A stretch of 64,000 bases of DNA, taken from the NCBI GenBank assembly GCA_964398865.1, contig CAYNOO010000002.1, positions 3,588 to 67,587 on the forward strand. Reading direction: 5' to 3'. The DNA is from an uncultured Candidatus Saccharibacteria bacterium. GTDB lineage: Bacteria > Patescibacteriota > Minisyncoccia > Phycocordibacterales > Phycocordibacteraceae. This document shows positions 1 through 64,000 of the stretch, one piece after another. The notes beneath the pieces are model-generated. The model was not told the DNA's origin. It worked only from the letters and a program-made list of their open reading frames with translations, and did no database searches. The position numbers and the translations under genes are program-made. Position 1 is the stretch's first letter. Each line of letters begins with the position of its first letter.

Positions 1-294
1 CACAACGCATGCGGGTGTACATTTACGGTGACATCAGGCACTGACGGATCGCACGCTACTCATGGCGGATATACTCACGGCGCAGGATACAAGCTAGATA
101 TTCGTTACAGTGATAATCCAAAGCTCGAGGCGTTCGTCAGAGACTTGACCTTCTGGCGTCATTTTGATGATTGGGATGGTTCGGGACCAGGTACCTATCC
201 AGCGGATGTGTATGTAGATGGATGCGGTAATAGGTACGCACTGGAACCAAATATTCTTGATTTGCAGGTTAGAGGTGCTGCGTGTTCGTATTAG
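1..294 (+). CDS. hypothetical protein, C-terminal fragment (gene continues upstream of the window)
   Basis: Frame 1 is open from base 1 to the stop at 294. No recognisable domain. Confidence 0.3.
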   Translation, partial: HNACGCTFTVTSGTDGSHATHGGYTHGAGYKLDIRYSDNPKLEAFVRDLTFWRHFDDWDGSGPGTYPADVYVDGCGNRYALEPNILDLQVRGAACSY

Positions 295-914
295 TTTTTT
301 TCTCACATATCATGCACAACAGAAGTACGATCATAATCGCCGCGGCAACCCTTCTCTTGATGCTCAGTATGGGTGCGGGAGCGGTATATATATTATTTTT
401 CGCTCCAGAAGAAAAAGTTTCCATATCTTCTGACCCGTTCTCTAAGTTGTTGCCATTTTCAGATTCAAAAGAAGGCGCTGCAATTCCTAGTGCGAGCAAA
501 AAGAAACAAGACCTCACTGACGTACAGTCAAAAAGTATTTCCATTCATGGATTGAATGGATTCGTGGAGGTGAGAGATTTTACGAAAGATGTTGGTGTCG
601 CCAGTACTACTGAGGGGGATGCTTTTTATCTGGTTTATCCAGCTGAGGGTGCATTTTCTTACAAAGACCTTGATTATGAAATTGATTATATTCCAGAGGA
701 GCAACGCATCTTCGTTCTTATCTACAAAGAACCCATTGGTGATATACGCCGTAGAATGGCAATTGATTTGGCAAACAGATTAGGTCTCTCGGCGTCGAAC
801 CTGTGCACTCTAGATATTTTAGTAATCGCGCCTCGATGGGTGAACGACTACTATGCCGACAAGAATTTCGGCTTTCCTGGATGTCCTAATGGGATAAAGT
901 TCGCAGGCGACTGA
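282..914 (+). CDS. hypothetical membrane-anchored protein
   Basis: 210-aa ORF with a hydrophobic N-terminal segment (IIIAAATLLLMLSMGAGAVYILFF) and no recognisable domain. The start may instead be the Met at 312. Confidence 0.4.
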   Translation: MFVLVFFSHIMHNRSTIIIAAATLLLMLSMGAGAVYILFFAPEEKVSISSDPFSKLLPFSDSKEGAAIPSASKKKQDLTDVQSKSISIHGLNGFVEVRDFTKDVGVASTTEGDAFYLVYPAEGAFSYKDLDYEIDYIPEEQRIFVLIYKEPIGDIRRRMAIDLANRLGLSASNLCTLDILVIAPRWVNDYYADKNFGFPGCPNGIKFAGD

Positions 915-965
915 GCGCTTTAAGTTCTATTTTTTAAAAATCTGCCAAGCGAAGCAGGTCAAATA

Positions 966-1310
966 TTAGTGAGGTCTTGTTGTTTGCTCTCTAGGGCGCT
1001 TTTCTCTATCTCTACGCGTTTCTGGCGGTACTGTTGTAGCCGAATCATTGTTGCTTTCTGTGCTCGATGCAGAGAAGGGGATTTCAGGAAGGTCAGGGCA
1101 TTGACGCGCTTCCGCCATTTCTTCTTTCGTGAGCATGCGTCCACTACGGAGAACCGCTGCCATTTTTTCTGTTATCAATCGGCAATTAATTTCAGTGACA
1201 GATTGATTAGTGTCAGCGGATTGAGCCTCCGCATTTCCTGCGCCAAGCGTCGCTATCGCCGCGAATGCCGCAAGCAACGAGTTTCTGTGAGCGGGTCGTT
1301 CAAATGACAT
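966..1310 (-). CDS. hypothetical small secreted protein
   Basis: The internal Met gives MSFERPAHRNSLLAAFAAIATLGAGNAEA, which reads as a signal peptide. No homology recognised. Confidence 0.3.
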   Translation of the reverse strand: MSFERPAHRNSLLAAFAAIATLGAGNAEAQSADTNQSVTEINCRLITEKMAAVLRSGRMLTKEEMAEARQCPDLPEIPFSASSTESNNDSATTVPPETRRDREKRPREQTTRPH

Positions 1311-1412
1311 AGTTGAAATTGTAGCAAGAGATCGCAAGAGGGGGTTGTGGGTGTACAAGGAGATCCCTCTAAAATTGATTTTCGTATGATACTCTATTTT
1401 TTGGTAAATGTC

Positions 1413-1438
1413 AAGTGATATGATATATCATATCACTT
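1413..1438. repeat. AT-rich perfect palindrome, copy 1 (aaGTGATATGATATATCATATCACtt)
   Basis: A perfect inverted repeat read directly. The same 20-bp core recurs at 21768-21816 and 59080-59107. Confidence 0.8.
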
Positions 1439-1457
1439 CCCCTTCAGTTTTTCCTGA

Positions 1458-2348
1458 CTATACTTGTGCGAAGAAATTTTTTATGACCTGTATGACGGAT
1501 GTGGTTTCCTCTGGAGCCATCCAATGAATATTCTTGTTGTGTTTGAACCACGTTATCTGGCGTTTTGCATAGTGTCGGATTTCTGACTCTAATTCCGTAA
1601 GCATCTCGTCATATGAAATCTGCCCTTGCAGGTGTCGTGCCATATACCGGTACTCAAGCCCTAACTCTTCCATGCGCTCCCATGAGAGTCCGCCCTCATG
1701 GAGGTGTTTTGCTTCCTCCAGCATTCCCGCTTTCATCCTCTCGAGGAGTCGTGTATGAATTTTTTCATTAAGCTCATCCAGAGAAAAAGTGATTCCTATA
1801 TAGAGGACATCATACAGAGATTGCTCAGATGTTTTTGGAACCGTGCCCAATGCTTGAGCAATCTCGATCGCTCGTATCAGACGCACCGGATTTTTTGTGT
1901 CTATAGTTTCTGCTCTCTCAGGGTCTAGCTTTTTCAATCGTGCATTCAATTCTTCCAAGCTCAAAGCCGATAGTTCTAACCGCAACGCTGGATTCGGCGG
2001 GACATCAGGGAGCGTTATCGTTCCAAGTAGGGCATCTATATAAAACCCGGTGCCGCCGACAAGTATGGGGATTTTATGTCGCGCCAGCACAGCGTCCAGA
2101 GTCTCTCTGCCTAAGCGCACGTATTCAGCTGCAGAAAATGTCTCTTTGGGGTCAGCAACATCAATAAGGTGATGCGGAATGCCGTCCATCTCAGCATAGG
2201 TTACTTTTCCGCTTCCAATATCTAACTCTTTATAGACTTGTCTTGAATCGGCAGAAATTATTTCACCTCCGAGAGCCTTGGCAATCTTTATGGAAAGAGC
2301 CGTCTTGCCGGATGCTGTAGGACCGAGTATCGCTATAACTTTAGGCAT
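1458..2348 (-). CDS. miaA: tRNA dimethylallyltransferase
   Basis: N-terminal P-loop AILGPTASGKT, an SADSRQVYKELDIGSGK motif and a length of 296 aa are typical of MiaA. Confidence 0.9.
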   Translation of the reverse strand: MPKVIAILGPTASGKTALSIKIAKALGGEIISADSRQVYKELDIGSGKVTYAEMDGIPHHLIDVADPKETFSAAEYVRLGRETLDAVLARHKIPILVGGTGFYIDALLGTITLPDVPPNPALRLELSALSLEELNARLKKLDPERAETIDTKNPVRLIRAIEIAQALGTVPKTSEQSLYDVLYIGITFSLDELNEKIHTRLLERMKAGMLEEAKHLHEGGLSWERMEELGLEYRYMARHLQGQISYDEMLTELESEIRHYAKRQITWFKHNKNIHWMAPEETTSVIQVIKNFFAQV

Positions 2349-2412
2349 ATGAGCTATGTTACACTGGCTCTGTTATCCAGTGAATTAAAAATAGGCCGCG
2401 CTCAAAGGACGA

Positions 2413-3075
2413 TTGCGCGGCATGATTTCGCTAAATCAAATGGCAAAAGAAAAACAGATAGAAGAGGAGGCGCTCTTTACGAGCATGGTGCGGGTAGGAC
2501 ATCCGATTCCTGATCTTGAGTTTGAAGCGTTTCATAACGAGAAGATCAAGAAAATTCACCTGTCCGATTACAAAGGGAAGTGGCTTGTCCTTTTCTTCTA
2601 TCCTGCTGACTTTACGTTTGTGTGCCCCACAGAGCTTGAAGAGCTTGCCGATTCCCACAAAGCATTTTCCGAATTGGATACTGAGATAGTGAGTATGAGT
2701 GCGGACACGGTATTTGCGCATAAGGCATGGCATGATGCGTCGCCAGCGATAGGGAAAATAGATTTCGCAATGGGTTCTGACCCTGCTGGCAGGCTTTCAC
2801 GCGCGTTTGGCACGTATATCCACGGGGGAGACCTTGAGTGTGCTGATGATGAAGGGCTCTCGCTTCGCGGTACATTCATCATTGACCCCGACGGCATTCT
2901 CTCTACCATGGAGATTCATGACAACTCTATTGGACGCTCAGCCAAAGAGTTGCTTCGCAAGCTTCAAGCCGCTCAATTCGTTCGTGCGCATGGTGGTCAA
3001 GTGTGTCCCGCTGAGTGGCAGCCGGGGGATGACACTCTGAAAGGCGGGGATTTGGATTTGGTAGGGAAGATTTGA
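2413..3075 (+). CDS. peroxiredoxin (AhpC/TSA family)
   Basis: GKWLVLFFYPADFTFVCPTE peroxidatic-Cys motif. The true start is probably an internal Met near 2485. Confidence 0.85.
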   Translation: MRGMISLNQMAKEKQIEEEALFTSMVRVGHPIPDLEFEAFHNEKIKKIHLSDYKGKWLVLFFYPADFTFVCPTELEELADSHKAFSELDTEIVSMSADTVFAHKAWHDASPAIGKIDFAMGSDPAGRLSRAFGTYIHGGDLECADDEGLSLRGTFIIDPDGILSTMEIHDNSIGRSAKELLRKLQAAQFVRAHGGQVCPAEWQPGDDTLKGGDLDLVGKI

Positions 3076-3122
3076 GTTAGCTTTCAGGTGTCAGGTTGCA
3101 GCTATCAGTCTCTGTCTGATAT

Positions 3123-3572
3123 ATGAATGCAGAAGAAGAGTTTCTGAAAGAACTTCGAGGAGCTGATGCCATTATTGGATATTCACCCTTGGAGGATGAA
3201 CCAGATGTACATGATTTTTTGGTAAAGAATCATATTCTTAAACCGGGGCGTTCCATTATTGCCGACAAGCACGCTTCTCCAGATGATTTTGCTGCATCTC
3301 TTTTGAAAGCGCATGCTGGTGAAAAGATCTGTATCCTTATTCCAGGTCGAGAATTTGACGCCTTCGGAGCTCGGCATGGGCGTGGTGGAGGTTGGTATGA
3401 TCGTTTTCTTTCCAAGGCACCGAGAGAGTGGGCACGCATCGGTGTTCTGCACGAGTCGCAATTCTCAACGGAAAAACTCGTTCGCAAAGCGTGGGATGAG
3501 CCGGTGAGCTATTTATTGATTGAAAAAGCGGGAGTTTGGGAGGTTGTATTAGCAGATAAAAAGGCTGAATGA
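3123..3572 (+). CDS. 5-formyltetrahydrofolate cyclo-ligase family protein
   Basis: C-terminal LIPGREFDAFGARHGRGGGWYDRFL matches the 5-FCL signature (GxGxGYYDR). The N-terminal EDEPD motif also fits. At 149 aa the protein is short. Confidence 0.65.
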   Translation: MNAEEEFLKELRGADAIIGYSPLEDEPDVHDFLVKNHILKPGRSIIADKHASPDDFAASLLKAHAGEKICILIPGREFDAFGARHGRGGGWYDRFLSKAPREWARIGVLHESQFSTEKLVRKAWDEPVSYLLIEKAGVWEVVLADKKAE

Positions 3573-3587
3573 TCAGATAATAACGAG

Positions 3588-3668
3588 TGCCCGGGGTGAG
3601 ACTCGAACTCACACCTCTCGCGAGACACGATTTTGAGTCGTGCGCGGCTACCATTACGCCACCCGGGC
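3588..3668 (-). tRNA. tRNA-Leu (anticodon CAA)
   Basis: The reverse complement folds as a cloverleaf: acceptor GCCCGGG/CCCGGGC, anticodon loop CTCAAAA, a long variable arm TCTCGCGAGAGGT (type II) and a T-arm GTGAGTTCGAGTCTCAC. No encoded CCA. Confidence 0.85.
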
Positions 3669-3724
3669 TTCGGTCACGCTATCCTAACGCAAAATTTCTT
3701 TCTTTACCATGTTAGAATTTCCGC

Positions 3725-4675
3725 ATGTCGCAGTTTCAAGGAGATGCAATTTTCTGGGTTGAGGTGGAGAAGATACGCCCGAATCAATACCAGCCGAGAA
3801 CTGAGTTTGATGAAGCGAAGCTGAAAGACCTTGCCGGTTCAATACGCCAGTATGGCGTCTTGCAGCCCTTGATGGTGACGCGTTTTGAGGAGTCGCGAGA
3901 AGATGGCGGGCTCTCAACATACTACGAGCTTATTGCAGGCGAGCGGAGACTCCGAGCCTCAAAACTTGCTGGTCTTTCACAAGTGCCAGTTATCATTCGC
4001 TCCACTGAAGAGCAGAGTCGCGTGAGGTTGGAACTCGCCATCATTGAGAACCTTCAGCGCGAAGATTTGAATGCCATTGATCGCGCACGCGCGTTTGACC
4101 GCTTACAGAAAGAATTTAACTTAAACAACACTGAGATTGCCGCAAAGGTGGGGAAGAGTCGCGAATATGTATCAAACTCGATTCGTCTCTTGGCGCTGCC
4201 AGCCGAGATGCAACAGGCAGTGATTGGAGGCGCAATTTATGAGGGTCATGCGCGCGCACTTCTTATGCTTACGGACAGACCGGAAGAGCAGAAAACGGTG
4301 TTCCGCGACATTCTGGTAAGAAAATTGTCGGTTCGTGACGTCGAACAGATGACGCGTCAAATTGCAGTCGAGAGAGCTCGCAAGCGCGATGTCACTCCGG
4401 AGATTGAGGCGCTTGAGCGTGCCTTCGCGGAGTCGCTAGGCACGAAGGTAGAAATAAAATCACAGGAGAAGGGCGGAAAACTCATCATCGATTTCTTTTC
4501 GACGGAAGACTTGGAGGGAATGCTCGCGCATATGGAGCGCCATAGTGCGTCTCCTGAGGCTAAGAACGCTACTCCTCCGAGCACGGAAACAAGAAATGAC
4601 ATGGTAGACGTGCCTTCAGAGTTGGACTCTGCTCCTGCCGATGATAACTTTTCTCTAGAGCATTTTTCTATTTAA
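3725..4675 (+). CDS. parB: ParB/Spo0J family chromosome partitioning protein
   Basis: ParB box LIAGERRLRAS plus a helix-turn-helix region. No parA gene is adjacent. Confidence 0.9.
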   Translation: MSQFQGDAIFWVEVEKIRPNQYQPRTEFDEAKLKDLAGSIRQYGVLQPLMVTRFEESREDGGLSTYYELIAGERRLRASKLAGLSQVPVIIRSTEEQSRVRLELAIIENLQREDLNAIDRARAFDRLQKEFNLNNTEIAAKVGKSREYVSNSIRLLALPAEMQQAVIGGAIYEGHARALLMLTDRPEEQKTVFRDILVRKLSVRDVEQMTRQIAVERARKRDVTPEIEALERAFAESLGTKVEIKSQEKGGKLIIDFFSTEDLEGMLAHMERHSASPEAKNATPPSTETRNDMVDVPSELDSAPADDNFSLEHFSI

Positions 4676-6198
4676 TTTTTCTCTTTCTTTTTCAACGTAG
4701 CGCGTATGTAGCGACGCGCCGATGCGGTTTTTGCATACTCGAGCCATTTTTTGTTTGGTGTACCTATCTTTTTAGTCTGTATCTCAACAATGTCTCCCTT
4801 ATGAAGTTCCGTGTCGAGCCCCACTAACTTACCGTTCACTTTTGCACCCGACAATAAATCTACGAGATTGGTGTGCACTGCGTACGCAAAGTCTATCGGT
4901 GTTGCCGTTATTGGCAGGTCGATGACATCTCCTTTTGGTGTGAAGACGAACATCCGTTTCGCGAAAAAGTCTTCGCGGAGTGCCTCCTGAAATGCTTGCT
5001 CTCCTTGAAATTCTTCAGCCGCGCTATTGAGGTCCGTGAGCCAGCGCGGTGTCGGCGCAGTCGCCGGCGTAGCGTCTGTTTTCTGCCCGCGTGCCATTTT
5101 CATTAGTGATGGCACGAAGCGCCATGCCCAAGGGACTTTCAGGGCATTTTCAGCACCCTTATGGTGGTTCTTGTAGATGAAGTGAGCTGCGACTCCGAAT
5201 TTGCTTTCTCGCTGCATCTCTTCTGAGCGAATCTGTATCTCGATGATGAGCTTGTGCGGCGTAATGATGGTGGTGTGAAGTGTACGGTAGCCATTGGGTT
5301 TTGGGCTCGCGATGTAATCCTTGATGCGTCCGGGAATCGGTCGCCAGATATTATGGATGACACCAAACGCTCTGTAGCAGTCTTCCATTGTTGGCACGAT
5401 GATACGTATTGCGAAGATGTCGTACACTTTGTCTGGATCGTTGTCTTTTCTGATGAGCTTTGTTGCGAAGCTATGAACATTCTTTACGCGCGCTTCCGTA
5501 CGGAATTTTCGTATGCCCGCCTCGGCAAGTGCTTTTCGAAGGTCATTAAGCGCTCTGTCTAGCGCTTCCTTTTCTGTTTCTCCGCGCTCTTCCAAGAATT
5601 GATGAATCTTCTGGTATCTCTCTGGCTCCAGAGTTTTGAATGCCAAGTCTTCCAGTTGTGCCTTGATGAGACCGATGCCAAGCCGCTCCGCGATAGGCAC
5701 GTATACCTCTTTCGTTTCAAGCGCGATGCGCATTCTCTTTTCGATAGGTTCCACGAAATTAATCGTCTCCATGTTATGCAACCGGTCTGCGAGCTTGATG
5801 ATGATGACGCGGATATCATTTGCCGTTGCGACGAGCAGGCGACGCAAACTCTCGACGTGCCGCTCGACGCCTCGATATTTTAATTTTGAAAGTTTCGTAA
5901 CGCCTTCCACGAGGAATCGCACCGTCGCACCGAATTCTTTTTCTATTTCTTCTATCGTTACAGGAGTATCTTCAACAGTATCGTGGAGAATGCCCGCGAT
6001 TATGGTCTCGCGATCCATTCCTAATTTTGCGAGTGTCACCGCAATAGCTTTCGGATGGATGATATAGGGCTCTCCCGATTTTCGTTTCTCATCTCCGTGC
6101 GCGCGCTTAGCAAATTCATACGCTCCCTGGATAGCTTTCTGGTCTTCCGAGGAAGGCGATTGCATCGCGCGTACTATGTCGTCGGTAGGATGAGGCAT
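4672..6198 (-). CDS. relA: bifunctional (p)ppGpp synthetase/hydrolase (RelA/SpoT family)
   Basis: HD-domain motif HDTVEDT, a RelA/SpoT synthetase core and TGS/ACT-like C-terminus. 508 aa. The stop overlaps the parB stop by 4 nt, so the two genes converge. Confidence 0.9.
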   Translation of the reverse strand: MPHPTDDIVRAMQSPSSEDQKAIQGAYEFAKRAHGDEKRKSGEPYIIHPKAIAVTLAKLGMDRETIIAGILHDTVEDTPVTIEEIEKEFGATVRFLVEGVTKLSKLKYRGVERHVESLRRLLVATANDIRVIIIKLADRLHNMETINFVEPIEKRMRIALETKEVYVPIAERLGIGLIKAQLEDLAFKTLEPERYQKIHQFLEERGETEKEALDRALNDLRKALAEAGIRKFRTEARVKNVHSFATKLIRKDNDPDKVYDIFAIRIIVPTMEDCYRAFGVIHNIWRPIPGRIKDYIASPKPNGYRTLHTTIITPHKLIIEIQIRSEEMQRESKFGVAAHFIYKNHHKGAENALKVPWAWRFVPSLMKMARGQKTDATPATAPTPRWLTDLNSAAEEFQGEQAFQEALREDFFAKRMFVFTPKGDVIDLPITATPIDFAYAVHTNLVDLLSGAKVNGKLVGLDTELHKGDIVEIQTKKIGTPNKKWLEYAKTASARRYIRATLKKKEKN

Positions 6199-7043
6199 GT
6201 TGGAGTGCGGTCGAAAACTTAATTTCGGCTCAATGCAAATTTTATGGCTATGAGACAGGACGGCTCGCTCTCAGCGTATTTCCAATACGTTTCAAGGTCC
6301 GCCGGCGTCTCTTGCTTCAGAAAATCTGCATCTCGCTGATCGAAAGCAAGTGTCCGTCCGCACTCCCTCTAGTGTACAGCGCGAAAGGTCTGAGTTCCAT
6401 GTTTGAAGCGTGGGATATTTGACTGAAGGATTTTTATTTAGTAAAACGTATTTTATGAATGAAAAAGCTCCGCATGTATTTGCGTCATGTATGAATTGCC
6501 TTCACGTCATCATGAGCGACGAGCAGCGAGTAGAGGTAGGGATGGGTAGTTTGAAGATACGGTGGGCTCACGCGGTTTGTCCTAGCTAACTCCCCGAATA
6601 GTTCATGGAAGAGAGGTTTCTCCAGGAAAGCAGTCTCAAATGCGAATTGTGCGGGCAGCCTTTGACTGAAGGGCAAAAGATATGCGAGGGAAGTGGGGAG
6701 TCGGGGCTTGCTCACGAATCCTGCGTCCAAGACATCTTTGGATATTCATCCTAACTTCTCTCTACGTTTTATAGTATAGATGCATGGAAAACAGAAGAGT
6801 TCATCGAATGAGTGACGAAAGGAGAGAGCGTAGAATCAACAATCTACGCAAAGGAGTTCAATATTTAACGGCTGCATGGCTTGAAGGCTCTCCTTCGCCA
6901 GAGAAAAACAAACTTCATCACATTGCTTCAACGGCTCAAGTCGAATTATCGCATTCGCCTGAAGTTTCCCGAACAGGCAGGCATGAAATAGTACGAAGAA
7001 GAGTCGCGATCGTTTTGGCTCGGAAGTCGTGACGTTTCTTTTG

Positions 7044-9473
7044 CTACGCGGCTTTAAGCAGCTCTAGCGCTTCGGGTACAGTCAGTTTCTCAGGATCTAG
7101 GTTTTCTGGAATGCGCACATGTTTGAATCCTTTCTTCAGAAAGAATCCACTCTTTGATTTATAAAGGTAAATCTTTTTCTTGGTACGTGGATGCGTTCCC
7201 ACTTCGCGAGCAATCGCGATACCGGGGCGTCCTTTCTTTGGCTCTTTCAATATCTCCAATGCGCGCTCATAGGTTATTCCGTAAGGCTCGTCAGCACCTT
7301 TGAGAGAGCGAAAATCTCCGTTGTGCACGATAAACGGTCCAAATTTTCCTATGGCTGCTGTGATAGGCATGCTGGAATCAGGATGAGTCCCGAGTTCTCT
7401 CGGAAGAGAAAGCAGTTTCACTGCTTGTTCCATAGTGATTGTTTCAGGATTTATTTCAGGTGGAATGCTCGCTTTCCTGGTGTCAGGTTTCTTTGCCTTC
7501 CTCTTTTTCTCCTTGCCCGCCGAAGCCTCGGCGGGGGCGGGTGCTTTCTCCTCCATCTTTTCTCCCATCTCAAGGTACGGACCGAAGCGACCCACACGCA
7601 CGTGCACTGGGTGCCCCGTTTCTGGGTGATTGCCAATTGATTCTGATTCCTTGATGACCTCTCCCTTTTCGGTGCGCGATCCCTTGCAGTCGGGGAAGCG
7701 AGAACAACTCATGAATACGCCCGTGCGTGAAAGCTTCATGACCATTGGAGCTCCGCACAAGGGGCAGGGGAATTCTGGAGGTACATCGCCCAAGGTTGTG
7801 AGCTTCGCTATCCCTTCTTTTGAAGCGACATCTTTTGAAAACGGACCATAAAAATCAGTGAGAGTCTTTGTGTATTCGCGTTCTCCCGAAGCTATCTGGT
7901 CAAGTTCATCTTCCATTTCCGCCGTAAATGAATCGCTAATGTATTTCTCAAAGTTCTCTTCCAAGAAAGTTGAGACTACTTCGCCGGTTGTGGTCGGATG
8001 AAGTGCTCGTCCTATCTTCTCGACGTATCCGCGATCGACAACCGTCTTTATGATTGATGCATAGGTGGATGGTCTGCCGATGCCGCGCTTTTCTAGCTCC
8101 TTCACGAGACCCGCTTCGGTATAGCGTCCGGGAGGCTGGGTATATTTCTCCTCAGATGCGATCTTCTGCAGTTTTAATGCCTCACCCTTCTTCGCTTCCG
8201 GGAGTATCGTCTCTTCTCCCTTAGCATCGCTATCTGCCGCGAGCCAGCCATCGAAGTGAACGGTTGAGCCAGTAACGCCGAACTCGGGCATTGCCTCGCC
8301 GGAGCCTTGTGCGGAGGCGGGAACTTCAATATTTGCGATGATTTTCGCGCGTGTCATTATCGCGTCTGCCATCTGAGAGGCAACAGTGCGTGCACGAATG
8401 AGCGCGTACAGGCGTTCCTCTTCTTCTGTCGCCCCTGCCGTTTTAACCGAGACATCCGTCGGACGCACTGCTTCATGAGCTTCCTGTGCATTTTTGCTCT
8501 TCGTCTTGTAGGTTCGGATCTCCAAATATTTGTCTCCGTACTCTTTCTTGACGTGAGCCGCTATCGCGCTCACGGCTACGTCAGCGAGGTTCGTGCTATC
8601 GGTGCGCATGTAGGTTATGTGTCCTGCTTCATAGAGTCTTTGCGCGGTGCGCATCGTTCGCGATGGAGAGAAGCCAAGACGTGAACTTGCTGCCTGCTGC
8701 AAGGTGGATGTCGTGAACGGAGCCTTTGGGGAGCGCTTCACTGGCGAAGAGGTGACATCTGCAACTATCCACGCACCTTTTTCACCGTTCGCTACTATTT
8801 TTTCTGCTTCTTCAACGCTGGTCGGTTCAATAGAGCAGGTGGCAGTAAAGGTATCTTCTCGCGGAGTTTGTAAGTCTGCAGTGATGACGAAATATTGCTC
8901 TGGCTTGAATGCGCGAATCTCACGCTCTTTCTCTACGAGTATGCGCAACGCTGGTGACTGCACGCGCCCTGCGGAGAGCCCGTATCGAACTTTTTTCCAA
9001 ATGAGTCCAGAGAGGTCATATCCGACGAGCCGATCAAGCACACGCCTTGCTTCCTGAGCCTTACGAAGGTCTTGGTCAATTTTGCGCGGATGAGCGATTG
9101 CCTCTGTTACAGCGTCCTTTGTAATCTCATTGAAGACGACACGCTTCGCTCCTTTCAGGTTTGCCGCTTCGTTCAAGTGCCAGGCGATAGCTTCTCCTTC
9201 ACGGTCAGGGTCGGTTGCGAGCAATACCTCGTCGGCTTTCATAGCAGCTTCCGCAATCTTCTTGATGACGTCCGCTTTCCCGGGAACCGTAACGTAGCGG
9301 GGAATAAATCCGCCTTCTATGTCAATGGCGTCTTTGCTTGATTTCGGCAGGTCGCGTACGTGACCTACAGACGCAAGCACCTTGTAGCCTGTGCCCAGAT
9401 ATTTTTCAATCGTCTTCGCCTTTGCGGGCGATTCTACGATAACGAGCGTACTCTTTGCGCCTTTTGTTGTCAT
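7044..9473 (-). CDS. topA: DNA topoisomerase I
   Basis: TOPRIM N-terminus (LVIVESPAKAKTIEKYLG), Topo IA core and C-terminal zinc-ribbon Cys clusters. 809 aa. Confidence 0.95.
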   Translation of the reverse strand: MTTKGAKSTLVIVESPAKAKTIEKYLGTGYKVLASVGHVRDLPKSSKDAIDIEGGFIPRYVTVPGKADVIKKIAEAAMKADEVLLATDPDREGEAIAWHLNEAANLKGAKRVVFNEITKDAVTEAIAHPRKIDQDLRKAQEARRVLDRLVGYDLSGLIWKKVRYGLSAGRVQSPALRILVEKEREIRAFKPEQYFVITADLQTPREDTFTATCSIEPTSVEEAEKIVANGEKGAWIVADVTSSPVKRSPKAPFTTSTLQQAASSRLGFSPSRTMRTAQRLYEAGHITYMRTDSTNLADVAVSAIAAHVKKEYGDKYLEIRTYKTKSKNAQEAHEAVRPTDVSVKTAGATEEEERLYALIRARTVASQMADAIMTRAKIIANIEVPASAQGSGEAMPEFGVTGSTVHFDGWLAADSDAKGEETILPEAKKGEALKLQKIASEEKYTQPPGRYTEAGLVKELEKRGIGRPSTYASIIKTVVDRGYVEKIGRALHPTTTGEVVSTFLEENFEKYISDSFTAEMEDELDQIASGEREYTKTLTDFYGPFSKDVASKEGIAKLTTLGDVPPEFPCPLCGAPMVMKLSRTGVFMSCSRFPDCKGSRTEKGEVIKESESIGNHPETGHPVHVRVGRFGPYLEMGEKMEEKAPAPAEASAGKEKKRKAKKPDTRKASIPPEINPETITMEQAVKLLSLPRELGTHPDSSMPITAAIGKFGPFIVHNGDFRSLKGADEPYGITYERALEILKEPKKGRPGIAIAREVGTHPRTKKKIYLYKSKSGFFLKKGFKHVRIPENLDPEKLTVPEALELLKAA

Positions 9474-9530
9474 CAGCGCACACTAGTACGGTATGAATGT
9501 AAATGTGTCAAACCCCTATCCGATTTTTAA

Positions 9531-10382
9531 TCAGAGAATGGAGCGAATCTCACCCATTGATTCCGTAATAATTCTGCGAAGCTCCATCTGCGCTAGAAGC
9601 ACGTTCGCGCTTCCGATAGGCATTCCTAGCGTACGAATTAATTCATCGCGTGACATTGGTTCGTGTAGTATTTCAATCACTCGTCCTTCCTCTTCTGTCA
9701 GCGCGACACTCCTGCTCGTCTCTTCTTTTTTTATATTCAACGCGTCCAAAATATCTTCAGCCGTGCGCACTGGTCTCGCTCCGAGTCCCATAAAAAGATG
9801 CCCGCCCTCACCTCCTTCGGAAAATATAGAGTGAGGCACTATCAGTAACTCCCTATTATATTCAGTTGCGAGCCGGGCAGTTATGAGTGTCCCTGACTTT
9901 AAGCCCGCTTCTATGATGAGTACTGCATGGCTCATGCCGGCCATGAGGCGATTTCGCTTCGGAAATGTATACGGTGCTGCTCGCTCCTCAGGTTCCATTT
10001 CGGAGAGAAGTGCTCCACCGCTATTAACGATGTCGTGCGCTAACGAAAGGTGCGCGCGCGGATAGAGCACGTCTTCCGAAAGCCCTGATCCTGGAACCGC
10101 GATTGTCTGCAAATCTGCTTCAAGTGCAGCCCTATGGGCAACGCCATCGATGCCAAGCGCGAGACCCGAGACTATTGCGACCGGGTACCCAGCAAGTCCC
10201 TGTATCAAATGCTCGCACGTCTCCTTTCCGTACCGGCTCATTCGTCGGGACCCTACGACCGCAAGAAGCCTGGTTTCGATGGGTGGCAACGTACCTCGTA
10301 AATACAGAGTCGATGGAGGGTCAGGAATTTCAGACAAGAGTGGCGGGAAATTCTTCGGGTTTAGTTTTTTGATTTCTACCAT
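9531..10382 (-). CDS. dprA: DNA processing protein DprA (Smf)
   Basis: GLALGIDGVAHRAALEA Rossmann-like DprA motif. The dprA-topA synteny is also conserved. Confidence 0.85.
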   Translation of the reverse strand: MVEIKKLNPKNFPPLLSEIPDPPSTLYLRGTLPPIETRLLAVVGSRRMSRYGKETCEHLIQGLAGYPVAIVSGLALGIDGVAHRAALEADLQTIAVPGSGLSEDVLYPRAHLSLAHDIVNSGGALLSEMEPEERAAPYTFPKRNRLMAGMSHAVLIIEAGLKSGTLITARLATEYNRELLIVPHSIFSEGGEGGHLFMGLGARPVRTAEDILDALNIKKEETSRSVALTEEEGRVIEILHEPMSRDELIRTLGMPIGSANVLLAQMELRRIITESMGEIRSIL

Positions 10383-10503
10383 CGTGTTACTATTTTAGCT
10401 TGGAGTGTTTGTGTTTCCGTAATTTTTCCTCTCCAAGTGATCCCTTCGGATCCGACGAAGCATCGTCTAAAACCTGACACCTACAACCTGTAACCTATTT
10501 ACA

Positions 10504-11787
10504 ATGATCGACATCAAATTCATTCAAGAAAACCCCGACATCGTCAGAGCGGCGATTTTGAATAAGAAAGGGAAGCCGGTTGATATTGATGAAGTCCTAA
10601 AACTCTCTGAAGAGCGGAAAGCCGCCAGGCAGCGAATTGACGAAGTGAATCGGAAAAGAAATGAAGCCGCCTCCGCGCGCGACATCGAGTCTGGGAAGCG
10701 GCTCAAAGAAGAGCTTCAGGCGCTTGAAGAGAGGCACGGAGAGATTGAGAAACAATTGGTTGCGCTTCTCTTGAAGATTCCCAACATACCTTCTCCTGAT
10801 ACGCCGGTAGGTGAGGATGAGAAAGAGAATGTTGTTTTGCGCGAAGTAGGCGAAAAAAGAAGTTTCGGTTCTTTCTCGCCGCGCCAGCATTTTGATATAG
10901 GGGAGGCGCTCCATGCGCTCAATTTTGAAAAGGCCGGAGCGGTATCAGGTGCTCGGTTTGCCTACATCATGGGGGATTTGGCGCTCATGCAGTTCGCACT
11001 TCTGAATCTCGCCATGAAAGTGCTCACTGACGAGGATATCCTCAAAGGAATCGTGGAGCGCGCAGGTCTTAAAGTTTCCACCAAGCCGTTCATCCCCGTT
11101 ATCCCTCCTTATATGCTGCGTTCTGCCGTAATGAACAGGATGGCGCGTCTTGATCCAATCGAGGAGCGTTACTATTTTGAAAAAGACGACGAGGTTTTGA
11201 TAGGGAGCGCCGAGCACACCTTGGGACCGCTTCATATGGATGAGGTTATTCCTGAGGAACAACTTCCCATACGCTATGTGGGCTATTCGCCGTCATTCCG
11301 TCGCGAAGCCGGCTCGTATGGTAAAGACACGCGGGGGCTGATTCGCATGCATCATTTTGACAAGGTTGAGATGGAAACATTTACGAAACCTGAAGAGGGT
11401 TACCAGGAGCAGGATTTCATGGTCGCTGTCCAAGAGCATTTCTTGCAGCTTCTAGGTCTGCCATACCGGGCAGTGTCTATCTGTACCGGAGACATGGGAT
11501 TCCCGGATCATCGTCAGTTTGATATGGAAACCTGGATGCCAGGGCAAGGGGCATATCGCGAAACCCACACGTCAGACTACATGGGGGGCTTTCAAGCGCG
11601 CCGCCTCAATACCCGTGTGAAGCGCACAGACGGGGCAATGGAATTCGTCCACATGAATGACGCGACCTTGGTAGCTATGGGTAGAACGCTCGCAGCCATT
11701 CTTGAGAACTACCAGGAATCAAATGGCACCGTGCGTGTGCCGAAAGCGCTTCAACAATACGTTGGAAAGGATATACTGAAAGTCTAA
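10504..11787 (+). CDS. serS: seryl-tRNA synthetase
   Basis: N-terminal coiled coil and class II aaRS motifs (FRREAGS, GxGxER-like). 427 aa. Confidence 0.95.
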   Translation: MIDIKFIQENPDIVRAAILNKKGKPVDIDEVLKLSEERKAARQRIDEVNRKRNEAASARDIESGKRLKEELQALEERHGEIEKQLVALLLKIPNIPSPDTPVGEDEKENVVLREVGEKRSFGSFSPRQHFDIGEALHALNFEKAGAVSGARFAYIMGDLALMQFALLNLAMKVLTDEDILKGIVERAGLKVSTKPFIPVIPPYMLRSAVMNRMARLDPIEERYYFEKDDEVLIGSAEHTLGPLHMDEVIPEEQLPIRYVGYSPSFRREAGSYGKDTRGLIRMHHFDKVEMETFTKPEEGYQEQDFMVAVQEHFLQLLGLPYRAVSICTGDMGFPDHRQFDMETWMPGQGAYRETHTSDYMGGFQARRLNTRVKRTDGAMEFVHMNDATLVAMGRTLAAILENYQESNGTVRVPKALQQYVGKDILKV

Positions 11788-11789
11788 GT

Positions 11790-12620
11790 ATGGCTGATTC
11801 TCCTCAACAAAAACTGCGTCTCAAAGATAGGCGCCGTCGTTTGATGTGGATAAAAGTTGCTGCAGGGAGCACCGTAGTGGCGCTATCGCTTGTTCTTGTA
11901 TGGTTTGTGGCGCGTTTACCCAGCGTTACCATCTCTTCAGTTGAGGTGAAAGGGACGAGTCTGGTATCGGCAGAAGCATTGAAGGGCGCTGCAGAGGAAA
12001 AATTGAGTGGCTCCTATGCGTATCTGATTCCTCGAAAAAATTCACTTGTTTTCCCAGAGAGAGATATCAAAGAAACACTTGCCGTTCTATTTCCGCCGCT
12101 CTCAAAGATCACAATTTCGCGCAACGGCTTCACCGGACTCACTCTCACCGTAGAAGAGCGTGTAGCGGTTGCGAGTTGGTGCAGTGGTGTTCCTCAAGAG
12201 GTAAATGCTGATTCAGAAGTTTCCGATGTTTCTTGTTATAGCATCGATAAAACTGGATTCATTTTTGCACCTGCTGGCGCGGAATCTACAATTCGTTTTT
12301 ATGGTGCGCTTTCAGAAAATCCTATAGGCAAGACATATCTTGACGGAGGTTTTGCATCGTTGCATGCGTTAGTAGCAGATATTAGTTCATCAATAAATCG
12401 TGTTCCCGATACAGTTGTTGTCGACGGCGCTTCAAGTGATGTTGCGGTTACCTTTCAGGGCGGTGAAGTTCTAAAGTTTGTACGTTCATCCAATCAGCAG
12501 GCAACGCTTGCCAATATCGCTTCAGTGTTCGCGTCGCAGAGTTTCAAATCCGGAACGGAGTTCGAGTATGCGGACTTCCGCTTCGGCGATAAGGTTTACG
12601 TTAAGTTTAAAGGGGAATAA
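11790..12620 (+). CDS. FtsQ/DivIB-like cell division protein (POTRA domain)
   Basis: Basic N-terminus, one transmembrane segment, then a POTRA-like segment (VTISSVEVKGTSLVSAEAL). Identification by architecture only. Confidence 0.5.
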   Translation: MADSPQQKLRLKDRRRRLMWIKVAAGSTVVALSLVLVWFVARLPSVTISSVEVKGTSLVSAEALKGAAEEKLSGSYAYLIPRKNSLVFPERDIKETLAVLFPPLSKITISRNGFTGLTLTVEERVAVASWCSGVPQEVNADSEVSDVSCYSIDKTGFIFAPAGAESTIRFYGALSENPIGKTYLDGGFASLHALVADISSSINRVPDTVVVDGASSDVAVTFQGGEVLKFVRSSNQQATLANIASVFASQSFKSGTEFEYADFRFGDKVYVKFKGE

Positions 12621-12626
12621 TTTTTT

Positions 12627-12758
12627 ATGTTGAGAAGTGAAAAAAGATTAGCTCTCATTGCAAAATGTGGATTTTGCCATCATGAAGAATGTGCAGAACT
12701 CCCGTGCCGTTGTACTGAAATGCTCTGTCCAGTGTGTCTCTGTCACGAAGAATTGTAA
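12627..12758 (+). CDS. small Cys-rich peptide, 43 aa, 8 Cys and 3 His
   Basis: Translates as MLRSEKRLALIAKCGFCHHEECAELPCRCTEMLCPVCLCHEEL and is preceded by aGGGGa. Too short for the ORF track. Speculative. Confidence 0.25.
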   Translation: MLRSEKRLALIAKCGFCHHEECAELPCRCTEMLCPVCLCHEEL

Positions 12759-13718
12759 GTTTCTGGCTACATTTGCATAGTTTTTCTTTAGATATGTGGG
12801 AAAGAAGCAGTGTCTCTTCAAGACTAAAGAATGAGCAAATTTATTATTTTATGTTAGCGCGAGCTCATCCGGAGAGCGCTGATTATTATCTTAGGAGATG
12901 TCGAGAAATTTGGGGAACTTTTACGGAATTGTTAAAGAGAGAAACTATAGTCGAGCCAGTGCCATAGTTAGTGGGCATGGCCTACTTTTTATGATTCACT
13001 GTCTGTATGTCGGAGAATAACCCTGCCGAATCAAGCCCTGTAGAGAGAAAACCGTGGTGGATACGTGTGCGAGAGCGTCTCATGAGAAATCTTAGAATGT
13101 CGCCCACTACTCGTGAACGACGAGAAAAAGATATCGAACTTTCTCGTTAAGTGATTCATGCGACGCAAAGAAATTCATAGAGAAGAGTTCCGTCATCTTG
13201 AACCGCCGCCAGATGGGATGCTTAACATCGCTCCGTGGTTCTCAAAGCCGGAAAACCCTGGCTATAGGTTTCAGGAACAGTCTCTTTTCTGTATGTCTTG
13301 CAAGCCGCCGCGATATATCGGCAAGCGGATCACTATTACCTCTCCAGGCACCGACAAGCAGCGCTGGTTTTCTGATGATCTGTATAGAGGAGAGTCCTAT
13401 GCATTTGATGCACGAGAACGCGTAAGGTGCGGCAGACACTCTGATAGCTAATTCAATGGTAGATAGTTTTTCGGAAATTTGTATTTCTGTAGATTTGTCT
13501 TAGAGTACAGAAATGGGCATTGAAGGAGAAGATAAGTCCGGCTTACTTAGTTCTATTGAGGGAGACTGTCTTCATGAGAGAGCACTTTTTGGTCTCGGTG
13601 ATTTTTTAGATCGAAGAAAAAGAATTCTGTATGGGAAGTGTACGCGTTGCGGCAGATCTGCTACTGCTGAGGTTTCTGAGGAAATCATTTCTGAATATTT
13701 CCCACAAGTTTAAAATAT

Positions 13719-14687
13719 ATGCATAGAGGATTTTGGGACAAGCTAGAAAAGCCGTTTTTGGTACTTGCACCGCTCGCGGATGTAACGGATGCGGCATTTC
13801 GGCGTTTGATTGCAAAGTATGGCAAGCCGCAGGCGATGTGGACGGAGTTCGTTTCTGCGGACGGGTTGGTGCGCGCGCCTGAGGAGGGAAGAAAGAAACT
13901 CCTGGCGGATTTGATATACACCGAAAGCGAACGCCCTATCATCGCTCAGTTCTTTACCGGTAATCCAGAGCACATGGAAAAAACAGCTGCTCTTGCGCGA
14001 GAACTTGGTTTTGATGGCATTGATATCAACATGGGTTGCCCAGACAAATCAATCGAGAAGCAAAAAGCGGGCGCTGCGATGATGAAAGATCCAACACTCG
14101 CGAAGGTGGTAATTAAAGCTGCAATCAAAGGTGCTGGTAGTTTGCCTGTCTCAGTGAAGACACGAATCGGCTACAACAAAGATGAGCTTGCAGAGTGGCT
14201 GCCGCATCTCTTAGAAACCGAACTCGCGGCAATCACCATCCATGCACGCACCAGAAAGGAAATGTCTCTCGTGCCGGCACACTGGGAGAAAGTAGCTCAA
14301 GCTGTAGAGCTGCGCGATTCGCTCAACCCCGATGTTCTTATTCTCGGGAATGGTGATGCCTTAGGGATTGAAGACGCGAAGAAGAAAGCCGAGCAATCAG
14401 GCGCTGACGGTGTGATGCTCGGTCGTGCAATATTCGGGAACCCGTGGCTCTTCGGCTCCGGGCGTGATTTGGTATCTATAGAAGAGCGGTTGCGGGTTAT
14501 GGTTGAACACTCCAAGCTCTTTGAGGAGCTTTTACCGCACAAGAGCTTCGCTATAATGAAGAAACACTATAAAGCCTATGTTGCGGGTTTTGATGGTGCT
14601 GCAGAGCTTCGGGCGGAACTGATGAGAGCAGAAAATGCCACAGAAGTAGGGGGCGCTGTGGACAGGTTCTTTACTTCAACGCATTAG
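13719..14687 (+). CDS. dus: tRNA-dihydrouridine synthase
   Basis: The FLVLAPLADVTDAAFRRL segment, the DINMGCP motif and an FMN-binding TIM-barrel layout. Confidence 0.85.
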   Translation: MHRGFWDKLEKPFLVLAPLADVTDAAFRRLIAKYGKPQAMWTEFVSADGLVRAPEEGRKKLLADLIYTESERPIIAQFFTGNPEHMEKTAALARELGFDGIDINMGCPDKSIEKQKAGAAMMKDPTLAKVVIKAAIKGAGSLPVSVKTRIGYNKDELAEWLPHLLETELAAITIHARTRKEMSLVPAHWEKVAQAVELRDSLNPDVLILGNGDALGIEDAKKKAEQSGADGVMLGRAIFGNPWLFGSGRDLVSIEERLRVMVEHSKLFEELLPHKSFAIMKKHYKAYVAGFDGAAELRAELMRAENATEVGGAVDRFFTSTH

Positions 14688-14713
14688 CCGTGTAGACTAC
14701 CTCTAATTTAGGT

Positions 14714-14806
14714 ATGTCGATTCGCCGCAAGCTTCGCCACTTCCAGAAACAGGAATTTAATTTCCATCAAACCCTCCATTCATTGGAGGGTTTTTTCAAT
14801 CTATGA
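14714..14806 (+). CDS. candidate 30-aa leader peptide (MSIRRKLRHFQKQEFNFHQTLHSLEGFFNL)
   Basis: The ORF runs through the terminator-like hairpin. Its TGA stop overlaps the carA ATG as ATGA. Confidence 0.25.
   Translation: MSIRRKLRHFQKQEFNFHQTLHSLEGFFNL
14769..14796 (+). promoter_or_regulatory. terminator/attenuator hairpin sequestering the carA Shine-Dalgarno (aaaCCCTCCattcatTGGAGGGtttttt)
   Basis: 7-bp GC-rich stem plus a T6 run, 6 nt upstream of the carA ATG. GGAGGG inside the stem is the only Shine-Dalgarno-like sequence for carA. Confidence 0.5.
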
Positions 14807-15879
14807 AACTCATCTTGAAAGACAAGTCGGTTTTCGAAGGCGAAAGTTTTGGTGCAGATGTACCCATCGCTGGCGAAGTCGTTTTCAACACGGGCATGGT
14901 TGGTTACGTCGAGAGTCTCTCGGATCCTTCGTACGCCGGGCAGATACTCGTCTGTACGTATCCTCTCATAGGTAACTATGGCGTGCCGAGCCCAGAATTC
15001 TTCGAATCAAATAAAATTCATGCAGCTGGTCTCGTGGTGAGCGAGTACAGCGAGAAGTACTCGAGCCACACTGCGAAGCAGTCGTTATCTGAATGGCTCA
15101 AACGCTCTGGTGTCCCGGCGCTCTCTGGTGTTGATACGCGTGCGATTACGAAGCGACTTCGCGAGCATGGTGTCATGTTGGGGCAGCTCGTTCCTCACGG
15201 TCGCCCTGGGAAATTCACAGATCCCAATGACGAGAATCTCGTTGCGCAGGTAAGTGTTGCGAAAAAAGAAATTTACGGAAATGGGAAAACCGTCATTGTT
15301 GCGGTGGACTGCGGTATGAAAGAGAATATCGTGCGCTCGTTATTGAAGTTTGATGTCACGATCATCCGTGTGCCCTGGGATTACGATTTCACGAATGAAA
15401 ACTACGATGGCTTGTTTCTTTCGAACGGTCCCGGTGACCCGATGATGTGTGGTGCCACGGTCGCACACATCCAGAAGGCGATAGAAAGCGGGAAGCCAAT
15501 CTTGGGAATCTGTCTCGGCACTCAGCTTCTGGCGCTTGCAGCCGGAGCGCGCACGTACAAATTAAAGTACGGACATCGCGGTCAGAATCAGTCATGTATT
15601 GATATTCTTGGAAATGCAAAACCTGGCGCTCGTGCGAAAGACCGCTGCTACATAACCTCACAGAATCACGGCTACGCGGTAGATAAGAAGACTCTCCCGA
15701 AAGAGTGGAAGGTCTGGTTTGAGAATGCGAACGACGGCTCTGTCGAAGGAATCAGACATACAACGAAGCCATGGCGTGCAGTGCAATTTCATCCAGAGGC
15801 ATCTCCTGGACCTACTGACACAAGTTGGATTTTTGAGGATTTCATTCGCACGGTAAAGGCGGCAAAAAAACATGCTTAA
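14803..15879 (+). CDS. carA: carbamoyl-phosphate synthase small (glutaminase) subunit
   Basis: CPSase small-chain N-domain plus a class I glutamine amidotransferase domain with the catalytic Cys (ILGICLGTQLL). Confidence 0.95.
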   Translation: MKLILKDKSVFEGESFGADVPIAGEVVFNTGMVGYVESLSDPSYAGQILVCTYPLIGNYGVPSPEFFESNKIHAAGLVVSEYSEKYSSHTAKQSLSEWLKRSGVPALSGVDTRAITKRLREHGVMLGQLVPHGRPGKFTDPNDENLVAQVSVAKKEIYGNGKTVIVAVDCGMKENIVRSLLKFDVTIIRVPWDYDFTNENYDGLFLSNGPGDPMMCGATVAHIQKAIESGKPILGICLGTQLLALAAGARTYKLKYGHRGQNQSCIDILGNAKPGARAKDRCYITSQNHGYAVDKKTLPKEWKVWFENANDGSVEGIRHTTKPWRAVQFHPEASPGPTDTSWIFEDFIRTVKAAKKHA

Positions 15880-18800
15880 GAAACCTAAAAAAATCCTTAT
15901 CTTAGGCTCAGGCGGACTCAAAATCGGTCAGGCTGGTGAATTTGATTATTCGGGCTCGCAGGCAATCAAGGCCTTCAAAGAAGAGGGTATTGGGACTGTC
16001 CTCATGAATCCCAACATTGCGACGGTGCAGACCGACAAAGGTTTGGCAGATTCCGTGTACTTCCTTCCGCTCACGGAGAAATTTGCAGAAGATGTGATAC
16101 GACAAGAACGCCCCGACGCGATTGCGCTGAGCTTCGGCGGGCAGACCGCGCTCAATCTTGGGTTAACACTCGAAGAGAACGGTACGTTGAAGAAATACGG
16201 CGTGCACGTGTTAGGTACGCCAGTGTCTGTCGTCCGCGACACGGAAGATAGAGATCTTTTTATAAAACGTTTGGACGAGATTGACGTTAAGACTGCGCGA
16301 AGTTTTGCTGCGCGAAGCATCAAGGATGCAGAGAGAGCTGCCGAGAAACTCGGATACCCCGTGATGGTACGCATGGGTTTTGCTCTCGGCGGTGAAGGAT
16401 CAGGACTTATTCGCTCCGCGGCGGAACTTCGGCTGCGTCTGGCAGAGGCATTCAAACGTAGTCCTCAGGTGTTGATTGAAGAATATCTCGCCGGATGGAA
16501 AGAGGTGGAGTACGAAGTGGTGCGCGATGCGGCGGATAACTGCATCGTTGTGTGCAACATGGAGAACATAGACCCGATGGGAGTCCACACGGGAGAATCA
16601 ATAGTGGTCGCTCCGTCGCAGACGCTTACCAACGAGGAGTATCATCGTCTTCGCGAAATCGCGATTAAAACGATTCGTCATCTTGGGGTCGTCGGTGAGT
16701 GCAACATTCAATACGCACTTCACCCCAAAACAGGCGATTACCGCGTCATAGAAGTGAATGCACGTCTCTCGCGCTCATCCGCGCTCGCTTCAAAGGCGAC
16801 AGGGTATCCGCTTGCATTCATCGCGGCAAAACTCGCGCTCGGTCATTCACTCACAACACTCGTAAACTCCGTCACCAAGACAACGACAGCCTGTTTTGAG
16901 CCGGCACTTGATTATCTTGTCTTGAAAGTTCCGCGCTGGGATTTGAACAAATTTGAGAATGCTGTCTCGAAAATCGGAACCGAAATGAAGTCGGTGGGTG
17001 AGGTGATGGCAATTGGGCGTTCCTTTGAAGAGGCTCTTCAGAAAGCGCTTCGCATGCTCACCATAGGCGCTGATGGTTTTACCTCGCATCGAAGCAGTAA
17101 CTTCCGTATCCCGACGTACCTTGAGGAAATTAACGAACCTACCACTAGACGTGTATTTGCTATCGCAGAGGCGCTCCGTCACGGCGTCTCCGTAGAGAAG
17201 ATTCATGAGCTTTCAGGAATCACGCCCTGGTTCTTGGAGAAGATGAAAAACATTATTGATGTTGAAAAGAAGTTACACCGTAACGCGCTCACTCCAGCGC
17301 TCCTAAAAGTTGCGAAGCAGCATGGATTCTCTGACATCCAGATTGCCGTTGCGAAGAAAAGCACTGAAGCAAAAGTTCGTGCACTTCGACAGAAGTCCGG
17401 AGTCATCCCTTCTGTAAAGCAAATCGACACTTTGGCAGGGGAGTTTCCCGCACAAACAAATTATTTGTATCTCACCTACCACGGCTCGGAACATGATGTG
17501 GCTCCCAGTCGCGGCGCCATCGCGGTCTTGGGAAGCGGTCCGTATTCTATTGGCTCCTCGGTGGAGTTTGATTGGTCAAGCGTGCAAGTCTTGCAGACGC
17601 TCAAAGCGGAAGGAGAGAAGACTGTAATGATTAATTACAATCCCGAAACTGTCTCTACCGACTACGACATGTCTGATCGCTTGTATTTTGAAGAGCTTTC
17701 ACTCGAGCGGGTTTTGGATATTGTGGAGTTTGAGCGCACAAAGGGTGTGGTGGTTTCAACGGGAGGTCAGATTCCTAATAACCTTGCGCTGCCGCTCCAT
17801 ACAAACGGCGTAAAAATTCTCGGTACGCATCCAGAAGACATCAACCGCGCGGAAGATCGTCACGTATTTTCGCAACTCTTGGACAAACTCAACATTGATC
17901 AGCCTGCATGGGCGGAATTGACCACGACAAAAGCAGCAGCTCTCACCGCTAAAAAACTCGGCTATCCGGTCTTGGTGCGCCCCTCCTACGTACTCTCGGG
18001 TGCTGCTATGGGAATCGCCTCCGACAAAGCGTCATTGATAAAGTTCTTAGAGCGCGCGGTTGATGTTTCGTCAGAACATCCGATAGTCATCTCGAAGTTT
18101 ATCGAAAATGCGCGCGAGATTGAGATAGATGGCGTAGCGGCGAAAGGCAAGCTCGCCATTTACGCGATTACCGAGCACGTGGAGAACGCCGGCACCCATT
18201 CGGGAGATGCGACTGTGGTATTACCTGCGCAGCGCACGTACCTGGAGACTATTCGCCGCGCGAAGCATGTCACGAAACAAATCATCAAAGAGCTCAAAAT
18301 CACTGGCCCCTTTAACATCCAATTCCTAGCGAAAGATAACAATCTTCAGGTCATCGAATGCAACGTCCGCGCATCGCGTAGTTTCCCGTTCGTATCAAAA
18401 GTCACTCGATACAATTTCATCGAGCTTGCGACGAAAGCTTTCTTAGGTAAAGACATCAGCGGAGAATACCGGACATTGGAACTTGATTACGTCGCAGTGA
18501 AGTCTCCACAATTTTCATACAACCGTATCAAGGGCGCAGACCCGCTTGGCTACGTCGAGATGGCATCAACGGGAGAAGTCGCATGTTTCGGCGACTCCTA
18601 TCCGGAAGCTTTATTGAAATCCATGCTCTCCGCAGGATTCAGAATTCCCAAGAAGAACATTCTGATTTCCTTAGGCGGTGAGGAGAATAAGGTCAAACTC
18701 TTGCCGGCAATTCAGAAACTCTCTGAGATGGGATTCAAACTTTTTGCCACCGAGCACACGGCTGATTTCCTAAAAACCCATAACATCAAGTCAGAGCGCG

Positions 18801-19087
18801 TCCATAAAATAAAGAGCAAACAAGAGCCAAATGTGCGCACGCTTCTTGATTCTGGAAAGCTTGATCTCATCATCAATCTTCCAAACCGAGGCTTGGTGAG
18901 AGAGGGGAACGGCAAGAATGGCTCTGACCCGTCCGACGGTTTCATCATCAGGCGGAAAGCCGTGGACTTTAACATCTCTCTTATCACCAACCGCCAGCTC
19001 GCAGAGGCTTTCGCGATGGCGCTCGCAGAAGTTGGAGAGAAGGGTTTGAGCGCAAAAGCGTGGGATGCGTATCAGAAAGATGCTTAA
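15872..19087 (+). CDS. carB: carbamoyl-phosphate synthase large subunit
   Basis: 1071 aa with duplicated ATP-grasp halves and a C-terminal MGS-like domain. Overlaps carA by 8 nt. Confidence 0.95.
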   Translation: MLKKPKKILILGSGGLKIGQAGEFDYSGSQAIKAFKEEGIGTVLMNPNIATVQTDKGLADSVYFLPLTEKFAEDVIRQERPDAIALSFGGQTALNLGLTLEENGTLKKYGVHVLGTPVSVVRDTEDRDLFIKRLDEIDVKTARSFAARSIKDAERAAEKLGYPVMVRMGFALGGEGSGLIRSAAELRLRLAEAFKRSPQVLIEEYLAGWKEVEYEVVRDAADNCIVVCNMENIDPMGVHTGESIVVAPSQTLTNEEYHRLREIAIKTIRHLGVVGECNIQYALHPKTGDYRVIEVNARLSRSSALASKATGYPLAFIAAKLALGHSLTTLVNSVTKTTTACFEPALDYLVLKVPRWDLNKFENAVSKIGTEMKSVGEVMAIGRSFEEALQKALRMLTIGADGFTSHRSSNFRIPTYLEEINEPTTRRVFAIAEALRHGVSVEKIHELSGITPWFLEKMKNIIDVEKKLHRNALTPALLKVAKQHGFSDIQIAVAKKSTEAKVRALRQKSGVIPSVKQIDTLAGEFPAQTNYLYLTYHGSEHDVAPSRGAIAVLGSGPYSIGSSVEFDWSSVQVLQTLKAEGEKTVMINYNPETVSTDYDMSDRLYFEELSLERVLDIVEFERTKGVVVSTGGQIPNNLALPLHTNGVKILGTHPEDINRAEDRHVFSQLLDKLNIDQPAWAELTTTKAAALTAKKLGYPVLVRPSYVLSGAAMGIASDKASLIKFLERAVDVSSEHPIVISKFIENAREIEIDGVAAKGKLAIYAITEHVENAGTHSGDATVVLPAQRTYLETIRRAKHVTKQIIKELKITGPFNIQFLAKDNNLQVIECNVRASRSFPFVSKVTRYNFIELATKAFLGKDISGEYRTLELDYVAVKSPQFSYNRIKGADPLGYVEMASTGEVACFGDSYPEALLKSMLSAGFRIPKKNILISLGGEENKVKLLPAIQKLSEMGFKLFATEHTADFLKTHNIKSERVHKIKSKQEPNVRTLLDSGKLDLIINLPNRGLVREGNGKNGSDPSDGFIIRRKAVDFNISLITNRQLAEAFAMALAEVGEKGLSAKAWDAYQKDA

Positions 19088-19097
19088 ATGAAGGGGT

Positions 19098-19721
19098 ATG
19101 GATGACGTCATACAGATTCTGAAAGACGCGGGCGCAATACTAGAGGGTCATTTCATCGGTGTTTCGGGACGGCATCTTCCTGTGTACATCAACAAGGACG
19201 CATGGCTCTTGCACACGGGACTCGTCTCAAAGATCTGTCGGATGCTTGCTGAGCTGAATAAAGATAATCAGATAGACGTAGTCGTGGGACCCGCTGTCGG
19301 TGGCGTCGTTATTTCACAGTGGACGGCGTACCACTTATCAGAAATCACTGGCAGGGAAGTATTGAGTGTTTTTACTGAAAAGACTCCAGAGGGTGGGCAG
19401 ATACTAAAGCGAAACTACGACAAGGTGGTAGCGGGGAAGCGTATTCTCGCCGTTGAGGACACGGTCACGACGGGCGGGTCCGTGAAAAAAACTATTGACG
19501 CTATTGCTTCGGCTGGAGGAAATGTCGTGCAGCTTTCACTTATTGTGAATAGGAATCCTAAAGAGGTGACCGCGGCAACGTTTGGTCTGCCGGTAAGCGC
19601 GCTTGCCGAGATTGATATGGAAAGTTACGAAGAAAATGAAGTGCCGGAGTGGTTGAAAGCAATTCCCATCAACACTGAGTTCGGGCACGGTGCGAAGTAT
19701 CTTAAAGAACATATGAGTTGA
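19098..19721 (+). CDS. pyrE: orotate phosphoribosyltransferase (type I PRTase)
   Basis: PRPP-binding motif RILAVEDTVTTGGS, plus its position inside the pyr cluster. Confidence 0.7.
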   Translation: MDDVIQILKDAGAILEGHFIGVSGRHLPVYINKDAWLLHTGLVSKICRMLAELNKDNQIDVVVGPAVGGVVISQWTAYHLSEITGREVLSVFTEKTPEGGQILKRNYDKVVAGKRILAVEDTVTTGGSVKKTIDAIASAGGNVVQLSLIVNRNPKEVTAATFGLPVSALAEIDMESYEENEVPEWLKAIPINTEFGHGAKYLKEHMS

Positions 19722-19722
19722 T

Positions 19723-20790
19723 ATGTTGCAAACTCCTTTTTACGACCCAACAAAGTCATACGACGACAATTATGCGAATGGTCCCTTTGGTGTGTTCGCG
19801 GGTGTCTCCGCATATGAAGAGAGAGGCGAGCCGGAGTATGAGATTTTCGGGCACAAAGTCTACACGCCATTCGGCATCCCGGCAGGACCCTTATTGAATA
19901 GCAAATTCATGAAAGGTGCGTTTGATAACGGCTTTGATGTATCGATTTACAAGACAGTACGAAGCGGGGTCTACCCCTGTCATCCGTTCCCGAATGTGCT
20001 TGCCGTCCACATTCCTGGCGATCTCAGCCTTGAAGCGGCAGCACGCGAGCCTCTCGTTGCGGATACGAATTACGAAGAGCCTATTTCCATAACCAATTCG
20101 TTCGGCGTTCCTTCTAAAGAAGCCCGAACGTGGCAGGATGATTTCAAGGAGTCAGAGAAATATGCGAAGAAAGGTCAGCTCGCAATCTTAAGTTTCATGG
20201 GAACGGTGAAAGAAGGGCAGACGCATCAGGAGTTCGTGGATGACTACGTGCTTGCTGCGAAGCTTTCAAATGATGCAGGTGCCAAAGTGCTCGAAGTAAA
20301 CTTGTCGTGCCCGAACATCGGCAACGAAGGATTAGTCTGTTACGACTTGAAGACTACTGAAGAAGTGTGCGCTGGTATCCGCAGTGTCATCGGCACGACG
20401 CCCTTGATATTGAAAGTCGGCTACTACAAGGAAGACGCTGACATCAAGGAGCTCGGAAGGATCGCCGACAAGTACGCAGACGGCATTTCCGCAATCAATA
20501 CCGTACAGGCAACTATCATCGACAAAGACGGTACTCAGGCGCTGCCGGGTAAGAATCGCGTAAAGAGTGGCGTGTGCGGGGCATCCATAAAATGGGCAGG
20601 TTTGGACATGGTGAAGCGCTTGCACGCCATCCGAAGCGCGGGAGGTTTAAACTTTAAGATTTGCGGAGTGGGTGGCGTAACGACGGCAGCTGATTATGCC
20701 GCATATCGTGCCGCGGGGGCGGATATCGTGATGAGTGCAACGGGTGCGATGTGGAATCCAAATCTGGCGATAGAGATTAAGTCGTTATAA
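19723..20790 (+). CDS. pyrD: dihydroorotate dehydrogenase family protein
   Basis: LEVNLSCPN signature and TIM-barrel flavoprotein motifs. Carries an N-terminal extension. Confidence 0.75.
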   Translation: MLQTPFYDPTKSYDDNYANGPFGVFAGVSAYEERGEPEYEIFGHKVYTPFGIPAGPLLNSKFMKGAFDNGFDVSIYKTVRSGVYPCHPFPNVLAVHIPGDLSLEAAAREPLVADTNYEEPISITNSFGVPSKEARTWQDDFKESEKYAKKGQLAILSFMGTVKEGQTHQEFVDDYVLAAKLSNDAGAKVLEVNLSCPNIGNEGLVCYDLKTTEEVCAGIRSVIGTTPLILKVGYYKEDADIKELGRIADKYADGISAINTVQATIIDKDGTQALPGKNRVKSGVCGASIKWAGLDMVKRLHAIRSAGGLNFKICGVGGVTTAADYAAYRAAGADIVMSATGAMWNPNLAIEIKSL

Positions 20791-20804
20791 ATTAGCATTC
20801 GTAC

Positions 20805-21710
20805 ATGAAAATACAGCACGTCATCGAGACTCAGCAATTTGACCGCGAAGCACTTAATAAGCTTTTCAAGCTTGCAACTTCTTTTGAAAAAAATCGCACG
20901 AAGGATCTCGACGGAAAGATTATGGCGTCGTTGTTTTTCGCACCCTCAACCCGCACCCGTCTTTCTTTCGAGTCTGCCATGTATCGCCTCGGCGGTCATG
21001 TTATCTCAATGGAGAATGCGAGCGAATCGTCCTCATCGACAAAAGGGGAGACTATTGAGGACACTATCCGCATCGTAGACAATTACGCGGATGTAATCAT
21101 TCTTCGGCATCCAGAAGTCGGTACGCTCGCGAGGGCTGCTGCTGTTTCGGAAGTTCCCGTCATTAATGCCGGCGACGGCATCGGTCAGCATCCCACGCAG
21201 GCGTTCTTGGACCTGTACACCATAGAGCGAGAGATAGGTCGCACTGACAATTTCCATATCGCATTCGTGGGGAATCTTGCCTACTATCGCGCAGCCCGTT
21301 CCCTCGCGTATCTTCTTTCAAAATACGAGAACATTACGATGACGTTCGTATCCGGTTCGGAGCTTAGGATGAAGGATGACGTTAAAGAGCATCTCAAAGA
21401 GAAAGGGGTTACGTTTACCGAGACTGAAGACTTGGAGAAAGCGATGAGCGAAGCTGATGTTGTCTATCAGACGCGTATCGCGGAAGAATGGATTCCTGAT
21501 CACGACCAATACGAAAAGCTTCGCGGAAAGTACGTCATCACACGCCCGATGACCGATCACATGAAAGACGGCGCCATTCTCATTCATCCACTGCCGCGCG
21601 CAGGCGAGATCATGCCGGAAGTCGACGACTCTCCCCATGCGGTTTATTTCAAGCAGGCAGAATACGGAGTACTCGTGCGCATGGCACTCTTGAAAACTCT
21701 CTTAGCGTAA
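20805..21710 (+). CDS. pyrB: aspartate carbamoyltransferase catalytic subunit
   Basis: STRTRLSFE carbamoyl-phosphate-binding motif and HPLP motif. 301 aa. Confidence 0.9.
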   Translation: MKIQHVIETQQFDREALNKLFKLATSFEKNRTKDLDGKIMASLFFAPSTRTRLSFESAMYRLGGHVISMENASESSSSTKGETIEDTIRIVDNYADVIILRHPEVGTLARAAAVSEVPVINAGDGIGQHPTQAFLDLYTIEREIGRTDNFHIAFVGNLAYYRAARSLAYLLSKYENITMTFVSGSELRMKDDVKEHLKEKGVTFTETEDLEKAMSEADVVYQTRIAEEWIPDHDQYEKLRGKYVITRPMTDHMKDGAILIHPLPRAGEIMPEVDDSPHAVYFKQAEYGVLVRMALLKTLLA

Positions 21711-21767
21711 CCGTATTGGTGAAATAAAGAACTACTCTTCAGAGGAACAGAGCACGGGCGGTCACGG

Positions 21768-21816
21768 TAAGTGATTTGATATATCATATCAGCGATATGA
21801 TATATCAAATCACTTA
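21768..21816. repeat. AT-rich palindrome, copy 2, expanded form (taaGTGATTTGATATATCATATCAGCGATATGATATATCAAATCACtta)
   Basis: A roughly 49-bp near-perfect palindrome built from two overlapping copies of the family motif. It sits between convergent pyrB and pyrC. Confidence 0.8.
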
Positions 21817-21841
21817 AATGAAGATGCTTTCTATTTACATG

Positions 21842-22933
21842 TCAGAAGACGCGCCATTGTATAGGAGTTCGTTTTGTCGGGTTCTCGTCATAGCCTAATG
21901 GGTGGATTTTTTCTCCGTCTTCAACGTCCACCAGCTCGTCTATCAACCAAGGTTCTTTTACAAGGGTTATTTTTTCTTCGTTAGGCTGCACGTTGTAGAA
22001 TTTCGGACCATTCAATGACGCGAACGCCTCTAAATTTTCTAACTTTCCCATATCTTCAAAAACTCCCGTGTAGAGTTCAATTGCTGCAGGTGCGCTAAAG
22101 ATGCCCGCGGCGGGCGCTTCGCGCTCTTTCGCCGATACTGGGTGAGGTGCCGAGTCGGTACCGAGAAAAAAATACGGCTCGCCGGAGGTTGCCGCTTCGC
22201 GAATGGCTTTTTGATTCGCTTCGTCCTTTATCACCGGCATGCAGTGAAGGTATGCGGGTTTCTCGCTCTGCAGTACGTCCTCATGGTTTTCCATTAAGTG
22301 GTGCACGGTAATCGTGGAGGCAAGGCGATTGCTCTTTTCGTTTCGTATAAAAGCAACTGCGTCTTTCGTTGTCGCGTGCTCCAAGACAATTTTCAATTCC
22401 GGAAAATCTTTCAGTAGCTGTGGAAGAATCGTGTCTAGAAAAACCTTTTCCCTATCATACGGGTCGACATCATTGCCTTGATAGCGGAGCGTCTCTCCGT
22501 GAATGAGGATGGGCATGCCAATTTTCTGCATCGTTTCAAGCACTGCTCGTACTTTGCTAATGTCAGTGACGCCCTGTGTGGAGTTTGTGGTAGCTCCCGC
22601 AGGATAGAGCTTTACTGCAGTTGCCAAACCTTCTTTGAAACCTTGCGCGATATCTTCAGCGGAAGAATTGTCCGTGAGGTAGTACGTCATGAGAGGAGTG
22701 AAAGGAAAGTCTCCAATGGCTTCGAGTATCCGACCTCGGTATGCGCGGAGCTCATCAGTCGTGAGGATTGGGTTCGGCGAGAGATTAGGCATTACAATTG
22801 CGCGCCCGAAGTGCTTGGCAGTGAAGGGGAGCACAGCTCTGAGCATCGCTCCGTCGCGCAAGTGCACATGCCAATCGTCGGGTTTCCGTATAGTTAGAGA
22901 GTCCATATTCTGAGAATATTCTAGCATTCGCAA
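21842..22933 (-). CDS. pyrC: dihydroorotase
   Basis: DWHVHLRDG metal-binding motif and an amidohydrolase fold. 363 aa. Confidence 0.8.
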   Translation of the reverse strand: MRMLEYSQNMDSLTIRKPDDWHVHLRDGAMLRAVLPFTAKHFGRAIVMPNLSPNPILTTDELRAYRGRILEAIGDFPFTPLMTYYLTDNSSAEDIAQGFKEGLATAVKLYPAGATTNSTQGVTDISKVRAVLETMQKIGMPILIHGETLRYQGNDVDPYDREKVFLDTILPQLLKDFPELKIVLEHATTKDAVAFIRNEKSNRLASTITVHHLMENHEDVLQSEKPAYLHCMPVIKDEANQKAIREAATSGEPYFFLGTDSAPHPVSAKEREAPAAGIFSAPAAIELYTGVFEDMGKLENLEAFASLNGPKFYNVQPNEEKITLVKEPWLIDELVDVEDGEKIHPLGYDENPTKRTPIQWRVF

Positions 22934-23299
22934 CTTCTTTTTCTCTATTATCCATATTCGTCTAAATAAGAGAATGGTTTAGAGATTTTGACCAGAGAGT
23001 GGGTTTGTTTTAGAATGCACTTATATGGTTATGGGTCACGAAGGAGTCAGAAAAGAAGAAGCATCTGTTACGCGCACCCCTGCTGGCAACGGCATGTTAT
23101 ATGTTGTTGAGATTGGAAATAAAGCTTTTCGTTTTCTCGGAGAAGGTTCGCATCTGCAGCCATTGCCGCGAAACTCAAAAGGAAGAGAGTGGGATGAAGC
23201 GGCAGCACTTGCTCGCAAGTACGATAGCGATAAGAAGAAGCATTAAAGGTTAAGTTTTGCCGAGGGTATCTCAGGTGGTTTCTGTTATACTTCTGACAA

Positions 23300-24340
23300 A
23301 TGTCGGAGTTGTCGCTGTATAGGAAATACCGCCCTAGTGCATTCAAAGATGTCTTGGGTCAGGATCATGTCGTGAAGGTTCTTCAGGGTGCTCTTAAAGA
23401 GGAGCATCTAGCGCACGCATATCTTTTTGTAGGATCTCGCGGAACGGGTAAGACTAGTGTTGCGCGTATTCTTGCGCGTGAACTTGGAGCAAGCGAGCGT
23501 GACATCTACGAGATGGATGCCGCTTCAAACACTGGCGTTGATAATATCCGCTCTCTTCGGGAAGAGGCGTCTACGATGCCATTTGAGTCACCGCGTAAGG
23601 TCTACATCATCGATGAAGTACACATGCTCTCGAAAGGTGCCTTCAATGCATTTTTGAAACTGCTGGAAGAACCGCCCTCGCACGTGGTCTTTATTCTTGC
23701 GACAACAGAGTTAGAAAAAGTTCCTGAAACCATTCAGTCACGCTGCCAGGTGTTTACTTTTAAGAAGCCTACACAAAAAGTTTTAGTGGAGATGGTGACG
23801 AGGGTAGCAAAGGCTGAAGGCTTTACACTCGAGCCTGCAGCAGCAGAATTAATATCTCTCCTTGCAGACGGCTCGTTTCGCGATGCCCATGGGACTCTGC
23901 AGAAGATTCTTTCTTCCTCTTCTGATAAGAAAGTGAGTGTTGAAGAAGCAGTGCTCGTTACCGGCGCGCCTCGACTTGAGCTCATTGAAAAGGTGATTAC
24001 GAGCTTGAGTGAAGGAACAAGTGATGGCGCACTCAGAGCTCTTGGAGAGGCAGTCAAGGCGAACGCGGACATGGGAGTGTTCGTCATGCTCTTGCTCCAG
24101 CGTTTGCGCATACTTCTGATGCTTCGCTATTCGCCTGATTTCGGACGCAATCTTGCGGCTGATCTTGCAGACGCTGATCGCGATTTCTTGGAAGCGCTCG
24201 CGAAAGATACAAAATCAAAAATAAATTCAGAAACCTTACGAAAATTTATTCTCGCTTCGATCGAAATTTCTCGCTCGCCCGTTCCTGAGCTCCCATTAGA
24301 GCTTGCAATAATGGAGCTTTCGCAAAATCCACTTCCGTAA
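23300..24340 (+). CDS. dnaX: DNA polymerase III subunit gamma/tau, short form (or delta-prime-like clamp loader subunit)
   Basis: AAA+ clamp-loader motifs: HAYLFVGSRGTGKTS P-loop, DEVHML and an SRC motif. Only 346 aa. Confidence 0.7.
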   Translation: MSELSLYRKYRPSAFKDVLGQDHVVKVLQGALKEEHLAHAYLFVGSRGTGKTSVARILARELGASERDIYEMDAASNTGVDNIRSLREEASTMPFESPRKVYIIDEVHMLSKGAFNAFLKLLEEPPSHVVFILATTELEKVPETIQSRCQVFTFKKPTQKVLVEMVTRVAKAEGFTLEPAAAELISLLADGSFRDAHGTLQKILSSSSDKKVSVEEAVLVTGAPRLELIEKVITSLSEGTSDGALRALGEAVKANADMGVFVMLLLQRLRILLMLRYSPDFGRNLAADLADADRDFLEALAKDTKSKINSETLRKFILASIEISRSPVPELPLELAIMELSQNPLP

Positions 24341-24414
24341 TTTTTATATCCTAGAGACGTCTTATACTGATAGTGCCCTTCTATGGGGCATTTTAAAAGT
24401 TTTAACTAAATCGC

Positions 24415-25083
24415 ATGAAAATATTTACGAGATTATTGCCTGTAGCGCTTCTCGTGCTACCGCTTTCGGTAGGAGCAGCGTCGTTATATGGCAACACAGA
24501 CGTTACGGTTACTGCTGATACTAATGCTGCAGCAAGCGTGAGTGCTGACGTCGATGCGCAAGGTTCTGCCGGAGCCGGAAATGATTCGGCACAAAACGAT
24601 GCGGTCGTTAACGTGAACGTGGATGCCTCAGGAAACCAAGTGCAGGCATCAAACGATGCAAACATGAGCGCAGAGTTCAAATTGTTTACGGATGATGTGA
24701 AGGTCAAGAACGAACGTGTTGAAGCGGTCGCCGTAAACGGAGACGGAAGCGTTGACGTCGCCTATCGTCATGACGCGAAGTTTCTCGGTTTCATTCCGAT
24801 GAAGCTCACATCGCACACGATCGTGAAGACTGATGCTGACGGTAATGTGTCTGTCGCGGTCAAGCTGCCATGGTGGAGCTTTCTAGTGGGTGGTGTCTCC
24901 AAGGTTAAAGCTGACGTCGAAGCTTCACTCAAGGCAAACGCTGAGGTGAAGGCGGAGGCTGGTGTTGCAGTGTCAGATGAGATGCGCGCGAGAATCATAA
25001 ACGCTGTCGTTTCGTCCTTGAACGCGGAAGCTCAGGCTTCTGTGGATGCTCAAGCTCAAACGAGTACTCAAGCTAGCTACTAA
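24415..25083 (+). CDS. hypothetical secreted low-complexity (Ala/Asp/Asn/Val-rich) protein
   Basis: Signal peptide MKIFTRLLPVALLVLPLSVGAAS followed by a repetitive acidic region. Confidence 0.4.
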   Translation: MKIFTRLLPVALLVLPLSVGAASLYGNTDVTVTADTNAAASVSADVDAQGSAGAGNDSAQNDAVVNVNVDASGNQVQASNDANMSAEFKLFTDDVKVKNERVEAVAVNGDGSVDVAYRHDAKFLGFIPMKLTSHTIVKTDADGNVSVAVKLPWWSFLVGGVSKVKADVEASLKANAEVKAEAGVAVSDEMRARIINAVVSSLNAEAQASVDAQAQTSTQASY

Positions 25084-25100
25084 AGTTTTGGAGCGATTTC

Positions 25101-25133
25101 AAAAAACACCCTGCGGTAAAGCAGGGTGTTTTT
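25101..25133 (+). terminator. Rho-independent terminator (aaaaaaCACCCTGCggtaaaGCAGGGTGttttt)
   Basis: 8-bp GC-rich stem and a T5 run, downstream of 24415-25083. Confidence 0.8.
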
Positions 25134-25190
25134 CATATAAAGTAGAAATTTGAATCTGAAACCTGTATCCTGACACCTGACAGCTAATCT

Positions 25191-25261
25191 TGGGGAGTCG
25201 TCTAATGGTAGGACAGAGGCCTTTGAAGCCTTTAATTGGGGTTCGAATCCCTGCTCCCCAG
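25191..25261 (+). tRNA. tRNA-Gln (anticodon UUG)
   Basis: A U1-A72 acceptor pair (TGGGGAG/CTCCCCA), anticodon loop CTTTGAA and T-loop GGTTCGAATCC. Followed by hairpin terminator AATCCCGATGtgtaagcCATCGGGATTtt. Confidence 0.85.
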
Positions 25262-25262
25262 C
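25244..25262 (+). repeat. direct repeat DR1, the 3' end of tRNA-Gln (CGAATCCCTGCTCCCCAGC)
   Basis: An identical 19-mer recurs at 25433-25451. Confidence 0.85.
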
Positions 25263-25432
25263 TAGAGAAAGTTGAATCCCGATGTGTAAGCATCGGGATT
25301 TTAATTTCTCTCTGTGGACAGGGATTCGAAAGACGGAGGCGCGAAGCCGCATGTCTCATGCGTCGCCGAGTCGGGGTCGAGAACACTTAGTATTTTACGA
25401 GCCTGAGAGTAAAATACTTAGTGATTCGTGAC

Positions 25433-25451
25433 CGAATCCCTGCTCCCCAGC
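25433..25451 (+). repeat. direct repeat DR2, a partial tRNA-Gln 3'-end copy (att-like)
   Basis: 19/19 identity to DR1. It sits immediately before the AT-rich islet. Confidence 0.85.
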
Positions 25452-25463
25452 AAAAAACATCAT

Positions 25464-25898
25464 ATGACAGAAATAAAAACAAAAGTGAATAAAGCGAGTG
25501 TAACGAAATTTTTGAGCACAGTTAAAGATATAGAGAAGCGCAAAGATTGCGTCGTCATTTCTAAAATGATGGAGAACGCAACTAAAGCTAAGCCGGAAAT
25601 GTGGGGGACTTCGATTGTTGGTTTTGGTCGAAGGAAGTATACGTATGCAAATGGGAAAGAGGGAGAGTGGATGATTATAGGTTTTTCTCCACGCAAACAA
25701 AACATCGCTCTCTATGGTTTAAAAATTTTCAAGATGACCACAGACGGTTTAAAAGAAAATAAAGGAGAAAACGATTTTCTTCTAAAATTAGGCAAATATA
25801 AAGAAGGAGGCGGATGCCTGTATATCAATAAGCTTTCCGATGTAGATAAAAAAGAGCTTGAAAAAATCATCAAACTCGCGGTGCATCGCAAAAAATAA
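25464..25898 (+). CDS. DUF1801 (YdhG/YdeI-like) domain protein
   Basis: Lys-rich and AT-rich gene. The KPEMWGTSIVGFG...WMIIGFSPRKQNIALYG pattern resembles the DUF1801 family. Start taken at the internal Met. Confidence 0.5.
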   Translation: MTEIKTKVNKASVTKFLSTVKDIEKRKDCVVISKMMENATKAKPEMWGTSIVGFGRRKYTYANGKEGEWMIIGFSPRKQNIALYGLKIFKMTTDGLKENKGENDFLLKLGKYKEGGGCLYINKLSDVDKKELEKIIKLAVHRKK

Positions 25899-25899
25899 T

Positions 25900-26130
25900 A
25901 TGCCCGCCAAAAAACTTGTAAAGAAAAAATACACTCATTATCACAAGGACGGCAGCATCTGGGCGAAGGGTTTTACCTCTGGAGGAAAGATGGATGGATA
26001 TTGGGAATGGTTCAGAAAAGATGGAACGAAGATGCGTTCTGGATATTTTAAGAAAAATGTTCAGACAGGTGAGTGGACCACCTACGATAAGAAAGGGGGA
26101 ATCGTCAAAGTCACGAGGATGAAAGATTGA
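25900..26130 (+). CDS. MORN-variant repeat protein (YwqK antitoxin-like)
   Basis: Repeats G.W..Y..dG (HYHKDGSIWAKGFTSGGKMDGYWEWFRKDGTKMRSGYFKKNVQTGEWTTYDKKG). AT-rich. Confidence 0.45.
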   Translation: MPAKKLVKKKYTHYHKDGSIWAKGFTSGGKMDGYWEWFRKDGTKMRSGYFKKNVQTGEWTTYDKKGGIVKVTRMKD

Positions 26131-26156
26131 TTTTAAATGGCTCATTGGGACTCATA

Positions 26157-26190
26157 ACTAATAAATGTCCGACCGGACATTTATTAGTTA
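26157..26190. terminator. perfect hairpin AACTAATAAATGTCCGaccgGACATTTATTAGTT (hairpin family B, copy 1)
   Basis: 16-bp stem downstream of the islet genes. Shares the AAATGTCCG/CGGACATTT core with 57630-57663. Confidence 0.6.
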
Positions 26191-26362
26191 TGGGGGTTTC
26201 TGAGTTTTACATGAAGAGTGAGTAGATCTAAACCGCGCACTGCAGGACTGACCCGCGGAGCATTTTTAGTGCATTTGATATACTGCAGGGATTACTCTAA
26301 CTAAGAACAGGAAGCGTCGCGCTTCAATGAACAGTTACGCGACGCGATTCTGACTGAATCGC

Positions 26363-26860
26363 ATGGTACAAAAAATCACTCCATTCTTGTGGTTCGATAA
26401 AAATGCCGAAGAGGCGATTAATTTCTACACCTCCATATTCAAGGATTCGCGCATTGTGAGTATCAAGCGTTACCCCGAGGGTCCTTTGGACGGTCCTATG
26501 AAAGGGATGGAAGGAAAAGTGCTTACTGCTGTGTTCGAACTTTTCGGACAGCAATTCATGGCACTTGATGGAGGTCCATATTTTCAGGCCTCGGGTGCTG
26601 TATCGTTTTATGTGGAGTGTCAAAATCAAGAAGAGGTTGATGAGTATTGGAACCGCCTTACCGAAGGTGGCGACCCAACTGCTCAGCAGTGCGGATGGCT
26701 CAAGGATAAATTCGGCTTCTCATGGCAGATCATCCCAGAAGCGCTGCCGCGCCTGCTTAGTGATTCGGACACGGTGAAGTCCGGACGTGTCATGGCTGCG
26801 ATGATGCAAATGAAAAAGATCGACGTGGCAACCTTAGAGCAGGCATACAATCAGAAGTGA
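26363..26860 (+). CDS. VOC-family protein (PhnB / 3-demethylubiquinone-9 3-methyltransferase-domain like)
   Basis: N-terminal ITPFLWFDKNAEEAINFYTSIFKDS is the hallmark of the PhnB-like glyoxalase-fold family. Confidence 0.7.
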   Translation: MVQKITPFLWFDKNAEEAINFYTSIFKDSRIVSIKRYPEGPLDGPMKGMEGKVLTAVFELFGQQFMALDGGPYFQASGAVSFYVECQNQEEVDEYWNRLTEGGDPTAQQCGWLKDKFGFSWQIIPEALPRLLSDSDTVKSGRVMAAMMQMKKIDVATLEQAYNQK

Positions 26861-26891
26861 AAGAGTAGTGGATCTGTATACCGCATGAAAT

Positions 26892-28733
26892 GTGCAGATT
26901 CGCATCAGGCGGATATTTCGAACTATGTCTAAAAAATCAAAAAACCAAAGAGAAACTAAAAAGGGAGAGGAGCAGCGCCCCGGGCAATCTTCTGATGCGG
27001 CAGTGGTGCCGGCGCTAAAAGTGCCAAGCGTCTTCACGCTCTTGGGACCTTATCGGACCACTATCACATGGCTTGCGCTTCTCGCTCTTGCGGCGAACGC
27101 CCTCACTCTCTTTCTTCCGAAACTAATCTCTCATGTGATTGATTCATACGTGCAAGGGGTACTCGATCTACCGCTACTCATTATCGAGTTCGGTGCCTTC
27201 GCGTTTGGCATTTTCTTCTTCACGTATTTGCAAAGCATCATGCAGACGTATGCGTCCGAGCGGGTCGCGCGGGATCTTCGTTTGAAGCTCGTCAGCAAGA
27301 TTTCTCGGCAGAGCTATCGCTTCATCGAGGACAAGAACCCCTCGAAACTCCTTACCTACATTACGTCCGATATTGATTCTATAAAGATGTTCGTCGCGCA
27401 GGGCATCGTTTCTCTCGTCTCGTCAGCCGTCATTATCATTGGTGCAGCTATCATCCTTCTCAGTATCGATTGGAAACTAGCACTCGCGGTCTTGATGATC
27501 ATCCCCATTATCGGCGGTACGTTCTTCGTCATACTCAAGATGGTGCGAGCGCTTTTCATGCAAAGCCGCGAAGTAATCGATTGGCTGAATGCCGTCATTA
27601 ACGAAAGTATTCTAGGGGCAGCACTCATCCGCGTACTTCATTCCGAGCGCTTCGAGCATGAGAAATTCAAGGACGCGAACGCACGAGCTCGTGCGATTGG
27701 TCTCGGGATACTGCAGCTCTTCTCGTTCATGATACCTATCATCACGTTCGTCTCGAGCATGGGTACACTCACGGTGGTGACGCTCGGGGGTTATTTTGTC
27801 ACGACCGGTTCGATGACCTTGGGTTCGTTTGCTGCATTCATGAGCTACATTGTCATTCTTATTTTCCCGATACTTGTCATAGGTTTCATAAGCAACATCA
27901 TCGCTCAGGCAAGCGCTTCCTACGCGCGCATCTATGGCATCCTTGAGGCACCCGATGAGAAGGACGAAGGGACTATCACTGAACCTTTGCACGGGCGCCT
28001 GGAGCTTCGTAATGTAACGCTCACCTACGGCGAAAAGCCAGCGCTCAAAGATGTTTCGCTTTCGGTGATGCCAGGCACGAAGACCGCTATTTTAGGACCA
28101 ACTGCGGCTGGAAAAACTCAGCTTCTCAATGTCGCCGCAGGTCTCACATTCCCGCAATCAGGTGAAGTGGAGTACGACGGGCGACCGCTCGCGGAATATG
28201 AACGTGCATCGTTCTATCCGCAGATAGGTCTGGTGTTCCAGGACAGCGTCCTTTTTAATACCAGCGTTCGTGAGAATATCGCCTTCAGTACCACAGTGAC
28301 CGATCAGTCCCTTGAGAAGGCGGTGCAAACAGCGGAGCTCGATGAGTTTCTCAAGACCTTGCCGCAAGGTTTGGACACGCTCGTGTCGGAGCGGGGCACC
28401 TCGCTCTCTGGCGGGCAGAAACAGCGCATCATGTTGGCGCGCGCCTTGGCGCTTGATCCGAAGATACTTTTTCTTGATGATTTCACCGCACGCGTGGACG
28501 GGCACACGGAGGGGAAGATTTTAGCGAACATCGAGCGAAATTATCCAGGAATTACGCTCATCTCCATAACCCAGAAGATAACCCCTATTGAGGATTACGA
28601 TCAGATCATCCTTCTTATGGAGGGGGAGATTCTCGCCCGCGGCACGCATAAGGAGCTCATGCATACCTCGCCTGAATACGTTCAGATTTATGATTCTCAG
28701 CGCTCAACCAATACCTATGAACTACGAACTTAA
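26892..28733 (+). CDS. ABC transporter permease/ATP-binding protein (exporter, MsbA/MdlB type)
   Basis: Six-transmembrane domain plus a nucleotide-binding domain with Walker A GPTAAGKT, signature LSGGQKQR and Walker B ILFLDD. The start is possibly MSKKSK at 26925. Confidence 0.85.
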   Translation: MQIRIRRIFRTMSKKSKNQRETKKGEEQRPGQSSDAAVVPALKVPSVFTLLGPYRTTITWLALLALAANALTLFLPKLISHVIDSYVQGVLDLPLLIIEFGAFAFGIFFFTYLQSIMQTYASERVARDLRLKLVSKISRQSYRFIEDKNPSKLLTYITSDIDSIKMFVAQGIVSLVSSAVIIIGAAIILLSIDWKLALAVLMIIPIIGGTFFVILKMVRALFMQSREVIDWLNAVINESILGAALIRVLHSERFEHEKFKDANARARAIGLGILQLFSFMIPIITFVSSMGTLTVVTLGGYFVTTGSMTLGSFAAFMSYIVILIFPILVIGFISNIIAQASASYARIYGILEAPDEKDEGTITEPLHGRLELRNVTLTYGEKPALKDVSLSVMPGTKTAILGPTAAGKTQLLNVAAGLTFPQSGEVEYDGRPLAEYERASFYPQIGLVFQDSVLFNTSVRENIAFSTTVTDQSLEKAVQTAELDEFLKTLPQGLDTLVSERGTSLSGGQKQRIMLARALALDPKILFLDDFTARVDGHTEGKILANIERNYPGITLISITQKITPIEDYDQIILLMEGEILARGTHKELMHTSPEYVQIYDSQRSTNTYELRT

Positions 28734-30486
28734 CGCAACAGAGAACAAGAAGAAAGCTTCGTCGCTTCAGGCGCTTAAAAGCTTGTGGCCGCTTTTGTCG
28801 GGCGAACGCACCATCCTTATTTTTGCAGGTATCGCGACGTTGGCTAATTCTCTCATCAACCTCGTTGCGCCGCTTGTGATAGCGCATGTGGTCGACACCT
28901 ATATCGTGGCAAAGGAGTTCGAAGGCGTCGTTACGTTCGGTTTCATTCTTCTTGCGCTTTACGTCGTGGGGCTTTTTACGAGCTATGCGCAGACGCGGCT
29001 CATGGGTGGCATGGGACAGCGCGTCCTCTTTAACTTGCGCACAAAAATATTCGGCAAGCTTCAGGAGCTGCCCGTTGCTTTCTTCAATGCCAACAAGGCA
29101 GGAGACCTCATATCACGCATCAACAATGACACTGACAAGCTGAACCAATTCTTCTCGCAGACGTTAGTGCAGTTCGTCGGAAGTATCGTCATCATGATCG
29201 GAGCGGCGATTTTTCTCCTCTCTATTAATCTTAAACTTGGTGCTGCAGCCCTCGCCCCTGCAGCGGCGCTTCTCATCTTCACGCAGCTTGTCTCGTCGTG
29301 GGTGAAGCGCACGAATGAAGTCTCTCTGACTTCAACCGGGAATCTCTCAGGAGAGGTGTCAGAGAGTCTAAATAATTTCAAGGTAGTCGTAGCATTCAAT
29401 CGTCGGGATTTCTTCCGTAAGCGTTTTGAGGTCGCTAATGAAGCCAATTATAAGGGTGCAATCGGAGCGGGAATCGCTAACAATACCTTTACGCCAGTAT
29501 TCGGCTTCTCCTCCAACATCGCGCAGCTCGTGGTGCTCGCGTACGGCGTGTATCTTATTACCACTGGCAATTTCACACTCGGTCTCCTCATAGGCTTTCT
29601 CTCATACGTGTCGAACTTTTATAATCCTCTTCGCCAGCTCGCAGCGCTGTGGGCGAACTTCCAAGTCGCGCTTGCTGGTTGGGATCGTATCTCGGCAATA
29701 TTACAGATGCATAGCGGAATGGAAGTGTTGCCGATCTCTGCTGCAGATACTCAGGAAGAACAAAGTGCCCCGCTCCTTGAGTTCAAGGATGTTTCTTTCC
29801 ACTACGCGGCTGACAAGCAGGTGTTGCACGATGTGAATTTCACGCTTCTTCCAGGGAAAACCTACGCGCTTGTTGGTCCCACCGGCGGTGGCAAAACTAC
29901 TACGGCGTCCTTGATGGCACGCCTCTACGACCCGTCTTCAGGCACGGTATATCTTAATGGGCGGGATATTCGCACCTATGAATCTGCCGAGCGCACTCGA
30001 AAGATAGGCTTCATTCTTCAGGAGCCCACGCTCTTTTCAGGCACGGTGCGCGAGAACATTCTCTATGGCAACGAAGAGTACAAGGATTTCTCGAACGAGG
30101 CTCTCGTGAAAGTCATTCATGAGGTAGGACTTGAAAGCTTGCTGGTGCGCTTTGATGGAGGTCTTGAGGCGAAAGTCGCGACTTCTGGTGATTCTCTTTC
30201 TCTCGGTCAAAAACAGCTCATTGCTTTCATGCGCGCTGTGTTGCGCGACCCCGACCTTCTCATTCTCGACGAAGCCACTGCCAACATCGATACCGTGACT
30301 GAACAGCTCTTGGAGGAGATTCTTAAAAAACTTCCGAAACACACGACGCGCGTCATCATCGCTCACCGCCTCAATACCATTGAGAATGCGGACGAGATCT
30401 TTTTCGTGAACGGTGGCGAGATAATTCGCGCTGGATCCATGGAGCATGCCGTTGATATGCTCCTCCATGGGAAACGAGATAGTTGA
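28717..30486 (+). CDS. ABC transporter permease/ATP-binding protein (heterodimer partner)
   Basis: Transmembrane domain plus a nucleotide-binding domain (GPTGGGKTT, LSLGQKQL, LLILDEAT). Start placed at MNYELNAT, overlapping the upstream gene by 17 nt. Confidence 0.85.
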   Translation: MNYELNATENKKKASSLQALKSLWPLLSGERTILIFAGIATLANSLINLVAPLVIAHVVDTYIVAKEFEGVVTFGFILLALYVVGLFTSYAQTRLMGGMGQRVLFNLRTKIFGKLQELPVAFFNANKAGDLISRINNDTDKLNQFFSQTLVQFVGSIVIMIGAAIFLLSINLKLGAAALAPAAALLIFTQLVSSWVKRTNEVSLTSTGNLSGEVSESLNNFKVVVAFNRRDFFRKRFEVANEANYKGAIGAGIANNTFTPVFGFSSNIAQLVVLAYGVYLITTGNFTLGLLIGFLSYVSNFYNPLRQLAALWANFQVALAGWDRISAILQMHSGMEVLPISAADTQEEQSAPLLEFKDVSFHYAADKQVLHDVNFTLLPGKTYALVGPTGGGKTTTASLMARLYDPSSGTVYLNGRDIRTYESAERTRKIGFILQEPTLFSGTVRENILYGNEEYKDFSNEALVKVIHEVGLESLLVRFDGGLEAKVATSGDSLSLGQKQLIAFMRAVLRDPDLLILDEATANIDTVTEQLLEEILKKLPKHTTRVIIAHRLNTIENADEIFFVNGGEIIRAGSMEHAVDMLLHGKRDS

Positions 30487-30552
30487 ACAGTAAACTTCGC
30501 GCCTCGCGAAAAACCTTTCACTTCTGGCTCTTATACGATAGGGTAGGTTGTT

Positions 30553-32013
30553 GTGGCACAGGACGAGACGATTTTAAGATTCGAGGAGGTATCCCACGAA
30601 TTCACTGCGAAAAAACCAATCCTCGATGAGGTGAGTTTTTCGGTGCGCCGTGGCAGGAAGATCACTTTGATGGGGCAAAACGGTGCCGGCAAAAGCACGA
30701 TTTTTAAACTTATCATCGGCGTTGAAAAACCTGACGGCGGCACTATCAATATTGCGCCCAAGATGAGCATCGCAACTTCGCGACAGGTCATCCCGAGAGC
30801 CGAGATGGAGCTTACTATCCGGGAGTTCTTCCAAAAGATGTTCAAAGAGAAAGTCTACGACATCGACCCGCGTATTGATGACGTATTGGAGGTGGTGAAC
30901 CTGAAACATCATGAGAAATTACATGACAGGATAGTCGGGTCTTTCTCTGGGGGTCAACAGGCGCGCATCTTGCTCGCGTCCGCCCTTATCCAGAAACCTG
31001 ATCTCTTACTACTCGATGAGCCCACGAACAATCTCGATAGAGCAGGTATCGCGCATCTTACGGACTTTCTCATTAAGTATGACAAGACCTGCATCGTGAT
31101 CTCCCACGATGCGCATTTCTTGAACTCTTTCTCGGACGGCGTTTTGTACTTGGACGTGCACACGCGAAAAGTCGAGCAATACGCGGGCAACTATTCGGAT
31201 GTACTCAAAGACATCACCGCGCGCGTCGAGAAAGAGAACATGAAGAATGCCCAGCTCGAGAAAGCGATTATCGCTAACAAAGAGAAAGCCAACTTCTTCG
31301 CACAGAAAGGCGGCGGCATGCGTATGGTGGCGAAGCGCATGCGCGCGGCGGCAGAGGAAATGGAAGAGTCAAAGGTGGATGTGCGCCGCGAAGACAAAAC
31401 AATTAAAGCGTTCACGATCCCCGTACAAGAGAACGTAGGAGGAGAGATTCTTACCATCACTTCGTACACGACGCTCAAAGACCATAAGCCGAAAGTCCAT
31501 AAGAAGAACCTGGTCCTCCGGCGGGGCGAGCACTTACTTTTGGTAGGTCCTAATGGCATCGGTAAGAGCACTCTCCTAGAGTCAATCGCAAAGAATACTT
31601 CCGATGGGATTTCAATAAGCAAAGGAGTTACGGTGGGCTATTACCGGCAGGATTTCTCAAACCTCGATTTTGAATCGACTGTCTTTCAAGAGTTGGCGGG
31701 AGCAATGAAAGAGCAAAAAGAAGATAAACTCCGCTCTGTTGCGGCAGGCTTTCTTATAACAGGGGATTTGATACACACGAAAATCAGCCACCTCTCGGAA
31801 GGGCAGAAAGGCTTGGTAGCGTTCGCAAGGCTCGTGCTGCTTCAGCCCGGACTTCTCATTCTTGATGAACCAACGAACCACATCAACTTCCGCCACTTGC
31901 CTGTGATTGCCGCGGCGCTCGACAAGTTTCAGGGTGCGATGATTCTCGTGAGCCACGTGCCTGAGTTCGTTTCGAAAATTCGGATTGACGAGACCCTGGA
32001 TCTTACGAAATGA
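30553..32013 (+). CDS. ABC-F family ATPase (two tandem ABC domains, no transmembrane domain)
   Basis: Two nucleotide-binding domains (GQNGAGKST...LSGGQQARILLA...LLLDEPTN and GPNGIGKST...LSEGQKGLVAFA...LILDEPTN). Short at 486 aa. Confidence 0.75.
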   Translation: MAQDETILRFEEVSHEFTAKKPILDEVSFSVRRGRKITLMGQNGAGKSTIFKLIIGVEKPDGGTINIAPKMSIATSRQVIPRAEMELTIREFFQKMFKEKVYDIDPRIDDVLEVVNLKHHEKLHDRIVGSFSGGQQARILLASALIQKPDLLLLDEPTNNLDRAGIAHLTDFLIKYDKTCIVISHDAHFLNSFSDGVLYLDVHTRKVEQYAGNYSDVLKDITARVEKENMKNAQLEKAIIANKEKANFFAQKGGGMRMVAKRMRAAAEEMEESKVDVRREDKTIKAFTIPVQENVGGEILTITSYTTLKDHKPKVHKKNLVLRRGEHLLLVGPNGIGKSTLLESIAKNTSDGISISKGVTVGYYRQDFSNLDFESTVFQELAGAMKEQKEDKLRSVAAGFLITGDLIHTKISHLSEGQKGLVAFARLVLLQPGLLILDEPTNHINFRHLPVIAAALDKFQGAMILVSHVPEFVSKIRIDETLDLTK

Positions 32014-33320
32014 GAGGCCGCGCTTTAATGGACGGTGCGCGGCACGATTTCGCGAAATCGTATGACCTCATTGTCGTCGGAGGAGGAGCGTCTGGTCTTA
32101 TGGCGGCAGGGCGAGCTGCGGAGCGGGGCAAGCGCGTGCTCTTGCTTGAGAAGAACCGGAAACTGGGAGAGAAGCTGAAGATATCAGGCGGAGGGCGCTG
32201 CAATATCACGAACGCAGAATTTGACGCTCGCGTACTCCTTCAGGCGTACGGGAAAGCTGAACAATTTTTATACTCTGTATTTTCGCAGTTCGGAGTGAAA
32301 GATACGTTCACTTTTTTTGAATCTCGCGGATTGCCATTGGTCGTACAAGCGAGGAAGCGCGCATTTCCAAAAACTGAAAAAGCCGAGGATGTGCTCAAGG
32401 TACTCCAGAAATACCTAATTGAAGGAAAGGTGACTGTTCTGACGGGCTCTCCTGTTACGGAGATTCACTCCGACAAAGTGAAGATCACAGGCGTTTCTTC
32501 TGGCAAAGAGAAATATGTGGCAACGGACTATCTTTTTTCAACGGGAGGGGTGTCCCACCCAGAAACAGGTTCAACTGGCGACGGTTTTGGCTGGCTCCGC
32601 AAGCTTGGTCATAGCGTGGTCAAACCTACGCCGACCATCGTCCCGCTTAAGGTGAGCGACGCCTGGAGCAAGAAACTTGCTGGAATTTCTATCGAGCATA
32701 TGAAAATAACATTCTTCGTGGAAGAGGAGGTAAAAGATGTAGCAAGTAAAAAGAAGACATTCTCTGAAACAGGAAAGATTTTATTCACGCATTTCGGTCT
32801 TTCGGGTCCTCTTATCTTAAACAGTGCACACAAGGTTGCGGACTTGCTCCACGATGGAGCTGTTACGGCTACGATAGACCTGTTTCCAGATATTGATCTC
32901 GGCGTCCTTGAGAAAAAAGTGATTGCCGTTTTTGATGAGAATAAAAACAAGACCCTGAAGAATATCCTTAAAGAATTGCTACCAGCAGGGACTGCTAAAG
33001 GTATCGTGACGCTTTTGGCTGACACGGTGGACACTCTTAAGAAAGTTCATTCCATCAGCAAAGAGGAACGTAAAGCAATCGTACGTATTTTTAAAGCGCT
33101 TCCACTCACCATCACGGGGCTGATGGGTTTTGATAGAGCGGTGATTGCGGACGGCGGCGTGGCACTTGAAGAGATCGATATGAAGGTCATGCGCTCGAAG
33201 AAAATTTCGAACCTCTACGTGACGGGGGACTTGCTACATATCAACAGACCTTCGGGCGGCTTCTCGCTCCAGCTTTGTTGGTCTTCAGGATATGTAGCGG
33301 GAAGCCACGCGGGTGGGTGA
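32010..33320 (+). CDS. HI0933/YhiN-family FAD-dependent oxidoreductase
   Basis: DLIVVGGGASGLMAAGRAAERGKRVLLLEKNRKLGEKLKISGGGRCNITN is the characteristic N-terminus of the HI0933-like flavoprotein family. Confidence 0.8.
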   Translation: MRGRALMDGARHDFAKSYDLIVVGGGASGLMAAGRAAERGKRVLLLEKNRKLGEKLKISGGGRCNITNAEFDARVLLQAYGKAEQFLYSVFSQFGVKDTFTFFESRGLPLVVQARKRAFPKTEKAEDVLKVLQKYLIEGKVTVLTGSPVTEIHSDKVKITGVSSGKEKYVATDYLFSTGGVSHPETGSTGDGFGWLRKLGHSVVKPTPTIVPLKVSDAWSKKLAGISIEHMKITFFVEEEVKDVASKKKTFSETGKILFTHFGLSGPLILNSAHKVADLLHDGAVTATIDLFPDIDLGVLEKKVIAVFDENKNKTLKNILKELLPAGTAKGIVTLLADTVDTLKKVHSISKEERKAIVRIFKALPLTITGLMGFDRAVIADGGVALEEIDMKVMRSKKISNLYVTGDLLHINRPSGGFSLQLCWSSGYVAGSHAGG

Positions 33321-33374
33321 TTTAGCGTGATGGTGCTTTATAATAGACACTATAGTCATTAATTTTCATATTTC

Positions 33375-33893
33375 ATGTCAAAAACAATGATGCTCTGGGC
33401 AGTGGCTGGTTTAGTCGTGATAGTCGGCGGCTACTTCGCGCTCACTGCTAATAAAGCACCGATAGGTGACGGAGCGGCAGAAAATACTACTGCGGAGCAG
33501 TCCGGCAAGAAAATGGCGTTTTCAGAATTCATCAAGAAAGGTGAGGCGAGCAAATGTACCGTTACCCAGAATGTGAATGGCACTGAAACTAATGGAGTCA
33601 CGTACATTGGCAACGGAATGATTCGCGGCGAATACAATATGAAAGTGCAGGGCATGAATGTTGACTCCACTCTCATTGTTCGCGATGGCTACACCTATTC
33701 GTGGAGTTCAATGATGCCTACCACTGGCTTCAAGGTGAAAGTGTCTGGTGCAGCACAGGGAGACGCAAATGCTGCTGCTTCAGGGCAGTACAGTTTCAAT
33801 GCTGAGCAAATAGGGGATTATTCGTGCGAGCCGTGGACAGTTGATGAATCTAAATTTGCAGTGCCCGCCGGAGTAACCTTCCGAGAGCTATAA
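33375..33893 (+). CDS. hypothetical membrane-anchored protein, paralog A of 45244-45804
   Basis: N-terminal transmembrane segment. Shares CTxT...TxGxxY...IIRDGxxYxW...C.PW...F.P..TF with the 45244 ORF. Confidence 0.45.
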   Translation: MSKTMMLWAVAGLVVIVGGYFALTANKAPIGDGAAENTTAEQSGKKMAFSEFIKKGEASKCTVTQNVNGTETNGVTYIGNGMIRGEYNMKVQGMNVDSTLIVRDGYTYSWSSMMPTTGFKVKVSGAAQGDANAAASGQYSFNAEQIGDYSCEPWTVDESKFAVPAGVTFREL

Positions 33894-33901
33894 AAGCGAG
33901 A

Positions 33902-34588
33902 CTAAAGCCCGAGCGCTCCGAGAAGTGTCTTCAGTTTCTCTCCTTGAATGGTCCGGTGCTGACCGGCTTTCAGATTGCATAGCTCTATATTCATGACGCG
34001 GATGCGCTCTAGGATTTCGATGTTCGCCCCCACCGCTACGCACATACGGCGTATCTGATGTTTTTTGCCTTCAGTGAGAGTAATAGTAAATGAAGTGTCG
34101 CTCTCGATATCTATAGTGCATGGCTTGGTCACGTACCCTTCGATGTCTACGCCCGCCTCCATTCGCTTCTTAAAATTCTTAGGAAGCGCGTCTGTCGTCG
34201 TAACTCGGTATTCTTTTTCGTGCACGTATTCAGGATTGAGGAGTTTGTCAGTAACCCGCCCATCGTCCGTGAGGATAATGAGCCCACTTGATTTCTTATC
34301 AAGCCTGCCGACAGGGAAGATGCCCTTGAGTGGAGTGGTCATGAGGATATCTTTCTCACCCTCCTGAGCCGAGTGGGTGACAATGCCGACAGGTTTGTTG
34401 TAGGCGAAGTAGTGACACTCCTTTCGAGTTCCGCGCACCTCCACCGTATCTGTTTCCTCCACCTTATCTCCCAAAACCGCTAATCTGCCGTTGATAGATA
34501 CCAGCCCTTCTGAAATAAGCGTATCCGCCCCTTTCCGAGTCGCATATCCCTTAGATGCTAGATATTTGTTGATGCGAACTGACGCCAT
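33902..34588 (-). CDS. rRNA pseudouridine synthase (RsuA/RluB family)
   Basis: S4 domain (VRINKYLASKGYATRKGADTLISEGLVSING) plus a PseudoU_synth_2 core (PVGRLDKKSSGLIILTDDG). Start placed at the internal Met. The full ORF extends to 34801. Confidence 0.8.
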   Translation of the reverse strand: MASVRINKYLASKGYATRKGADTLISEGLVSINGRLAVLGDKVEETDTVEVRGTRKECHYFAYNKPVGIVTHSAQEGEKDILMTTPLKGIFPVGRLDKKSSGLIILTDDGRVTDKLLNPEYVHEKEYRVTTTDALPKNFKKRMEAGVDIEGYVTKPCTIDIESDTSFTITLTEGKKHQIRRMCVAVGANIEILERIRVMNIELCNLKAGQHRTIQGEKLKTLLGALGL

Positions 34589-34793
34589 CGAGTCAGTATA
34601 TAGGTGGTAGCTTTTTAAGCTATTATGCGATGTAGCGACATCGTGTCGTACCTGCGTCCACTGAGGGACGACCAGAATTCGGTCGAATCCATTCGTTTCC
34701 AGGCGATTTCCAAGTTTGAACCGAAATGAAATAAAGGTATTCTGAAGCCTCAATCCTTTTGAGCTTACGTTTGAACCGCAGAGGTAGCATTTT

Positions 34794-35777
34794 ATGAACA
34801 AAGGAAAAGCATTTGAGTATGCGTCTGCGATTGCGCTTCGTGATGCTGTTATAGCTTCAGGGGAGCTTGATGCCGTTTTAGAAGAGAATCCATCACTTCA
34901 AATTGCCCGACGTTGTTTCGCTGAAATTGAGGTAGAGGCTCCAGAAGCAGCACGAAAATTAATGGTTGTTGCTGAAGCTTCCGCAAAACTTCTGTTGGAG
35001 GCTGAGCCAAAATTAACTAGTCTCGAAGAAGGATTCTCTTCTTCGGTGCTGATTTCTTTGCAGCCGGACGCCGCAGGGGTGAGCGGTGACGTTAGGGATA
35101 TCGTCGTCACCAAAAGAGCTACTGGGAACGGAGCAGATTGGGCGATAGGGCTTTCTTGCAAGCATAACAATGACGCCGTCAAACATCAGCGTTTGTCGCC
35201 TTCAATTAACTTTGGTCAGCAATGGCTCGGTGTTCCTCTCCTTGCTGAGGATTTTACTGAGCTCGATCGAATTTTTTCACAGATTGATGCAGATAAAGTG
35301 CAAGGGTTTGCAGATTGGAATCAAATTCCGAATAAGGAAGCTCGTTACTATCAGCCATTGCTGCAGTTGGTGCTTGATAAAATTGCTTCAAACCCCGATC
35401 AGAATGCTTTAGCTGAGCGGCTACTATCCTACCTGATAGGCAATGAAGATTTTTATAAAGTAATCATGAATGAAGGGCTCAGGGGAAACGCTCAATTAAC
35501 ATTCCAAGGCTTTAACTTTAATGGCTCTCTGAATCAAGCAGCCTTAGGAGGAGAAAGGGCCCATACGGCTGTGGCACGGCTAACCCTGCCGAATCATATT
35601 ATTGATGCCAGCATGAAGCCTAATAGCGCCAATACCTTAAAAATATCTTTTGGCGGGGGATGGCAAGTTTCCATGCGCATACATAGTGCCAGCACCAAGT
35701 TACAGAAAAGCTTAAAAATGGATGTGCGATTGCTGGAGACCCCGCCAGAGCTTTTTAGTCAAACGGTTAGCATTTGA
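34794..35777 (+). CDS. candidate type II restriction endonuclease (cognate of the downstream GGCC-family methyltransferase)
   Basis: 327-aa ORF ending 17 bp upstream of the C5-methyltransferase on the same strand. No housekeeping homology. Context-based assignment. Confidence 0.45.
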   Translation: MNKGKAFEYASAIALRDAVIASGELDAVLEENPSLQIARRCFAEIEVEAPEAARKLMVVAEASAKLLLEAEPKLTSLEEGFSSSVLISLQPDAAGVSGDVRDIVVTKRATGNGADWAIGLSCKHNNDAVKHQRLSPSINFGQQWLGVPLLAEDFTELDRIFSQIDADKVQGFADWNQIPNKEARYYQPLLQLVLDKIASNPDQNALAERLLSYLIGNEDFYKVIMNEGLRGNAQLTFQGFNFNGSLNQAALGGERAHTAVARLTLPNHIIDASMKPNSANTLKISFGGGWQVSMRIHSASTKLQKSLKMDVRLLETPPELFSQTVSI

Positions 35778-35794
35778 TAGGGTAAAATATACCT

Positions 35795-36832
35795 ATGCGG
35801 GTTGCATCTCTTTTTTCCGGAGCTGGCGGTTTAGACTTGGGCTTTAAGAAAGCCGGTTTTGATGTCGTGTGGGCAAATGAATATGATCCCGCGATTTGGA
35901 AAACATTTGAATTAAATTTCCCTGATACCACTTTAGATCGGCGAAACGTCGTTGACGTTGCTTCGGAAGACATTCCGGATGTTGATGGGATTATTGGCGG
36001 ACCACCGTGCCAGAGCTGGAGCGAAGCGGGAGCTGGCAGGGGGGTCAATGATAAACGCGGGCGACTTTTTTTTGACTATATCCGGATTTTGAAAGATAAA
36101 GAACCTTTATTTTTCTTAGCAGAAAATGTTTCTGGAATCCTTTTCGACCGTCATGCAAGCGCGTTTGCTGAGATAGTGAGGCAGTTTAGCGATGCTGGAT
36201 ATTCGGTGAATTATAAATTATTGAATGCGCATGACTACGACGTTCCTGAAGATCGCCTGCGAGTGATTATCGTGGGCTACCATAAGAAACTTGGGCGAAC
36301 ATTTGAATTTCCTGAACCCATCACTGAAAAGATTTTTCTTAAAGACGCGATTGGCAATTTGCCTCCCGCAACACCGGCAAAGGCGATGAATAAAACTAAT
36401 GGAGAAAACCTTTCCATCCCTAACCACGAATATATGACGGGTGGATTTTCGACTATGTATATGTCGCGTAATCGTGTTCGCTCATGGGGCGAGCCTTCTT
36501 TCACAATTCAGGCAGGAGGTCGCCATGCGCCCATTCATCCGCAGGCGCCAAAAATGCAATTGATTTCCAAGGATGTGCGTATTTTTGCTCCGGGGAAAGA
36601 ACACCTGTACCGACGCTTATCGGTCCGTGAGTGCGCGCGCATTCAGACTTTCCCTGATAATTTTATTTTTGATTATAAAAATATCGGAGACGGCTACAAG
36701 ATGATCGGTAACGCGGTGCCAGTTAATTTTGCTAAAGCTATCGCGAAAAAAATAAAAAAAGATCTTTCAATGGGGCGCTCTACTTCGAGGCAATCGCTCA
36801 AAGGAGGTAAAGAGTTCGCTCTATTTGCCTAA
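35795..36832 (+). CDS. DNA (cytosine-5)-methyltransferase, M.HaeIII-like (GGCC family)
   Basis: Motif I FSGAGGLDLGF, motif IV GGPPCQSWS and ENV. The variable region (NKTNGEN, PNHEY, MSRNRVRSW, KEHLYRRLSVRECARIQTFPDNFIF, DGYKMIGNAVPVN) matches M.HaeIII as I recall it. Confidence 0.85.
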   Translation: MRVASLFSGAGGLDLGFKKAGFDVVWANEYDPAIWKTFELNFPDTTLDRRNVVDVASEDIPDVDGIIGGPPCQSWSEAGAGRGVNDKRGRLFFDYIRILKDKEPLFFLAENVSGILFDRHASAFAEIVRQFSDAGYSVNYKLLNAHDYDVPEDRLRVIIVGYHKKLGRTFEFPEPITEKIFLKDAIGNLPPATPAKAMNKTNGENLSIPNHEYMTGGFSTMYMSRNRVRSWGEPSFTIQAGGRHAPIHPQAPKMQLISKDVRIFAPGKEHLYRRLSVRECARIQTFPDNFIFDYKNIGDGYKMIGNAVPVNFAKAIAKKIKKDLSMGRSTSRQSLKGGKEFALFA

Positions 36833-36882
36833 CTGTAATGCCGCGACCTCCACTAACTTGAACGGAAGGGCGATTCTCTAAA

Positions 36883-39357
36883 ATGTTTAAAAAAATAAAA
36901 GACACTTCGATCCTTCGAAACGCACGCCAAGGACTTGAGCGGGAAGCCTTGCGAGTGGATGGTCAGGGGCGTATCGCAACGAACCTTCATCCGAACGCGT
37001 TCGGGTCACCGCTTACCAATCCCTATATCACACTTGATTTTTCTGAAGCGCAGCTTGAATTCATCACGCCGCCTTTGAAGGGAGGGCCGGCTCTCCGGGG
37101 CTTTCTTGAGAAACTCTACGCGTGGAGCTACCGGCAGATCGGTAGGGAGCTTCTCTGGCCGTTCAGCATGCCAGGAAAGTTGCCGGAGCACAGAAAGATA
37201 GCGCTTGCTCAGTTTGGTGCTTCTGTGGACGCTGAAGCGAAGCGCATCTACCGCGAAGGCTTGAAGCAGCGCTATGGCGGCGCCGTGCAGACTATCTCGG
37301 GCATCCATTACAATTTCTCTCTTTCTGAATCCTTCTGGAGCGCATACGCGAGGGAGTGCGGCATTCTAGGCGATATATCGTCCTTCAAAGACGAGCAGTA
37401 TTTTTCCCTGATGCGGAACGTCATCCGCTATGTGCCTTTAGTGACGTATCTTTTCGGTGCGTCCCCAGCCGCCGATAAGAGCTTTTTTACATCGCATCCT
37501 GAAAGTTTGAAGCAGCTCGATGCTTCAACATGGTACGGACCGTGGGCGACGTCCTTGCGACTCAGCGATTTTGGCTACCATAATGCGAAACGCAGTCCCG
37601 CTAGCGTTTCCTTCAACTCGCTTTCGGAATATGTGAATGATCTCTACAAAGCGGTATCAACTCCGTCGAAATTGTGGAGCGCGCTCGGCACCGAGGAGAG
37701 CGGGAAACAGATACAGCTCAACACGAACATATTGCAACTTGAGAACGAGTTCTATGCTTCCATACGCCCCAAACAAAAGACGCACATGCACCCTGGAGAG
37801 AGTGTCCTTTGTTCCTTGGCGTGCGCGGGAGTGGAGTATGTAGAACTTCGAAGCATCGACCTTGACCCTTATGATCCGGCTGGAATTGGCGAGGAAGAAC
37901 TCTCTTTTCTCCATGCGTTCATGACCTATTGTTTACTGGTGCCGAGCGCTCGGTTTAAGGAAGGCGAGCAGAAGAAACTGGAAGACACTCACTCGCTCGT
38001 CGCGCTCATGGGTCGCAAGCCCGGTCTTGCTATCGATACGGGATCGCGGAAAGAGATTTTTTCGGCATGGGCGTCAAAGGCGCTGAAGGCTATTGCTGAA
38101 GTCGCGGAACTTTTGGATGAGGCGCATGAGACAAAACGATTTTCGCGGGTGGTGGCAGCGCAAGCGGAAAAGTTAGCAGACTCAGAGCTTACCCCTTCTG
38201 CGCGCGTCATCCGTGAGATGAGAGAGAAAGGAATCTCCTATGCTCTATACGGTGTGGCACTCGCGAAATCATACAAAGCCTCTGCGCGCGCTCTAGCCTT
38301 GTCTGCTTCATATCAGGCGGAGATGAAAGAGCTTGCCCGTATTTCTCTCGAGGAAGCATCGCGTCGCGAAGCATATGATGATTGGATACTGAAAGGCTAT
38401 GAGCATCTCGAGCTCTCTACTCAGATAGTGATACGAGCCGCACAGAAGCGAGGCATCGTCGTCGAAGTTCTTGACCCTACGCTCAACGTTATTGAGCTCA
38501 CGAAAGGAAAGAAGAAAGAGGTCGTGAAGCAAGGAACTATCACGCGCTATGACAATTACCTCGGGTATGAGCTCATGAACCACAAATCTCTCACGAAGCT
38601 TTTTCTTCTGCATGCTGGCATCTCGACGCCTCAAGGAGAGCGATTCACGGATAAGCAGGAAGCTCTTGATTTTTATCCAGCGCATTGCTCGCATGCGCTT
38701 GTCGTGAAGCCTTCCAGTACCAACTACGGCACGGGCGTCTCGATCGTCCGTCCTCGCGGAGATAAGGCATATCAATTAGCTGTTGAGCGAGCCTTCAAGC
38801 ATGACAGCACCATCCTCGTCGAGGAGTTCATCCCCGGAAAGGAATACCGTTTTCTCGTAATAGCTGGCAAGGTTATCGCAGTTCTGAACCGCGACCCGGC
38901 AAATGTGATAGGAGACGGAATACACAGCATTCGTGAGCTGGTGGAAGCGAAGAACACGGACCCCTTGAGTTATAAGCTGCCCGAGAAATATATTCACCTC
39001 CGAGCTGTCGAGAAAGAAATACTCGCCGAAGCGAAGCTCACGCCTGACTCCGTCCCTTCGCGAAATCGGAAAGTGTATCTGCGGAAGAACTCCAACGTGA
39101 ACGACGGAGGAGATCCTATCGACATACCCGACATGCCTGCGGCATACAAGAGGATAGCCATTCGCGCGGCTCGGACAGTGGGCGCGAATATATGCGGAGT
39201 CGATATGATAATCAAAGATCCCCTGAAGGTTCCGAAGGCGAACAATCATTCCATCATCGAGCTGAATTGGAATCCGGCGCTCTACCTCCACGGCTACCCG
39301 ATCAAAGGAAAACGACGCGATGTGGGCGGGGCAGTCTTAGATTTCTTGGGGTTTTGA
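36883..39357 (+). CDS. gshF: bifunctional glutamate-cysteine ligase/glutathione synthetase
   Basis: N-terminal GshA-like region (GLEREALRVDGQGRIATNLHP...LEFITPP) fused to a C-terminal ATP-grasp domain. 824 aa. Confidence 0.8.
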   Translation: MFKKIKDTSILRNARQGLEREALRVDGQGRIATNLHPNAFGSPLTNPYITLDFSEAQLEFITPPLKGGPALRGFLEKLYAWSYRQIGRELLWPFSMPGKLPEHRKIALAQFGASVDAEAKRIYREGLKQRYGGAVQTISGIHYNFSLSESFWSAYARECGILGDISSFKDEQYFSLMRNVIRYVPLVTYLFGASPAADKSFFTSHPESLKQLDASTWYGPWATSLRLSDFGYHNAKRSPASVSFNSLSEYVNDLYKAVSTPSKLWSALGTEESGKQIQLNTNILQLENEFYASIRPKQKTHMHPGESVLCSLACAGVEYVELRSIDLDPYDPAGIGEEELSFLHAFMTYCLLVPSARFKEGEQKKLEDTHSLVALMGRKPGLAIDTGSRKEIFSAWASKALKAIAEVAELLDEAHETKRFSRVVAAQAEKLADSELTPSARVIREMREKGISYALYGVALAKSYKASARALALSASYQAEMKELARISLEEASRREAYDDWILKGYEHLELSTQIVIRAAQKRGIVVEVLDPTLNVIELTKGKKKEVVKQGTITRYDNYLGYELMNHKSLTKLFLLHAGISTPQGERFTDKQEALDFYPAHCSHALVVKPSSTNYGTGVSIVRPRGDKAYQLAVERAFKHDSTILVEEFIPGKEYRFLVIAGKVIAVLNRDPANVIGDGIHSIRELVEAKNTDPLSYKLPEKYIHLRAVEKEILAEAKLTPDSVPSRNRKVYLRKNSNVNDGGDPIDIPDMPAAYKRIAIRAARTVGANICGVDMIIKDPLKVPKANNHSIIELNWNPALYLHGYPIKGKRRDVGGAVLDFLGF

Positions 39358-39403
39358 TTCTTTTGAACCTCTAGGATGTGGATATTTGGTATACTGAAAG
39401 CCT

Positions 39404-39805
39404 ATGGACGGATACATCACTAATATTGAAGACGATACACTCGCCAATGAAAACTTCAGGAAAGTGCTTTATACCGACGAGCGGTTGCAACTGGTTATCA
39501 TGAGCGTTGCGCCAAGCGACGACATAGGCGAAGAGGTGCACGAGGTTGACCAGTTCATCAGAATTGAAAGTGGAGAAGGGAAGTCGGTCTTGAACGGTGA
39601 GACGAGTACTCTTAAGGACGGTTCTGTTGTCGTGATTCCTGCGGGCACGAAACATAACATCGTAAATACTTCTTCTGAAAATCCGTTGAAGCTCTATACG
39701 CTCTACGCACCGCCAAACCACCGGGAGGGTGTCGTGCACAAAACGAAAGCGGAGGCTGAAGCGGACGAAGAGCACTTTCAGACAAAGCCCCGTGAATATG
39801 ATTGA
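39404..39805 (+). CDS. cupin domain protein
   Basis: Cupin_2 motifs (HEVDQFIRIESGEG...VVIPAGTKHNIVN). Confidence 0.7.
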   Translation: MDGYITNIEDDTLANENFRKVLYTDERLQLVIMSVAPSDDIGEEVHEVDQFIRIESGEGKSVLNGETSTLKDGSVVVIPAGTKHNIVNTSSENPLKLYTLYAPPNHREGVVHKTKAEAEADEEHFQTKPREYD

Positions 39806-39811
39806 TATACT

Positions 39812-40564
39812 GTGAATATGGATATTCCTAAAGGAACGAAGGTAATGCTCTTCGTAACAGGAATAATTTTCTGTATCGTTACCACGTTCACTTTTCTCGT
39901 GGGTGGAGCCGTCACGGATCTTGATCCCTCCGAAAACGACGGGACGTCGCCCGGTGTTGTCGTACCTGCAGACGGTCCTATCGTTATCAAAGGAACGATG
40001 TTGTGTCTCCCGCATAAGAATACGAGCGGAACGCAAACGATGGAATGCGCGTATGGTCTGAAAGATGACATGGAACGATATTTTGCGTTAAGCGATTCCG
40101 ATCCTAACTACATGAACATCATCGGTGTTCCTATGAATGTGCAGGTGCAGGTTGAAGGAATTTTTGGAGCTCGCGCTAATTCCAACTATCAGGATATTGG
40201 AATCATTTCAGTAACGAAAATCACAGCAGTCAATACCACTCCCGCAAACGCGAGCGGCATACGAGGCAGAGCACTCTTAGGACCTACGTGCCCTGTGGAG
40301 CGGAATCCTCCAGACCCCGCATGTGCTGATAAGCCCTACCAAACCTCACTCGTCGTTACTACTGCGGATGGTGCGAAAGTCGTTAAAGAATTTTCTACCG
40401 ACGGAGCGGGGTTGTTTTCGATTAGTCTACCCCCGGGGAGTTATGCTATTCGCTCTGGCGCTGCATCAAATATCCGTCCGTATTGTCAAAGCAACGGCAC
40501 AATAGAGGTGAAACAAAGCGCTTTTGCAGACGCCACTATTTCTTGCGATACGGGAATCCGCTAG
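39812..40564 (+). CDS. hypothetical secreted protein with a C-terminal CarboxypepD_reg-like domain
   Basis: N-terminal transmembrane/signal segment. C-terminal TTADGAKVVKEFSTDGAGLFSISLPPGSYAI resembles the carboxypeptidase regulatory-like fold. Confidence 0.4.
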   Translation: MNMDIPKGTKVMLFVTGIIFCIVTTFTFLVGGAVTDLDPSENDGTSPGVVVPADGPIVIKGTMLCLPHKNTSGTQTMECAYGLKDDMERYFALSDSDPNYMNIIGVPMNVQVQVEGIFGARANSNYQDIGIISVTKITAVNTTPANASGIRGRALLGPTCPVERNPPDPACADKPYQTSLVVTTADGAKVVKEFSTDGAGLFSISLPPGSYAIRSGAASNIRPYCQSNGTIEVKQSAFADATISCDTGIR

Positions 40565-40587
40565 TACTTTTCATTTTCAAGATTTGT

Positions 40588-41550
40588 ATGTTCAAAGGAA
40601 AGGCATTCCTCTCCACCCTCATACTGACCGTATTCACTCTGCTCGTAATCCTCGCATATTTTATCGTTCCTAATGGATATGCCGGAGCTCGTTCTGTTCT
40701 AGGGGAAACCGAATCGTTAGCGTCTGTTCTGCCGGGAGTCGTTATAGCACTTACTAATACCGATCGCGTAAAGAACGGCTCGCTGCTGCTTGTTGAGAAC
40801 CCGCTTCTCACAAAAGCTGCGCAGATGAAGGCTGATGATATGCTTGCGCGTCAGTATTATGCGCACGTGACTCCAGAGGGGAATACCCCTCTCTATTTTT
40901 TTGATATGGTTGGATACAAATATCTGAACGCGGGAGAGAATCTTGACCTGACCTACGTGAGTACAGCGGAAGATGTGCATATGGCGTGGATGAACTCACC
41001 TGCACACCGTGCGAATCTCCTTTTGCCACAGTACACCGAGATAGGCGTCGGTGTTGCCGAAGGGAACTATCAAGGATATTCGGTTACCTTTGTGGTAGAA
41101 ATGCTCGCGACACCTTTGCCGCCATCCCCAGTATCCAAGGTTGCCCCAACCTCTCTGCCGTCTGTTTCGACTAACGCGGCAACCCCGCCGGCTCCAGTAA
41201 AGACTACTCCAAAAGCATTCACTCCTGTCATCCCTGTTTCTTCGCCGCCTTCGGTGCAGACATCTCTTGCGACATTCGTTTCTACTTCAACCGAAGCGCT
41301 TCCTCCTATTCTTGATAGAGTAGTGTCTCAAGCTGTTTCGAGTTCACTGCCACTGCCTACCCTCATCATTTCTGCATCGAGCACTGAAAACGCGGTTGAA
41401 CTTCTTGCGGAGTTTAAGCATGCTCGGATTTCCTTCAAGGAATTGGTGCGCTCTTTCTTTCAAAGCGTGGGGGAGACAGCAAGTCATTTTCTTTCAAAAA
41501 TATCGAAATTATTCTCGCGAGGGAGTGAAATAAATATTCTCACGAAATAA
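40588..41550 (+). CDS. CAP/SCP (PR-1-like, YkwD-type) domain protein with a Pro/Ser/Thr-rich C-terminal tail
   Basis: GENL...HMAWMNSPAHRANLLLPQYTEIGVGVA CAP-domain motifs. N-terminal transmembrane segment. Start taken at the internal Met. Confidence 0.7.
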   Translation: MFKGKAFLSTLILTVFTLLVILAYFIVPNGYAGARSVLGETESLASVLPGVVIALTNTDRVKNGSLLLVENPLLTKAAQMKADDMLARQYYAHVTPEGNTPLYFFDMVGYKYLNAGENLDLTYVSTAEDVHMAWMNSPAHRANLLLPQYTEIGVGVAEGNYQGYSVTFVVEMLATPLPPSPVSKVAPTSLPSVSTNAATPPAPVKTTPKAFTPVIPVSSPPSVQTSLATFVSTSTEALPPILDRVVSQAVSSSLPLPTLIISASSTENAVELLAEFKHARISFKELVRSFFQSVGETASHFLSKISKLFSRGSEINILTK

Positions 41551-41717
41551 GGAGACGCTCCATTTCCACAGCCGGTCCTTTCATCGCCCCTTCACGTATC
41601 AAGGCGGATACTGATAGCCGCGGCTGCTTACTCGCAGCTGTTCAGCCTTTATAAATGATAATCGAGCGACTTCTTTTGGCGCTCGCGCTTTAGCAGACAG
41701 AGATAACCTACACGCTT

Positions 41718-42089
41718 ATGATGAAACCTTTCCTTCACTGGCTGCTGTCAGCCATCGTGATTGGCGTTGCTGCGTTCTTGGTGCCAGGTGTCGAAGTGAC
41801 AATCCTAGGCGCACTTCTCGCGGCTGTCGTCCTTGCGCTTCTCTCAGTGTTTATTAAGCCATTCATTGAGCTTCTCACGTTGCCGGTTAACGTGGTGACG
41901 CTAGGTCTCTTCTCTTTCGTCATCAACGCAGCACTCGTCCTTCTTGCTGCAGCAGTCGTTCCTGGATTTGCCGTTGGCAATTTCTGGTGGGCGCTTCTCT
42001 TCTCGGTCGTACTTTCTCTCCTCAACGTCGTGTTTGGTGTCGGGGTCATGGAATCTGATCGAAAGGTTTTGAGCCCACGACATTCGTGA
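41718..42089 (+). CDS. phage holin family protein (YvlD/DUF360-like, 4 transmembrane segments)
   Basis: Strong resemblance to YvlD-type proteins (AFLVPGVEV...LLSVFIKPFIELLTLPVNVVTLGLFSFVINAALVLLAAAVVPGF). Confidence 0.65.
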   Translation: MMKPFLHWLLSAIVIGVAAFLVPGVEVTILGALLAAVVLALLSVFIKPFIELLTLPVNVVTLGLFSFVINAALVLLAAAVVPGFAVGNFWWALLFSVVLSLLNVVFGVGVMESDRKVLSPRHS

Positions 42090-42093
42090 AGTT

Positions 42094-42125
42094 AAAAAAA
42101 CGGCGCCTGTATGGGCGCCGTTTTT
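42094..42125 (+). terminator. Rho-independent terminator (aaaaaaaCGGCGCCtgtatGGGCGCCGttttt)
   Basis: 7-bp GC stem plus a T5 run, directly after the holin-family gene. Confidence 0.8.
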
Positions 42126-42153
42126 GGTGGAGCGTTTGTTATACTTACATCAG

Positions 42154-42813
42154 ATGAATCAAAAAACTATCATCGGTCTTGTTTCCACAGCGGTGCTTGT
42201 TCTCATTGTCGGAGGGCTGCTGTGGGCGCTAGAGGAGAATGGCGCAGTGCCGTCCACGGGAGAGCCTGTAGCAACCACTACTCCAAACCCGATTACACCG
42301 CTTCCGTATGGTGCGGTCACTCTACGTTTGGGTGAGAAAGCAACATTTCAGGATGTGAGTATACGCCCCGTCTCAATTGAGGAAGATAGTCGATGTCCGC
42401 AAGATGTGCAGTGTATCCAGGCAGGGACAGTTCAGGTAAAAGTTGCAATAGCCGGAAGAGCGGGAACCGATACCCAAATAATCGGTCTTGGAAAATCACT
42501 TGCTACTGAAAACGAAACTATTTCCTTTAATGCTGCACTTCCCGCAAAAATCTCGACTGTGCCCCTCATGCCAGCAGACTACATTCTCACCTTTACCGTG
42601 ACGAAGCGCGCCGCTGTCACTGGGGGCTGTTTCGTTGGCGGCTGTTCCTCGCAGATTTGCAGCGACCAACCTGGCGCTATATCTACGTGCGAATATCGTG
42701 CTGAATATGCTTGTTATAAGAGTGCAGTTTGCGAACGACAGCAAAATGGACAATGCGGCTGGACTGACACCACGACGCTTCGGGCATGCCTGCTTAATCC
42801 TCCATCACTATAA
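42154..42813 (+). CDS. hypothetical secreted Cys-rich protein
   Basis: N-terminal transmembrane segment, about 12 Cys and no recognisable domain. The ORF-track start at 42124 uses a non-ATG codon inside the terminator. Confidence 0.4.
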   Translation: MNQKTIIGLVSTAVLVLIVGGLLWALEENGAVPSTGEPVATTTPNPITPLPYGAVTLRLGEKATFQDVSIRPVSIEEDSRCPQDVQCIQAGTVQVKVAIAGRAGTDTQIIGLGKSLATENETISFNAALPAKISTVPLMPADYILTFTVTKRAAVTGGCFVGGCSSQICSDQPGAISTCEYRAEYACYKSAVCERQQNGQCGWTDTTTLRACLLNPPSL

Positions 42814-42818
42814 AGTTC

Positions 42819-43085
42819 ATGGACATACTTCTCATTAATATCGTCGGCTACACCGCGAGCGTTGTTGGCACCTCGTTGATGTTGCCTCAGATGTATAGGT
42901 CGTTGAAGACAAAAAGCGTCGAAGACCTTTCGTGGGGCATGCTCATACTTTATTTCCTGAACTGTGCTCTGTGGCTTATGTATGGAATCTTAATAGGTGC
43001 GATGCCAGTCATCATCACGAATGCAGTGGCGCTTCTCATAAGTATTATCCAGATTGCTCTGAAGATGCGGTATTCGAAACACTAG
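42819..43085 (+). CDS. SemiSWEET / PQ-loop family sugar transporter
   Basis: 88 aa, 3 transmembrane segments and the PQ motif (LPQMYRSLKTKS). Confidence 0.75.
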   Translation: MDILLINIVGYTASVVGTSLMLPQMYRSLKTKSVEDLSWGMLILYFLNCALWLMYGILIGAMPVIITNAVALLISIIQIALKMRYSKH

Positions 43086-43118
43086 GCATAAAATATTTTT
43101 TGAATTTTTGACGCACGC

Positions 43119-43931
43119 GTGAAATACAAGCTCATAAAAAAAGAAATCGGTCAGACACCACTTCAGGCTCTTGAAGTGTTTCGCGACACGGAGAAATTCT
43201 TGAAAGATGTGCCTCTTACGTATGCAGGCAGGTTGGATCCGATGGCAGAGGGGAAGCTCCTCATTCTCATAGGAGAAGAATGCAAGAAGCGGGAGCACTA
43301 CGATGTACTTGATAAGGAATACGAGTTTGAAATCTTACTTGGCTTTTCTACTGATACGGGAGATATCCTTGGCATTGCAGAAAAGGAATTCGAAGAGGAG
43401 GAAACAGGTTTCAATTCAGAAAAAGACTTCCACGCGCTTGCTCGCGCATTTAAAGGTACACATACCTTGAGATATCCTGCTTTCTCTTCAAAGACAGTTG
43501 GTGGCAAGTCTCTTTTTGAACATGCGCTCGAAGGCACGCTCTCTGGTATAGAGATTCCTACCACTCCCATGCACATATATAGAATGAAGTATGTGGGCAG
43601 AGAGGTTATAGAAAGGGGAAAGCTGATAGAGAATATAGTAAAGAAAATAAATTTACTAAAGGCTCCAGCGGATTCGGGACGAGTAGGGGCTGACTTTAGA
43701 AAGGGAGAGATTCTTTCGCGGTGGGAAACACTTCAAAATCCTGCCCAAAAACAACATACGGTCATTACGTTTCGAGCAATTGTCTCTTCCGGTACCTACG
43801 TTCGCGCTCTCGCACCTTTGATTGCTGAGGCTCTTGGCGCGAAAGGGCTTGCGTACTCTATTAAGCGTACGAAAATAGGTCGATATCAGCCCATAACGCC
43901 GTATTTTGGATTTTGGAAACAAGTCTTTTAA
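43119..43931 (+). CDS. truB: tRNA pseudouridine synthase B-like
   Basis: GRLDPMAEGKLLILIGEECKK matches the TruB catalytic-Asp motif (GxLDPxAxG...GE..K). 270 aa. Confidence 0.6.
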   Translation: MKYKLIKKEIGQTPLQALEVFRDTEKFLKDVPLTYAGRLDPMAEGKLLILIGEECKKREHYDVLDKEYEFEILLGFSTDTGDILGIAEKEFEEEETGFNSEKDFHALARAFKGTHTLRYPAFSSKTVGGKSLFEHALEGTLSGIEIPTTPMHIYRMKYVGREVIERGKLIENIVKKINLLKAPADSGRVGADFRKGEILSRWETLQNPAQKQHTVITFRAIVSSGTYVRALAPLIAEALGAKGLAYSIKRTKIGRYQPITPYFGFWKQVF

Positions 43932-43977
43932 TGCAGTAAAATCGAGGTGCGCTATAGTAGGTAGAGCGTTAAAGGTC

Positions 43978-45078
43978 ATGCAAAAGAAAACTCAAGCAGC
44001 AAAGAAAATAGAAAAAAAGGTATCGCTCCGTGCTGTGGTTGGCATATGCATTGCCTCCTTAGTGCTTTTGTATCTTGTGGGATACATAAACATATTTGAT
44101 ACGACCTATTCCGTTACCGAAGCGGATGCCGAGACTCTTCTCCCTTTGACTCCGCATGTTGTAGCGTTAGATAAGGTGGCATATGACGCGAAGCTTATAA
44201 AGCTCGCCAATTATGCAAGTTCCACTCTGGCTCTGAGAACCGCTTCATCGAGCCCGCTTCTGTGGCCGGTGAAAACCGTGTACCCGAACGCTGGCGCCAT
44301 ACTGCCGTTTAAACGTATCGTCGCTTATTACGGGAATTTCTATTCAAAAGGCATGGGGGTCCTTGGGCAATATCCAGAAGCAGAAATGATTCAAAAACTG
44401 AAAGGGGAAGTAGCCGTATGGAATGCTGCCGACCCGACGACGCCGGTTGTTCCTGCTATCAACTACATTGTCATAACCGCTCAAGGTAGTGCCGGCAAAG
44501 ATGGGAAGTATCGATTACGCATGCCGGACACACAGATTGAGCATGCGCTGGAGCTTGCAAAACAAGTTGATGGAATCGTCATCCTCGATGTGCAGGTGGG
44601 CTTGAGCGACTTGCCCACAGAGCTGCCTATCTATGAAAAGTATTTCAAGATGCCACAGGTACATCTCGGTATTGATCCTGAATTTGCGATGCACAACGGC
44701 ACGCGCCCCGGCAGAGTCATTGGTTCGTTTGATGCTGTGGACATAAATTATGCCGCCAACTATCTTGCGAAGATTGTTAAGGAAAATAATCTTCCTCCTA
44801 AGATTCTTGTGGTACATCGCTTCACCGAGGATATGGTGACGCGTTATAAAAAAATTACGCCGCTTCCGGAAGTACAGATAGTCATGGATATGGACGGGTG
44901 GGGATTTGCAGCCAAGAAGATAAACACCTATAACACCGTTGTCTATCCGGAACCTGTTCAGTTTACGGGTTTCAAACTCTTCTATAAGAACGACATACTT
45001 CCCCCCTCGACACGAATGCTCACACCTGCAGAAATACTCAAACTAACTCCGCAACCTTCTTTTATTCAATACCAATAA
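43978..45078 (+). CDS. hypothetical membrane-anchored protein
   Basis: N-terminal transmembrane segment. No confident domain, though a TIM-barrel glycoside-hydrolase-like fold is possible. Confidence 0.35.
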   Translation: MQKKTQAAKKIEKKVSLRAVVGICIASLVLLYLVGYINIFDTTYSVTEADAETLLPLTPHVVALDKVAYDAKLIKLANYASSTLALRTASSSPLLWPVKTVYPNAGAILPFKRIVAYYGNFYSKGMGVLGQYPEAEMIQKLKGEVAVWNAADPTTPVVPAINYIVITAQGSAGKDGKYRLRMPDTQIEHALELAKQVDGIVILDVQVGLSDLPTELPIYEKYFKMPQVHLGIDPEFAMHNGTRPGRVIGSFDAVDINYAANYLAKIVKENNLPPKILVVHRFTEDMVTRYKKITPLPEVQIVMDMDGWGFAAKKINTYNTVVYPEPVQFTGFKLFYKNDILPPSTRMLTPAEILKLTPQPSFIQYQ

Positions 45079-45243
45079 CGAGGCTTCAAGAAATAGAAAG
45101 CCAAGGGCTGTGTGTAATAAAGCAAGCAGGTCAGCGTCCTTATCTCCAGGGTTGCCTTAGGGCACCTAGCAGGGTCGCGGTTATGCGCTATTCTGTAATA
45201 AGGTATTTATACGAGCTTTATAAAATTTATATAACTTAGAACT

Positions 45244-45804
45244 ATGACTCAGAAAAATATAATTATCGCAGTCATTGTCCTTGTCATCATAGGCTTGGGT
45301 TTCTGGTATTTCTCTTCAAAGAATGCCGCTCCCACCACGGACACTGATGTGACCGTGGGTGACGAGACTACTGATACGTCAGCCACTGGCGCTACAGCAG
45401 CTACGCCTACGAAAGGTACGGGAACGTTGAAGACTGCGTTTGTGCAGGGAGGCAATTACACCTGTACGCTCGATGCGCTCGCTAGCGACAACGGTAAGAC
45501 TACCGGAACCGTATACGCGTCTGCAGGAAAGACTCGTACGGATTTTCGTGCTCAGACTACTGACGGCACGGTAGCAGAACTTCACATAATTCGCGATGGC
45601 ACCTCGGCATACACGTGGGTATCGGGACAGACGACGGGTACTAAGACCGCTATTACGGCAACGAGTCCGTTTGTTCCTCATCAGCCATCAGGAGCTGGTA
45701 TCGCTATCACCGATGAATCTTCAGTCAATTGGGATTGTCATCCGTGGTTGACCGATAAAGCGCAGTTTGTTCCTCCATCGACTATCACGTTTATCGCTGA
45801 GTAG
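45244..45804 (+). CDS. hypothetical membrane-anchored protein, paralog B of 33375-33893
   Basis: Shared architecture and motifs with the 33375 ORF. Confidence 0.45.
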   Translation: MTQKNIIIAVIVLVIIGLGFWYFSSKNAAPTTDTDVTVGDETTDTSATGATAATPTKGTGTLKTAFVQGGNYTCTLDALASDNGKTTGTVYASAGKTRTDFRAQTTDGTVAELHIIRDGTSAYTWVSGQTTGTKTAITATSPFVPHQPSGAGIAITDESSVNWDCHPWLTDKAQFVPPSTITFIAE

Positions 45805-45824
45805 GAACTCTTTCCTGGCTTGTT

Positions 45825-45853
45825 AAAAAACCTCCCCTAGTGGGAGGTTTTTT
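45825..45853 (+). terminator. Rho-independent terminator (aaaaaaCCTCCCctagtGGGAGGtttttt)
   Basis: GC-rich stem plus a T6 run. Confidence 0.85.
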
Positions 45854-45921
45854 GATGGGTACAGCATGGTACTATTGCAAACCCGTGATTACCCGGTACT
45901 TCGGGATAGTGCGCGATCACA

Positions 45922-46761
45922 ATGTTCACTACCAGCGTTATTGCATTTCGCGAATTCTTTGAAGCCTTCCTCATTGTGGGCATTTTCTTAGGCATCTCCC
46001 GTTCGCTCGGTCTCAAGAAAGAATTTGAGATTCTACTCGCAGCCGGGATGGGCATTCTGGTTTCACTTTTTCTTGCCGTCGGTGCGTATGCCGTGGGGAA
46101 CCACGTCCGTGCTGTCCTCACTGAGGATAATGCAGAATTTCTAGAAAGCCTGCTCTTGATATTCTCCGGCGTTTTCATCGCCTATGTCGTCTTCTCACTC
46201 CACGGCATATTGGGTCGGAGTCATCGTAAGATGATTCGAGACACGGAAGCGCGCTTTAAGGCACAGGCTTTTGATGTCTCGCTCTTTTTTACGATCATGT
46301 TTCTCGTTATGCGCGAAGGTTTCGAGATTGCCATCTTCACTTCGAGCATCGCGCTTTTCACCACGTTCCTACAGAATTTTTTAGGTCTTCTTATTGGTCT
46401 CGTTCTCTCGCTCGGTGTTGGTCTCGCGAGTTTTTTCGCCTATACGGCTTTCGAAGCGCGCAAAGTATTTAGGGCGACGGAATATCTGATAATTCTCCTC
46501 GGGGCATCACTAACTCAAATTGGTATTACGAAGCTCCTTGAGACGCGTTTTGGTCTTGATCTCTCGATCATAGGTGCTATCCATCTTGGCTTCCTTCCCG
46601 ATGGTGAAAGTATCATCGGTCACGCACTTCAGAGCATGCTCGGCATTGATCAGAATTTCAGCTTTGCGAGATTAGCGATAATGATCGTGTACATTGGATT
46701 CATATACCTGTTCTTCCTCAGGCGTAGAGAACCAAAAGCCACGCCTAAGTCAGGGATCTAG
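45922..46761 (+). CDS. FTR1-family iron permease
   Basis: Two REXXE motifs (REFFE, REGFE) within a 7-transmembrane layout. Confidence 0.65.
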   Translation: MFTTSVIAFREFFEAFLIVGIFLGISRSLGLKKEFEILLAAGMGILVSLFLAVGAYAVGNHVRAVLTEDNAEFLESLLLIFSGVFIAYVVFSLHGILGRSHRKMIRDTEARFKAQAFDVSLFFTIMFLVMREGFEIAIFTSSIALFTTFLQNFLGLLIGLVLSLGVGLASFFAYTAFEARKVFRATEYLIILLGASLTQIGITKLLETRFGLDLSIIGAIHLGFLPDGESIIGHALQSMLGIDQNFSFARLAIMIVYIGFIYLFFLRRREPKATPKSGI

Positions 46762-46791
46762 TCTCCGGCATTTCTGGTATTCTGTCCTGGT

Positions 46792-47448
46792 ATGGCAATT
46801 TCTGTTGAGAAGCACGCAGATGCGGAGCTTGAAAAAAGCGGGTCGCTGACGACTGCGCGCATCCAATCTTTAGGCGACAATATATTCGCTTTTGCTATGA
46901 CGCTTCTCGTGCTGAATTTTCTTGTTCCTGAACTCGGCGCAGGAAACCCTCTGGGAATAGAGCTTCAACACCTGGCGCTTAGCATTCTTACTTATGCTAT
47001 GAGCTTCATTGTCTTAGGCATTATGTGGGTCAGCCAGCAGAATCAGTATCATTTCATCGAGCGCACTGACAGGTTTTTCCTTTGGATAAACATCTTCTTC
47101 CTCATGTGCGTCGTATTCATTCCGTTTTCAACACACCTTCTCTCTTTATACTTCACTTCAGCGCTTGCGGTTTTTCTCTACGGGCTCAACCTACTCATTT
47201 GTGGCGCTCTCCTTTATATACACTGGTCATATGCGACTCATGAGCATAGGCTTGTGGCACCGGATTTGAGCGAGAGGATCATCCATCTTGTATCGTTCCG
47301 CTTCTTTTTTATCATTGTTTGGGTCTCTGCCGCAGTTCTCGTTTCTTTCATTTCTATACCCTCTGCGTTCCTTCTCTTCGTACCGGCGATGATTCTCGGA
47401 ATGATGCCTACCGTAATGGATAAGCTTGCTCATCAGTGGCTCGGGTAA
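46792..47448 (+). CDS. TMEM175/DUF1211 family potassium channel-like protein
   Basis: RIQSLGDNIFAFAMTLLVLN matches the RxxxFSDGvFAIaiTLLVL signature. Confidence 0.65.
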   Translation: MAISVEKHADAELEKSGSLTTARIQSLGDNIFAFAMTLLVLNFLVPELGAGNPLGIELQHLALSILTYAMSFIVLGIMWVSQQNQYHFIERTDRFFLWINIFFLMCVVFIPFSTHLLSLYFTSALAVFLYGLNLLICGALLYIHWSYATHEHRLVAPDLSERIIHLVSFRFFFIIVWVSAAVLVSFISIPSAFLLFVPAMILGMMPTVMDKLAHQWLG

Positions 47449-47458
47449 ACTTTTTCCG

Positions 47459-47851
47459 ATGAATACTATTAATAAAGGAATGGTGTTTGGCGTCTTTGAC
47501 GGACTCCACGAGGGGCATCGATTTTTTTTGCAATCGGCTGCGGATCAATGTGAGAAGCTCATGGTTGTCGTTGCAAGGGACGATGCTTCTTCTGCTTTGA
47601 AAGGGAGAACACCGAAGCATGCCCTTGATAAGCGGGTGCAAGCAATACAATCTTTAAATCAGGTATGGACAGTGATTCCCGGAGATAGTACGCAAGGAGA
47701 GTGGAGCGCATTAAAACAGCATCAGCCGGACATGGTGTTCTTGGGACATGATCAGCACGCGGTCGCAGAGGAATTGAAGAAAATGGGAATTCCGTTCTCA
47801 TTTATAGATGCGCACGAACCTGATCAGTACAAATCAAGCTTGCTTCCTTGA
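47459..47851 (+). CDS. RibL-like FAD synthase / cytidylyltransferase-family nucleotidyltransferase
   Basis: GVFDGLHEGH (HxGH) with ...VVVARDD...PDMVFLGHDQ, resembling archaeal-type FMN adenylyltransferase. Confidence 0.55.
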   Translation: MNTINKGMVFGVFDGLHEGHRFFLQSAADQCEKLMVVVARDDASSALKGRTPKHALDKRVQAIQSLNQVWTVIPGDSTQGEWSALKQHQPDMVFLGHDQHAVAEELKKMGIPFSFIDAHEPDQYKSSLLP

Positions 47852-48262
47852 AAAGCCTTCAAATAGAGCAATAAAGGAGGCACAGGCTCAGATTGACGCT
47901 CCATATAAAGAGGAGTAGTATTTTCTCAAACGGCAACAATGCCCTGCAGGGTTTAGATCCCTCCTCGCATATACGGTCGTTTGACCATTTTTAAGCCTGA
48001 AAGGGCTTACTAGTGGTATAGGTCGATGATTATAAACCGTAAAAACATTTAGATTGTATCTAAATTTAAGGAAAAATGTCACAAAGCCCTGAACGCCTCT
48101 TCAGTAGATGCCCCGGATGCTCCCAAGATCTTCCTAGTAATCCTTTTTTGCACCGTTGTAGGCGCGCCAGACCAAACCCTTTAAAGGGAGGTAACGCTCA
48201 CTAGAAATTGAATTAAAGAAGAATAAAAACGCCCAGCCCCGATGGGGGCACCCCTAAAAGAC

Positions 48263-48290
48263 AAACTGCTAAAGGCAGTTTTTTTATTTT
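48263..48290 (+). terminator. orphan Rho-independent terminator (AAACTGCtaaagGCAGTTTttttatttt)
   Basis: Plus-strand terminator with no plus-strand CDS within 400 bp upstream. Confidence 0.6.
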
Positions 48291-48323
48291 CTAAACAGGT
48301 TCTCTGGTTGTTATACTGAATAT

Positions 48324-49280
48324 ATGAATTTACACGACACTGCTTACGCGCTCATGCGAGATGGTAAGGGTGTGCTTGCAGCGGATGAAGACACTGCGAC
48401 CTTGGAGAAACGTTTTTCAATTTTTAATATTCCGTGCACAGAAGATTCGCGCCGAAGATATCGTGAGCTTGTATTTACGACACCGGGGATCGAATCGTTT
48501 CTCTCAGCGGTCATTCTTTCGGAAGAAGGAATGCGACAGAGCAGTGCGAGTGGAAATATTTTTTCAGAGCTTATCGCTTCAAAAGATATTCTTGTTGGTG
48601 TACATCTTGATGAAAATGTACCAGGCGATGTATCACGCATCCAAGAATATAAATCGCTTGCTGCGGTGTGCGTAAAAAAACGCATCACTATAGAAGTTGC
48701 AGACACGTCGAGTGAAAATTTTCGCACAGAGACGCAAAGTCTTGCAGAGTTCGCACGCGCCTGCCAAGAGAAATCTCTCGTTCCCATTTTAGGATTGGAA
48801 TTAGTACAGGTAGGTCCGCACACTGCCGCGCAAGCGGAAGATGCGCTCATCAAAGGTCTTTCTGTACTCGTTGATTCTCTCCAAACGAGCGGAGTGGATT
48901 ACAAGGGTCTGATTATTGAAACAAGTATGGCAAGCACGGGGACGGAGAATCCTTTACCTGCTGAGTCTCGCGAGGTTGCCGAGAGGACGGTGCGCGCGCT
49001 TTCCGTTGCTGTCCCAGCGTCTATTGGGGGAATTCTTTTCTTTTCTGATGGAGAAACTCCAGAATCCGCGACTGCAGACCTTAATGCAATTGCACGCTTA
49101 GAGCCGTTCCCGTGGTCTGTTGCATTTTGTTTTTCTCGTGCGCTCCAAGAACCAGTACTCAAGGTATGGCTGGGACAAGAAGAAAACGTAGCCGATGCAC
49201 AGGCTGCTCTGTACGCCCGACTTGCTTTGAATGTGCGGGCTGATGGTGCTGGATACGGTTTAGGAATGGAAGCCACTTGA
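48324..49280 (+). CDS. fba: fructose-bisphosphate aldolase, class I
   Basis: GKGVLAADEDTATLEKRF class I aldolase N-terminal motif. 318 aa. Confidence 0.8.
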   Translation: MNLHDTAYALMRDGKGVLAADEDTATLEKRFSIFNIPCTEDSRRRYRELVFTTPGIESFLSAVILSEEGMRQSSASGNIFSELIASKDILVGVHLDENVPGDVSRIQEYKSLAAVCVKKRITIEVADTSSENFRTETQSLAEFARACQEKSLVPILGLELVQVGPHTAAQAEDALIKGLSVLVDSLQTSGVDYKGLIIETSMASTGTENPLPAESREVAERTVRALSVAVPASIGGILFFSDGETPESATADLNAIARLEPFPWSVAFCFSRALQEPVLKVWLGQEENVADAQAALYARLALNVRADGAGYGLGMEAT

Positions 49281-49639
49281 GTTTTGTGTTGTATTTTGTT
49301 TTTCATCTTTTGCTCATTGCGTCTGTGTCAGAATGAGCTTTTGAACAGCTTCTGATAAATGGCTCTCTAGGCTCGTTTTGGGACGACGCCCCACCGAAAA
49401 ATTTGACAGCGGCTGCCTTTGTTACTTTTTGATTTTTAGATTGATATCCACACGATTTTTTCGGGTCAGTGATACCCACACCCATGTAGAATGCTCTATA
49501 CCTCCAGTCATTCCCGTTGTAATCTGTACGTCCCCCTAACACTTTGATTAACCGGACTGCTGAAAATAAACAATCAGCAGGACCGCAGAAAAAAACATTA
49601 AAAATTATTCCGCTCTAGGGCGGGCATCATCATCCGACC

Positions 49640-52360
49640 ATGACCACACTGCAGAAAACAAAAAAGAGAAACGGAACTATCGTTGATTTCAATCAGGAAA
49701 AAATCGTTTCTGCAGTCTCTAAGGCATTTTTTGAAGTTCTTCAGGATACGCATAGTGATGAATCACAGGCTATAGGTGAGGCTGTCGCGAGCGCTGTTCG
49801 CCTTCGTTACGCTGGCACGGCTTCCATACCCTCGGTTGAGGAAATTCAGGATCTTGTAGAGCATTCTTTGATGGAGCGCTCATATTTTGATGTCGCGAAG
49901 GCATACATCATCTACCGTTACGAGCACGCAAAGATTCGCGAAGAGAAACAAGAAGAAGTAGTCAAGAAAATCGAAGAGCGCGGACTCTTAATTGTAAAAC
50001 GAAACGGGGAACGCGAAATATTTTCTATCGATCAGATACGCAAGACCATCCAGTTCAGCGTGTTGCCTGAGAATGTGCGTGCAGTCGACATTGACGGCTT
50101 CATTTCTCAAGTGCAACGCGAAGTGTATGACGGCATCTCGACAAAAGAAATTGAGCGCACGCTCATCATGGTTGCGCGCTCGATGATTGAACGCGATCCT
50201 GCATACAATCAGCTCGCTGCGCAACTTCTTTTGAATTCTCTCTACAACGAAGTGCTGCACACCGACGCTATTTCTATTGTGTCCGGAGATTTCGACACGA
50301 CGTACCGCGCTGCATTCGTTAAGAACGTGAAGACTGCGGTGGAATTGAAACAGCTCGATGAGCGAATACTTTCTTTTGATCTTTCAAAGATTGCAGCAGC
50401 ACTTCGACCTGAGCGCGATCGCTTGTTGAAATACATTGGTGTCGCGACTCTCTCTGATCGCTACCTCATTCATAACAAAGAAAACAAGCAGCCTCTCGAG
50501 ACTCCGCAGATGCTCTACATGCGTGTTGCGATGGGAGTTGCATTGAATGAGAAAGAAAACCGCGAAGCATGGGCAATCCGTTTCTACGAGATGCTCTCAA
50601 CCTTGCGCTTCGTTCCTTCAACGCCGACCTTGTTCCACTCCGGCATGCCGCGCGCACAGCTTTCCTCTTGCTACCTCAACACCGTTGAAGATGATTTGGA
50701 CCAGATATTCAAGGTATATGGTGACAATGCGCAGATGTCCAAGTGGGCAGGCGGCATCGGCACTGACTGGACGAACCTTCGCGCTACTGGCGCCTATATA
50801 AAGAAGGCAGGTATTACATCCCAGGGCGTCGTACCGTTCTTGAAGATTGCAAACGACGTTACGGTGGCTATAAACCGCTCTGGTAGGCGCCGCGGAGCCA
50901 CTGCTGTTTACCTTGAGACATGGCACTACGACATTGAAGACTTCTTGGAGCTCCGTAAGAACACGGGAGATGAGAGACGCCGTACGCACGACATGAACAC
51001 GGCGAACTGGATTCCGGACTTGTTTATGAAACGCGTGCGTGAGAACGGCTCGTGGACATTGTTCTCTCCTGATGAGACGCCAGATCTTCACCACATCTAC
51101 GGCAAGAAATTCGAAGAAGCCTACGCTCGTTATGAGAAGCTCGCTGACGAAGGGAAGATAAAACTCTTCAAGAGAATGAAGGCAGGGGATTTGTGGAAGA
51201 AGATGCTTGCGATGCTCTACGAGACGGGACACCCATGGATTACGTTCAAAGATCCCAGCAATATCCGCTCTCCGCAAGACCACGTAGGCGTCATACACAA
51301 CTCAAACCTCTGCACAGAGATTACACTCAACAATTCAAAAGATGAGACTGCTGTCTGCAACTTGGGCTGGGTGAATTTCGCGATGCATGTGACTGGCAGC
51401 GCATTTGATCGAGAGAAAGTGAAAGAAACAGTGACGGTTGGTATGCGCATGCTCGACAATGTGATTGATCTCAACTTCTATCCGACGATTGAAGGAAGAA
51501 ACTCAAACATGCGACATCGACCAGTTGGCTTGGGTGTTGGCGGATTCCAGGATGCGCTCTACCAGCTCAATATCGATTTTGCATCTGAAGCATGCGTGCA
51601 GTTTGCTGATGAGAGTATGGAGATTCTTTCCTACTACTCGATACTCGCATCCACCGATCTTGCGCGCGAAAGGGGGGCGTATGAATCTTTTGCGGGGTCC
51701 AAGTGGGATCGAGGACTCTTGCCCGTCGACACTATCAAGCTTCTTGAAGATGAACGCGGAGAGACGATTGATGTGGCGCGTGACACCAAGCTTGATTGGA
51801 ATGCTATTCGCGACGCGATTAAGAAATACGGTATGCGCAATTCAAACTGCATGGCTATCGCTCCGACAGCCTCTACTTCGAACATTGTCTCAGTCGTTCC
51901 ATCCGTCGAACCTGTCTACAAGAACATCTACGTAGAATCCAACATCAGCGGTGACTTTACGGTGGTGAATCCGTACCTCGTTGAGGACTTGAAAAAACTG
52001 AATCTTTGGAATGATTCGATGTTGAACGAGTTGAAATATCAAGATGGCTCTGTCGGCAAGATTGCAGGCATTCCGCAAGCACTGAAAGATAAATATAAGG
52101 AAACGTTCGAGATAGATATGCGTTGGATAATTCGCGCTGCGGCATATCGCGGAAAGTGGATTGACCAGTCGCAGTCCTTGAACATCTTCTTCCGCGGCTC
52201 GTCAGGTAAGGAGCTTTCCGAGATTTACTTCTATGCATGGGAGATGGGCTTGAAGACGACGTATTACCTCCGCTCGCTCGCTGCAACTCAAGTCGAGAAA
52301 GCGACCGTTTCCACCAAGGAATTCGGCTCCACCACACGCGCGATCAGAATGCAGGCGTAG
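49640..52360 (+). CDS. nrdA: ribonucleoside-diphosphate reductase alpha subunit (class Ia) with an N-terminal ATP-cone
   Basis: An ATP-cone (KRNGTIVDFNQEKI), the RNR large-subunit core and a C-terminal YY (TTYYLRS). The expected CxxC tail is not in this frame. Confidence 0.9.
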   Translation: MTTLQKTKKRNGTIVDFNQEKIVSAVSKAFFEVLQDTHSDESQAIGEAVASAVRLRYAGTASIPSVEEIQDLVEHSLMERSYFDVAKAYIIYRYEHAKIREEKQEEVVKKIEERGLLIVKRNGEREIFSIDQIRKTIQFSVLPENVRAVDIDGFISQVQREVYDGISTKEIERTLIMVARSMIERDPAYNQLAAQLLLNSLYNEVLHTDAISIVSGDFDTTYRAAFVKNVKTAVELKQLDERILSFDLSKIAAALRPERDRLLKYIGVATLSDRYLIHNKENKQPLETPQMLYMRVAMGVALNEKENREAWAIRFYEMLSTLRFVPSTPTLFHSGMPRAQLSSCYLNTVEDDLDQIFKVYGDNAQMSKWAGGIGTDWTNLRATGAYIKKAGITSQGVVPFLKIANDVTVAINRSGRRRGATAVYLETWHYDIEDFLELRKNTGDERRRTHDMNTANWIPDLFMKRVRENGSWTLFSPDETPDLHHIYGKKFEEAYARYEKLADEGKIKLFKRMKAGDLWKKMLAMLYETGHPWITFKDPSNIRSPQDHVGVIHNSNLCTEITLNNSKDETAVCNLGWVNFAMHVTGSAFDREKVKETVTVGMRMLDNVIDLNFYPTIEGRNSNMRHRPVGLGVGGFQDALYQLNIDFASEACVQFADESMEILSYYSILASTDLARERGAYESFAGSKWDRGLLPVDTIKLLEDERGETIDVARDTKLDWNAIRDAIKKYGMRNSNCMAIAPTASTSNIVSVVPSVEPVYKNIYVESNISGDFTVVNPYLVEDLKKLNLWNDSMLNELKYQDGSVGKIAGIPQALKDKYKETFEIDMRWIIRAAAYRGKWIDQSQSLNIFFRGSSGKELSEIYFYAWEMGLKTTYYLRSLAATQVEKATVSTKEFGSTTRAIRMQA

Positions 52361-52374
52361 AGGCTGGAAATGCA

Positions 52375-52509
52375 ATGTCTGCTACAAAGGCTGCACCTGT
52401 AGTTCCAGTGCCGCAAGCAGCTCCGGTTGCTGTTGCTTCAGCTCCCGCGGCACCCCGAACCTATGTCTTGCATCGTGCTCTTGCAGCAGCGTGCGAGTCG
52501 TGTGAGTAA
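52375..52509 (+). CDS. 44-aa Ala/Pro-rich ORF ending ...AAACESCE (RNR R1-type CxxC tail, out of frame with nrdA)
   Basis: Frame 1 stays open across the nrdA stop, back to at least 52237. Confidence 0.3.
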   Translation: MSATKAAPVVPVPQAAPVAVASAPAAPRTYVLHRALAAACESCE

Positions 52510-52608
52510 ATAGATTCAGGATTCATGAAGCATGATTCAAGAATTCTGAAAAACCTTATATATCCCATTTATTAATTCTTGAATCCTGATTCTTAACTCT
52601 TCTCGCTT

Positions 52609-53643
52609 ATGGCAATACAAAGGAACGCAAAACCCGTCGACGTGAACCTCCGTCGCATCATAAATGGTGTCGAAGCGGACGTTATTCAGCTCTATCCTAT
52701 ACGCCATAAGTTTGCGTGGGAGTACTACAACGCGGCAAACTCCAACCACTGGCTTCCGACAGAAATCTCCATGCAGCTCGACATCGAACAGTGGAAGTCG
52801 CCAACCGCTCTGACCTCAGACGAGCGACACGCGTTCGAGACTATTCTCGGGTTCTTTACCACCGCTGACTCAATCGCCGCAAACAATATTGTCATTGGTT
52901 TCTACAAGCATGTCACCAGTCCTGAGGTGCGCATGTATTTGCTTCGCCAGGCATATGAGGAAGCGATTCATACGCATGCGTATCAGTACATCGTGGAGTC
53001 CTTAGGCATGGATGAATCGAAGATATTCAACATGTACCGCGAAGTTGACGCCCTCTACAATAAGGAAGCATTCATTCTCTCGTTTAATGAAGGAATCTTC
53101 GAGAGCAATTTCAAGACCGGCACGTTCGAGGCTGACCAGAAATTCTTAGAGAACTGGTGCGTCTTCTCACTTATCTTGGAGGGTATTTTCTTCTACTCAT
53201 CGTTTGCAGTCATGTTCGGCTTCCAGCGACAGCACAAGCTTACCGGTTCTGCCGAGCAGATTCAGTACATCATGCGCGATGAGTCCATGCACTTGAACTT
53301 CGGCTTGGAAATCATCAATGCTATTCGCGAAGAGAATCCGGAATTGTGGACCAAAAGCTTTCAGGATCGCATCATCGAACTCGTACACCAGGCAGTGAAA
53401 TTGGAATACACCTACGCGAAGGACGTCTTTCCGACAGGAATTTTCGGCTTGAACGCGGACGGCTTCAAGGAATATATTCAATTCATTGCGGACAGAAGAC
53501 TTGAGCGTGTTGGATTGCCTGCGCAGTTCCATTCACAAAACCCATTTCCATGGATGAGCGAGGCGATTGACTTGGCTAAGAAAAAGAATTTCTTCGAAAC
53601 GAGAGTGACGGAATACAAAACAGGCGGAGCCCTCAACTGGTAA
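52609..53643 (+). CDS. nrdB: ribonucleoside-diphosphate reductase beta subunit (class Ia)
   Basis: Ferritin-like di-iron motifs (YEEAIHTHAY, ESMHLNF). Confidence 0.9.
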   Translation: MAIQRNAKPVDVNLRRIINGVEADVIQLYPIRHKFAWEYYNAANSNHWLPTEISMQLDIEQWKSPTALTSDERHAFETILGFFTTADSIAANNIVIGFYKHVTSPEVRMYLLRQAYEEAIHTHAYQYIVESLGMDESKIFNMYREVDALYNKEAFILSFNEGIFESNFKTGTFEADQKFLENWCVFSLILEGIFFYSSFAVMFGFQRQHKLTGSAEQIQYIMRDESMHLNFGLEIINAIREENPELWTKSFQDRIIELVHQAVKLEYTYAKDVFPTGIFGLNADGFKEYIQFIADRRLERVGLPAQFHSQNPFPWMSEAIDLAKKKNFFETRVTEYKTGGALNW

Positions 53644-53855
53644 GAGGTCGCTCGCACCCATTATTCGGGAAACGCTCGGCTTCTCCTGCGGAAGCCTCGC
53701 TCGTCCTCGACCGAACTCTGCTTCGCAGACCAAGCAGTTCGGTCTGCGAATGTTCGCGAATAATGGATACTCGCTTTTAAGTGAAAGGAGGCGCGTGGTA
53801 GGCGGATGTTTGTTTGTAGTCCATAGGTATTAAAGTGGAAATAAAACCTTGACAG

Positions 53856-54266
53856 GTGTTTGTTTTATGCTTTTATGTTTGTGTGGATCAAATAAAGAGA
53901 TTTGAATATCGTGGATTTGATCCGAAGGAAAAGATCCCTCATGGCACAGAGGATGAAGAATTCGGAATGCCTAAGCATTGGTGCGCTATCTGTAAGGATT
54001 GGATAGTGGGCGATAGGGAATGGCGTAAGCACTTAAAAGTTACTGGACATCGAGAACCAGAAACCACCATGAGACCTACATCAGAAAAAATTACATGGGA
54101 AAGAGCTAAGGTACCGCATCATGGTGCGGTTATGGTGGAGAAGGAGGGTGGCGCGCTGAAGCGATATTGCAGTTTCTGTGAGGAATGGAAGAGCGATGAG
54201 GGATGGCTTGATCACATCAACAAGACAGGTCATCGTACCGTTTTTCCGGATCCGAAAAAGCAGTAA
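53856..54266 (+). CDS. tandem C2H2 (U1/matrin-type-like) zinc-finger protein
   Basis: Two C-x2-C-x12-H-x5-H units (WCAICKDWIVGDREWRKHLKVTGH and YCSFCEEWKSDEGWLDHINKTGH). The true start is probably the Met at 53967. Confidence 0.5.
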   Translation: MFVLCFYVCVDQIKRFEYRGFDPKEKIPHGTEDEEFGMPKHWCAICKDWIVGDREWRKHLKVTGHREPETTMRPTSEKITWERAKVPHHGAVMVEKEGGALKRYCSFCEEWKSDEGWLDHINKTGHRTVFPDPKKQ

Positions 54267-54275
54267 ACAAGAATT

Positions 54276-55808
54276 ATGTCTGATAGTTTTATTACAACCG
54301 CTGCCAAGCGGATTTTGTTTTTGTGGCATACTGGAGAAATGTTTGGGTTTTTGAAAAAGACTGACGCGCCGGTACCGGTCACTCTTTACAACACGCTTTC
54401 AAAGACGAAAGAAGAATTTAAGCCGATAGCTGGCAAAAAGGTGAAGATGTACACCTGCGGACCCACGGTCTACGACTATGCGCATATTGGAAACCTGCGC
54501 GCCTATGTCTTTGCCGATACACTTCGCCGGACGCTTGAATACGCGGGGTATAGCGTGAAGCAAATAATCAATATTACGGACGTGGGGCATCTGGCTCAGG
54601 ATTCGGATGATGGCGAAGATAAGATGACAGCGGCTCTGAAGCGCGAAGGCAAGGAGATGACCTTAGAGAACATGAAAGCTTTAGGGGAAGAGTATGCTGG
54701 GTTCTTCATTGAAGACATGAAGGCACTCAATGTGGAGATGCCGTTTGCATTCCCGCGAGCTTCTGACCATATATCTGAGCAGATTGCTTTCATCTCGAGC
54801 TTGTTTGAAAAGGGTTATGCATACAAGACGTCAGACGGCATGTATTTTGATACTGCAAAATTTCCATCCTACGGAACACTAGGTTTAGCTAATTCGGGTC
54901 GCATCATCTCATCTATAAGTGGGCAGCCAGGGCATGCGCGCGTAGCGGCAAACCCTGAGAAGCACGACCAGCGGGATTTTGCGCTTTGGAAATTCAATAA
55001 AACATTGGGATGGGAAGCGCCATGGGGAAAAGGCTTTCCTGGCTGGCATATTGAGTGCACGGCAATGGCAACGAAGTATCTTGGAAAGAGTTTTGACGTG
55101 CATACGGGCGGTATTGACCACATAGCGATTCATCACAACAATGAAATTGCTCAGGCTGAAGCGGTGTCAGGAAAACAGTATGTGAAATATTGGATGCATG
55201 GTGAATTCATCACGATTGAAGGAAAGCGTATTGGCAAATCTGAAGGGAATGCAATTCGCCTGTATCAGCTTCGCGAACGCGACGTGAGTCCAATGGCATA
55301 CAGATATCTACTGCTCACCGCGCATTATCGTTCGCTCTTGAATTTTACCTGGGAAGCAATTTCTGCCGCGCAGACCGCACTTCAAAGAGCGCAACGCGTG
55401 TTTGCAGATTTGCCCCTCGGCGGTCGTGTTTTGCCCACCTATCGTGCAAAATTTGAAGCCGCTATCAATGATGACCTTAATACGCCAGCGGCGATTGCGG
55501 TCCTATGGGAGCTGATCCGCGATGAATCGATAACCCCGGCAGATAAGCGGAAAACGATACTCGATTTTGACCGTGTTTTGGCTTTAGGGTTCGGCAGTGA
55601 TTTGCAATCAGAAGGTGCAAAACTTTCTGTCACTGAATTCTCTGATTTACCACCTGATATAGCATCCCTCGTCAAAGAGCGCGAAGAGGCAAGGAAAGCT
55701 AAAAATTGGGCACGAGCTGATGAATTACGGTTATCTTTAGAGGAACAGGGATTTGTCCTTGAAGATGGCACGGACGGTCCTATAGTCAGAAATACCCGAG
55801 AGGGCTAG
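54276..55808 (+). CDS. cysS: cysteinyl-tRNA synthetase
   Basis: MYTCGPTVYDYAHIGN HIGH-region, KMSKS-like KSEGN, an anticodon-binding domain and a DALR-like C-terminus. The start may be the internal Met at 54339. Confidence 0.9.
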   Translation: MSDSFITTAAKRILFLWHTGEMFGFLKKTDAPVPVTLYNTLSKTKEEFKPIAGKKVKMYTCGPTVYDYAHIGNLRAYVFADTLRRTLEYAGYSVKQIINITDVGHLAQDSDDGEDKMTAALKREGKEMTLENMKALGEEYAGFFIEDMKALNVEMPFAFPRASDHISEQIAFISSLFEKGYAYKTSDGMYFDTAKFPSYGTLGLANSGRIISSISGQPGHARVAANPEKHDQRDFALWKFNKTLGWEAPWGKGFPGWHIECTAMATKYLGKSFDVHTGGIDHIAIHHNNEIAQAEAVSGKQYVKYWMHGEFITIEGKRIGKSEGNAIRLYQLRERDVSPMAYRYLLLTAHYRSLLNFTWEAISAAQTALQRAQRVFADLPLGGRVLPTYRAKFEAAINDDLNTPAAIAVLWELIRDESITPADKRKTILDFDRVLALGFGSDLQSEGAKLSVTEFSDLPPDIASLVKEREEARKAKNWARADELRLSLEEQGFVLEDGTDGPIVRNTREG

Positions 55809-55859
55809 CTGACCGTTACCCCTATGGTATTCTGTTTTCATTAACCACATACACTTTTT

Positions 55860-56387
55860 ATGAGCAGAAAAAATATAAATATTATTGTCATATTGGCAGT
55901 CGCTGTCGTTGTTATTTTCATCGGACTCGGGTTTATGGGTCTCGGCGGATTTGGCAGCATTGCTGCTCCTCAAACAGAAGAGACTGGAGCACAAGCGATT
56001 TTGAATGAAATTCAGGATACTGGCACTGTTGCTGATCTTCGCGTTCAGGAAATCACGGTAGGAGAGGGCGACCCTGTTGCCGCAGGCGACACGTTAAGTG
56101 TTGTGTACATCGGCGTCTTGCCGGACGGGACAGTCTTTGATTCCACAGATGCGCATGGCGGCGTACCCTACACGTTCACTATTGGCACAGGAGCGGTTAT
56201 CCAAGGATGGGAAAAAGGATTGATTGGCATGAAAGAGGGCGGCAGGCGTCTCCTTGCTGTGCCTCCAGCACTTGGCTACGGCTCGGAACCATACGGAGAG
56301 ATTCCTGCGAATGCCACATTAATCTTTGACGTACAGCTCGTGAAGCGAGTGCCTGCAGGTGCTCCCGTGACTCCCGCGGTAGAGTAG
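55860..56387 (+). CDS. FKBP-type peptidyl-prolyl cis-trans isomerase, membrane-anchored
   Basis: N-terminal transmembrane segment plus an FKBP domain (VVYIGVLPDGTVFDST...IQGWEKGLIGMKEGGRRLLAVPPALGYG...LIFDVQL). Confidence 0.85.
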   Translation: MSRKNINIIVILAVAVVVIFIGLGFMGLGGFGSIAAPQTEETGAQAILNEIQDTGTVADLRVQEITVGEGDPVAAGDTLSVVYIGVLPDGTVFDSTDAHGGVPYTFTIGTGAVIQGWEKGLIGMKEGGRRLLAVPPALGYGSEPYGEIPANATLIFDVQLVKRVPAGAPVTPAVE

Positions 56388-56392
56388 CACTA

Positions 56393-57631
56393 ATGTCGTC
56401 AGACCGGTTTTCCTTCACGATTGAACACGCGCTCCCCAATGGAGCGCGTGTTGGCGTTATTGAGACTCCGCACGGTTCTTTCCATACGCCGGCATTCGTG
56501 ACGGTTGGCACTAAAGCAACAGTGAAAGCGGTACTGCCTGATGATTTGAAAGAGCGAGTTGGAGCAGAAGTAGCACTGGCAAACACGTATCATCTTTTCC
56601 TTCAGCCAGGTGAGGACATTATTGCGGAAGCTGGAGGGCTTCATGCGTTCATGGGGTGGAGCGGTCCTTTGATGACAGATTCGGGAGGCTTCCAAGTGTT
56701 CTCGCTCGGCGTAGGATTTGGGAAAGGTGTTTCAAAATTCACTTCCACCTCAGATGTAGGACATACGATGTCCTACATGCCGACCCTTTACGATGAGGAA
56801 GTACGCTCGCAGCATGGCAAACTCGCCATTGTCGACGATGAAGGGGTTTCTTTTACGTCACACTTAGACGGTACCCTATACCGCTTTACTCCTGAGCGCT
56901 CGATCGAGATACAGCATAAGCTCGGCGCCGATATGTTCTTTGCGTTCGATGATTTCGTCTCGCCTGAAGCGCCACGCGAGGAGCAGATAAGCTCGATGCG
57001 TCGGACGCATGCGTGGGCGGAGCGATCCCTCACCACGCATCGCGCGAACCTTGAGGCTCGAAAACGCCAAGCTATGTACGGCATCGTGCAGGGAGGTAGG
57101 TATGCAGATTTGCGTCAGAAGAGCGCGGAAGAGATAGGCTCAATGGGTTTTGATGGCATCGGCATCGGTGGAACTTTTTCAAAAGCAGATTTGGGAGATA
57201 CGCTTCATGCTGCAATTCTCCCGCTACCAAAAGAATTGCCGCGGCACCTTCTTGGCATAGGGGAGCCGGAAGATATCTTTGAAGCGGTCGCGCGCGGTAT
57301 TGATTCGTTCGACTGCGTGCAGCCAACAAGACTTGCCCGAACCGGCACGATATATACTGCTCGCGGCAAGATAAATATTCTCAATGAAAAATATATTCGT
57401 GATTTTTCTCCACTTGATCTGGAAACCGGAGGCTACGCTTCTGAGCATTTTTCAAAAGCCTACCTCGCACACCTCTTTCGCGCGAAAGAAATGCTCGGCG
57501 CCACCATCGCCTCCTTGCATAATCTTTATTTCTTGACCTCGCTCATGAAGGATATCCGTTCCTCAATCCTGGAAGATAGGTTTGACGCATTTCGAGATTC
57601 TTTCCTCCAAAAGTATTTATTGAAGACATAA
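56393..57631 (+). CDS. tgt: queuine tRNA-ribosyltransferase
   Basis: FSFTIEHALPNGARVGVIETPHGSFHTPAFVTVGT N-terminus, a TIM barrel and a C-terminal Zn subdomain. Confidence 0.85.
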   Translation: MSSDRFSFTIEHALPNGARVGVIETPHGSFHTPAFVTVGTKATVKAVLPDDLKERVGAEVALANTYHLFLQPGEDIIAEAGGLHAFMGWSGPLMTDSGGFQVFSLGVGFGKGVSKFTSTSDVGHTMSYMPTLYDEEVRSQHGKLAIVDDEGVSFTSHLDGTLYRFTPERSIEIQHKLGADMFFAFDDFVSPEAPREEQISSMRRTHAWAERSLTTHRANLEARKRQAMYGIVQGGRYADLRQKSAEEIGSMGFDGIGIGGTFSKADLGDTLHAAILPLPKELPRHLLGIGEPEDIFEAVARGIDSFDCVQPTRLARTGTIYTARGKINILNEKYIRDFSPLDLETGGYASEHFSKAYLAHLFRAKEMLGATIASLHNLYFLTSLMKDIRSSILEDRFDAFRDSFLQKYLLKT

Positions 57632-57663
57632 CGTTTAAATGTCCGGTCGGACATTTAAACGTT
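57630..57663. terminator. perfect hairpin AACGTTTAAATGTCCGgtcgGACATTTAAACGTT (hairpin family B, copy 2)
   Basis: Starts at the tgt stop codon. Shares the AAATGTCCG/CGGACATTT core with 26157-26190. Confidence 0.6.
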
Positions 57664-57959
57664 ATCTGAGTACACGACTTTACAAGTAAATTTTTCCTGT
57701 TATTATCCTACACAATATGGCATTTGGAATGCGGGAGACAGCAGTTCGCACAGAGGGAGCATTTCAATGCGAAAGGTGCGAGGATAAAGGCGTTTACGAA
57801 ATGGGAGTCTGGAATAGATCTCTGCAAATTGAGCAAACTCGCTACAACGCATGTTATTGCAAGGAGGGAGAGCGGTGGCAAGCTATTCTTCCTGCCAATC
57901 GACCTTTCTGACGGTCATTTTGCTAAAACTAAGCGAGCACAAAAGAGTACAATGGGGGC

Positions 57960-59087
57960 ATGGAACCCCTCGCCGCCAAGATACGACCCAAGAACCTTGA
58001 TGAGTTCACTGGGCAGGAGCACCTAGTAGGAGCAGGCAAGCCGCTTCGCGTTGCGATAGAAGAGAAGCATCGTTTCTCATTCATATTGTGGGGACCACCA
58101 GGGGTTGGGAAGACGACGCTTGCACGCATATATGCCGATTCACTGGATGCTGTATTTTTTGAACTCTCTGCCGTTGCGGCGGGGAAAGACGATATTCGTA
58201 ACGTTGCGGCTGCTGATACGGAAGGCAAACCAAAAATACTTTTCTTGGATGAGATTCATCGTTTCAATAAGGCACAGCAGGATTTCCTTCTGCCGTTTGT
58301 AGAGAAGGGAGAGTTGACGCTCATTGGTGCAACCACGGAGAATCCGTCTTTTGAAGTTATTCCAGCGCTCTTGTCTCGTGCACGTGTGTTTGTTTTAAAA
58401 CCCATTGCAGAAGATGAAATGAAAGGGATAGTGAAGCGAACAGGCATCAAGACAGGTAAAGGAGCACTCGACTGGATCATCGCGTATTCGAACGGCGACG
58501 CACGAGCTGCCATAACTATTATTGAGAACACTGAGCGTTTGTATGGGAAAGTCACATCAGAAACGCTTCAAGAATCATTGCAGTCAGGGAGACTCCGCTA
58601 CGACAAGAAAGGCGAAGAGCATTTCGATACTATCTCTGCCTTCATAAAAAGCATGCGGGCAAGTCAGCCTGATGCCGCGATGTATTATCTCGCTCGCATG
58701 CTTCAGGGAGGAGAAGATCCGGTGTTTGTTGCACGGCGTATGGTGATTTTTGCGAGCGAAGACATAGGACTCGCGCAGCCAACCGCCTTGGTAGTGGCGA
58801 ACGCAGTTTTTGATGCAGTGCGAGCTATTGGAATGCCAGAGGCTTCGATAAACCTCGCACACGGTGTTGCGTATCTATCTCGCTCTAAAAAAGACCGTAG
58901 CGCCTACGATGCCCTCATTGCCGCCGGGGCAGATGCTGAAAAGACCGGCAATCTCCCCATTCCTTTACATGTACGAAATGCCCCAACCAAATTGATGAAA
59001 GAGCTTGGCTACGGAAAGGGGTATAAAAAATATAATACTGAAAGCTACCTACCCGACAAATTAAAGAACAAAAAATATCTTAACTGA
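57960..59087 (+). CDS. rarA: replication-associated recombination protein A (AAA+ ATPase)
   Basis: IRPKNLDEFTGQEHL, P-loop GPPGVGKTT, a DEIHRF Walker B and MgsA C-terminal helices. 375 aa. Confidence 0.8.
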   Translation: MEPLAAKIRPKNLDEFTGQEHLVGAGKPLRVAIEEKHRFSFILWGPPGVGKTTLARIYADSLDAVFFELSAVAAGKDDIRNVAAADTEGKPKILFLDEIHRFNKAQQDFLLPFVEKGELTLIGATTENPSFEVIPALLSRARVFVLKPIAEDEMKGIVKRTGIKTGKGALDWIIAYSNGDARAAITIIENTERLYGKVTSETLQESLQSGRLRYDKKGEEHFDTISAFIKSMRASQPDAAMYYLARMLQGGEDPVFVARRMVIFASEDIGLAQPTALVVANAVFDAVRAIGMPEASINLAHGVAYLSRSKKDRSAYDALIAAGADAEKTGNLPIPLHVRNAPTKLMKELGYGKGYKKYNTESYLPDKLKNKKYLN

Positions 59088-59107
59088 TATGATATATCAT
59101 ATCAGTT
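59080..59107. repeat. AT-rich perfect palindrome, copy 3 (ttaaCTGATATGATATATCATATCAGtttt)
   Basis: Overlaps the rarA stop and lies 57 bp upstream of uvrB. The CTG...CAG ends are faintly LexA-box-like. Confidence 0.8.
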
Positions 59108-59163
59108 TTTGAATGCGGGATTTTTAAACTCCATACGTATCGGGCTTTTGTTATACTGCATCG

Positions 59164-61248
<2,085 letters not shown>

Positions 61249-61257
61249 AGCAGAAAT

Positions 61258-61419
61258 TTACCCAATAGGTTCAGTACTCACGCTTTCGTTGACCTCTCCA
61301 TCCCAATCATCTTCCTTTTCTGCGTACCATGCCATCGGAACCTTTGTTTCAGGGGGTTTTATAAAAGCTCCTAATAGATTTGCAACCCAAGGGTTTTTCG
61401 ATTCGAAGTCTTCAAACAT
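61258..61419 (-). CDS. small acidic hypothetical protein (53 aa, MFEDFESKNPWVANLLGAFIKPP...)
   Basis: Minus-strand ORF directly downstream of a duplicated promoter-like module. Weak paralogy to 61443-61643. Confidence 0.25.
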   Translation of the reverse strand: MFEDFESKNPWVANLLGAFIKPPETKVPMAWYAEKEDDWDGEVNESVSTEPIG

Positions 61420-61450
61420 ATAGAGACTATATCGAAATCTGACTAAGATG
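61417..61450 (-). promoter_or_regulatory. promoter-like module copy A (-35 CGACAT, 16-nt spacer, -10 TATAGT, 6 nt, then ATG)
   Basis: About 27 of 34 bp are identical to the module at 61641-61674. It also contains the stop codon of the upstream small gene. Confidence 0.4.
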
Positions 61451-61643
61451 TCGCTTCGGCTAGGTAATCGCCCACTGCTTTTCCTAGCGTCTCATCCCAA
61501 ACGTCATCGAAAGGTCTTTTTCTTCCCTCTGCATCCATTTTTTTTAATACGATATTCTCGAGCCTGCGATCGTCGCCGCGCGGTATATAAACCGTTCTCA
61601 AAATGTAATCGCTTGGATTTTCTGGAGCGCCTTCCATCGTCAT
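61443..61643 (-). CDS. small acidic hypothetical protein (66 aa, MTMEGAPENPSDYILRTVYIPRGDD...)
   Basis: Minus-strand ORF. Its ATG lies 6 nt downstream of a TATAAT box. Confidence 0.3.
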   Translation of the reverse strand: MTMEGAPENPSDYILRTVYIPRGDDRRLENIVLKKMDAEGRKRPFDDVWDETLGKAVGDYLAEATS

Positions 61644-61674
61644 ATGGAAATTATATCGAAACCTGACTAAGATG
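61641..61674 (-). promoter_or_regulatory. promoter-like module copy B (-35 TTGCAT, 16-nt spacer, -10 TATAAT, 6 nt, then ATG; leaderless)
   Basis: Direct repeat of 61417-61450, 224 bp away. Confidence 0.4.
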
Positions 61675-61727
61675 CAATTACTTGGTATGGTATAGGGTAT
61701 ACCGCATTTGCGGAGATTTCGCATAGT

Positions 61728-64000
61728 ATGGCAAAGGAAAAAACAAAAGATACGCATGATGCAGACCTCGGCACTGACAAAATAGTCATACGAGGTGCGA
61801 AGACACATAACCTCAAGAATGTGTCACTTGAAATACCGCGAAACAAACTCGTAGTATTTACTGGTCTTTCCGGATCAGGCAAATCGTCCCTTGCTTTCGA
61901 TACTATTTTTGCCGAAGGTCAGCGACGCTATGTGGAATCCTTGTCTGCGTATGCACGACAATTCTTGAACCAGATGTCCAAGCCAGAAGTCGAGGAGATT
62001 ACCGGTCTTTCACCTGCAATCGCCATCGACCAGAAGAGCCGCTCCAACAATCCTCGCTCAACGGTCGCTACCATCACTGAAATCTATGACTACATGCGTA
62101 TTCTTTATGCGCGCGTAGGGCAGCCATATTGTGTGAATGATGACACTCCTATCCAGAAGCTTTCCAAGGAAGAGATTATGAAAATAATTCTTCGTACTGT
62201 AGAGGCTGTGGACTTGAAGCAGACTGCCAAGCGCGCGATGGGAGTTACCTATAATGATTTGAAAGTTCGTATCTTGGCTCCCGTCGTTGTAGGTAGAAAA
62301 GGTGAGTACTACCAACTCTTATATGATTTGCTCGGCAAAGGCTATGAGAAAGTTATTGTGGACGGCACAGAGCACTCGCTTCGCGAGAGAATTGCCCTTG
62401 AGAAGAATAAGGTGCACGACATTGATGTCGTCATCGATGAGCTTTTTGTAACTGAATTCGAGAACTCGAAAGCAGATGCGAGAGAGCGAATGTCAGAAGC
62501 TATCGAGCTTGCGCTTAAGGAATCGAATGGACTCATTAAGATAGAAAACCCACTCAAGGAAATGCGAATTCTCTCCGCGAAGTTTATCTGCCCCTTGGAC
62601 GGGTCATCATTCCCTGAAGTTGAACCGAGACTCTTCTCATTCAATAGCCCCTATGGTGCATGCCCTGAGTGTCATGGGCTTGGGACAATTGGCTTTTTCA
62701 ATCTAGACATCTGTCCTGTGTGCGAAGGCAAACGACTTCGCCCGGAAGCATTACGAGTGTTTTTAGGTGGCGGTCCGCCGAAAGACTCTGCCGTTAAAAC
62801 TAAGACGGAGGCAGCTGGGCTTAACATCGTTGATCTTACGCGTCTCTCCATACTTGATGCGAAAGATTATATCGAGAACCTGAAGCTCACTAAGAAGCAG
62901 GAAGAGATTTCAAGTGCCATATTGAAAGAGATTCTCGCACGACTCCAGTTCATGATTGATGTGGGTATCGGGTATCTCACGCTTGACCGCACGGCAAACA
63001 CGCTCTCTGGCGGAGAAGCGCAGCGTATTCGGCTTGCGTCTCAGCTTGGCAGCGGGCTCGTGGGCGCACTCTACGTGCTTGATGAGCCGACTATCGGCTT
63101 GCACCAGAGAGACAATGACCGACTGGTAAAGACGCTTCTTCGACTTCGAGATTTGGGCAACAGTATCATCGTCGTTGAGCACGATGAAGATACGATATTT
63201 TCTTCAGACTTTATTGTTGATATTGGACCTGGCGCAGGAGTGCACGGTGGCGAGATAGTGGTTGCCGGATGGCTCGATAAGCTTCTTACCGCAAAACGGA
63301 ATGACTCCGGATCGCTCACGCTTTCATATCTTCGTGGAGAAAAGCAGATTCCTGTCCCAACAGAGCGACGCACCGAGCAGAAAGGGGCACTGAAGTTACG
63401 GCAGGGAAATATCTTCAATATCAAGAACATGGATATTGATGTTCCGTTGGGGAGGCTGATTACCGTTACCGGCGTATCTGGCTCTGGAAAGTCCTCGTTC
63501 ATGTATGAGCTTCTCTATAAAAATTTGCGTGGAAAATTGGAGAGAAATTACCGCACGAATAAGTTGTACAATTGCACAAGCTTTTCTGGCACGGAGTATT
63601 TGAGTCGGGTCATTCTTATTGATCAATCATCCATAGGGCGCACTCCTCGCTCTAACCCGGCAACCTACACCGGTGCGTTTTCCCACATCCGCGACATGTT
63701 TGCGGCGACTCCTGAGGCTCGTGCTCGCGGATGGAAAGGCGGTAGGTTCTCTTTCAACGTCAAAGGCGGTCGCTGCGAAGCGTGCCAGGGCAATGGGACT
63801 ATCGCCGTTGAGATGCATTTCTTACCTACGGTGTATGTGACGTGTGACGTGTGCGATGGCAAGCGGTTTATGAAAGAGACATTGGAAGTGGAATATCGGA
63901 AAAAGAATATTCACCAAGTACTCTCTATGACCGTGGAAGAAGGATTGGAGTTCTTCAACGATATCCCCGCTATTCATGATCGTTTGCAGACCCTTTCAGA
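61728..64000 (+). CDS. uvrA: excinuclease ABC subunit A (partial, continues past the window end)
   Basis: MAKEKTKDTHDADLGTDKIVIRGAKTHNLKNVSLEIPRNKLVVFTGLSGSGKSSLAFDTIFAEGQRRYVESLSAYARQFL. Zn-finger Cys clusters follow later (CPECHGLG..., CEACQGNG). Missed by the ORF track because there is no stop in the window. Confidence 0.95.
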   Translation, partial: MAKEKTKDTHDADLGTDKIVIRGAKTHNLKNVSLEIPRNKLVVFTGLSGSGKSSLAFDTIFAEGQRRYVESLSAYARQFLNQMSKPEVEEITGLSPAIAIDQKSRSNNPRSTVATITEIYDYMRILYARVGQPYCVNDDTPIQKLSKEEIMKIILRTVEAVDLKQTAKRAMGVTYNDLKVRILAPVVVGRKGEYYQLLYDLLGKGYEKVIVDGTEHSLRERIALEKNKVHDIDVVIDELFVTEFENSKADARERMSEAIELALKESNGLIKIENPLKEMRILSAKFICPLDGSSFPEVEPRLFSFNSPYGACPECHGLGTIGFFNLDICPVCEGKRLRPEALRVFLGGGPPKDSAVKTKTEAAGLNIVDLTRLSILDAKDYIENLKLTKKQEEISSAILKEILARLQFMIDVGIGYLTLDRTANTLSGGEAQRIRLASQLGSGLVGALYVLDEPTIGLHQRDNDRLVKTLLRLRDLGNSIIVVEHDEDTIFSSDFIVDIGPGAGVHGGEIVVAGWLDKLLTAKRNDSGSLTLSYLRGEKQIPVPTERRTEQKGALKLRQGNIFNIKNMDIDVPLGRLITVTGVSGSGKSSFMYELLYKNLRGKLERNYRTNKLYNCTSFSGTEYLSRVILIDQSSIGRTPRSNPATYTGAFSHIRDMFAATPEARARGWKGGRFSFNVKGGRCEACQGNGTIAVEMHFLPTVYVTCDVCDGKRFMKETLEVEYRKKNIHQVLSMTVEEGLEFFNDIPAIHDRLQTLS

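Follow-up and report, generated by a model that had tools for sequence, protein, structure and literature searches.

A palindrome family of Patescibacteria and the Trp-repressor-family protein that probably uses it as an autoregulatory operator

The Pfam family PF01371 includes TrpR and HisR (YerC). Both recognize palindromes of 20 bp, and roughly half of the hisR genes are under autoregulation (PMC9413887). In TrpR, Ile79 and Ala80 are DNA-contact residues (PMC9413887). Other palindromes are recognized by small dimeric helix-turn-helix (HTH) proteins, as in KorA/KorB of IncP plasmids and ParB-parS, or are dispersed as repeats, as in the REP/REPIN-RAYT systems and the Rickettsia palindromic elements (RPE). 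Gene regulation in Patescibacteria (CPR) is almost unstudied; a 2024 perspective on these bacteria mentions neither transcription factors nor promoters, and a literature search found no description of the TrpR-like protein or the palindrome motif reported here. The putative operator of this protein resembles those of HisR and TrpR in being a 20-bp palindrome with a site 5' of the regulator's own gene.

In the window, the whole 64-kb stretch of DNA that was analysed, the exact 20-mer TGATATGATATATCATATCA, itself a perfect palindrome, occurs twice and a third site holds two imperfect units:

Site 1, 1413..1438, no strand: 26-bp perfect palindrome AAGTGATA...TATCACTT, 20-mer core at 1416-1435
Site 2, 21768..21816, no strand: 49-bp hairpin of two imperfect units (arms 23 bp, loop 3 nt)
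Site 3, 59082..59107, no strand: 26-bp perfect palindrome AACTGATA...TATCAGTT, 20-mer core at 59085-59104

The units of site 2 (21772-21791, one mismatch; 21793-21812, two mismatches) are mutually inverted, and this copy is thus duplicated and expanded to about 49 bp, as the initial annotation had described it. That the three sites form a real family of AT-rich palindromes, also proposed there, is borne out by shuffling: with up to three mismatches the window has four matches, compared with none in 100 dinucleotide shuffles, and every other position in the rest of the window has at least six mismatches to the 20-mer. For the 18-mer core, about 2e-5 copies would be expected in a 1-Mb genome at 48% GC. 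The bases flanking the core were said to differ between copies yet stay complementary, and they do at sites 1 and 3 (G/C at one, C/G at the other). A search of the window against Rfam at gathering thresholds returned two tRNAs and nothing else.

The genes and promoter-like elements around the sites are as follows:

miaA, 1458..2348, minus strand: site 1 lies 23 nt past its stop
Sigma-70-type promoter-like site, 1386..1414, minus strand: TTGACA, 17-nt spacer, TATCAT, 11 of 12 consensus positions
rarA/mgsA (AAA+ ATPase), 57960..59087, plus strand: the site 3 core begins with its TGA stop
uvrB, 59164..61248, plus strand: downstream of site 3, which ends 56 nt before the ATG at 59164

Site 2 separates the convergent genes pyrB (ends 21710) and pyrC (ends 21842), and all three gene contexts, namely the 3' side of miaA, the convergent pyr pair, and the rarA stop upstream of uvrB, agree with those first assigned. 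Site 1 abuts the -35 element of the promoter-like site, with 1 nt between the promoter start and the palindrome core; this element, a consensus match of which regional shuffles average 0.7, faces a 130-aa signal-peptide ORF at 966-1358. Upstream of uvrB, a -10-like TATACT at 59152-59157 ends 6 nt ahead of the ATG, a distance at which the mRNA may be leaderless. A site is also found between pyrD and pyrE in L031; linkage of the sites to pyr clusters was rejected, since at a density of about one site per 20 kb this copy is within chance expectation.

As RNA, site 1 forms a hairpin of -13.8 kcal/mol (z -4.8) and site 2 one of about -31 kcal/mol (-30 to -32) on both strands. The strength of the latter would fit palindromes that act mainly as RNA hairpins, either atypical terminators or 3'-end stabilisers with an incidental conserved core, as would the many copies that separate convergent genes (about 11 of about 40 intergenic sites, by hand count) or follow the 3' ends of genes, and the arms that reach 34-42 bp with unique outer sequence. 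This is nevertheless quite unlikely. A scan for canonical U-tract terminators found none at sites 1 and 2, which have no T-run, and flagged site 3 on the minus strand alone, where no gene needs termination; the sites are therefore not classical terminators, a point on which the initial annotation was right. An intrinsic (Rho-independent) terminator was likewise rejected as an identity, as the three sites do not combine a GC-rich stem with a U-tract on the transcribed strand. Ordinary terminators with a GC-rich hairpin and a T-run are present elsewhere in the window, and rarA in L073 ends with one. Other copies of the palindrome immediately precede start codons or are found in divergent regions, and a terminator needs neither a phylum-wide AT-rich core nor the covariation with a recognition helix described below.

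The motif extends well beyond the three sites of the window and is conserved in relatives. The core GATWTGATATATCAWATC is found at no fewer than 113 GTDB loci, with multiple copies in mid-GC Patescibacteria MAGs, including JAIELV01 (at least 10), JALHPI01 (at least 12), SBAW01, CAIOKC01, DATKGP01, and JACRFJ01. Matches outside the CPR are almost all one copy per genome and do not exceed the approximately 35 that chance would yield in 596 Gb. The window has three loci in 64 kb and other loci about one copy per 50 kb, an overall density of about one per 20-50 kb. Viral contigs hold two copies of the 20-mer only, so a phage feature was rejected for the palindrome. Copies are all-or-none: 389 kb contained 44 exact 20-mers, 11 with one mismatch, one with two, and none with three to five.

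The probable partner of the palindrome is a protein of about 140 aa with a TrpR/YerC-like core and two additional C-terminal helices. Four genomes that share the window's motif have a copy 13-55 nt 5' of the ATG of a PF01371 gene, and at the regulator gene the exact 20-mer is present in L138, L142, and L173 and the 18-nt core in L114. The proteins of L096 and L094 score 46-49 bits against PF01371 (Trp_repressor; cutoff 27), the domain is carried by 120 of 120 homologues among those listed, and clustering of the family at 90% identity gives more than 880 groups. An AlphaFold model (pLDDT 83) and an HMM search gave 3FRW, 3KOR, 3G1C, and TrpR as best matches; KorA is among the weak fold matches. 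The closest homologue of the L094 regulator, P0001, comes from a different sample. The NCBIfam scores are below cutoff both for TIGR02531 (YerC/YecD; 29-30 bits against 42.2) and for the TrpR equivalog (20-28 against 67). Orthology to HisR (YerC/YecD) was rejected on the TIGR02531 score and because no histidine genes stand beside the sites, where no trp genes were seen either.

When 80 metagenome loci were retrieved via the protein alone (about 60 distinct, 48 non-redundant), most of the distinct loci had a perfect palindrome 0-30 nt 5' of the ATG, and in 41 of the 48 non-redundant loci a matching palindrome lies 4-120 nt past the regulator stop, so that the gene is bracketed. Perfect palindromes with arms of at least 8 nt occur at 2.17/kb within 200 nt of the gene versus 0.085/kb elsewhere, a 25-fold difference. 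Among the palindromes 5' of the gene, arm length over lineages has a median of 10 nt and a maximum of 21, and arms are not significantly longer in downstream than in upstream copies (p=0.25). In L094 the same doublet as at site 2 is directly 3' of the regulator gene, and in L195 both site 2 units are 3' of it, about 50 nt apart. In one operator class the right arm contains a -10 element (TATCAT) with a -35 element (TTGACC, TTGTCA) 17 nt upstream, for a predicted leader of 1-3 nt; over all classes the -35 support is weak (mean 2.83 against 2.47 in a mirror control, p=0.018). The most frequent neighbours of the regulator gene, named by eye, are RecG-like (nine loci), RuvB (five), and UvrC (three) genes and, with synteny weak, hint at a DNA-repair neighbourhood without being conclusive.

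The palindrome sequence is lineage-specific and changes in step with the DNA-reading residues of the regulator. Mutual information over all of the approximately 146 alignment columns ranks D77 first for operator positions 3, 4, and 5 and L76 first for positions 6 and 8, so that residues 76 and 77 are, statistically, the top columns for five of the six variable operator positions; the covariation shares phylogeny with every column, a concern lessened by ranking across all of them. These two residues open the recognition helix and align to TrpR Ile79 and Ala80. The correspondence can be read as an operator code, with these examples:

D: GATA, then TATC in the other half
A, T, S, or N: CATA, then TATG
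The 'VS-x-K' pattern: CTTA, then TAAG
T or S at position 76: TTGATA
Operator class other than that of the window: ACTATGATATATCATAGT

From the covariation, the recognition-helix residues appear to determine the operator sequence. The palindromes are probably operators of an autoregulated, Patescibacteria-specific dimer of the Trp repressor family. The dimer would read the central 20 bp, with the recognition helix touching positions 3-8 from the dyad through its first residues. The site at the regulator's own gene would overlap the -10 region, as predicted for one operator class, and the protein would thus repress itself. Once bound at dispersed sites, the protein would repress or insulate the promoters next to them, such as the one with its -35 at site 1 or that of uvrB, 5' of which site 3 lies; where genes converge, as at site 2, the protein and the strong RNA hairpin may jointly form a roadblock. 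The sequence data show the repeat family, its spread over the phylum, the bracketing of the regulator gene, and the covariation of protein and operator; from these we infer that the TrpR-like protein would actually bind and repress, answer to an effector, and have a physiological role.

The initial annotation had offered either an operator of a global dimeric regulator or a REP-like repeat. The operator idea stands, with REP-like traits, but the regulators that it named, Fur and LexA, do not fit and are extremely unlikely. The GATA repeats are superficially like a Fur box, and site 3, upstream of the classical SOS gene uvrB, has CTG...CAG ends; however, ungapped alignment to the 19-bp GATAATGATAATCATTATC matches at no more than 10/19 positions and the repeat period is 5 nt rather than 6. 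A LexA box was sought as a CTGT-N8-ACAG or GAAC-N4-GTTC type common to all copies, but CTG/CAG is found at site 3 alone, with N16 rather than N10 spacing, and site 1 has GTG...CAC. None of the copies is linked to fur or lexA, whereas dozens of loci show linkage to a TrpR-family gene.

The sites behave unlike those of an ordinary regulon: their sequence is all-or-none, about a quarter of the intergenic ones separate convergent genes, and others fall within housekeeping genes. Genes adjacent to them include gatA, gatB, ndk, trxB, rluD, a LOG-family gene, dedA, a zincin, a sigma factor, an XRE gene, and uvrB, identities that were read by eye with few checked against Pfam; a regulon by function was rejected, as these genes have no common theme. 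Arms are at least 13 nt at 24 of 62 sites (about one expected), and the outer arms beyond 20 bp vary from copy to copy while keeping their complementarity. In SBAW01 there is a compensatory arm change, AAACCT/AGGTTT against AAATCT/AGATTT. Arm length differs between in-gene and intergenic copies as a trend only (p=0.096). Contact with the dimer leaves the outer arms unexplained, which points to hairpin formation; the variable self-complementary arms would either be under selection as a hairpin at RNA 3' ends or arise through hairpin-templated correction.

Such behaviour could also come from a self-propagating, REP/REPIN-like hairpin repeat for which the TrpR-like protein is the binding or mobilising partner, with copies spread by copy-paste rather than by regulatory selection. 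This is possible, though unlikely. Like a RAYT gene, the regulator gene has its own repeat on either side, and the repeat is lineage-specific, co-evolves with the protein, is perfect in an all-or-none manner, forms inverted doublets at site 2 and in L094, and shows the compensatory changes within one genome noted above. The context of site 3 counts both for this reading and for the operator: in L191 and L193, whose RarA and UvrB are 74-78% and 77% identical to those of the window, a regulator gene bracketed by two palindromes per side lies between rarA and uvrB, exactly where the window, from which the regulator gene is absent, has a solo palindrome. The L191 and L193 palindromes are of a different class, yet they are upstream of the same uvrB promoter element, GTTATA(C/G)T in L193 at the position of the window's TATACT. 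Further copies are inside housekeeping genes, with the motif within miaA in two other CPR genomes, and one copy in L012 miaA is a 24-nt in-frame insertion. However, no indel relative to orthologues was found at the first miaA site or in PheT and MTHFS (the last two by hand alignment), and no target-site duplications were seen. The positions of in-gene sites in ArgS, MurD, and MiaA are constant across distant genomes, which suggests that selection acts on them; in ArgS the motif variant depends on the lineage. The protein has the HTH fold alone with no recognisable catalytic domain, and copy number is low, at about one per 20-50 kb compared with hundreds of copies for REPs.

Near-perfect sites that are few per genome, lie both in and between genes, and keep fixed in-gene positions would also suit chromosome organisation, in the manner of parS, matS, or NBS sites bound by a nucleoid-associated protein. 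The window has parB but no canonical parS (no match to TGTTNCACGTGAAACA at up to two mismatches, and the palindrome core is unrelated to it). It is very unlikely that the palindromes have this function in place of serving promoters, given that sites in the 831-kb JAIELV01 contig are scattered without clustering, the partner is a TrpR-family HTH protein whose known relatives are ligand-controlled repressors, and no other sites are as strong or as constant as those at the promoter of the protein's own gene.

The operator reading thus assigns an exact DNA site to a protein family that is widespread but uncharacterised. Residues 76 and 77 and operator positions 3-8 make up a readable specificity code and, with the exact site, make direct experiments possible; the motif is also a handle for locating promoters and regulons in Patescibacteria genomes, and the odd behaviour of its sites may shed light on the spread of binding sites through very small genomes. 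More tentatively, the TrpR-like protein and its perfect site may co-diversify rapidly across the phylum while the site spreads to intergenic positions, to the gaps between convergent genes, and even in frame to the interior of essential genes, either as a protein-dependent network of insulators, roadblocks, or terminators or as a new type of selfish 'operator repeat' without a transposase. If so, this system could be a major regulatory layer in minimal genomes.

Among known systems, the RPEs share with the CPR palindromes an in-frame position within housekeeping genes, but are 100-150 bp long compared with a unit of 18-24 bp that is mostly without an indel; to our knowledge, RPEs have no cognate binding protein. 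KorA/KorB and ParB-parS also pair a small dimeric HTH protein with near-perfect palindromes that recur both at promoters and away from them, but they belong to other protein families, and the CPR system is chromosomal and phylum-wide with no partition function indicated. REP/REPIN-RAYT systems likewise have short, lineage-specific palindromic repeats that flank a cognate gene, are dispersed in intergenic regions, and occur as inverted doublets able to form long hairpins. Membership was rejected, however, because the flanked gene encodes a TrpR-fold HTH protein and not a Y1 (HUH) transposase, and copies number tens per genome rather than hundreds; the CPR copies also extend into coding regions and have no conserved GTAG head. 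The closest likeness is to HisR (YerC) and TrpR, with which the CPR protein shares the Pfam family, the best solved relatives (YerC-like, then TrpR), and the alignment of its specificity residues to the TrpR contacts. Unlike these, the CPR protein is about 45 aa longer, its operator has the sequence TGATATGATA followed by TATCATATCA in the other half, its sites are perfect and dispersed, bracket the regulator gene, and occur within genes and at their 3' ends as well, and its specificity diversifies fast between lineages.

Three sites in the window carry AT-rich palindromes (25% GC in the motif against 48% in the window), with the following positions and neighbors:

Site 1, 1413-1438: 26-bp perfect palindrome, 23 nt beyond the miaA stop codon
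Site 2, 21768-21816: duplicated palindrome between the convergent genes pyrB and pyrC
Site 3, 59082-59107: 26-bp perfect palindrome, the first three bases of its 20-mer core being the stop codon of rarA/mgsA
uvrB: start codon 56 nt beyond site 3

In a pattern search of the window, the 20-mer TGATATGATATATCATATCA is exact at 1416-1435 and 59085-59104, while site 2 has it with one mismatch at 21772-21791 and with two at 21793-21812. All other positions in the 64 kb scanned are at least six mismatches away, dinucleotide shuffles of the window gave 0 matches, and the 18-mer core is expected about 2e-5 times per Mb. The three-site family and gene context described in the initial annotation hold, and the flanking bases said to differ yet remain complementary do so in the 26-bp palindromes of sites 1 and 3. 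Site 2, described there as a duplicated, expanded palindrome, consists of two inverted units forming one hairpin (arms of 23 bp, loop of 3 nt), which folds as RNA at about -31 kcal/mol on both strands. A hairpin or terminator function may be a rival to regulator binding or an additional layer; however, canonical terminators occur separately. GC-rich hairpins with A-run and T-run flanks at 14769-14793, 25102-25133, 42096-42125, and 45825-45853 look like bidirectional intrinsic terminators, so the organism has ordinary terminators beside the AT-rich palindromes. A scan found no promoter-like or terminator-like site at site 2, and classical terminators were rejected for the palindromes, as the initial annotation had held. 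Its suggestion of a Fur or LexA operator failed (best match to the Fur box, 10/19), and parS was likewise rejected, canonical TGTTNCACGTGAAACA being unmatched at up to two mismatches in 64 kb. A complete ParB gene (ParB_N, HTH_ParB, ParB_C) is present at 3725-4675. Another family of long palindromes, unrelated to the first (26153-26192 and 57628-57665; shared core AAATGTCCG-NN-CGGACATTT, arms of 18-19 nt), one copy of which directly follows the tgt stop codon upstream of rarA, has no match in 195 fetched loci.

Among GTDB species representatives, GATWTGATATATCAWATC occurs in at least 113 loci, with copy numbers that are lower bounds. Matches outside Patescibacteria are nearly all one per genome, often in AT-rich genomes, and fit chance, since about 35 or more are expected in 596 Gb. 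Many copies each are present in mid-GC (45-58%) Patescibacteria MAGs (among them JAIELV01, JALHPI01, SBAW01, CAIOKC01, DATKGP01, and JACRFJ01) ranging over Paceibacterota, Kaiserbacteria, Saccharimonadales, and others, so the motif is not confined to three unconserved sites, the outcome that the initial annotation took as counting against it. The closest relatives of the window's proteins are from such MAGs.

In four multi-copy genomes a gene for a Trp_repressor-family protein of about 140 amino acids (PF01371; 46-49 bits, cutoff 27) is preceded by a motif copy at a distance of 13-55 nt; the protein is not a YerC/YecD or TrpR orthologue, scoring under both equivalog cutoffs. Retrieval by protein alone gave 80 metagenome loci, about 60 of them distinct, and in most of these a perfect palindrome (42 bp in one locus) lies 0-30 nt ahead of the ATG. 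The window's exact 20-mer precedes the regulator in L138, L142, and L173 and its 18-nt core in L114; other loci have lineage-specific variants around a common AT center, such as ACTATGATATATCATAGT, GACTTGATATATCAAGTC, GTTCCATATATGGAAC, and TTTCTTATAAGAAA. A matching palindrome follows 4-120 nt past the stop codon in 41 of 48 non-redundant loci, where the next gene, by crude longest-ORF calls, is co-directional in 19, convergent in 18, and of unassigned orientation in 4. Within 200 nt of the regulator gene, the density of perfect palindromes with arms of at least 8 nt is 25 times that in the rest of those loci. The window's own regulator gene was not found within its 64 kb. Two copies of the window's palindrome also surround an XRE-family HTH gene (L103 6216-6666, Saccharimonadales MAG) and a zincin-like metallopeptidase gene (L098 5050-5601, Paceibacterota MAG). 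Additional palindromes of like architecture but of a different class from the local regulator's (L191 ~210-231, L192 ~5462-5485) hint that one genome may encode paralogous regulators, each with its own sites.

The start of the second HTH helix (VG-x-D-T-[IV]-x-[KR]) varies with operator class. Counting operator positions from the dyad, positions 3, 4, and 5 share the most mutual information with residue 77, out of all of the roughly 146 columns of the alignment, and positions 6 and 8 with residue 76. Alignment by way of the YerC-like structures 3FRW, 3KOR, and 3G1C matches the two residues to Ile79 and Ala80 of TrpR, two of the six DNA-contacting residues given in PMC9413887. In the AlphaFold model (pLDDT 83), two additional C-terminal helices follow a TrpR-like core, and the model's top Foldseek matches are 3FRW, 3KOR, and 1TRO. 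Taken together, distribution, gene bracketing, and residue-operator covariation are strong comparative evidence for the palindromes as binding sites of the TrpR-family protein.

In the commonest operator class, TATCAT lies within the right arm, a -35-like hexamer (TTGACC, TTGTCA, TTGTCC, or TTGTTA) is 17 nt upstream, and the predicted start is 1-3 nt ahead of the ATG; over all classes the -35 signal is weakly above a mirror control (p=0.018). The operator would then overlap the core promoter of a near-leaderless regulator mRNA, and the bound regulator would be predicted to autorepress its own gene. Site 1 adjoins the -35 of a promoter-like site on the minus strand (11/12 consensus) that points to a 130-amino acid signal-peptide ORF. 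The element GTTATACT is 47 nt downstream of site 3 and ends 6 nt ahead of the uvrB ATG; a -10-like TATACT lies in this region (59152-59164) and a Shine-Dalgarno sequence is absent, so the uvrB mRNA may be leaderless. The same -10/ATG geometry is seen at many regulator genes of relatives.

In L191 and L193, identity to the window's proteins is 74-78% for RarA and 77% for UvrB. In L193 (and in part in L191) rarA is followed by a HAD-like gene, then by the regulator gene with two palindromes on either side, and then by uvrB. Their palindromes are of a different class from the window's (TTGTACCATATATGGTACAA), and their uvrB promoter element GTTATAGT is the counterpart of GTTATACT. Because the window has one palindrome and 76 nt between rarA and uvrB, where relatives hold this cassette, site 3 is either what is left after the cassette was lost or moved elsewhere, or a site that has been conserved upstream of uvrB and has co-evolved with the regulator. 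In L193 the uvrB promoter and the first ~14 codons also occur as a duplicated remnant (NFKLVSQYRPAGG, 1957-2030) about 150 nt upstream of the true start at 2186, which suggests past rearrangement or insertion at that spot. Among regulator neighbors in L114-L193, all identified by eye, DNA-repair genes are the most frequent (RecG-like upstream in 9 loci, RuvB in 5, UvrC in 3), and with rarA and uvrB this suggests a loose DNA-repair neighborhood.

Several traits are unlike those of a plain regulon. Sites are all-or-none: across the 389 kb of loci that share the window's motif, the 20-mer occurs 44 times exactly, 11 times with one mismatch and once with two, and versions with three to five are absent. 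The motif also lies within housekeeping genes, where its translation is always DMIYHI or YDISY, at positions common to MurD (two genomes), MiaA (two genomes), and ArgS (three genomes, DMIYHI or DLIYQI depending on lineage). In L012 miaA (~420-460) the palindrome is on a 24-nt in-frame insertion adding eight residues, including DMIYHI, relative to MiaA of L034 and the window; the second miaA copy shows no indel. Convergent-gene intervals hold about 11 of about 40 intergenic sites by hand count, and genes adjoining sites, several of them identified by eye, have no evident common function. Outside the 20-bp core, arms vary from copy to copy yet stay complementary, with arms of at least 13 nt at 24 of 62 sites (about one expected) and compensatory changes within one genome (AAACCT/AGGTTT and AAATCT/AGATTT). 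All-or-none, in-gene, convergent, and hairpin-extended sites resemble REP/RAYT systems or parS-like sites, and a selfish repeat or a role in chromosome organization may be a rival to, or an additional layer on, the regulator-operator reading; however, the partner protein has no catalytic domain and copy number is low. Of the two options in the initial annotation, the operator of a dimeric regulator is favored as a predicted TrpR-family site, and the REP-like repeat is kept as a rival.

The operators of TrpR and HisR (YerC) are also 20-bp palindromes, and a HisR site precedes about half of hisR genes (PMC9413887). By sequence comparison, the present system is predicted to belong with the repressor-operator pairs of the TrpR family and would work like them, although the CPR protein is not an orthologue of either and has no tie to His or Trp genes. 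Literature searches turned up no description of this protein or motif. What appears to be new is a CPR-specific TrpR-family regulator, rapidly co-diversifying with perfect, dispersed, and partly hairpin-extended predicted sites.

Follow-up and report, generated by a model that had tools for sequence, protein, structure and literature searches.

A probable ribosome-dependent transcription attenuator in front of the carA-pyr operon in Patescibacteria

In Escherichia coli the attenuator of the pyrimidine operon pyrBI lies inside a leader-peptide gene of 135 bp. Termination at this site is suppressed only by a tightly coupled ribosome, and the coupling is set by pausing (PMC4824070, PMC5021804). 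The initially transcribed sequence of E. coli pyrBI, AATTTG, is in addition subject to UTP-dependent reiterative transcription (PMC7039003, PMC6524683). For Pseudomonas aeruginosa carAB, a leader peptide and pyrimidine attenuation have been reported, according to the statement in PMC4997734 that cites Kwon et al. Intrinsic terminators are also found in the pyrimidine operon leaders of Bacillota, where the attenuators of the RF00515 type need a PyrR binding loop and an antiterminator/anti-antiterminator. In E. coli rph-pyrE, coupled translation of an upstream ORF reportedly decides whether a terminator forms before a pyrimidine gene. To our knowledge, very little is known about gene control in the Patescibacteria (CPR), which have tiny genomes, few recognisable regulators and no cultured model.

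In this work we focused on the region in front of carA in a 64-kb stretch of Patescibacteria DNA, the whole of which is referred to below as the window. We consider it likely, from sequence comparison, that positions 14670 to 14806 form a ribosome-dependent transcription attenuator for the operon carA-carB-pyrE-pyrD-pyrB, working in the manner of the E. coli pyrBI leader. A leader-peptide/terminator attenuator of this type had been put forward in a first-pass annotation of the same DNA, and the hairpin, the T6 tract, the ORF and the ATGA overlap on which that proposal was built are all present at the positions given there (Table 1). A search of the literature for a CPR carA leader returned no prior description.

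Table 1. Coordinates of the carA leader and of the surrounding genes, in positions of the window
Feature	Coordinates	Strand	Basis
dus (tRNA dihydrouridine synthase)	13719-14687	+	Pfam PF01207, 5e-61
Putative -35 box TTTACT	14670-14675	+	17 nt upstream of TAGACT
Putative -10 box TAGACT	14693-14698	+	TAGACT or TATACT conserved in 57 loci
Predicted transcription start A14705 and short 5' UTR AAUUUAGGU	14705-14713	+	-10 geometry only
Leader ORF, 30 codons (MSIRRKLRHFQKQEFNFHQTLHSLEGFFNL), ATG start, reading through the terminator	14714-14806	+	Frame and position conserved in relatives
Weak AT-rich, U-rich hairpin GGAA-TTTAAT-TTCC inside the leader ORF	14752-14765	+	-3.9 kcal/mol, z = -2.7
Terminator (attenuator): 10-bp stem, 5-nt loop, T6 tract	14769-14796	+	Fold and subgroup conservation
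Terminator stem, 5' arm AAACCCTCCA	14769-14778		
Terminator loop TTCAT	14779-14783		
Terminator stem, 3' arm TGGAGGGTTT	14784-14793		
ATGA stop/start overlap, proposed termination-reinitiation site into carA	14803-14806	+	
carA	14803-15879	+	Pfam, NCBIfam
carB	15872-19087	+	Pfam, NCBIfam
pyrE	19098-19721	+	Pfam, NCBIfam
pyrD-like (divergent)	19723-20790	+	Pfam, NCBIfam
pyrB	20805-21710	+	Pfam, NCBIfam
Operon carA-carB-pyrE-pyrD-like-pyrB	14803-21710	+	Genes tightly packed or overlapping, without SD sequences
pyrC		-	Pfam, NCBIfam

The operon includes pyrB, and its carbamoyl-phosphate synthase therefore serves pyrimidine synthesis. Upstream lies dus, which is co-directional with carA and extends at its 3' end over the -35 box of the leader. 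Compared with the NCBIfam DusB model, dus gave 3.5e-63 and 213.7 bits, below the model cutoff of 293.3 bits. The gap between the dus stop and the carA start measures 115 nt. Within it the hairpin is found on the same strand, 82 nt past the dus stop, and by reading of the sequence we found no second terminator for dus in the window. This position, together with the abundance of short ORFs, is what would be expected if the hairpin did no more than terminate dus transcription and the ORF of 30 codons had arisen by chance, an explanation to which we return below with the evidence from the relatives.

The hairpin itself is unusually stable. Folded alone (14766-14797) it reached -16.1 kcal/mol (z = -5.1), a stability equalled by none of 200 dinucleotide shuffles, and in the fold of the 143-nt intergenic region the structure from 14769 to 14793 was dominant. 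The T6 tract occupies positions 14791 to 14796 and is followed by CAATCT and then by the carA ATG at 14803, which leaves 6 nt between tract and start codon. In a strict scan of the + strand of the 64-kb window, this hairpin ranked first among the 6 sites combining a hairpin with a T run, compared with about 2.6 sites per 64 kb expected from shuffled sequence. A separate automated terminator scan missed it, probably because A/T pairs that extend the stem consume some of the T tail. A T tract is common to all intrinsic terminators and as such does not show UTP sensing.

A sigma-70-type promoter, TTTACT/TAGACT, precedes the ORF. The exact start site is predicted as the 7th nucleotide after the -10 box, which would place the 5' end of the transcript about 9 nt before the leader AUG, so that this AUG would not be 5'-terminal. 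A separate promoter for carA was looked for after the terminator, where space for one is lacking, and neither the 6 nt nor the T tract contains a -10/-35 pair. The automated promoter scan was blank there as well; it also missed the TTTACT/TAGACT pair, which scored 8/12 against its cutoff of 9.

We then compared the locus with its relatives. The best CarA relatives, with 65-73% identity, came only from Patescibacteria assemblies labelled Kaiserbacteria, Paceibacterota or Parcubacteria and from groundwater-type metagenome contigs. Neither the genome scan nor the metagenome scan gave a relative above about 73% CarA identity, and no record of the exact CarA protein was found. About 110 non-redundant Patescibacteria carA loci carried the same arrangement, namely a sigma-70-type promoter, an ATG 9-15 nt further on and an ORF running through one or two covarying terminators to a stop at or beside the carA start. 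These loci are phylogenetically related, and their counts, here and below, overstate the number of independent events. The same design was found in a Kerfeldbacteria locus (L075), which belongs to another class of Patescibacteria, and in a further lineage (L088/L090). A second Kerfeldbacteria locus (L064) has an ORF of 10 codons with its stop in the hairpin loop.

Two forms of the leader can be distinguished. In the majority class the order is TTGACx, a spacer of 16-17 nt, TATACT, 4 nt, TTTTA and then the ATG of an ORF containing two hairpins. Hairpin 1 (ACACCC-N4-GGGTGT, followed by A and T5-8) occupies ORF nucleotides 28-43, or up to nucleotide 52 with its tract, and is the weaker of the two at about -8 kcal/mol. 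Hairpin 2, typically GCCCGC-N5-GCGGGC with a T tract, occupies nucleotides 65-81, the carA ATG following a few nucleotides later. Nearly all loci of the majority class share these fixed positions. The window is a member of a smaller subgroup (the window, L001, L004, L005, L009, L011 and L085) with the order TTTACT, 17 nt, TAGACT, 6 nt, AATTT, 4 nt and ATG. The spacing of TTTACT and TAGACT was the same in all six subgroup members of the genome set. The distance from the -10 box to the leader ATG is 15 nt in this subgroup and 9 nt in 50 other loci, and the AATTT at the predicted start is conserved in all seven members and in L088/L090.

The window leader does not contain the hairpin-1/T-tract element, which in the majority class would be the natural place for a pause, a point that counts against the attenuator reading, and has the U-rich weak hairpin GGAAUUUAAUUUCC instead, about 10 nt downstream of the position that hairpin 1 and its T tract take in the majority class. 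The subgroup as a whole shows this GGAA...TTCC hairpin in place of hairpin 1, followed by a terminator of the form CCUCCA...UGGAGG. In the alignment of the seven sequences the weak hairpin was kept, with no two-sided changes. The covariance model built on the majority class, R1, did not detect the window's own leader, and the homology of the window leader is therefore based on position, promoter, ORF and terminator rather than on a scored match. The only match of R1 in the window (26132-26216, E = 0.17) falls on a long AT-rich hairpin that follows another gene, and it is probably spurious.

Covariation supports the hairpins as conserved RNA structures. In an alignment of 22 majority-class leaders (A2), 92% of the helix cells were paired and 6 pairs changed on both sides. 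The covariation score was not reached by any of 500 shuffles, and sliding the partners by 1-3 columns lowered the paired cells to 27-52%. In the subgroup the terminator stem was kept through one compensatory pair (C-G in the window versus U-A) and through changes of U-A to U-G. Covariation of the hairpin in relatives had been named by the first-pass annotation as a check of its proposal, and it was thus seen both in the majority-class alignment and in the subgroup terminator.

The leader ORF is not significant by itself, since as many as 161 ORFs of at least 25 aa overlap the interval from 12 to 24 kb of the window, and its significance comes only from its conservation in relatives. In the first set of 62 Patescibacteria loci, 58 had an ATG-started ORF of 22-83 codons that begins just after the promoter and extends to the carA start. 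The stop of this ORF is the TGA of an ATGA overlap in 53 of these 58 loci, and the remaining five stops lie within -3 to +14 nt. When the second codon of carA does not begin with A, the leader stop is found 10 nt further downstream. The leaders of L003 and L017 fit the pattern after the carA start is shifted 2-3 codons upstream. Where 27-170 nt are inserted after the terminator, the leaders remain open as far as carA; that of L001, with 170 nt inserted past the terminator, has 83 open codons and its stop 3 nt before carA. Among the 58 leaders there are 26 distinct lengths, of which the value modulo 3 is the same in 56 leaders, and only 24% of shuffled leaders were free of stops.

As the choice of an ATG could bias this count, a test blind to start codons was run on the 110 non-redundant Patescibacteria loci. 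The frame of the ATGA was free of stops for 85 nt or more ahead of carA in 104 of the 110, compared with 43 and 55 loci for the other two frames. The first-pass annotation had stated that a leader ORF lost from relatives that keep the hairpin would speak against its proposal. The outcome was the opposite: the frame is open and the length modulo 3 is kept, and with the covarying hairpins these results uphold an attenuator of the pyrBI type before the carA-pyr operon.

The arrangement is also specific for carA. In about 50 Patescibacteria loci model R1 gave exactly one match each, in every case immediately before carA, and it gave no match elsewhere in 578 kb except the weak one in the window. 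Of 62 carA genes, 44 had a terminator-like hairpin no more than 60 nt from the start codon, versus 8 of 150 other ORFs of the same loci and 2 of 47 ORFs in the window. The gene upstream of carA is dus in only 9 of 61 relatives. In most of them the gene upstream, of about 420 aa, is transcribed divergently and has, by inspection, a GIY-YIG/UvrC-like N-terminus. The leader is kept whatever the upstream gene, and the hairpins are thus not explained as the terminator of that gene. That the window hairpin only ends dus, next to a chance ORF, is accordingly very improbable: homologous leaders also occur next to divergent or otherwise different upstream genes, there is a conserved promoter between the dus stop and the hairpin, and the frame has been kept across all the leader lengths.

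We further looked at the translation signals. The first-pass annotation had read the GGAGGG of the 3' arm as the only Shine-Dalgarno (SD) sequence of carA, hidden by the hairpin, in which case the arm would be the ribosome-binding site of carA and masking would control its translation. GGAGGG is the sole SD-like sequence before carA, and stems of the CCUCC/GGAGG type recur in several lineages (L006, L019, L039, L054 and L093). Among 45 gene starts in the window, only 2 had an SD-like 4-mer at -20 to -4, one of the two being the terminator arm itself. The distance from GGAGG to the carA ATG is 13 nt (13-14 nt for the arm), which is too long. At the position of GGAGG, moreover, L001, L009 and L085 have GGGGG with the pairing kept, and most relatives have GCGGG. 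This part of the annotation could not be maintained, and we regard SD sequestration as highly unlikely.

Strong -10-like hexamers peak exactly 6 nt before the ATGs of the window, a position of the -10 box that indicates, at the level of sequence, leaderless mRNAs for many of its genes. For carA, the AUGA overlap and an ORF that always reaches the gene point to entry by termination-reinitiation.

Several other regulatory mechanisms were considered. As an alternative to translation-coupled attenuation, a PyrR box had been suggested, and the PyrR-box-like CCAGAAACAGG is indeed present at 14743-14753. More generally, a PyrR-like protein or another trans factor might bind the leader RNA, at CCAGAAACAGG here and at hairpin 1 in the relatives, and thereby control termination; the sequence of hairpin 1 is far more conserved than a plain terminator needs. 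The PyrR site model RF00515, run on the window leader and on one majority-class leader, gave no match at E <= 10, and CCAGAAACAGG is not conserved even within the window subgroup. No relevant Rfam family reached its gathering threshold in the whole window, and none reached threshold on the majority-class leader. The sole phosphoribosyltransferase among the window ORFs scanned is pyrE (TIGR01367 above cutoff), on which the PyrR models scored far below their cutoffs, and no pyrR was found among these ORFs. The sequence of hairpin 1, for its part, is under the added constraint of the reading frame that overlaps it, and the window does not have this hairpin. The PyrR-box suggestion is thus not supported, and there is little chance that a trans factor acts on this leader, which moreover offers no antiterminator for such a factor to stabilise or disrupt.

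When the leaders were folded without the 3' arm of the terminator, no conserved antiterminator was found. The minimum-free-energy fold of the window leader so truncated left the 5' arm unpaired, and this arm was at least 60% paired in just 10 of 41 truncated majority-class leaders. There being no alternative antiterminator structure, the ribosome itself is likely to be the antiterminator.

A leader-peptide attenuator of the trp/his/phe type, sensing an amino acid such as arginine, was also considered and rejected. Carbamoyl phosphate also feeds arginine synthesis, and the best Rfam match of the window leader, which is sub-threshold, was to Phe_leader (29 bits versus a gathering score of 55). 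The leader ORFs of the relatives contain no conserved run of regulatory codons, however, and this type of control would call for an antiterminator and for an ORF that stops before the terminator instead of passing through it. The operon, in addition, comprises pyrB, pyrE and pyrD and not arg genes. Of all the explanations considered here, amino acid sensing is the least probable.

The preferred reading remains an attenuator of the pyrBI type. The mechanism that we infer, with ribosome-polymerase coupling as antitermination and UTP as the signal, would operate as follows. Transcription would start from the TTTACT/TAGACT promoter at about 14705. Ribosomes would load on the 5'-proximal AUG at 14714 by leaderless or near-leaderless initiation, essentially without an SD sequence, efficient loading being assumed, and would translate the 30-codon leader that contains the terminator. 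If the first ribosome is close behind the RNA polymerase, it would cover the 5' arm of the hairpin, no terminator would form and transcription would enter carA. If the polymerase is ahead of the ribosome, the hairpin would form and the transcript would end at the T tract. Such running ahead is expected when UTP is plentiful, as the U-rich stretches would then be copied without pausing. Ribosomes that finish the leader at the UGA would reinitiate on the overlapping AUG, which would also provide the route for translation of carA without an SD sequence. In transcripts coming from dus the leader AUG would be internal and probably untranslated, and the same hairpin would then serve as the terminator of dus. 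For the majority class we suggest that hairpin 1 is a pause or synchronisation site and hairpin 2 the terminator. A second step, UTP-sensitive reiterative transcription at the conserved AATTT, is possible and purely inferred.

The most serious rival to this mechanism is a leader that delivers ribosomes and insulates the operon without sensing any metabolite. Expression would then be constitutive for properly initiated transcripts: in an organism that starts translation only at AUGs near the 5' end, the ORF would carry ribosomes to carA, and the terminator would stop untranslated read-through from dus or from elsewhere. Much of the above is compatible with such a role, including the leaderless geometry in an organism without SD sequences, the ORF that always reaches the carA start, even with the terminator 30-170 nt away, and the missing second terminator of dus in the window. 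Yet most relatives have a divergent gene upstream and hence nothing to insulate against, and one or two terminators are kept all the same. A simple leaderless carA would do the same without any leader, the layout is far more frequent at carA than at other genes, and pyrimidine genes elsewhere use the same layout for UTP sensing. We therefore think that delivery and insulation without sensing is unlikely, although it deserves more weight than any other alternative discussed here.

As an attenuator, the carA leader resembles pyrBI (pyrL) of E. coli and Salmonella in having a terminator inside a short leader-peptide gene before a pyrimidine operon, a U-rich leader and no antiterminator RNA. The AATTT predicted at the start in the subgroup is also identical to the first five bases of the AATTTG of E. 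coli pyrBI. It differs by the lack of sequence homology, by the phylum and by the genes controlled, here carAB-pyrE-pyrD-pyrB. Unlike that of pyrBI, the leader ORF begins 0-9 nt from the predicted 5' end, has no SD sequence and overlaps the structural gene with its stop (AUGA), and most relatives carry two tandem elements of a hairpin and a T tract in the ORF, fixed at nucleotides 28 and 65. With no Rfam family at threshold, the sequence evidence makes the carA leader an analogue and not a homologue of the enterobacterial pyrL.

Other known systems share single traits with it. In P. aeruginosa carAB, carA is likewise the first regulated gene, and a leader peptide made from the carA promoter region and pyrimidine control by attenuation are reported (PMC4997734). 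The Pseudomonas system belongs to an unrelated lineage, is unrelated in sequence, and combines SD-led translation with arginine/ArgR control. In rph-pyrE the full-length rph stops just before the attenuator, whereas the carA attenuator is read through by a short ORF of its own; the Kerfeldbacteria leader with its stop in the hairpin loop comes closer to the rph-pyrE geometry. With the PyrR attenuators of Bacillota the carA leader has in common the intrinsic terminator in a pyrimidine operon leader, but neither the PyrR binding loop nor the antiterminator/anti-antiterminator that those attenuators need was found here.

Ribosome-mediated pyrimidine attenuation is thus known as a kind, and the carA element is not homologous to any curated family. 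It occurs across the Patescibacteria and differs by the leaderless or short-leader start without an SD sequence, the tandem terminators at fixed distance and the proposed obligatory hand-over at AUGA. A broader reading, to which we give somewhat less than an even chance, is that these leaders form an undescribed cis-regulatory family throughout the Patescibacteria. In such a family a leaderless or near-leaderless ORF would be the sole route of ribosomes to carA, one or two fixed-distance terminators would be overridden by the pioneer ribosome, and sensing would take place without a protein, through UTP-dependent pausing at U tracts. UTP-dependent choice of the start site or reiterative transcription at TTTTA or AATTT are possible extra steps.

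If the attenuator operates as proposed, de novo pyrimidine synthesis would be under the feedback control of a protein-free switch. The case would further illustrate how a regulatory leader can function without Shine-Dalgarno initiation, through translation from the 5' end and a hand-over of ribosomes at AUGA. The fixed geometry, with 28 nt from the AUG to hairpin 1 and hairpin 2 at nucleotide 65, leads to testable predictions on the spacing between ribosome and polymerase. The carA leader, finally, is a ready marker for annotating the starts of carA operons in Patescibacteria genomes.

Many relatives carry GC-rich palindromic inserts of ~27-45 nt within the short leader ORF that precedes carA, an example being CCTGCGGAGCCTTGGCGAAGCAGG, and the reading frame of the leader stays open in every case. 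These inserts look like members of a small repeat family. In one relative, L052, the leader ORF with its hairpin and T7 tract is joined in frame to carA, so that the carA frame is extended at its N-terminal end and itself holds the terminator, with no separate leader. The positions of these and the other features are listed in the table.

Of the 57 loci of relatives, 23 have a DnaA-box-like motif (TTATCCACA, counted with at most 1 mismatch) in the promoter region of the leader, always at the same place, the background of this motif being 0.23 per kb; none was found in the window's own carA-leader promoter. The motif could be a DnaA site or else a piece of the promoter of the divergent UvrC-like gene. 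An unrelated hairpin of the form ATGCGT...ACGCAT followed by T8 precedes carA in four Bacteroidota loci, which suggests that carA has a terminator-type leader of independent origin there.

Features in the window and at the carA loci of other genomes
Feature	Position	Locus or genome
Palindromic inserts	between hairpin 2 and carA	L018, L022, L023, L026, L034, L036, L042, L043, L050 and others
Leader ORF-carA in-frame fusion	2938-3003	L052
DnaA-box-like motif	~10 nt 5' of the -35 box of the carA leader and 48-59 nt 5' of its ATG	e.g. L045, L023, L047
Hairpin with T8	~35-75 nt upstream of carA	L062, L065, L068, L073 (Prolixibacteraceae/Mangrovibacterium)
Covariance-model match	26132-26216	window
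pyrD-like gene	19723-20790	window
tRNA	25191-25261	window
19-nt repeat, two copies	25244-25262; 25433-25451	window
Gene starts, examples of the window-wide pattern	3725, 35795, 48324, 57960, 59164	window

Within the window, the covariance model built from the majority-class carA leaders gave a weak match (26.6 bits, E = 0.17) to a long AT-rich hairpin 3' of a small gene, probably an ordinary terminator matched by chance. The last 19 nt of a tRNA (cgaatccctgctccccagc) recur ~170 nt downstream, directly 5' of a small ORF cluster, and this repeat looks like what is left of an attachment site where an element had integrated. In the pyrimidine operon itself, the pyrD-like gene scores far under the NCBIfam cutoffs (80 bits vs 269) and the DHO_dh domain match in its product begins only at residue 118; it appears to encode a divergent dihydroorotate dehydrogenase whose N-terminus carries an extension that is unexplained.

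A census of translation starts over the window showed that Shine-Dalgarno sequences are near-absent (2 of 45 gene starts). Since strong -10-like hexamers peak, window-wide, at exactly 6 nt 5' of the ATGs, these data suggest that leaderless mRNAs are the norm for the source organism.

Follow-up and report, generated by a model that had tools for sequence, protein, structure and literature searches.

Genomic islands that target tRNA genes accrete in tandem, are bounded by att repeats of the 3′ part of the tRNA and can persist as cis-mobilizable remnants without an integrase. Other elements use folded single-stranded attachment sites: the attP(+) hairpin of CTX phage, which is used by XerCD, and the attC sites of integrons. 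The Mauriceville retroplasmid of Neurospora integrates through a hybrid tRNA–plasmid cDNA. Patescibacteria have tiny genomes with few recognizable mobile elements, and their gene exchange is poorly understood.

The locus described here lies behind a tRNA-Gln gene in a 64-kb stretch of Patescibacteria DNA, which we call the window. A preliminary description, made from the letters of this stretch, had read a 19-bp duplication of the tRNA tail as the scar of site-specific integration. With tRNA-targeting islands, the locus and its relatives share a direct repeat that begins in the T-loop and covers the rest of the tRNA, an intact tRNA gene, an empty site in relatives, units stacked in tandem behind one tRNA, and variable cargo downstream. 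Unlike those islands, the element between the repeats is only ~190 bp long, has no integrase, carries an extra inverted copy of its target and has a covarying two-hairpin core. This core is common to all tRNA isotypes, whereas the arms are re-matched to each target.

The resemblance to CTX attP and attC lies in the fold. Two inverted copies of the target, ~100 nt apart, can pair into a duplex resembling the chromosomal site, the structure is strand-specific, and the repeats after insertion stand in the order expected from single-strand exchange. However, the target is the T-loop and acceptor segment of a tRNA rather than dif or attI, and no linked recombinase was found. The Mauriceville retroplasmid similarly inserts at a tRNA gene's 3′ end, has tRNA sequence on its flanks and includes a tRNA-derived part that can carry an unencoded CCA, but no reverse transcriptase is present in or linked to the element described here, and some of its repeats extend into the unprocessed 3′ flank. 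REPIN/REP sequences and MITEs are likewise small, non-coding, hairpin-forming and intergenic, sit at the 3′ ends of transcription units and have many copies across genomes. We rejected this identity: the arms copy the target and differ at each site instead of being element-specific inverted repeats, the duplication ranges from 19 to 57 nt across copies, the 64-kb window holds one copy, and the core is deeply diverged with compensatory changes rather than present as recent, near-identical copies.

Anatomy of the element behind tRNA-Gln

The tRNA-Gln gene (anticodon UUG) occupies 25191–25262 on the + strand, where the ARAGORN and Rfam calls agree (Rfam tRNA, 61.6 bits). Its last 19 nt (CGAATCCCTGCTCCCCAGC, 25244–25262) run from C56 in the T-loop to one base past the discriminator and recur exactly at 25433–25451, as first described. 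These two copies are the only ones in 64 kb, and they bound the insert as the direct repeats of an integrated island would. The chance expectation for the 19-mer is 0.01 matches, and two copies occurred in 0 of 100 shuffled sequences; the best further match in the whole window has 6 mismatches, on par with shuffled sequence. In register, the likeness of the two tail copies reaches 28 nt at 86% identity.

The tail is also present in a third, inverted copy, which the preliminary description had overlooked. It is exact at 25319–25330 on the − strand (TTCGAATCCCTG) and continues imperfectly over 25312–25330. This inverted copy pairs with the second repeat, so that 25312–25451 forms a single closed fold (RNA minimum free energy −89.3 kcal/mol, z = −9.0). 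The interval 25263–25451 is one intact copy of a folded non-coding element of ~190 bases, and the 19-bp direct repeat consists of the tRNA tail and this element's closing strand.

A linker at 25264–25311 (+ strand) joins the tRNA to the element. It holds a palindromic, terminator-like hairpin whose arms span 25264–25284 and 25291–25311, with a stem at 25274–25301 followed by a T-rich run; its identity in L002–L004, three relatives of the window, is 73–92%. Linker hairpin, tRNA tail and 5′ arm together make a long imperfect palindrome, and in DNA folding the tail pairs with the 5′ arm across the linker hairpin (z = −9.5). The 5′ arm (CTGTGGACAGGGATTCGAA, 25312–25330, + strand) corresponds, in reverse complement, to the 3′ strand of the tRNA, taking in T-loop, T-stem and acceptor strand; outside the exact stretch it departs from that strand by one mismatch and one bulge.

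The first half of the core (25331–25379, + strand) consists of the junction AAG, a short helix, an internal loop, hairpin 1 and an invariant block. The short helix is GAC/GUC, with A25333 paired with T25371, and the conserved internal loop is CGGAG/CGAG. Hairpin 1 (25339–25366) is variable and contains GCGAAGC at 25341–25347; the invariant block (CGAGUCGGGGUCG) is 25367–25379. The second half (25380–25432, + strand) runs from hairpin 2, which combines conserved internal loops with a perfect stem of 13–15 bp (25384–25398 with 25409–25423), to the invariant GUGAC (25428–25432). GGUCG (25375–25379) pairs with UGACC (25429–25433). The 3′ arm (25433–25451, + strand) is the second repeat copy, an exact tRNA-Gln 3′ part from C56 on, and closes the element by pairing with 25312–25330. 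These two arms are inverted target copies able to fold into a target-like duplex, as in folded single-stranded attachment sites, and both the window and the family described below show the repeat order that goes with such sites (target, linker, inverted target, spacer, target). The family covariance model matches the window at 25330–25435 (52 bits, E = 1e-9).

The 170 bp between the repeats had been described as holding only a terminator and a hairpin with a 13-bp stem. Both hairpins are present, the second with 13–15 bp, but the interval as a whole is an intact structured unit. It belongs to a widespread, covarying family, which overturns the suggestion of a decayed remnant of integrated elements. 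The second 19-mer is one strand of the closing helix and so comes close to the conserved regulatory hairpin that the preliminary description had named as the case against its own reading.

Relatives and the wider family

The tRNA-Gln gene also has a homologous unit behind it in L002, L003 (two copies), L004, L006, L008, L016, L018, L043 and L060, with a partial unit in L009. Each ends in the tRNA-Gln tail of its own genome, although the tails differ between genomes. Between the window and L002–L004 the units are 85–90% identical, compared with 76–79% for dnaX DNA and 65–68% for a neighboring ORF. A comparison of the locus in relatives, as the preliminary description had proposed, finds synteny stopping exactly at the second repeat, with nothing alignable past 25451 in L002–L004, L008 and L018; it also finds these homologous units in the relatives themselves. 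Genes downstream of the element, in relatives and in metagenomes, are unrelated and lie in either orientation.

Variable islets in relatives are bordered by additional copies of the tRNA tail, at +3767 in L004, +3277 and +4393 in L016, +441 in L003, +429 in L006 and +1204 in L001; the cargo of the repeat-flanked islet in L016 includes a ParB-like nuclease and a Dam methylase. L017 and L021 are unoccupied sites that lack the unit, and the flank directly after their tRNA-Gln is the flank found after the last repeat in L003, L004 and L016. The insert is absent from these empty sites; measured against them, the unit was inserted in tandem with the islets that lie downstream. The native flank of the site was not recovered in the window. 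The data support the tRNA-Gln 3′ end as an insertion hotspot in the window's lineage. To that extent the original idea of integration at a tRNA 3′ end stands, but what had been called a scar is a conserved structured element. Subtypes of the element do not follow the host: the closest host, L016 (DnaX 91% identical), differs from the window, and the distant L043 (53%) has the window's subtype.

A metagenome scan for the core motif found more than 120 loci. Among 123 instances, 85 lie on the same strand behind a tRNA (all 20 isotypes) or tmRNA gene, at a median distance of 102 nt, and the copied tail is that of the adjoining gene. The copy reaches the end of the tRNA and in some cases continues 10–38 nt farther; some 3′ arms end in a CCA that the adjoining tRNA gene does not encode, and many copies have decayed arms. 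Elements are non-coding and ~130–200 nt long. Their consensus is a hairpin linker, the 5′ arm, a core of the form AAG-N-CGGAG [hairpin 1] CGAG-N′-CGGGGUCG [hairpin 2] GUGAC, and the 3′ arm, a copy of the tRNA from C56 in the T-loop onward. Cores that are at least 85% identical sit behind different isotypes in 21 of 24 pairs. The unit forms tandem arrays in L216, L290, L236, L229 and L224. Some copies have an optional hairpin of near-constant length (~25 nt, range 22–27 nt), placed precisely where the complement of the acceptor meets that of the T-stem.

We computed covariation on 76 distinct cores. Paired cells make up 85.3%, compared with 64.6% in shuffles, and the covariation score is 0.497 compared with 0.134 (0 of 500 shuffles for both). 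Control alignments with the pairing partner slid by 1–3 columns are at most 39% paired. The N/N′ pair is CG in 28 cores, AU in 25, GC in 20 and UA in three, and is unpaired in none. Hairpin 2 shows a compensatory change among close relatives (AA/UU versus CG/CG). Because conserved G-U pairs fix the orientation, the folded strand is the tRNA-sense strand. These results show that the family exists and that its fold is under selection on that strand. Positions at which the stems of the tRNA itself deviate from Watson-Crick pairing are informative about the 5′ arm: at 24 of 28 of them, across the family, the arm is the Watson-Crick complement of the 3′ strand. We therefore rejected the possibility that this arm is a relic of a duplicated tRNA 5′ half.

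Core-like copies with non-tRNA arms lie behind a topoisomerase gene in three genomes, at a conserved position. Together with the compensatory changes between copies at the same locus, they are as compatible with a functional RNA resident in the genome as with a mobile element.

Rfam 15 has no matching family: searches of the window region (E ≤ 10) and of 16 further loci (E ≤ 1) returned only tRNAs and sub-threshold noise. A literature search found no equivalent described, only general work on tRNA fragments and att sites, and group I introns in the anticodon loops of Patescibacteria tRNAs, which are a different thing. The family is apparently large and undescribed, standing behind tRNA genes of every kind in Patescibacteria. 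One covariance model suffices to search for it. In annotation, the partial tRNA copies of such elements will be mistaken for scars of integration or for tRNA pseudogenes.

Origin and nature of the element

With moderate confidence, we favor the view that the window's unit belongs to a family that inserts at, or is built onto, the 3′ ends of Patescibacteria tRNA and tmRNA genes. The arms match the neighboring gene. The unit may be, or may have been, mobile and non-autonomous. If it entered by recombination within the segment from the T-loop to the 3′ end, the tRNA would remain intact, and the target would be left with a second, displaced copy. That copy could be a further landing site and so account for the onset of strain-specific DNA directly behind it, which in the window is the low-GC DUF1801/MORN stretch. 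As a hypothesis only, the order tail, linker, inverted tail, core, tail, native flank could have arisen if the tRNA gene underwent single-strand exchange with a single-stranded circle, folded so that its two arms mimic the target duplex as in CTX-phage attP or integron attC. Against insertion of this kind, the re-making of both arms when a core is transferred to another tRNA fits no simple recombination model. No free or extrachromosomal form of the element is known.

Searches for a mobilizing enzyme or carrier were negative. In the window, tblastn with a XerD query (of limited sensitivity) found no tyrosine recombinase, and no large serine recombinase was found either, in agreement with the earlier statement that no integrase is present. 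A phmmer search with the same query, also of limited sensitivity, found no tyrosine integrase near tRNA-Gln among 375 ORFs from about 70 loci. No XerD-like or serine recombinase lies within 6 kb in element-bearing relatives, the window's 170-bp insert is non-coding, and no recombinase, reverse transcriptase or transposase was found to recur beside the element. Unlike CTX phage, the element has no known single-stranded replicon: in viral contigs (IMG/VR), a first core-motif pattern gave 2 chance-looking matches (no tRNA nearby, no tRNA-like tail) and a second gave 0, and a 15-mer scan gave chance matches only, none with the upstream motif. A phage or plasmid attP was rejected on these scans.

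A large serine recombinase gene adjoins tRNA-Gln in more distant relatives (L024, L028, L059, L062, L066, L070, L079 and L080), and in L268 one adjoins both tRNA-Tyr and the element, the sole such instance among 123. Since the tRNA-Gln serine-recombinase elements have neither the core nor the repeat, the L268 enzyme seems to use the same site independently. The idea, hinted at by L268, that our element is an end module of large serine recombinase elements was rejected on the same counts; the gene that characterizes such elements (Resolvase, Recombinase and Zn-ribbon, at the element end) is absent from the window.

An integrated island reduced by deletions is the textbook reading of such a locus: what survives of a tyrosine- or serine-recombinase island in tRNA-Gln would be 170 bp of junk framed by attL and attR and a decayed islet beyond. 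A tRNA 3′ end in direct repeat is the classic att signature, relatives have repeat-flanked islets with cargo such as that of L016, and serine recombinases adjoin the same tRNA in other genomes. We consider this improbable, and family-wide conservation already contradicts it: random decay would not yield one architecture at more than 85 loci and 20 tRNA isotypes, nor perfect N/N′ covariation or 85–90% conservation, and the AT-rich islet lies outside the repeat pair, with no third repeat. Still less credible is the idea that the structure acts in cis on DUF1801, as a riboswitch or attenuator in the 5′ leader of its mRNA, and resembles the tRNA tail only incidentally. The DUF1801 start codon does lie 12 nt past the element with no promoter-like site between, and the 5′ arm can pair with either the tRNA tail or the 3′ arm. 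But DUF1801 homologues in other genomes lack the element, no Rfam riboswitch matches, and the unrelated, variously oriented genes that follow it elsewhere already contradict any association with a downstream gene family.

A resident non-coding RNA gene that mimics tRNA, the repeat being mimicry and not a product of integration, has a better claim, though we still judge it unlikely. The closing helix would be the acceptor and T-arm minihelix of the neighbor, the core would replace the T-loop interior, and in some copies the ~25-nt hairpin would stand for the D and anticodon arms. Such an RNA would be made by read-through or from its own promoter, be processed like a tRNA and act as a decoy, regulator or processing signal. 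Strong covariation suits an RNA, and so do the internal loops and G-U pairs that are conserved on the tRNA-sense strand, the compensatory changes at the same locus among related genomes and conservation above that of flanking genes. The placement of the optional hairpin, the unencoded CCA on some 3′ arms and the copies after the topoisomerase gene point the same way. Like the tRNA-like domain of tmRNA, YrlA (Y RNA-like) RNAs and viral tRNA-like structures, the element has paired ends that form an acceptor/T-arm-like helix. Unlike them, its T arm is interrupted by the core, its acceptor sequence follows the upstream tRNA, it has no tag reading frame, and it is undetected by ARAGORN and by the Rfam tRNA, tmRNA and YrlA models. 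Several properties of the DNA also weigh against mimicry. An intrinsic-terminator-like hairpin separates tRNA and element, and no promoter is evident; repeats reaching 10–38 nt past the tRNA end indicate duplication at the DNA level and would be useless for mimicry; arms have decayed in many copies; the complementarity of the 5′ arm is perfect, unlike that of a G-U-tolerant stem; cores swap isotypes and subtypes are independent of host phylogeny; and the unit is missing from the empty site in L017 and L021.

Returning to the tRNA-coupled family that we favor, a more specific version is possible, and we propose it tentatively. The element may be a new class of protein-less, self-folding module whose arms are templated from the 3′ strand of the adjoining tRNA or tmRNA. 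Its vehicle of spread might be a folded single strand in imitation of the tRNA-gene duplex or an RNA/cDNA intermediate that copies the mature tRNA tail; when resident, it might be both an acceptor/T-arm mimic and a reusable landing pad for strain-specific genes. The element sits exactly at the border of conserved and strain-specific DNA. If mobile, it targets the universal T-loop without a linked recombinase and builds variable regions beside tRNAs; if an RNA, it is a new tRNA-mimic family whose identity tracks its neighbor.

Three other identities were considered and rejected. The 5′ sequence of the element (GGAUUCGA type) resembles the 5′ region of tmRNA and, together with GCCGAG..GGGGUCG, recalls tmRNA or another known RNA. 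ARAGORN finds no tmRNA in the window, no tmRNA-clan model matches at E ≤ 10, and the core has no tag frame or conserved reading frame, because its hairpin loops vary. A guide RNA of TnpB/IS605 or IS110 type was suggested by the scaffold, a ‘GGTT’ and the 19-nt target copy; no such gene lies nearby, no downstream protein recurs, and the presumed guide is already paired with the 5′ arm. An integron cassette array would consist of intI, attI and cassettes that each close with an attC hairpin; no tyrosine recombinase was found in the window, and the sole hairpin after the small ORFs (26153–26192) is unique there.

The AT-rich stretch beyond the second repeat

The GC content falls from about 0.50 to 0.37–0.41 past the second repeat, as first reported, and stays in that range over about 25400–26300, compared with about 0.47–0.55 on both sides. 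The first gene of this strain-specific stretch encodes a DUF1801 protein (25464–25898, + strand, 144 aa, GC 0.36; Pfam E = 2e-7, above the cut-off). We place its start at the ATG at 25464 because the 120 homologues among the matches listed are all 79–100% identical and most are exactly 144 aa long. DNA homology to other genomes is limited to the gene itself. In 4 of the 6 genomic contexts covered, DUF1801 is linked to tRNA-Gln. No identical protein is on record for the window's DnaX, DUF1801 or PhnB-like proteins.

The DUF1801 gene is followed by a Lys-rich ORF of 76 aa (25900–26130, + strand), a weak match to a MORN-repeat variant (Pfam MORN_2, E = 2.3e-4; 21.5 bits, under the gathering cut-off of 29.6). 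Of the two small genes named in the preliminary description, DUF1801 is thus secure and the MORN-like protein is a weak call. No second boundary repeat for the DUF1801/MORN stretch was found in the window. Strain-specific, low-GC DNA does begin at the second repeat, but because the islet lacks a right-hand repeat, its status as a bounded, integrated element, decayed or not, is unsupported.

A perfect 19-bp palindrome lies 3′ of the small ORFs at 26153–26192. It had been assigned to a repeated hairpin family (family B), an assignment that fails in the window, where the palindrome has no second copy and its central 26-mer is unique. It is probably a bidirectional terminator.

The repeat and the structure it closes

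The tRNA-Gln(UUG) gene occupies 25191–25262 on the forward strand (ARAGORN and Rfam). Its last 19 nt (CGAATCCCTGCTCCCCAGC) recur exactly at 25433–25451, as the preliminary description had it, and no further copy is found in the window with up to three mismatches (chance expectation 0.01 matches). In register, the likeness of the two tail copies extends over 28 nt (86%). Between them lie a terminator-like hairpin (stem 25274–25301, inside a longer palindrome at 25264–25311) and a second hairpin of 13–15 bp (25384–25398 with 25409–25423). The tRNA tail also appears in inverted form at 25312–25330, exact over TTCGAATCCCTG (25319–25330, minus strand). Because this 5' arm pairs with the second direct copy (the 3' arm), 25312–25451 folds into one closed structure (RNA minimum free energy −89.3 kcal/mol, z = −9.0), predicted as a long closing helix with two internal hairpins around a junction. 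In a DNA fold that includes the tRNA tail, the inverted copy pairs with that tail across the terminator instead (z = −9.5), so the arm can pair with either of two alternatives. The feature of real interest at this locus is the conserved structured element as a whole.

We assessed the fold on 76 distinct cores, with apical loops swapped for GAAA to give gap-free rows. Use of the search motif biases this set, although that motif did not cover the core's 5' half. Of all cells, 85.3% were paired (shuffles 64.6%, 0/500), the covariation score was 0.497 (shuffles 0.134, 0/500), and controls with the pairing partner slid by 1–3 columns reached at most 39% paired. One covarying pair in the first core half, N/N', is CG in 28 cores, AU in 25, GC in 20 and UA in 3, and is never unpaired. 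Compensatory changes occur in both hairpins among close relatives. The element's fold is under selection, and its invariant and frequent G-U pairs identify the tRNA-sense strand as the folded one. Searched with a covariance model built from the 76 rows, the window yields a single copy (25330–25435, 52 bits, E = 1e-9), for which, as for 16 further copies, there is no Rfam match. The heptamer GCGAAGC, an exceptionally stable DNA mini-hairpin (PMC13037366), occurs in 17 of 90 cores versus about one expected (25341–25347 in the window). Its roughly 17-fold enrichment in the variable hairpins is compatible with a fold at the DNA level. A longer motif, GAGCGAAGCGAA, recurs in apical loops of the family.

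Insertions at tRNA-Gln in related genomes

The source organism belongs to the Paceibacteria/Parcubacteria group of Patescibacteria. Relatives were gathered by a scan with the upstream DnaX protein, giving 80 loci (L-numbers) from genomes of this kind; tRNA-Gln adjoins dnaX in 69. A homologous unit follows tRNA-Gln in L002, L003, L004, L006, L008, L016, L018, L043 and L060, and partially in L009. Each terminates in a copy of its own genome's tRNA-Gln tail, and the tails vary between genomes. Unit identity between the window and L002–L004 is 85–90%, that of dnaX DNA 76–79% and that of the adjacent ORF 65–68%. In L017 and L021, a characteristic flank (CCAGTTTGAGATAGGTT...) directly follows tRNA-Gln. 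The same flank stands after the last of several tail copies in L003 and L004, and an L021-type flank follows the tail copy at +3277 in L016. Since the empty-site flank is found after the last repeat, the DNA that separates the tRNA from the last copy is all insert, stacked in tandem. The structured unit comes first in filled sites, followed by islets of 0.25–3.5 kb, with cargo such as a ParB-like nuclease with a Dam methylase (L016).

The empty (L017, L021) and filled (L003, L004, L016) sites bear out the earlier view of the tRNA-Gln 3' end as an integration hotspot. The proposed comparison with relatives also shows where synteny ends: alignments span dnaX, tRNA and unit and stop at 25451–25455, beyond which nothing aligns until L004 picks up again at window position 32061. 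In the window itself, neither a third tail copy nor a recognisable native flank marks a right border for the AT-rich islet.

The GC drop described beyond the second repeat is real (0.37–0.41 across about 25400–26300 versus about 0.5 on either side). Of the two small genes placed there, the DUF1801 ORF (25464–25898) is supported by Pfam, but the MORN_2 match of the other (25900–26130) is sub-threshold; a PhnB-like 3-dmu-9_3-mt protein is encoded at 26363–26860. The 'family-B' hairpin said to close the islet is a perfect 19-bp palindrome after the small ORFs (26153–26192), but is unique in the window.

The DUF1801 gene is conserved to an unusual degree in Paceibacteria, its protein showing 79–100% amino acid identity among the 120 homologue clusters listed of 5,938. 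We compared window 25464–25898 with L323, L324, L325, L327 and L329. DNA identity (about 84%) runs from 10–16 nt before the ATG to the stop and is confined to the gene, GC is 0.36–0.39 in the window and the four other genomes measured, and the neighbours are always small accessory genes in differing order. In 4 of 6 independent contexts tRNA-Gln lies 0.2–2.3 kb upstream on the same strand, which supports the stretch after 25451 being exchangeable DNA linked to tRNA-Gln, here without a second boundary. Several DUF1801 copies are preceded by ...YCCCAG..AAAANATCATNTATG, resembling a decayed tRNA-Gln tail. A GTG-initiated ORF (25428–25898) would run through the second repeat into DUF1801 (MTESLLPSKKHH-MTEIK...), and the distal repeat of L004 has a like artefactual frame (MIESLFPSQ...). 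Since most of the listed homologues measure 144 aa, this extension is spurious, though gene prediction may still annotate it.

A second kind of unit at tRNA-Gln is a 5'-truncated tRNA copy, from GTAGGAC (D loop) to the 3' end, behind a conserved leader of about 44 nt (..TGCGCG/TGCACA..CTCGCTCGCT..). Relative to the tRNA-Gln end it lies at +1..+98 in L009, +1..+99 in L013, +1..+100 in L018, +1..+75 in L001 and +192..+270 in L003; in L003 and L001 a variant core interrupts its T arm. A Pfam scan of 43 window ORFs found DprA (DNA_processg_A), which processes single-stranded DNA in natural transformation. It also found a restriction-modification pair of HaeIII type (C-5 methylase and RE_HaeIII).

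Copies behind other tRNAs

A metagenome scan with the pattern CGAGNCGGGGTCGNG..GTGACCGA returned at least 120 loci. In 85 of 123 instances, the 350 nt upstream contain the end of a same-strand tRNA or tmRNA (median distance 102 nt), the neighbours comprising all 20 isotypes and tmRNA. In every one of the 85, what follows GTGAC is a copy of the neighbouring gene's 3' portion, beginning at T-loop C56. The copied tail mostly stops at the tRNA end; L211, both copies of L215, L279 and L297 include 10–38 nt of the flank as well. The element's order is tRNA, palindromic hairpin, 5' arm, AAG-N-CGGAG, hairpin 1, CGAG-N'-CGGGGUCG, hairpin 2, GUGAC and tRNA tail. A 22–27-nt hairpin splits the 5' arm in 22 of 38 scorable copies, exactly between the acceptor and T-stem complements. 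Six copies unrelated to one another (L201, L220, L227, L251, L272, L319) carry a small conserved hairpin, (A)AGCGTACTCGCGG, right after GTGACCGA, in the copied T-loop. Two or three elements stand in tandem behind a single tRNA in L216, L290, L236, L229 and L224; in some arrays, segments of tRNA tail plus linker are duplicated, which points to unequal recombination among the copies.

Possible origin and spread of the element

In 28 cases the tRNA's acceptor or T stem has a G-U pair or mismatch; in 24 of these the 5' arm is Watson-Crick complementary to the 3' strand, and in only 3 does it bear the tRNA's own 5' base, so the arm did not arise by duplication of the tRNA's 5' half. Of 24 pairs of cores that share at least 85% identity, 21 adjoin unlike isotypes, Trp/Glu and Arg/Tyr at 95% core identity among them. 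The closest host, L016, has a core subtype unlike the window's, and distant L043 has the window's; subtypes differ even between two copies on one contig (L215, L304). Together with the tandem arrays in the family, these patterns speak for horizontal or site-to-site spread of an element whose arms are regenerated from each target.

The best-supported reading of 25263–25451 is an intact, probably non-autonomous inserted element. One copy of the '19-bp repeat' is then the end of the tRNA, and the other is the strand that closes the element. A classical scar of a decayed island, as the preliminary description proposed, would share the hotspot but is poorly supported, the 170-bp interval being an intact conserved structured element. 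Similarly poorly supported is a leader of DUF1801. The chief alternative, a resident tRNA-mimic RNA, is to be weighed against the movement of cores between isotypes. A CCA not encoded by the adjacent tRNA gene follows the 3' arm in about 7 of 30 intact copies versus about 2 expected (seen in L238, L288, L299, L311, L315 and L320, and in L008 and L018); either mature tRNA served as the template, or a CCA end is selected for.

A hypothetical insertion step is single-strand exchange of the tRNA gene with a folded circle of single-stranded DNA, which would leave tail, linker, inverted tail, core, tail and flank in that order. This step does not account for retargeting to other tRNAs. CTX-phage attP and integron attC undergo single-strand exchange with a folded single strand, and the element's repeat order matches the product expected of such an exchange. 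Among tRNA-associated insertions and tRNA mimics, the conserved structured element appears undescribed.

Downstream of the element there is no recurrent protein family, and no tyrosine recombinase was detected near it. A serine recombinase occurs in only one instance (L268, next to tRNA-Tyr), where the unit is preceded by a tRNA-like remnant, which points to two independent insertions. In distant relatives (L024, L028, L059, L062, L066, L070, L079, L080), a large serine recombinase gene (Resolvase, Recombinase and Zn-ribbon) converges on the tRNA-Gln 3' end. These tRNA-Gln loci have neither unit nor repeat. With L268 they make up a second, independent element class at the tRNA ends used by the unit, with no long direct repeat in the 2–9.5 kb of sequence available. 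On viral contigs, one element pattern gave two chance-looking matches near no tRNA, and the other none.

Core-like copies that the covariance model picks up in L072 (3375–3436, minus strand, 44 bits), L045 (2716–2796, minus, 27.5 bits) and L026 (1808–1913, minus, 24.9 bits) lie directly past the stop codon of a topoisomerase-I-like gene (...HNPHKL*), with a closing helix of non-tRNA sequence. The core thus holds a conserved non-tRNA position too, which speaks for a core function independent of a tRNA. An extra module (GUNCUCUUGUGG...) is present in L045, and likewise in L042 and L052.

What the first reader, a model, noticed from the sequence alone, without database searches (positions are those of the whole stretch)
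34794..36832. Type II restriction-modification operon: M.HaeIII-like C5-methyltransferase with an upstream candidate endonuclease
ORF 35795-36832 has all the C5-methyltransferase motifs, and its variable region closely resembles M.HaeIII (GGCC). The upstream 327-aa ORF is separated by 17 bp on the same strand. It has no housekeeping similarity and is the likely cognate restriction endonuclease. The pair sits between a divergently transcribed pseudouridine synthase and gshF, which looks like an insertion into a housekeeping neighbourhood.
Basis: partly seen in the sequence, partly recalled or inferred. Interest (0 to 1): 0.5.

Follow-up and report, generated by a model that had tools for sequence, protein, structure and literature searches.

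The report
HaeIII-type GGCC restriction-modification gene pair
This is an ordinary two-gene bacterial defence system, an enzyme that cuts the DNA word GGCC plus a partner that protects the host's own GGCC sites by methylation, sitting in a Patescibacteria (CPR) genome that has lost about 90% of its GGCC sites.

Summary
ORF 34794-35777 (327 aa) matches Pfam RE_HaeIII over its full length (E=3.6e-71) and keeps all 46 residues invariant in 40 family members. ORF 35795-36832 (345 aa), 17 bp downstream on the same strand, is a C5-cytosine methyltransferase 57% identical to crystallised M.HaeIII. It has all catalytic motifs and the four residues reported to read GGCC. GGCC is the most depleted of all 256 tetramers in the window (16 sites against 138-178 expected). 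It is also the most depleted tetramer pooled over 80 other genomes carrying this endonuclease family (0.40). It is much less depleted in a close relative (0.63 against 0.06 over the same syntenic stretch). The host is a Patescibacteria/Parcubacteria-group bacterium. No relative examined carries an orthologous R-M, so the pair was acquired in this lineage. A clean insertion between the pseudouridine synthase and gshF cannot be shown, because local gene order is rearranged and gshF itself looks accessory. The predicted endonuclease structure (pLDDT 95) resembles only HinP1I and MspI. This is a new member of a known kind. Enzymatic activity and methylation are inferred, not measured.

The parts
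34589..34793 (.). Divergent intergenic region upstream of the R gene. It presumably holds the operon promoter, which was not identified. It contains a GAGG ribosome-binding site at 34781-34784, 9 nt before the ATG, and two exact copies of GTTTGAACCG at 34714-34723 and 34769-34778.
   Evidence: Sequence read. No sigma-70-like match on the + strand. No ORF of controller-protein size. The 10-mer has only these two exact copies in 64 kb. The left boundary assumes the pseudouridine synthase starts at the ATG at 34588 (S4 domain begins at ORF residue 75).
34794..35777 (+). R gene: HaeIII-family Type IIP restriction endonuclease, 327 aa, predicted to cleave unmethylated GGCC.
35778..35794 (+). 17-bp spacer between the R stop codon (TGA 35775-35777) and the M start codon, with a weak AGGG Shine-Dalgarno-like element at 35779-35782.
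   Evidence: Sequence read. No terminator-like site in the spacer.
35795..36832 (+). M gene: M.HaeIII-like DNA (cytosine-5) methyltransferase, 345 aa, predicted to make GGm5CC.
   Evidence: PF00145 E=1.1e-93, TIGR00675 6.7e-81. M.HaeIII 1dct E=1.7e-121, 57% identity overall and 49-55% in the variable region. Base-contact residues S224/R225/R227/R243 conserved.

Best explanation
A two-gene Type IIP restriction-modification operon of the HaeIII family, ordered R then M on one strand, in the chromosome of a Patescibacteria (Parcubacteria-group) bacterium. The methyltransferase flips out the inner cytosine of GGCC and methylates it at C5, using Cys72 of the PPCQ motif and S-adenosylmethionine. This protects host DNA. 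The endonuclease cleaves unmethylated GGCC in incoming DNA. Shown here: family membership of both proteins, intact conserved residues, conserved R-M linkage across the family, and strong, specific, lineage-restricted loss of GGCC from the host genome. Inferred: GGCC as the actual site; blunt GG^CC cleavage, as for the prototype; a HinP1I/MspI-like PD-(D/E)XK-type active site built from the invariant E71, D99/D102 and S121-x-K123; co-transcription of R and M; and acquisition by horizontal transfer after the split from the nearest sequenced relative, followed by selection against GGCC sites.
For: R: PF09556 full length, E=3.6e-71. All 46 invariant columns of a 40-member alignment retained. M: 57% identical to crystallised M.HaeIII along its whole length, with the four residues reported to contact the GGCC bases conserved (PMC3526282). 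Linkage: 77 of 80 reference-genome loci with this REase family have a same-strand C5-MTase adjacent. The closest clade (L009, L010/L002, L001, L052) shares the R-then-M order and has MTases 65-74% identical. Site: GGCC 16 observed against 178+/-12 in shuffles. It is the lowest of 256 tetramers, obs/exp 0.12, z=-12.6, and all 16 NGGCCN contexts are depleted. Pooled over 598 kb of other carriers, GGCC is again the lowest tetramer at 0.40, against CCGG 0.84, GCGC 0.87 and AGCT 0.93. Lineage specificity: the syntenic locus of a close relative (UvrB 92%, DNA 73-81%) has 0.63, against 0.06 in the matching window segment, and only 1 of its 11 aligned GGCC sites survives in the window. 80 related metagenome loci pool to 0.79 and none carries R or an M.HaeIII-like M. 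No REase above 51% identity exists in 5.8 billion proteins. Fold: AF2 pLDDT 95; the only significant matches are HinP1I and MspI.
Against: No enzymatic or methylome data, so activity and the exact site are inferred. No promoter was recognised upstream of R and no terminator after M, so the transcription unit is undefined. Motif VIII of the MTase reads EDRLR instead of the usual QxRxR, although the same variant occurs in a partner MTase of a related system. GC3 of R and M (0.40, 0.42) is only 1.2-1.5 sd below the window mean, so composition is weak evidence for recent transfer. A roughly 90% purge of GGCC implies long residence, which sits uneasily with 'recent' acquisition. No Vsr repair gene accompanies the MTase, unlike in the closest relatives. 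The catalytic-residue assignment rests on a predicted model and on my recollection of the HinP1I motif, not on a residue-level structural alignment.
Confidence: 0.88

Rival explanations
1. It is a HaeIII-family R-M pair whose recognition site is not plain GGCC, for example a longer or degenerate site that contains or resembles GGCC.
For: Specificity was never measured. The REase is only 50% or less identical to any other family member, and the MTase variable region is 49-55% identical to M.HaeIII. In directed evolution, few mutations shifted M.HaeIII specificity (PMC3526282).
Against: The four reported base-contact residues are all conserved. GGCC is depleted about 10-fold in all 16 flanking contexts, which a 6-bp site could not produce. 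No other tetramer is comparably depleted.
Confidence: 0.05
2. The endonuclease is no longer active, and the methyltransferase now works as a solitary (orphan) enzyme, for example in epigenetic regulation. The GGCC depletion would then be a relic.
For: Activity is untested. R genes do decay in this family: L001 has a 218-aa truncated R beside an intact M. No promoter was found upstream of R.
Against: The R ORF is full length, covers the whole Pfam profile and keeps every family-invariant residue. The model folds with pLDDT 95. The depletion is the strongest among carriers with enough expected sites (window 0.12 against carrier median 0.36), as expected for continuing pressure.
Confidence: 0.07
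3. The GGCC depletion was not caused by this R-M pair. It could come from another GGCC-specific system elsewhere in the genome or in the ancestry, or from mutational decay of GGm5CC by deamination in the absence of Vsr repair.
For: Only 64 kb of the genome is visible. No Vsr homologue lies in the window. Relatives already show mild GGCC under-representation of 0.63-0.84.
Against: The deamination products GGTC/GACC are not specifically enriched (1.12x against relatives, less than GGCA/TGCC at 1.20x). At orthologous positions, lost sites became GGCA, GTCC, GGCG, GGCT, CGCC and AGAG, and only one became GGTC. Strong depletion coincides with presence of the system in this genome and with carriage of the family in 80 other genomes.
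Confidence: 0.12
4. The methyltransferase belongs to a larger defence system (Druantia DruM or DISARM DrmMII) rather than to a simple Type II pair.
For: PADLOC DruM and DrmMII models hit the MTase strongly (8e-103 and 3.8e-69).
Against: Those are generic C5-MTase similarities, and the top PADLOC model is MTase_II (7.6e-108). The neighbours are a HaeIII REase, a pseudouridine synthase and gshF, with none of the large helicase or DUF partner genes that those systems need.
Confidence: 0.01

Closest known systems
HaeIII restriction-modification system of Haemophilus aegyptius (R.HaeIII, Pfam PF09556; M.HaeIII, PDB 1DCT/3UBT), GG^CC
   Same: The REase matches the family profile over its full length. 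The MTase is 57% identical to M.HaeIII with the same motifs and the same base-contact residues. It is a two-gene Type IIP system. GGCC is implicated by genome composition.
   Different: The REase is a divergent branch, 50% or less identical to anything else on record. The host is a Patescibacteria MAG. Motif VIII of the MTase starts with E instead of Q. I did not have the prototype R.HaeIII sequence for a direct comparison.
The R-then-M-then-Vsr HaeIII-family cassettes in L009 (Gammaproteobacteria MAG) and L010/L002 (MAG E14_maxbin.173)
   Same: Closest relatives: REase 46-48% and MTase 73-74% identical, with the same R-then-M order on one strand and a short spacer.
   Different: Those cassettes carry a Vsr mismatch endonuclease gene right after M. 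In L002 the cassette lies next to a serine recombinase and HTH genes, which is a mobile context. The window has neither: gshF follows M after 50 bp.
Majority HaeIII-family arrangement in Clostridia, Bacteroides and others (68 of 80 reference loci)
   Same: Same REase family, with an adjacent same-strand C5-MTase and GGCC depletion in the hosts.
   Different: The gene order is M then R, and the MTase is only about 40% identical to the window's. Some loci have two flanking MTases (M-R-M).
HinP1I (G^CGC) and MspI (C^CGG), monomeric PD-(D/E)XK Type IIP endonucleases
   Different: There is no detectable sequence similarity, even profile against PDB. The cleavage geometry differs if the enzyme cuts blunt like HaeIII. 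Monomeric action of HaeIII-family enzymes is not established here.
NgoPII/MthTI/FnuDI, BsuRI and BspRI: other GG^CC restriction enzymes
   Same: Same recognition site, with related GGCC-specific C5-MTases as partners.
   Different: Their endonucleases are unrelated in sequence and are cited as convergent evolution (PMC4081073; PMC2978348). The window's REase belongs to the HaeIII family, not to these.

Membership tests
HaeIII-family Type II restriction endonuclease (Pfam PF09556) | Full-length match to the family profile above the curated threshold | tested here: met
   240.2 bits against a cutoff of 25; residues 4-317 on profile 1-298/298. PADLOC REase_II 2.3e-77.
HaeIII-family Type II restriction endonuclease (Pfam PF09556) | Retention of residues invariant across the family | tested here: met
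   All 46 invariant columns of a 40-sequence alignment, including E8, E71, D92, D99, R101, D102, S121, K123, H124, N125, H131 and R133.
HaeIII-family Type II restriction endonuclease (Pfam PF09556) | Direct similarity to the biochemically characterised prototype R.HaeIII | not tested
Membership rests on the Pfam model named after it and on curated annotations of homologues as 'HaeIII family restriction endonuclease'.
HaeIII-family Type II restriction endonuclease (Pfam PF09556) | Cleavage of unmethylated GG^CC | not testable with these tools
   Indirect evidence only: GGCC is the most depleted tetramer in the window (0.12) and in 80 carrier loci pooled (0.40).
Type II R-M system (cognate pair) | REase gene adjacent to a methyltransferase gene of matching specificity | tested here: met
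   17-bp gap on the same strand. An adjacent same-strand C5-MTase in 77 of 80 family loci.
M.HaeIII-like C5-cytosine methyltransferase (PF00145 / TIGR00675) | Conserved motifs I, IV (PCQ catalytic Cys), VI (ENV), VIII, IX and X | tested here: met
   All located. Motif VIII is EDRLR rather than QxRxR, a variant shared with the L002 partner MTase.
M.HaeIII-like C5-cytosine methyltransferase (PF00145 / TIGR00675) | Target-recognition domain like M.HaeIII, with its GGCC base-contact residues | tested here: met
   Variable region 49-55% identical with at most a 1-residue gap. S224, R225, R227 and R243 are invariant in alignment A2; their roles are taken from PMC3526282.
M.HaeIII-like C5-cytosine methyltransferase (PF00145 / TIGR00675) | Methylation of the inner cytosine of GGCC | not testable with these tools
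   Needs methylome data or an in-vitro assay.
PD-(D/E)XK nuclease fold, HinP1I/MspI-like | Structural similarity of the core to solved members | tested here: met
PD-(D/E)XK nuclease fold, HinP1I/MspI-like | Canonical acidic-acidic-lysine catalytic motif, D...(D/E)xK | tested here: inconclusive
   The invariant block is GD99VRD102...S121-C-K123, with Ser where D/E is canonical. E71 is a possible relocated acid. No residue-level structural alignment or coordinates were available.
C-protein-controlled R-M systems | A small HTH controller gene upstream of R | tested here: not met
   Only 32-55-aa ORFs in the 205-bp upstream region, and no HTH gene adjacent.
m5C R-M cassettes with Vsr repair | A vsr gene next to the MTase | tested here: not met
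   tblastn of the L002 Vsr against the whole window gave a best E of 1.2. Vsr is present in L009 and L010.
Druantia / DISARM (PADLOC DruM, DrmMII hits) | Large partner genes (DruE; DrmA/B/C) adjacent | tested here: not met
   The neighbours are a HaeIII REase, a pseudouridine synthase and gshF.

The most novel reading that the evidence does not exclude
After this CPR lineage acquired the HaeIII-type system, its small genome lost about 90% of its GGCC sites within the time that separates it from a relative with about 78% DNA identity. The losses came through varied substitutions rather than C-to-T decay. This would mean the host's own endonuclease exerts continuing, strong self-restriction pressure, for example through incomplete methylation in a repair-poor, Vsr-less cell. 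Together with the predicted HinP1I/MspI-like fold and an atypical D...SxK site, it would also place the HaeIII endonuclease family, listed under 'unknown superfamily' in 2008, among monomer-type PD-(D/E)XK enzymes.
Probability: 0.35. Interest if true: 0.4.

Novelty: new member of a known kind. Interest (0 to 1): 0.22.

Why it matters
For annotation, both genes can be named with confidence, and the organism's DNA can be predicted to resist HaeIII-type digestion and to carry GGm5CC. The window also gives a clean natural example of recognition-site avoidance tied to one identifiable R-M system: 0.06-0.12 of expectation here, 0.63 in a close relative, and 0.79 in the wider clade. This could be used to date the residence of the R-M system or to study self-restriction pressure in reduced CPR genomes. 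The confident structure model, which resembles only HinP1I and MspI, offers a testable fold and active-site hypothesis for a classic enzyme family with no solved structure. None of this changes current understanding of R-M biology.

Tried and rejected
1. A reference-genome scan with gshF found no relatives, and the exact-protein look-up of the window REase returned nothing. Host identity therefore came from a UvrB homology search.
2. Sequence searches of the REase against PDB found no credible relative, either as a single sequence or as a 40-sequence profile (best E=0.016, a partial low-complexity match). The link to HinP1I/MspI is structural only.
3. I looked for insertion scars. No target-site duplication or terminal inverted repeats bracket the pair, only short chance-level repeats, and no integrase or transposase is adjacent.
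4. I looked for an empty site. The nearest gshF-bearing relatives (L004, L006) have the same genes in a different order. None of the 80 ABC-F-related metagenome loci has gshF or R-M nearby. A simple insertion between the pseudouridine synthase and gshF therefore can be neither confirmed nor excluded.
5. Deamination-driven loss of GGm5CC is not supported by neighbour-tetramer enrichment or by orthologous-site comparison. Numbers in the latter are small (10 changed sites).
6. The promoter and terminator scans gave nothing usable for the + strand upstream of R or between M and gshF. The consensus may not apply to CPR bacteria.
7. The primary HinP1I papers (PMC1074309, PMC1363774) are not held. 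The HinP1I 'SDX18QXK' motif that I compare with is from memory.
8. The 2012 PD-(D/E)XK survey does not mention HaeIII or PF09556 in its main text. A search for papers linking HaeIII with HinP1I/MspI or AlphaFold found none, which is not proof that the link is unpublished.
9. Druantia and DISARM readings of the PADLOC hits were rejected for lack of partner genes.
Full report
**Observation**

Upstream on the opposite strand lies a pseudouridine synthase (S4 + PseudoU_synth_2 domains). Downstream on the same strand lies a bifunctional glutamate-cysteine ligase/glutathione synthetase. The mechanical ORF for the synthase runs to 34801 and would overlap the R start. Its S4 domain begins at residue 75, right after an in-frame ATG (MASVRINKYL), so the real start is probably 34588. 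That leaves a 205-bp divergent intergenic region.

**The upstream gene**

- It matches Pfam RE_HaeIII (PF09556) from end to end: E=3.6e-71, 240 bits against a curated cutoff of 25, profile positions 1-298 of 298.
- It also matches a PADLOC Type II REase model at 2.3e-77.
- A search of 5.8 billion proteins returned 425 homologues. All 120 listed carry PF09556, and the named ones are called 'HaeIII family restriction endonuclease'. The same name is used on seven plasmid records. No phage record has the family.
- The nearest non-self relative is only about 50% identical, so this is a divergent branch.
- In an alignment of 40 members the window protein keeps all 46 invariant positions.

It is not met.

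**The downstream gene**

- It is a C5-cytosine methyltransferase (PF00145 E=1.1e-93; TIGR00675 6.7e-81).
- Its best solved relative by a wide margin is M.HaeIII (1dct, E=1.7e-121, residues 1-322 aligned to 1-322). M.HhaI scores only about 1e-37.
- Identity to M.HaeIII is 57% overall, 56% in the catalytic half, 49-55% in the variable (target-recognition) region with a single one-residue gap, and 73% over motifs IX-X.
- Motifs I, IV (PPCQ, Cys72), VI, IX and X are canonical. Motif VIII reads EDRLR rather than QxRxR, a variant also present in the partner MTase of a related system.
- Rockah-Shmuel and Tawfik (PMC3526282), citing the 1995 crystal structure, report that Arg225 contacts the first guanine, that Ser224 and Arg227 contact the inner bases, and that Arg243Gln reduces GGCC methylation. 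All four residues are conserved here and in the two partner MTases aligned.

**Independent evidence for GGCC**

- The window has 16 GGCC sites against 178+/-12 in dinucleotide-preserving shuffles.
- Under a second-order Markov model GGCC is the most depleted of all 256 tetramers (obs/exp 0.12, z=-12.6). The control palindromes CCGG, GCGC and CGCG stand at 0.92-1.01.
- All 16 NGGCCN contexts are depleted (0-4 observed against 12-15 expected). This fits a 4-bp site, not a longer site that contains GGCC.
- A scan of one genome per species found 509 loci encoding the REase family. In the best 80 (598 kb), GGCC is again the most depleted tetramer at 0.40. The next is GATC at 0.64, and CCGG, GCGC and AGCT stand at 0.84-0.93.

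So carriage of this endonuclease family goes with GGCC avoidance across phyla.

**Linkage and arrangement**

Of those 80 loci, 77 have a C5-MTase next to the REase on the same strand. Two of the other three are cut by contig ends. The commonest order (68 loci) is M then R, with an MTase only about 40% identical to the window's. The window's order, R then M with an M.HaeIII-like MTase, is shared with its nearest relatives: L009, L010/L002 (MTase 73-74%), L052 (65%) and L001. In L009 and L010 a Vsr mismatch endonuclease gene follows M, and in L002 the cassette lies beside a serine recombinase. The window has no Vsr homologue anywhere (best E=1.2) and no controller-protein gene upstream.

**Host and history**

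UvrB from the same window is 92% identical to that of 'Parcubacteria group bacterium Greene0714_7'. The following named hits are all Patescibacteria. The locus around that relative's uvrB is syntenic with the window and 73-81% identical in DNA.

- Over the relative's locus, GGCC stands at 0.63 of expectation. Over the matching window segment it stands at 0.06. A second relative (UvrB 87%) stands at 0.84.
- Of the relative's 11 GGCC sites in aligned blocks, one is kept in the window. The others are replaced by GGCA (3), GTCC (2), GGCG, GGTC, GGCT, CGCC and AGAG.
- Neither this comparison nor the neighbour-tetramer analysis (GGTC/GACC only 1.12-fold up) shows the C-to-T signature expected if deamination of GGm5CC were the main cause. 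The numbers are small.
- Eighty metagenome loci carrying the neighbouring ABC-F gene at 66-81% identity contain no R, no M.HaeIII-like M and no gshF. They pool to GGCC 0.79.
- No REase orthologue above 51% identity exists in the protein collection.

The simplest reading is that the pair entered this lineage after it split from its nearest sequenced relatives and has been resident long enough to purge most GGCC sites. That R-M systems drive avoidance of their own sites in host genomes is established (Gelfand and Koonin 1997; Rocha et al. 2001; Rusinov et al. 2015; from my own knowledge, not checked here).

**The 'insertion into a housekeeping neighbourhood' claim**

This part is only partly supported.

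For it:
- The pair is lineage-specific.
- Its GC3 (0.40 and 0.42) is below that of the immediate flanks (0.55 and 0.58).

Against a simple picture:
- The GC3 values are only 1.5 and 1.2 sd below the window mean, ranking 5th and 10th lowest of 50 genes.
- There are no flanking repeats or mobility genes.
- The two nearest gshF-bearing relatives link the same genes (gshF, PF06983 gene, pseudouridine synthase, ABC-F, HI0933-like) in a different order.
- gshF itself has no homologue above 69% identity even though UvrB has one at 92%, so gshF is probably accessory too.

The pair therefore sits at a rearranged, variable junction, not in a demonstrably conserved housekeeping block.

**Mechanism of the endonuclease**

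- No member of the family has a solved structure detectable by sequence, even with a profile.
- The 2008 classification of Type II enzymes lists the HaeIII family under 'Unknown superfamily' (PMC2441816).
- The 2014 review names HaeIII, NgoPII and BsuRI as convergent GG|CC cutters (PMC4081073).
- An AlphaFold2 model built on the 40-sequence alignment is confident (mean pLDDT 95, pTM 0.89).
- Foldseek finds one significant PDB match, HinP1I (E=2.3e-4, prob 0.99).
- These are PD-(D/E)XK-type enzymes for 4-bp G/C palindromes. [quoted passage not shown]
- In the model, the invariant GD99-V-R-D102 precedes strand 103-109. The invariant S121-C-K123 lies in strand 116-124. The invariant E71-P72 ends the long helix 50-70.

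I infer a variant PD-(D/E)XK site, D...SxK with E71 as a possible additional acid. By my recollection this is comparable to the 'SDX18QXK' motif of HinP1I. The inference is not tested at residue level. I found no paper in the held library that makes this link, but the library is incomplete.

**Expression**

R has a GAGG element 9 nt before its ATG. M has a weaker AGGG 12 nt before its ATG. No sigma-70-like promoter was detected on the + strand upstream of R, and no terminator between M and gshF. The consensus scan may not apply to this phylum. How methylation is made to precede restriction is unknown, since there is no controller gene.

**Verdict**

This is a correct, well-read finding of an ordinary kind: a new, divergent member of the HaeIII-family Type IIP R-M systems in a Patescibacteria genome. 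The features of modest interest are the very strong, lineage-restricted GGCC avoidance and the fold prediction for the endonuclease family.

Noticed in passing
window 1-64000 (whole window); also L007, L089, L091 and the pooled loci: GATC is the second most depleted tetramer in the window (154 against 294 expected, z=-11). It is also low in relatives and in the carrier loci (0.34-0.77). This suggests long-standing exposure of these lineages to a GATC-specific system. No such system was seen in the window.
   Followed up: partly
window 36883-39357: The bifunctional gshF has no homologue above 69% identity, although UvrB from the same window has a 92% relative. None of the 80 related ABC-F loci has gshF within 10 kb. 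The next tier of homologues is from Chlamydiales (43-44%). gshF is probably an accessory, horizontally acquired gene in this CPR lineage.
   Followed up: partly
window 34714-34723 and 34769-34778: The 10-mer GTTTGAACCG occurs exactly twice in the 64-kb window, 55 bp apart, and both copies lie within 80 bp upstream of the R start codon. It could be a regulatory repeat or chance.
   Followed up: partly
L006 630-2604: A relative (gshF 69% identical) carries a different R-M pair, RE_NgoBV plus a convergent C5-MTase, about 6 kb upstream of its gshF. The surroundings of gshF may be a variable defence-gene region in this clade.
   Followed up: no
L064, L068, L069, L073, L074 (about 3040-5930 in each): In several Faecousia/Oscillospiraceae genomes the HaeIII-family REase is flanked on both sides by same-strand C5-MTase genes (M-R-M), 38% and 31-34% identical to the window's MTase.
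   Followed up: no
L072 4001-4903: A Cloacimonadales MAG has a full-length HaeIII-family REase with no C5-MTase homologue within 4 kb on either side. It appears to be a solitary endonuclease gene.
   Followed up: no
L001 10001-11703: A 218-aa truncated REase (60% identical over 66% of the query) sits directly upstream of an intact 347-aa MTase. It looks like an R-M pair in decay.
   Followed up: no
protein P0068: A 509-aa protein combines a PF00717 (LexA/S24 peptidase-like) domain with RE_HaeIII, an unusual fusion.
   Followed up: no
window 25191-25898: A 156-aa ORF with very low GC (0.374, against about 0.49 for the window) lies about 170 bp downstream of a tRNA gene (25191-25261). It may be a small foreign insert at a tRNA.
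   Followed up: no
window 36248-36262 (MTase residues 152-156): Motif VIII of the methyltransferase reads EDRLR instead of the usual QxRxR. The same substitution is present in the partner MTase of L002, whereas L001 and M.HaeIII have Q.
   Followed up: partly
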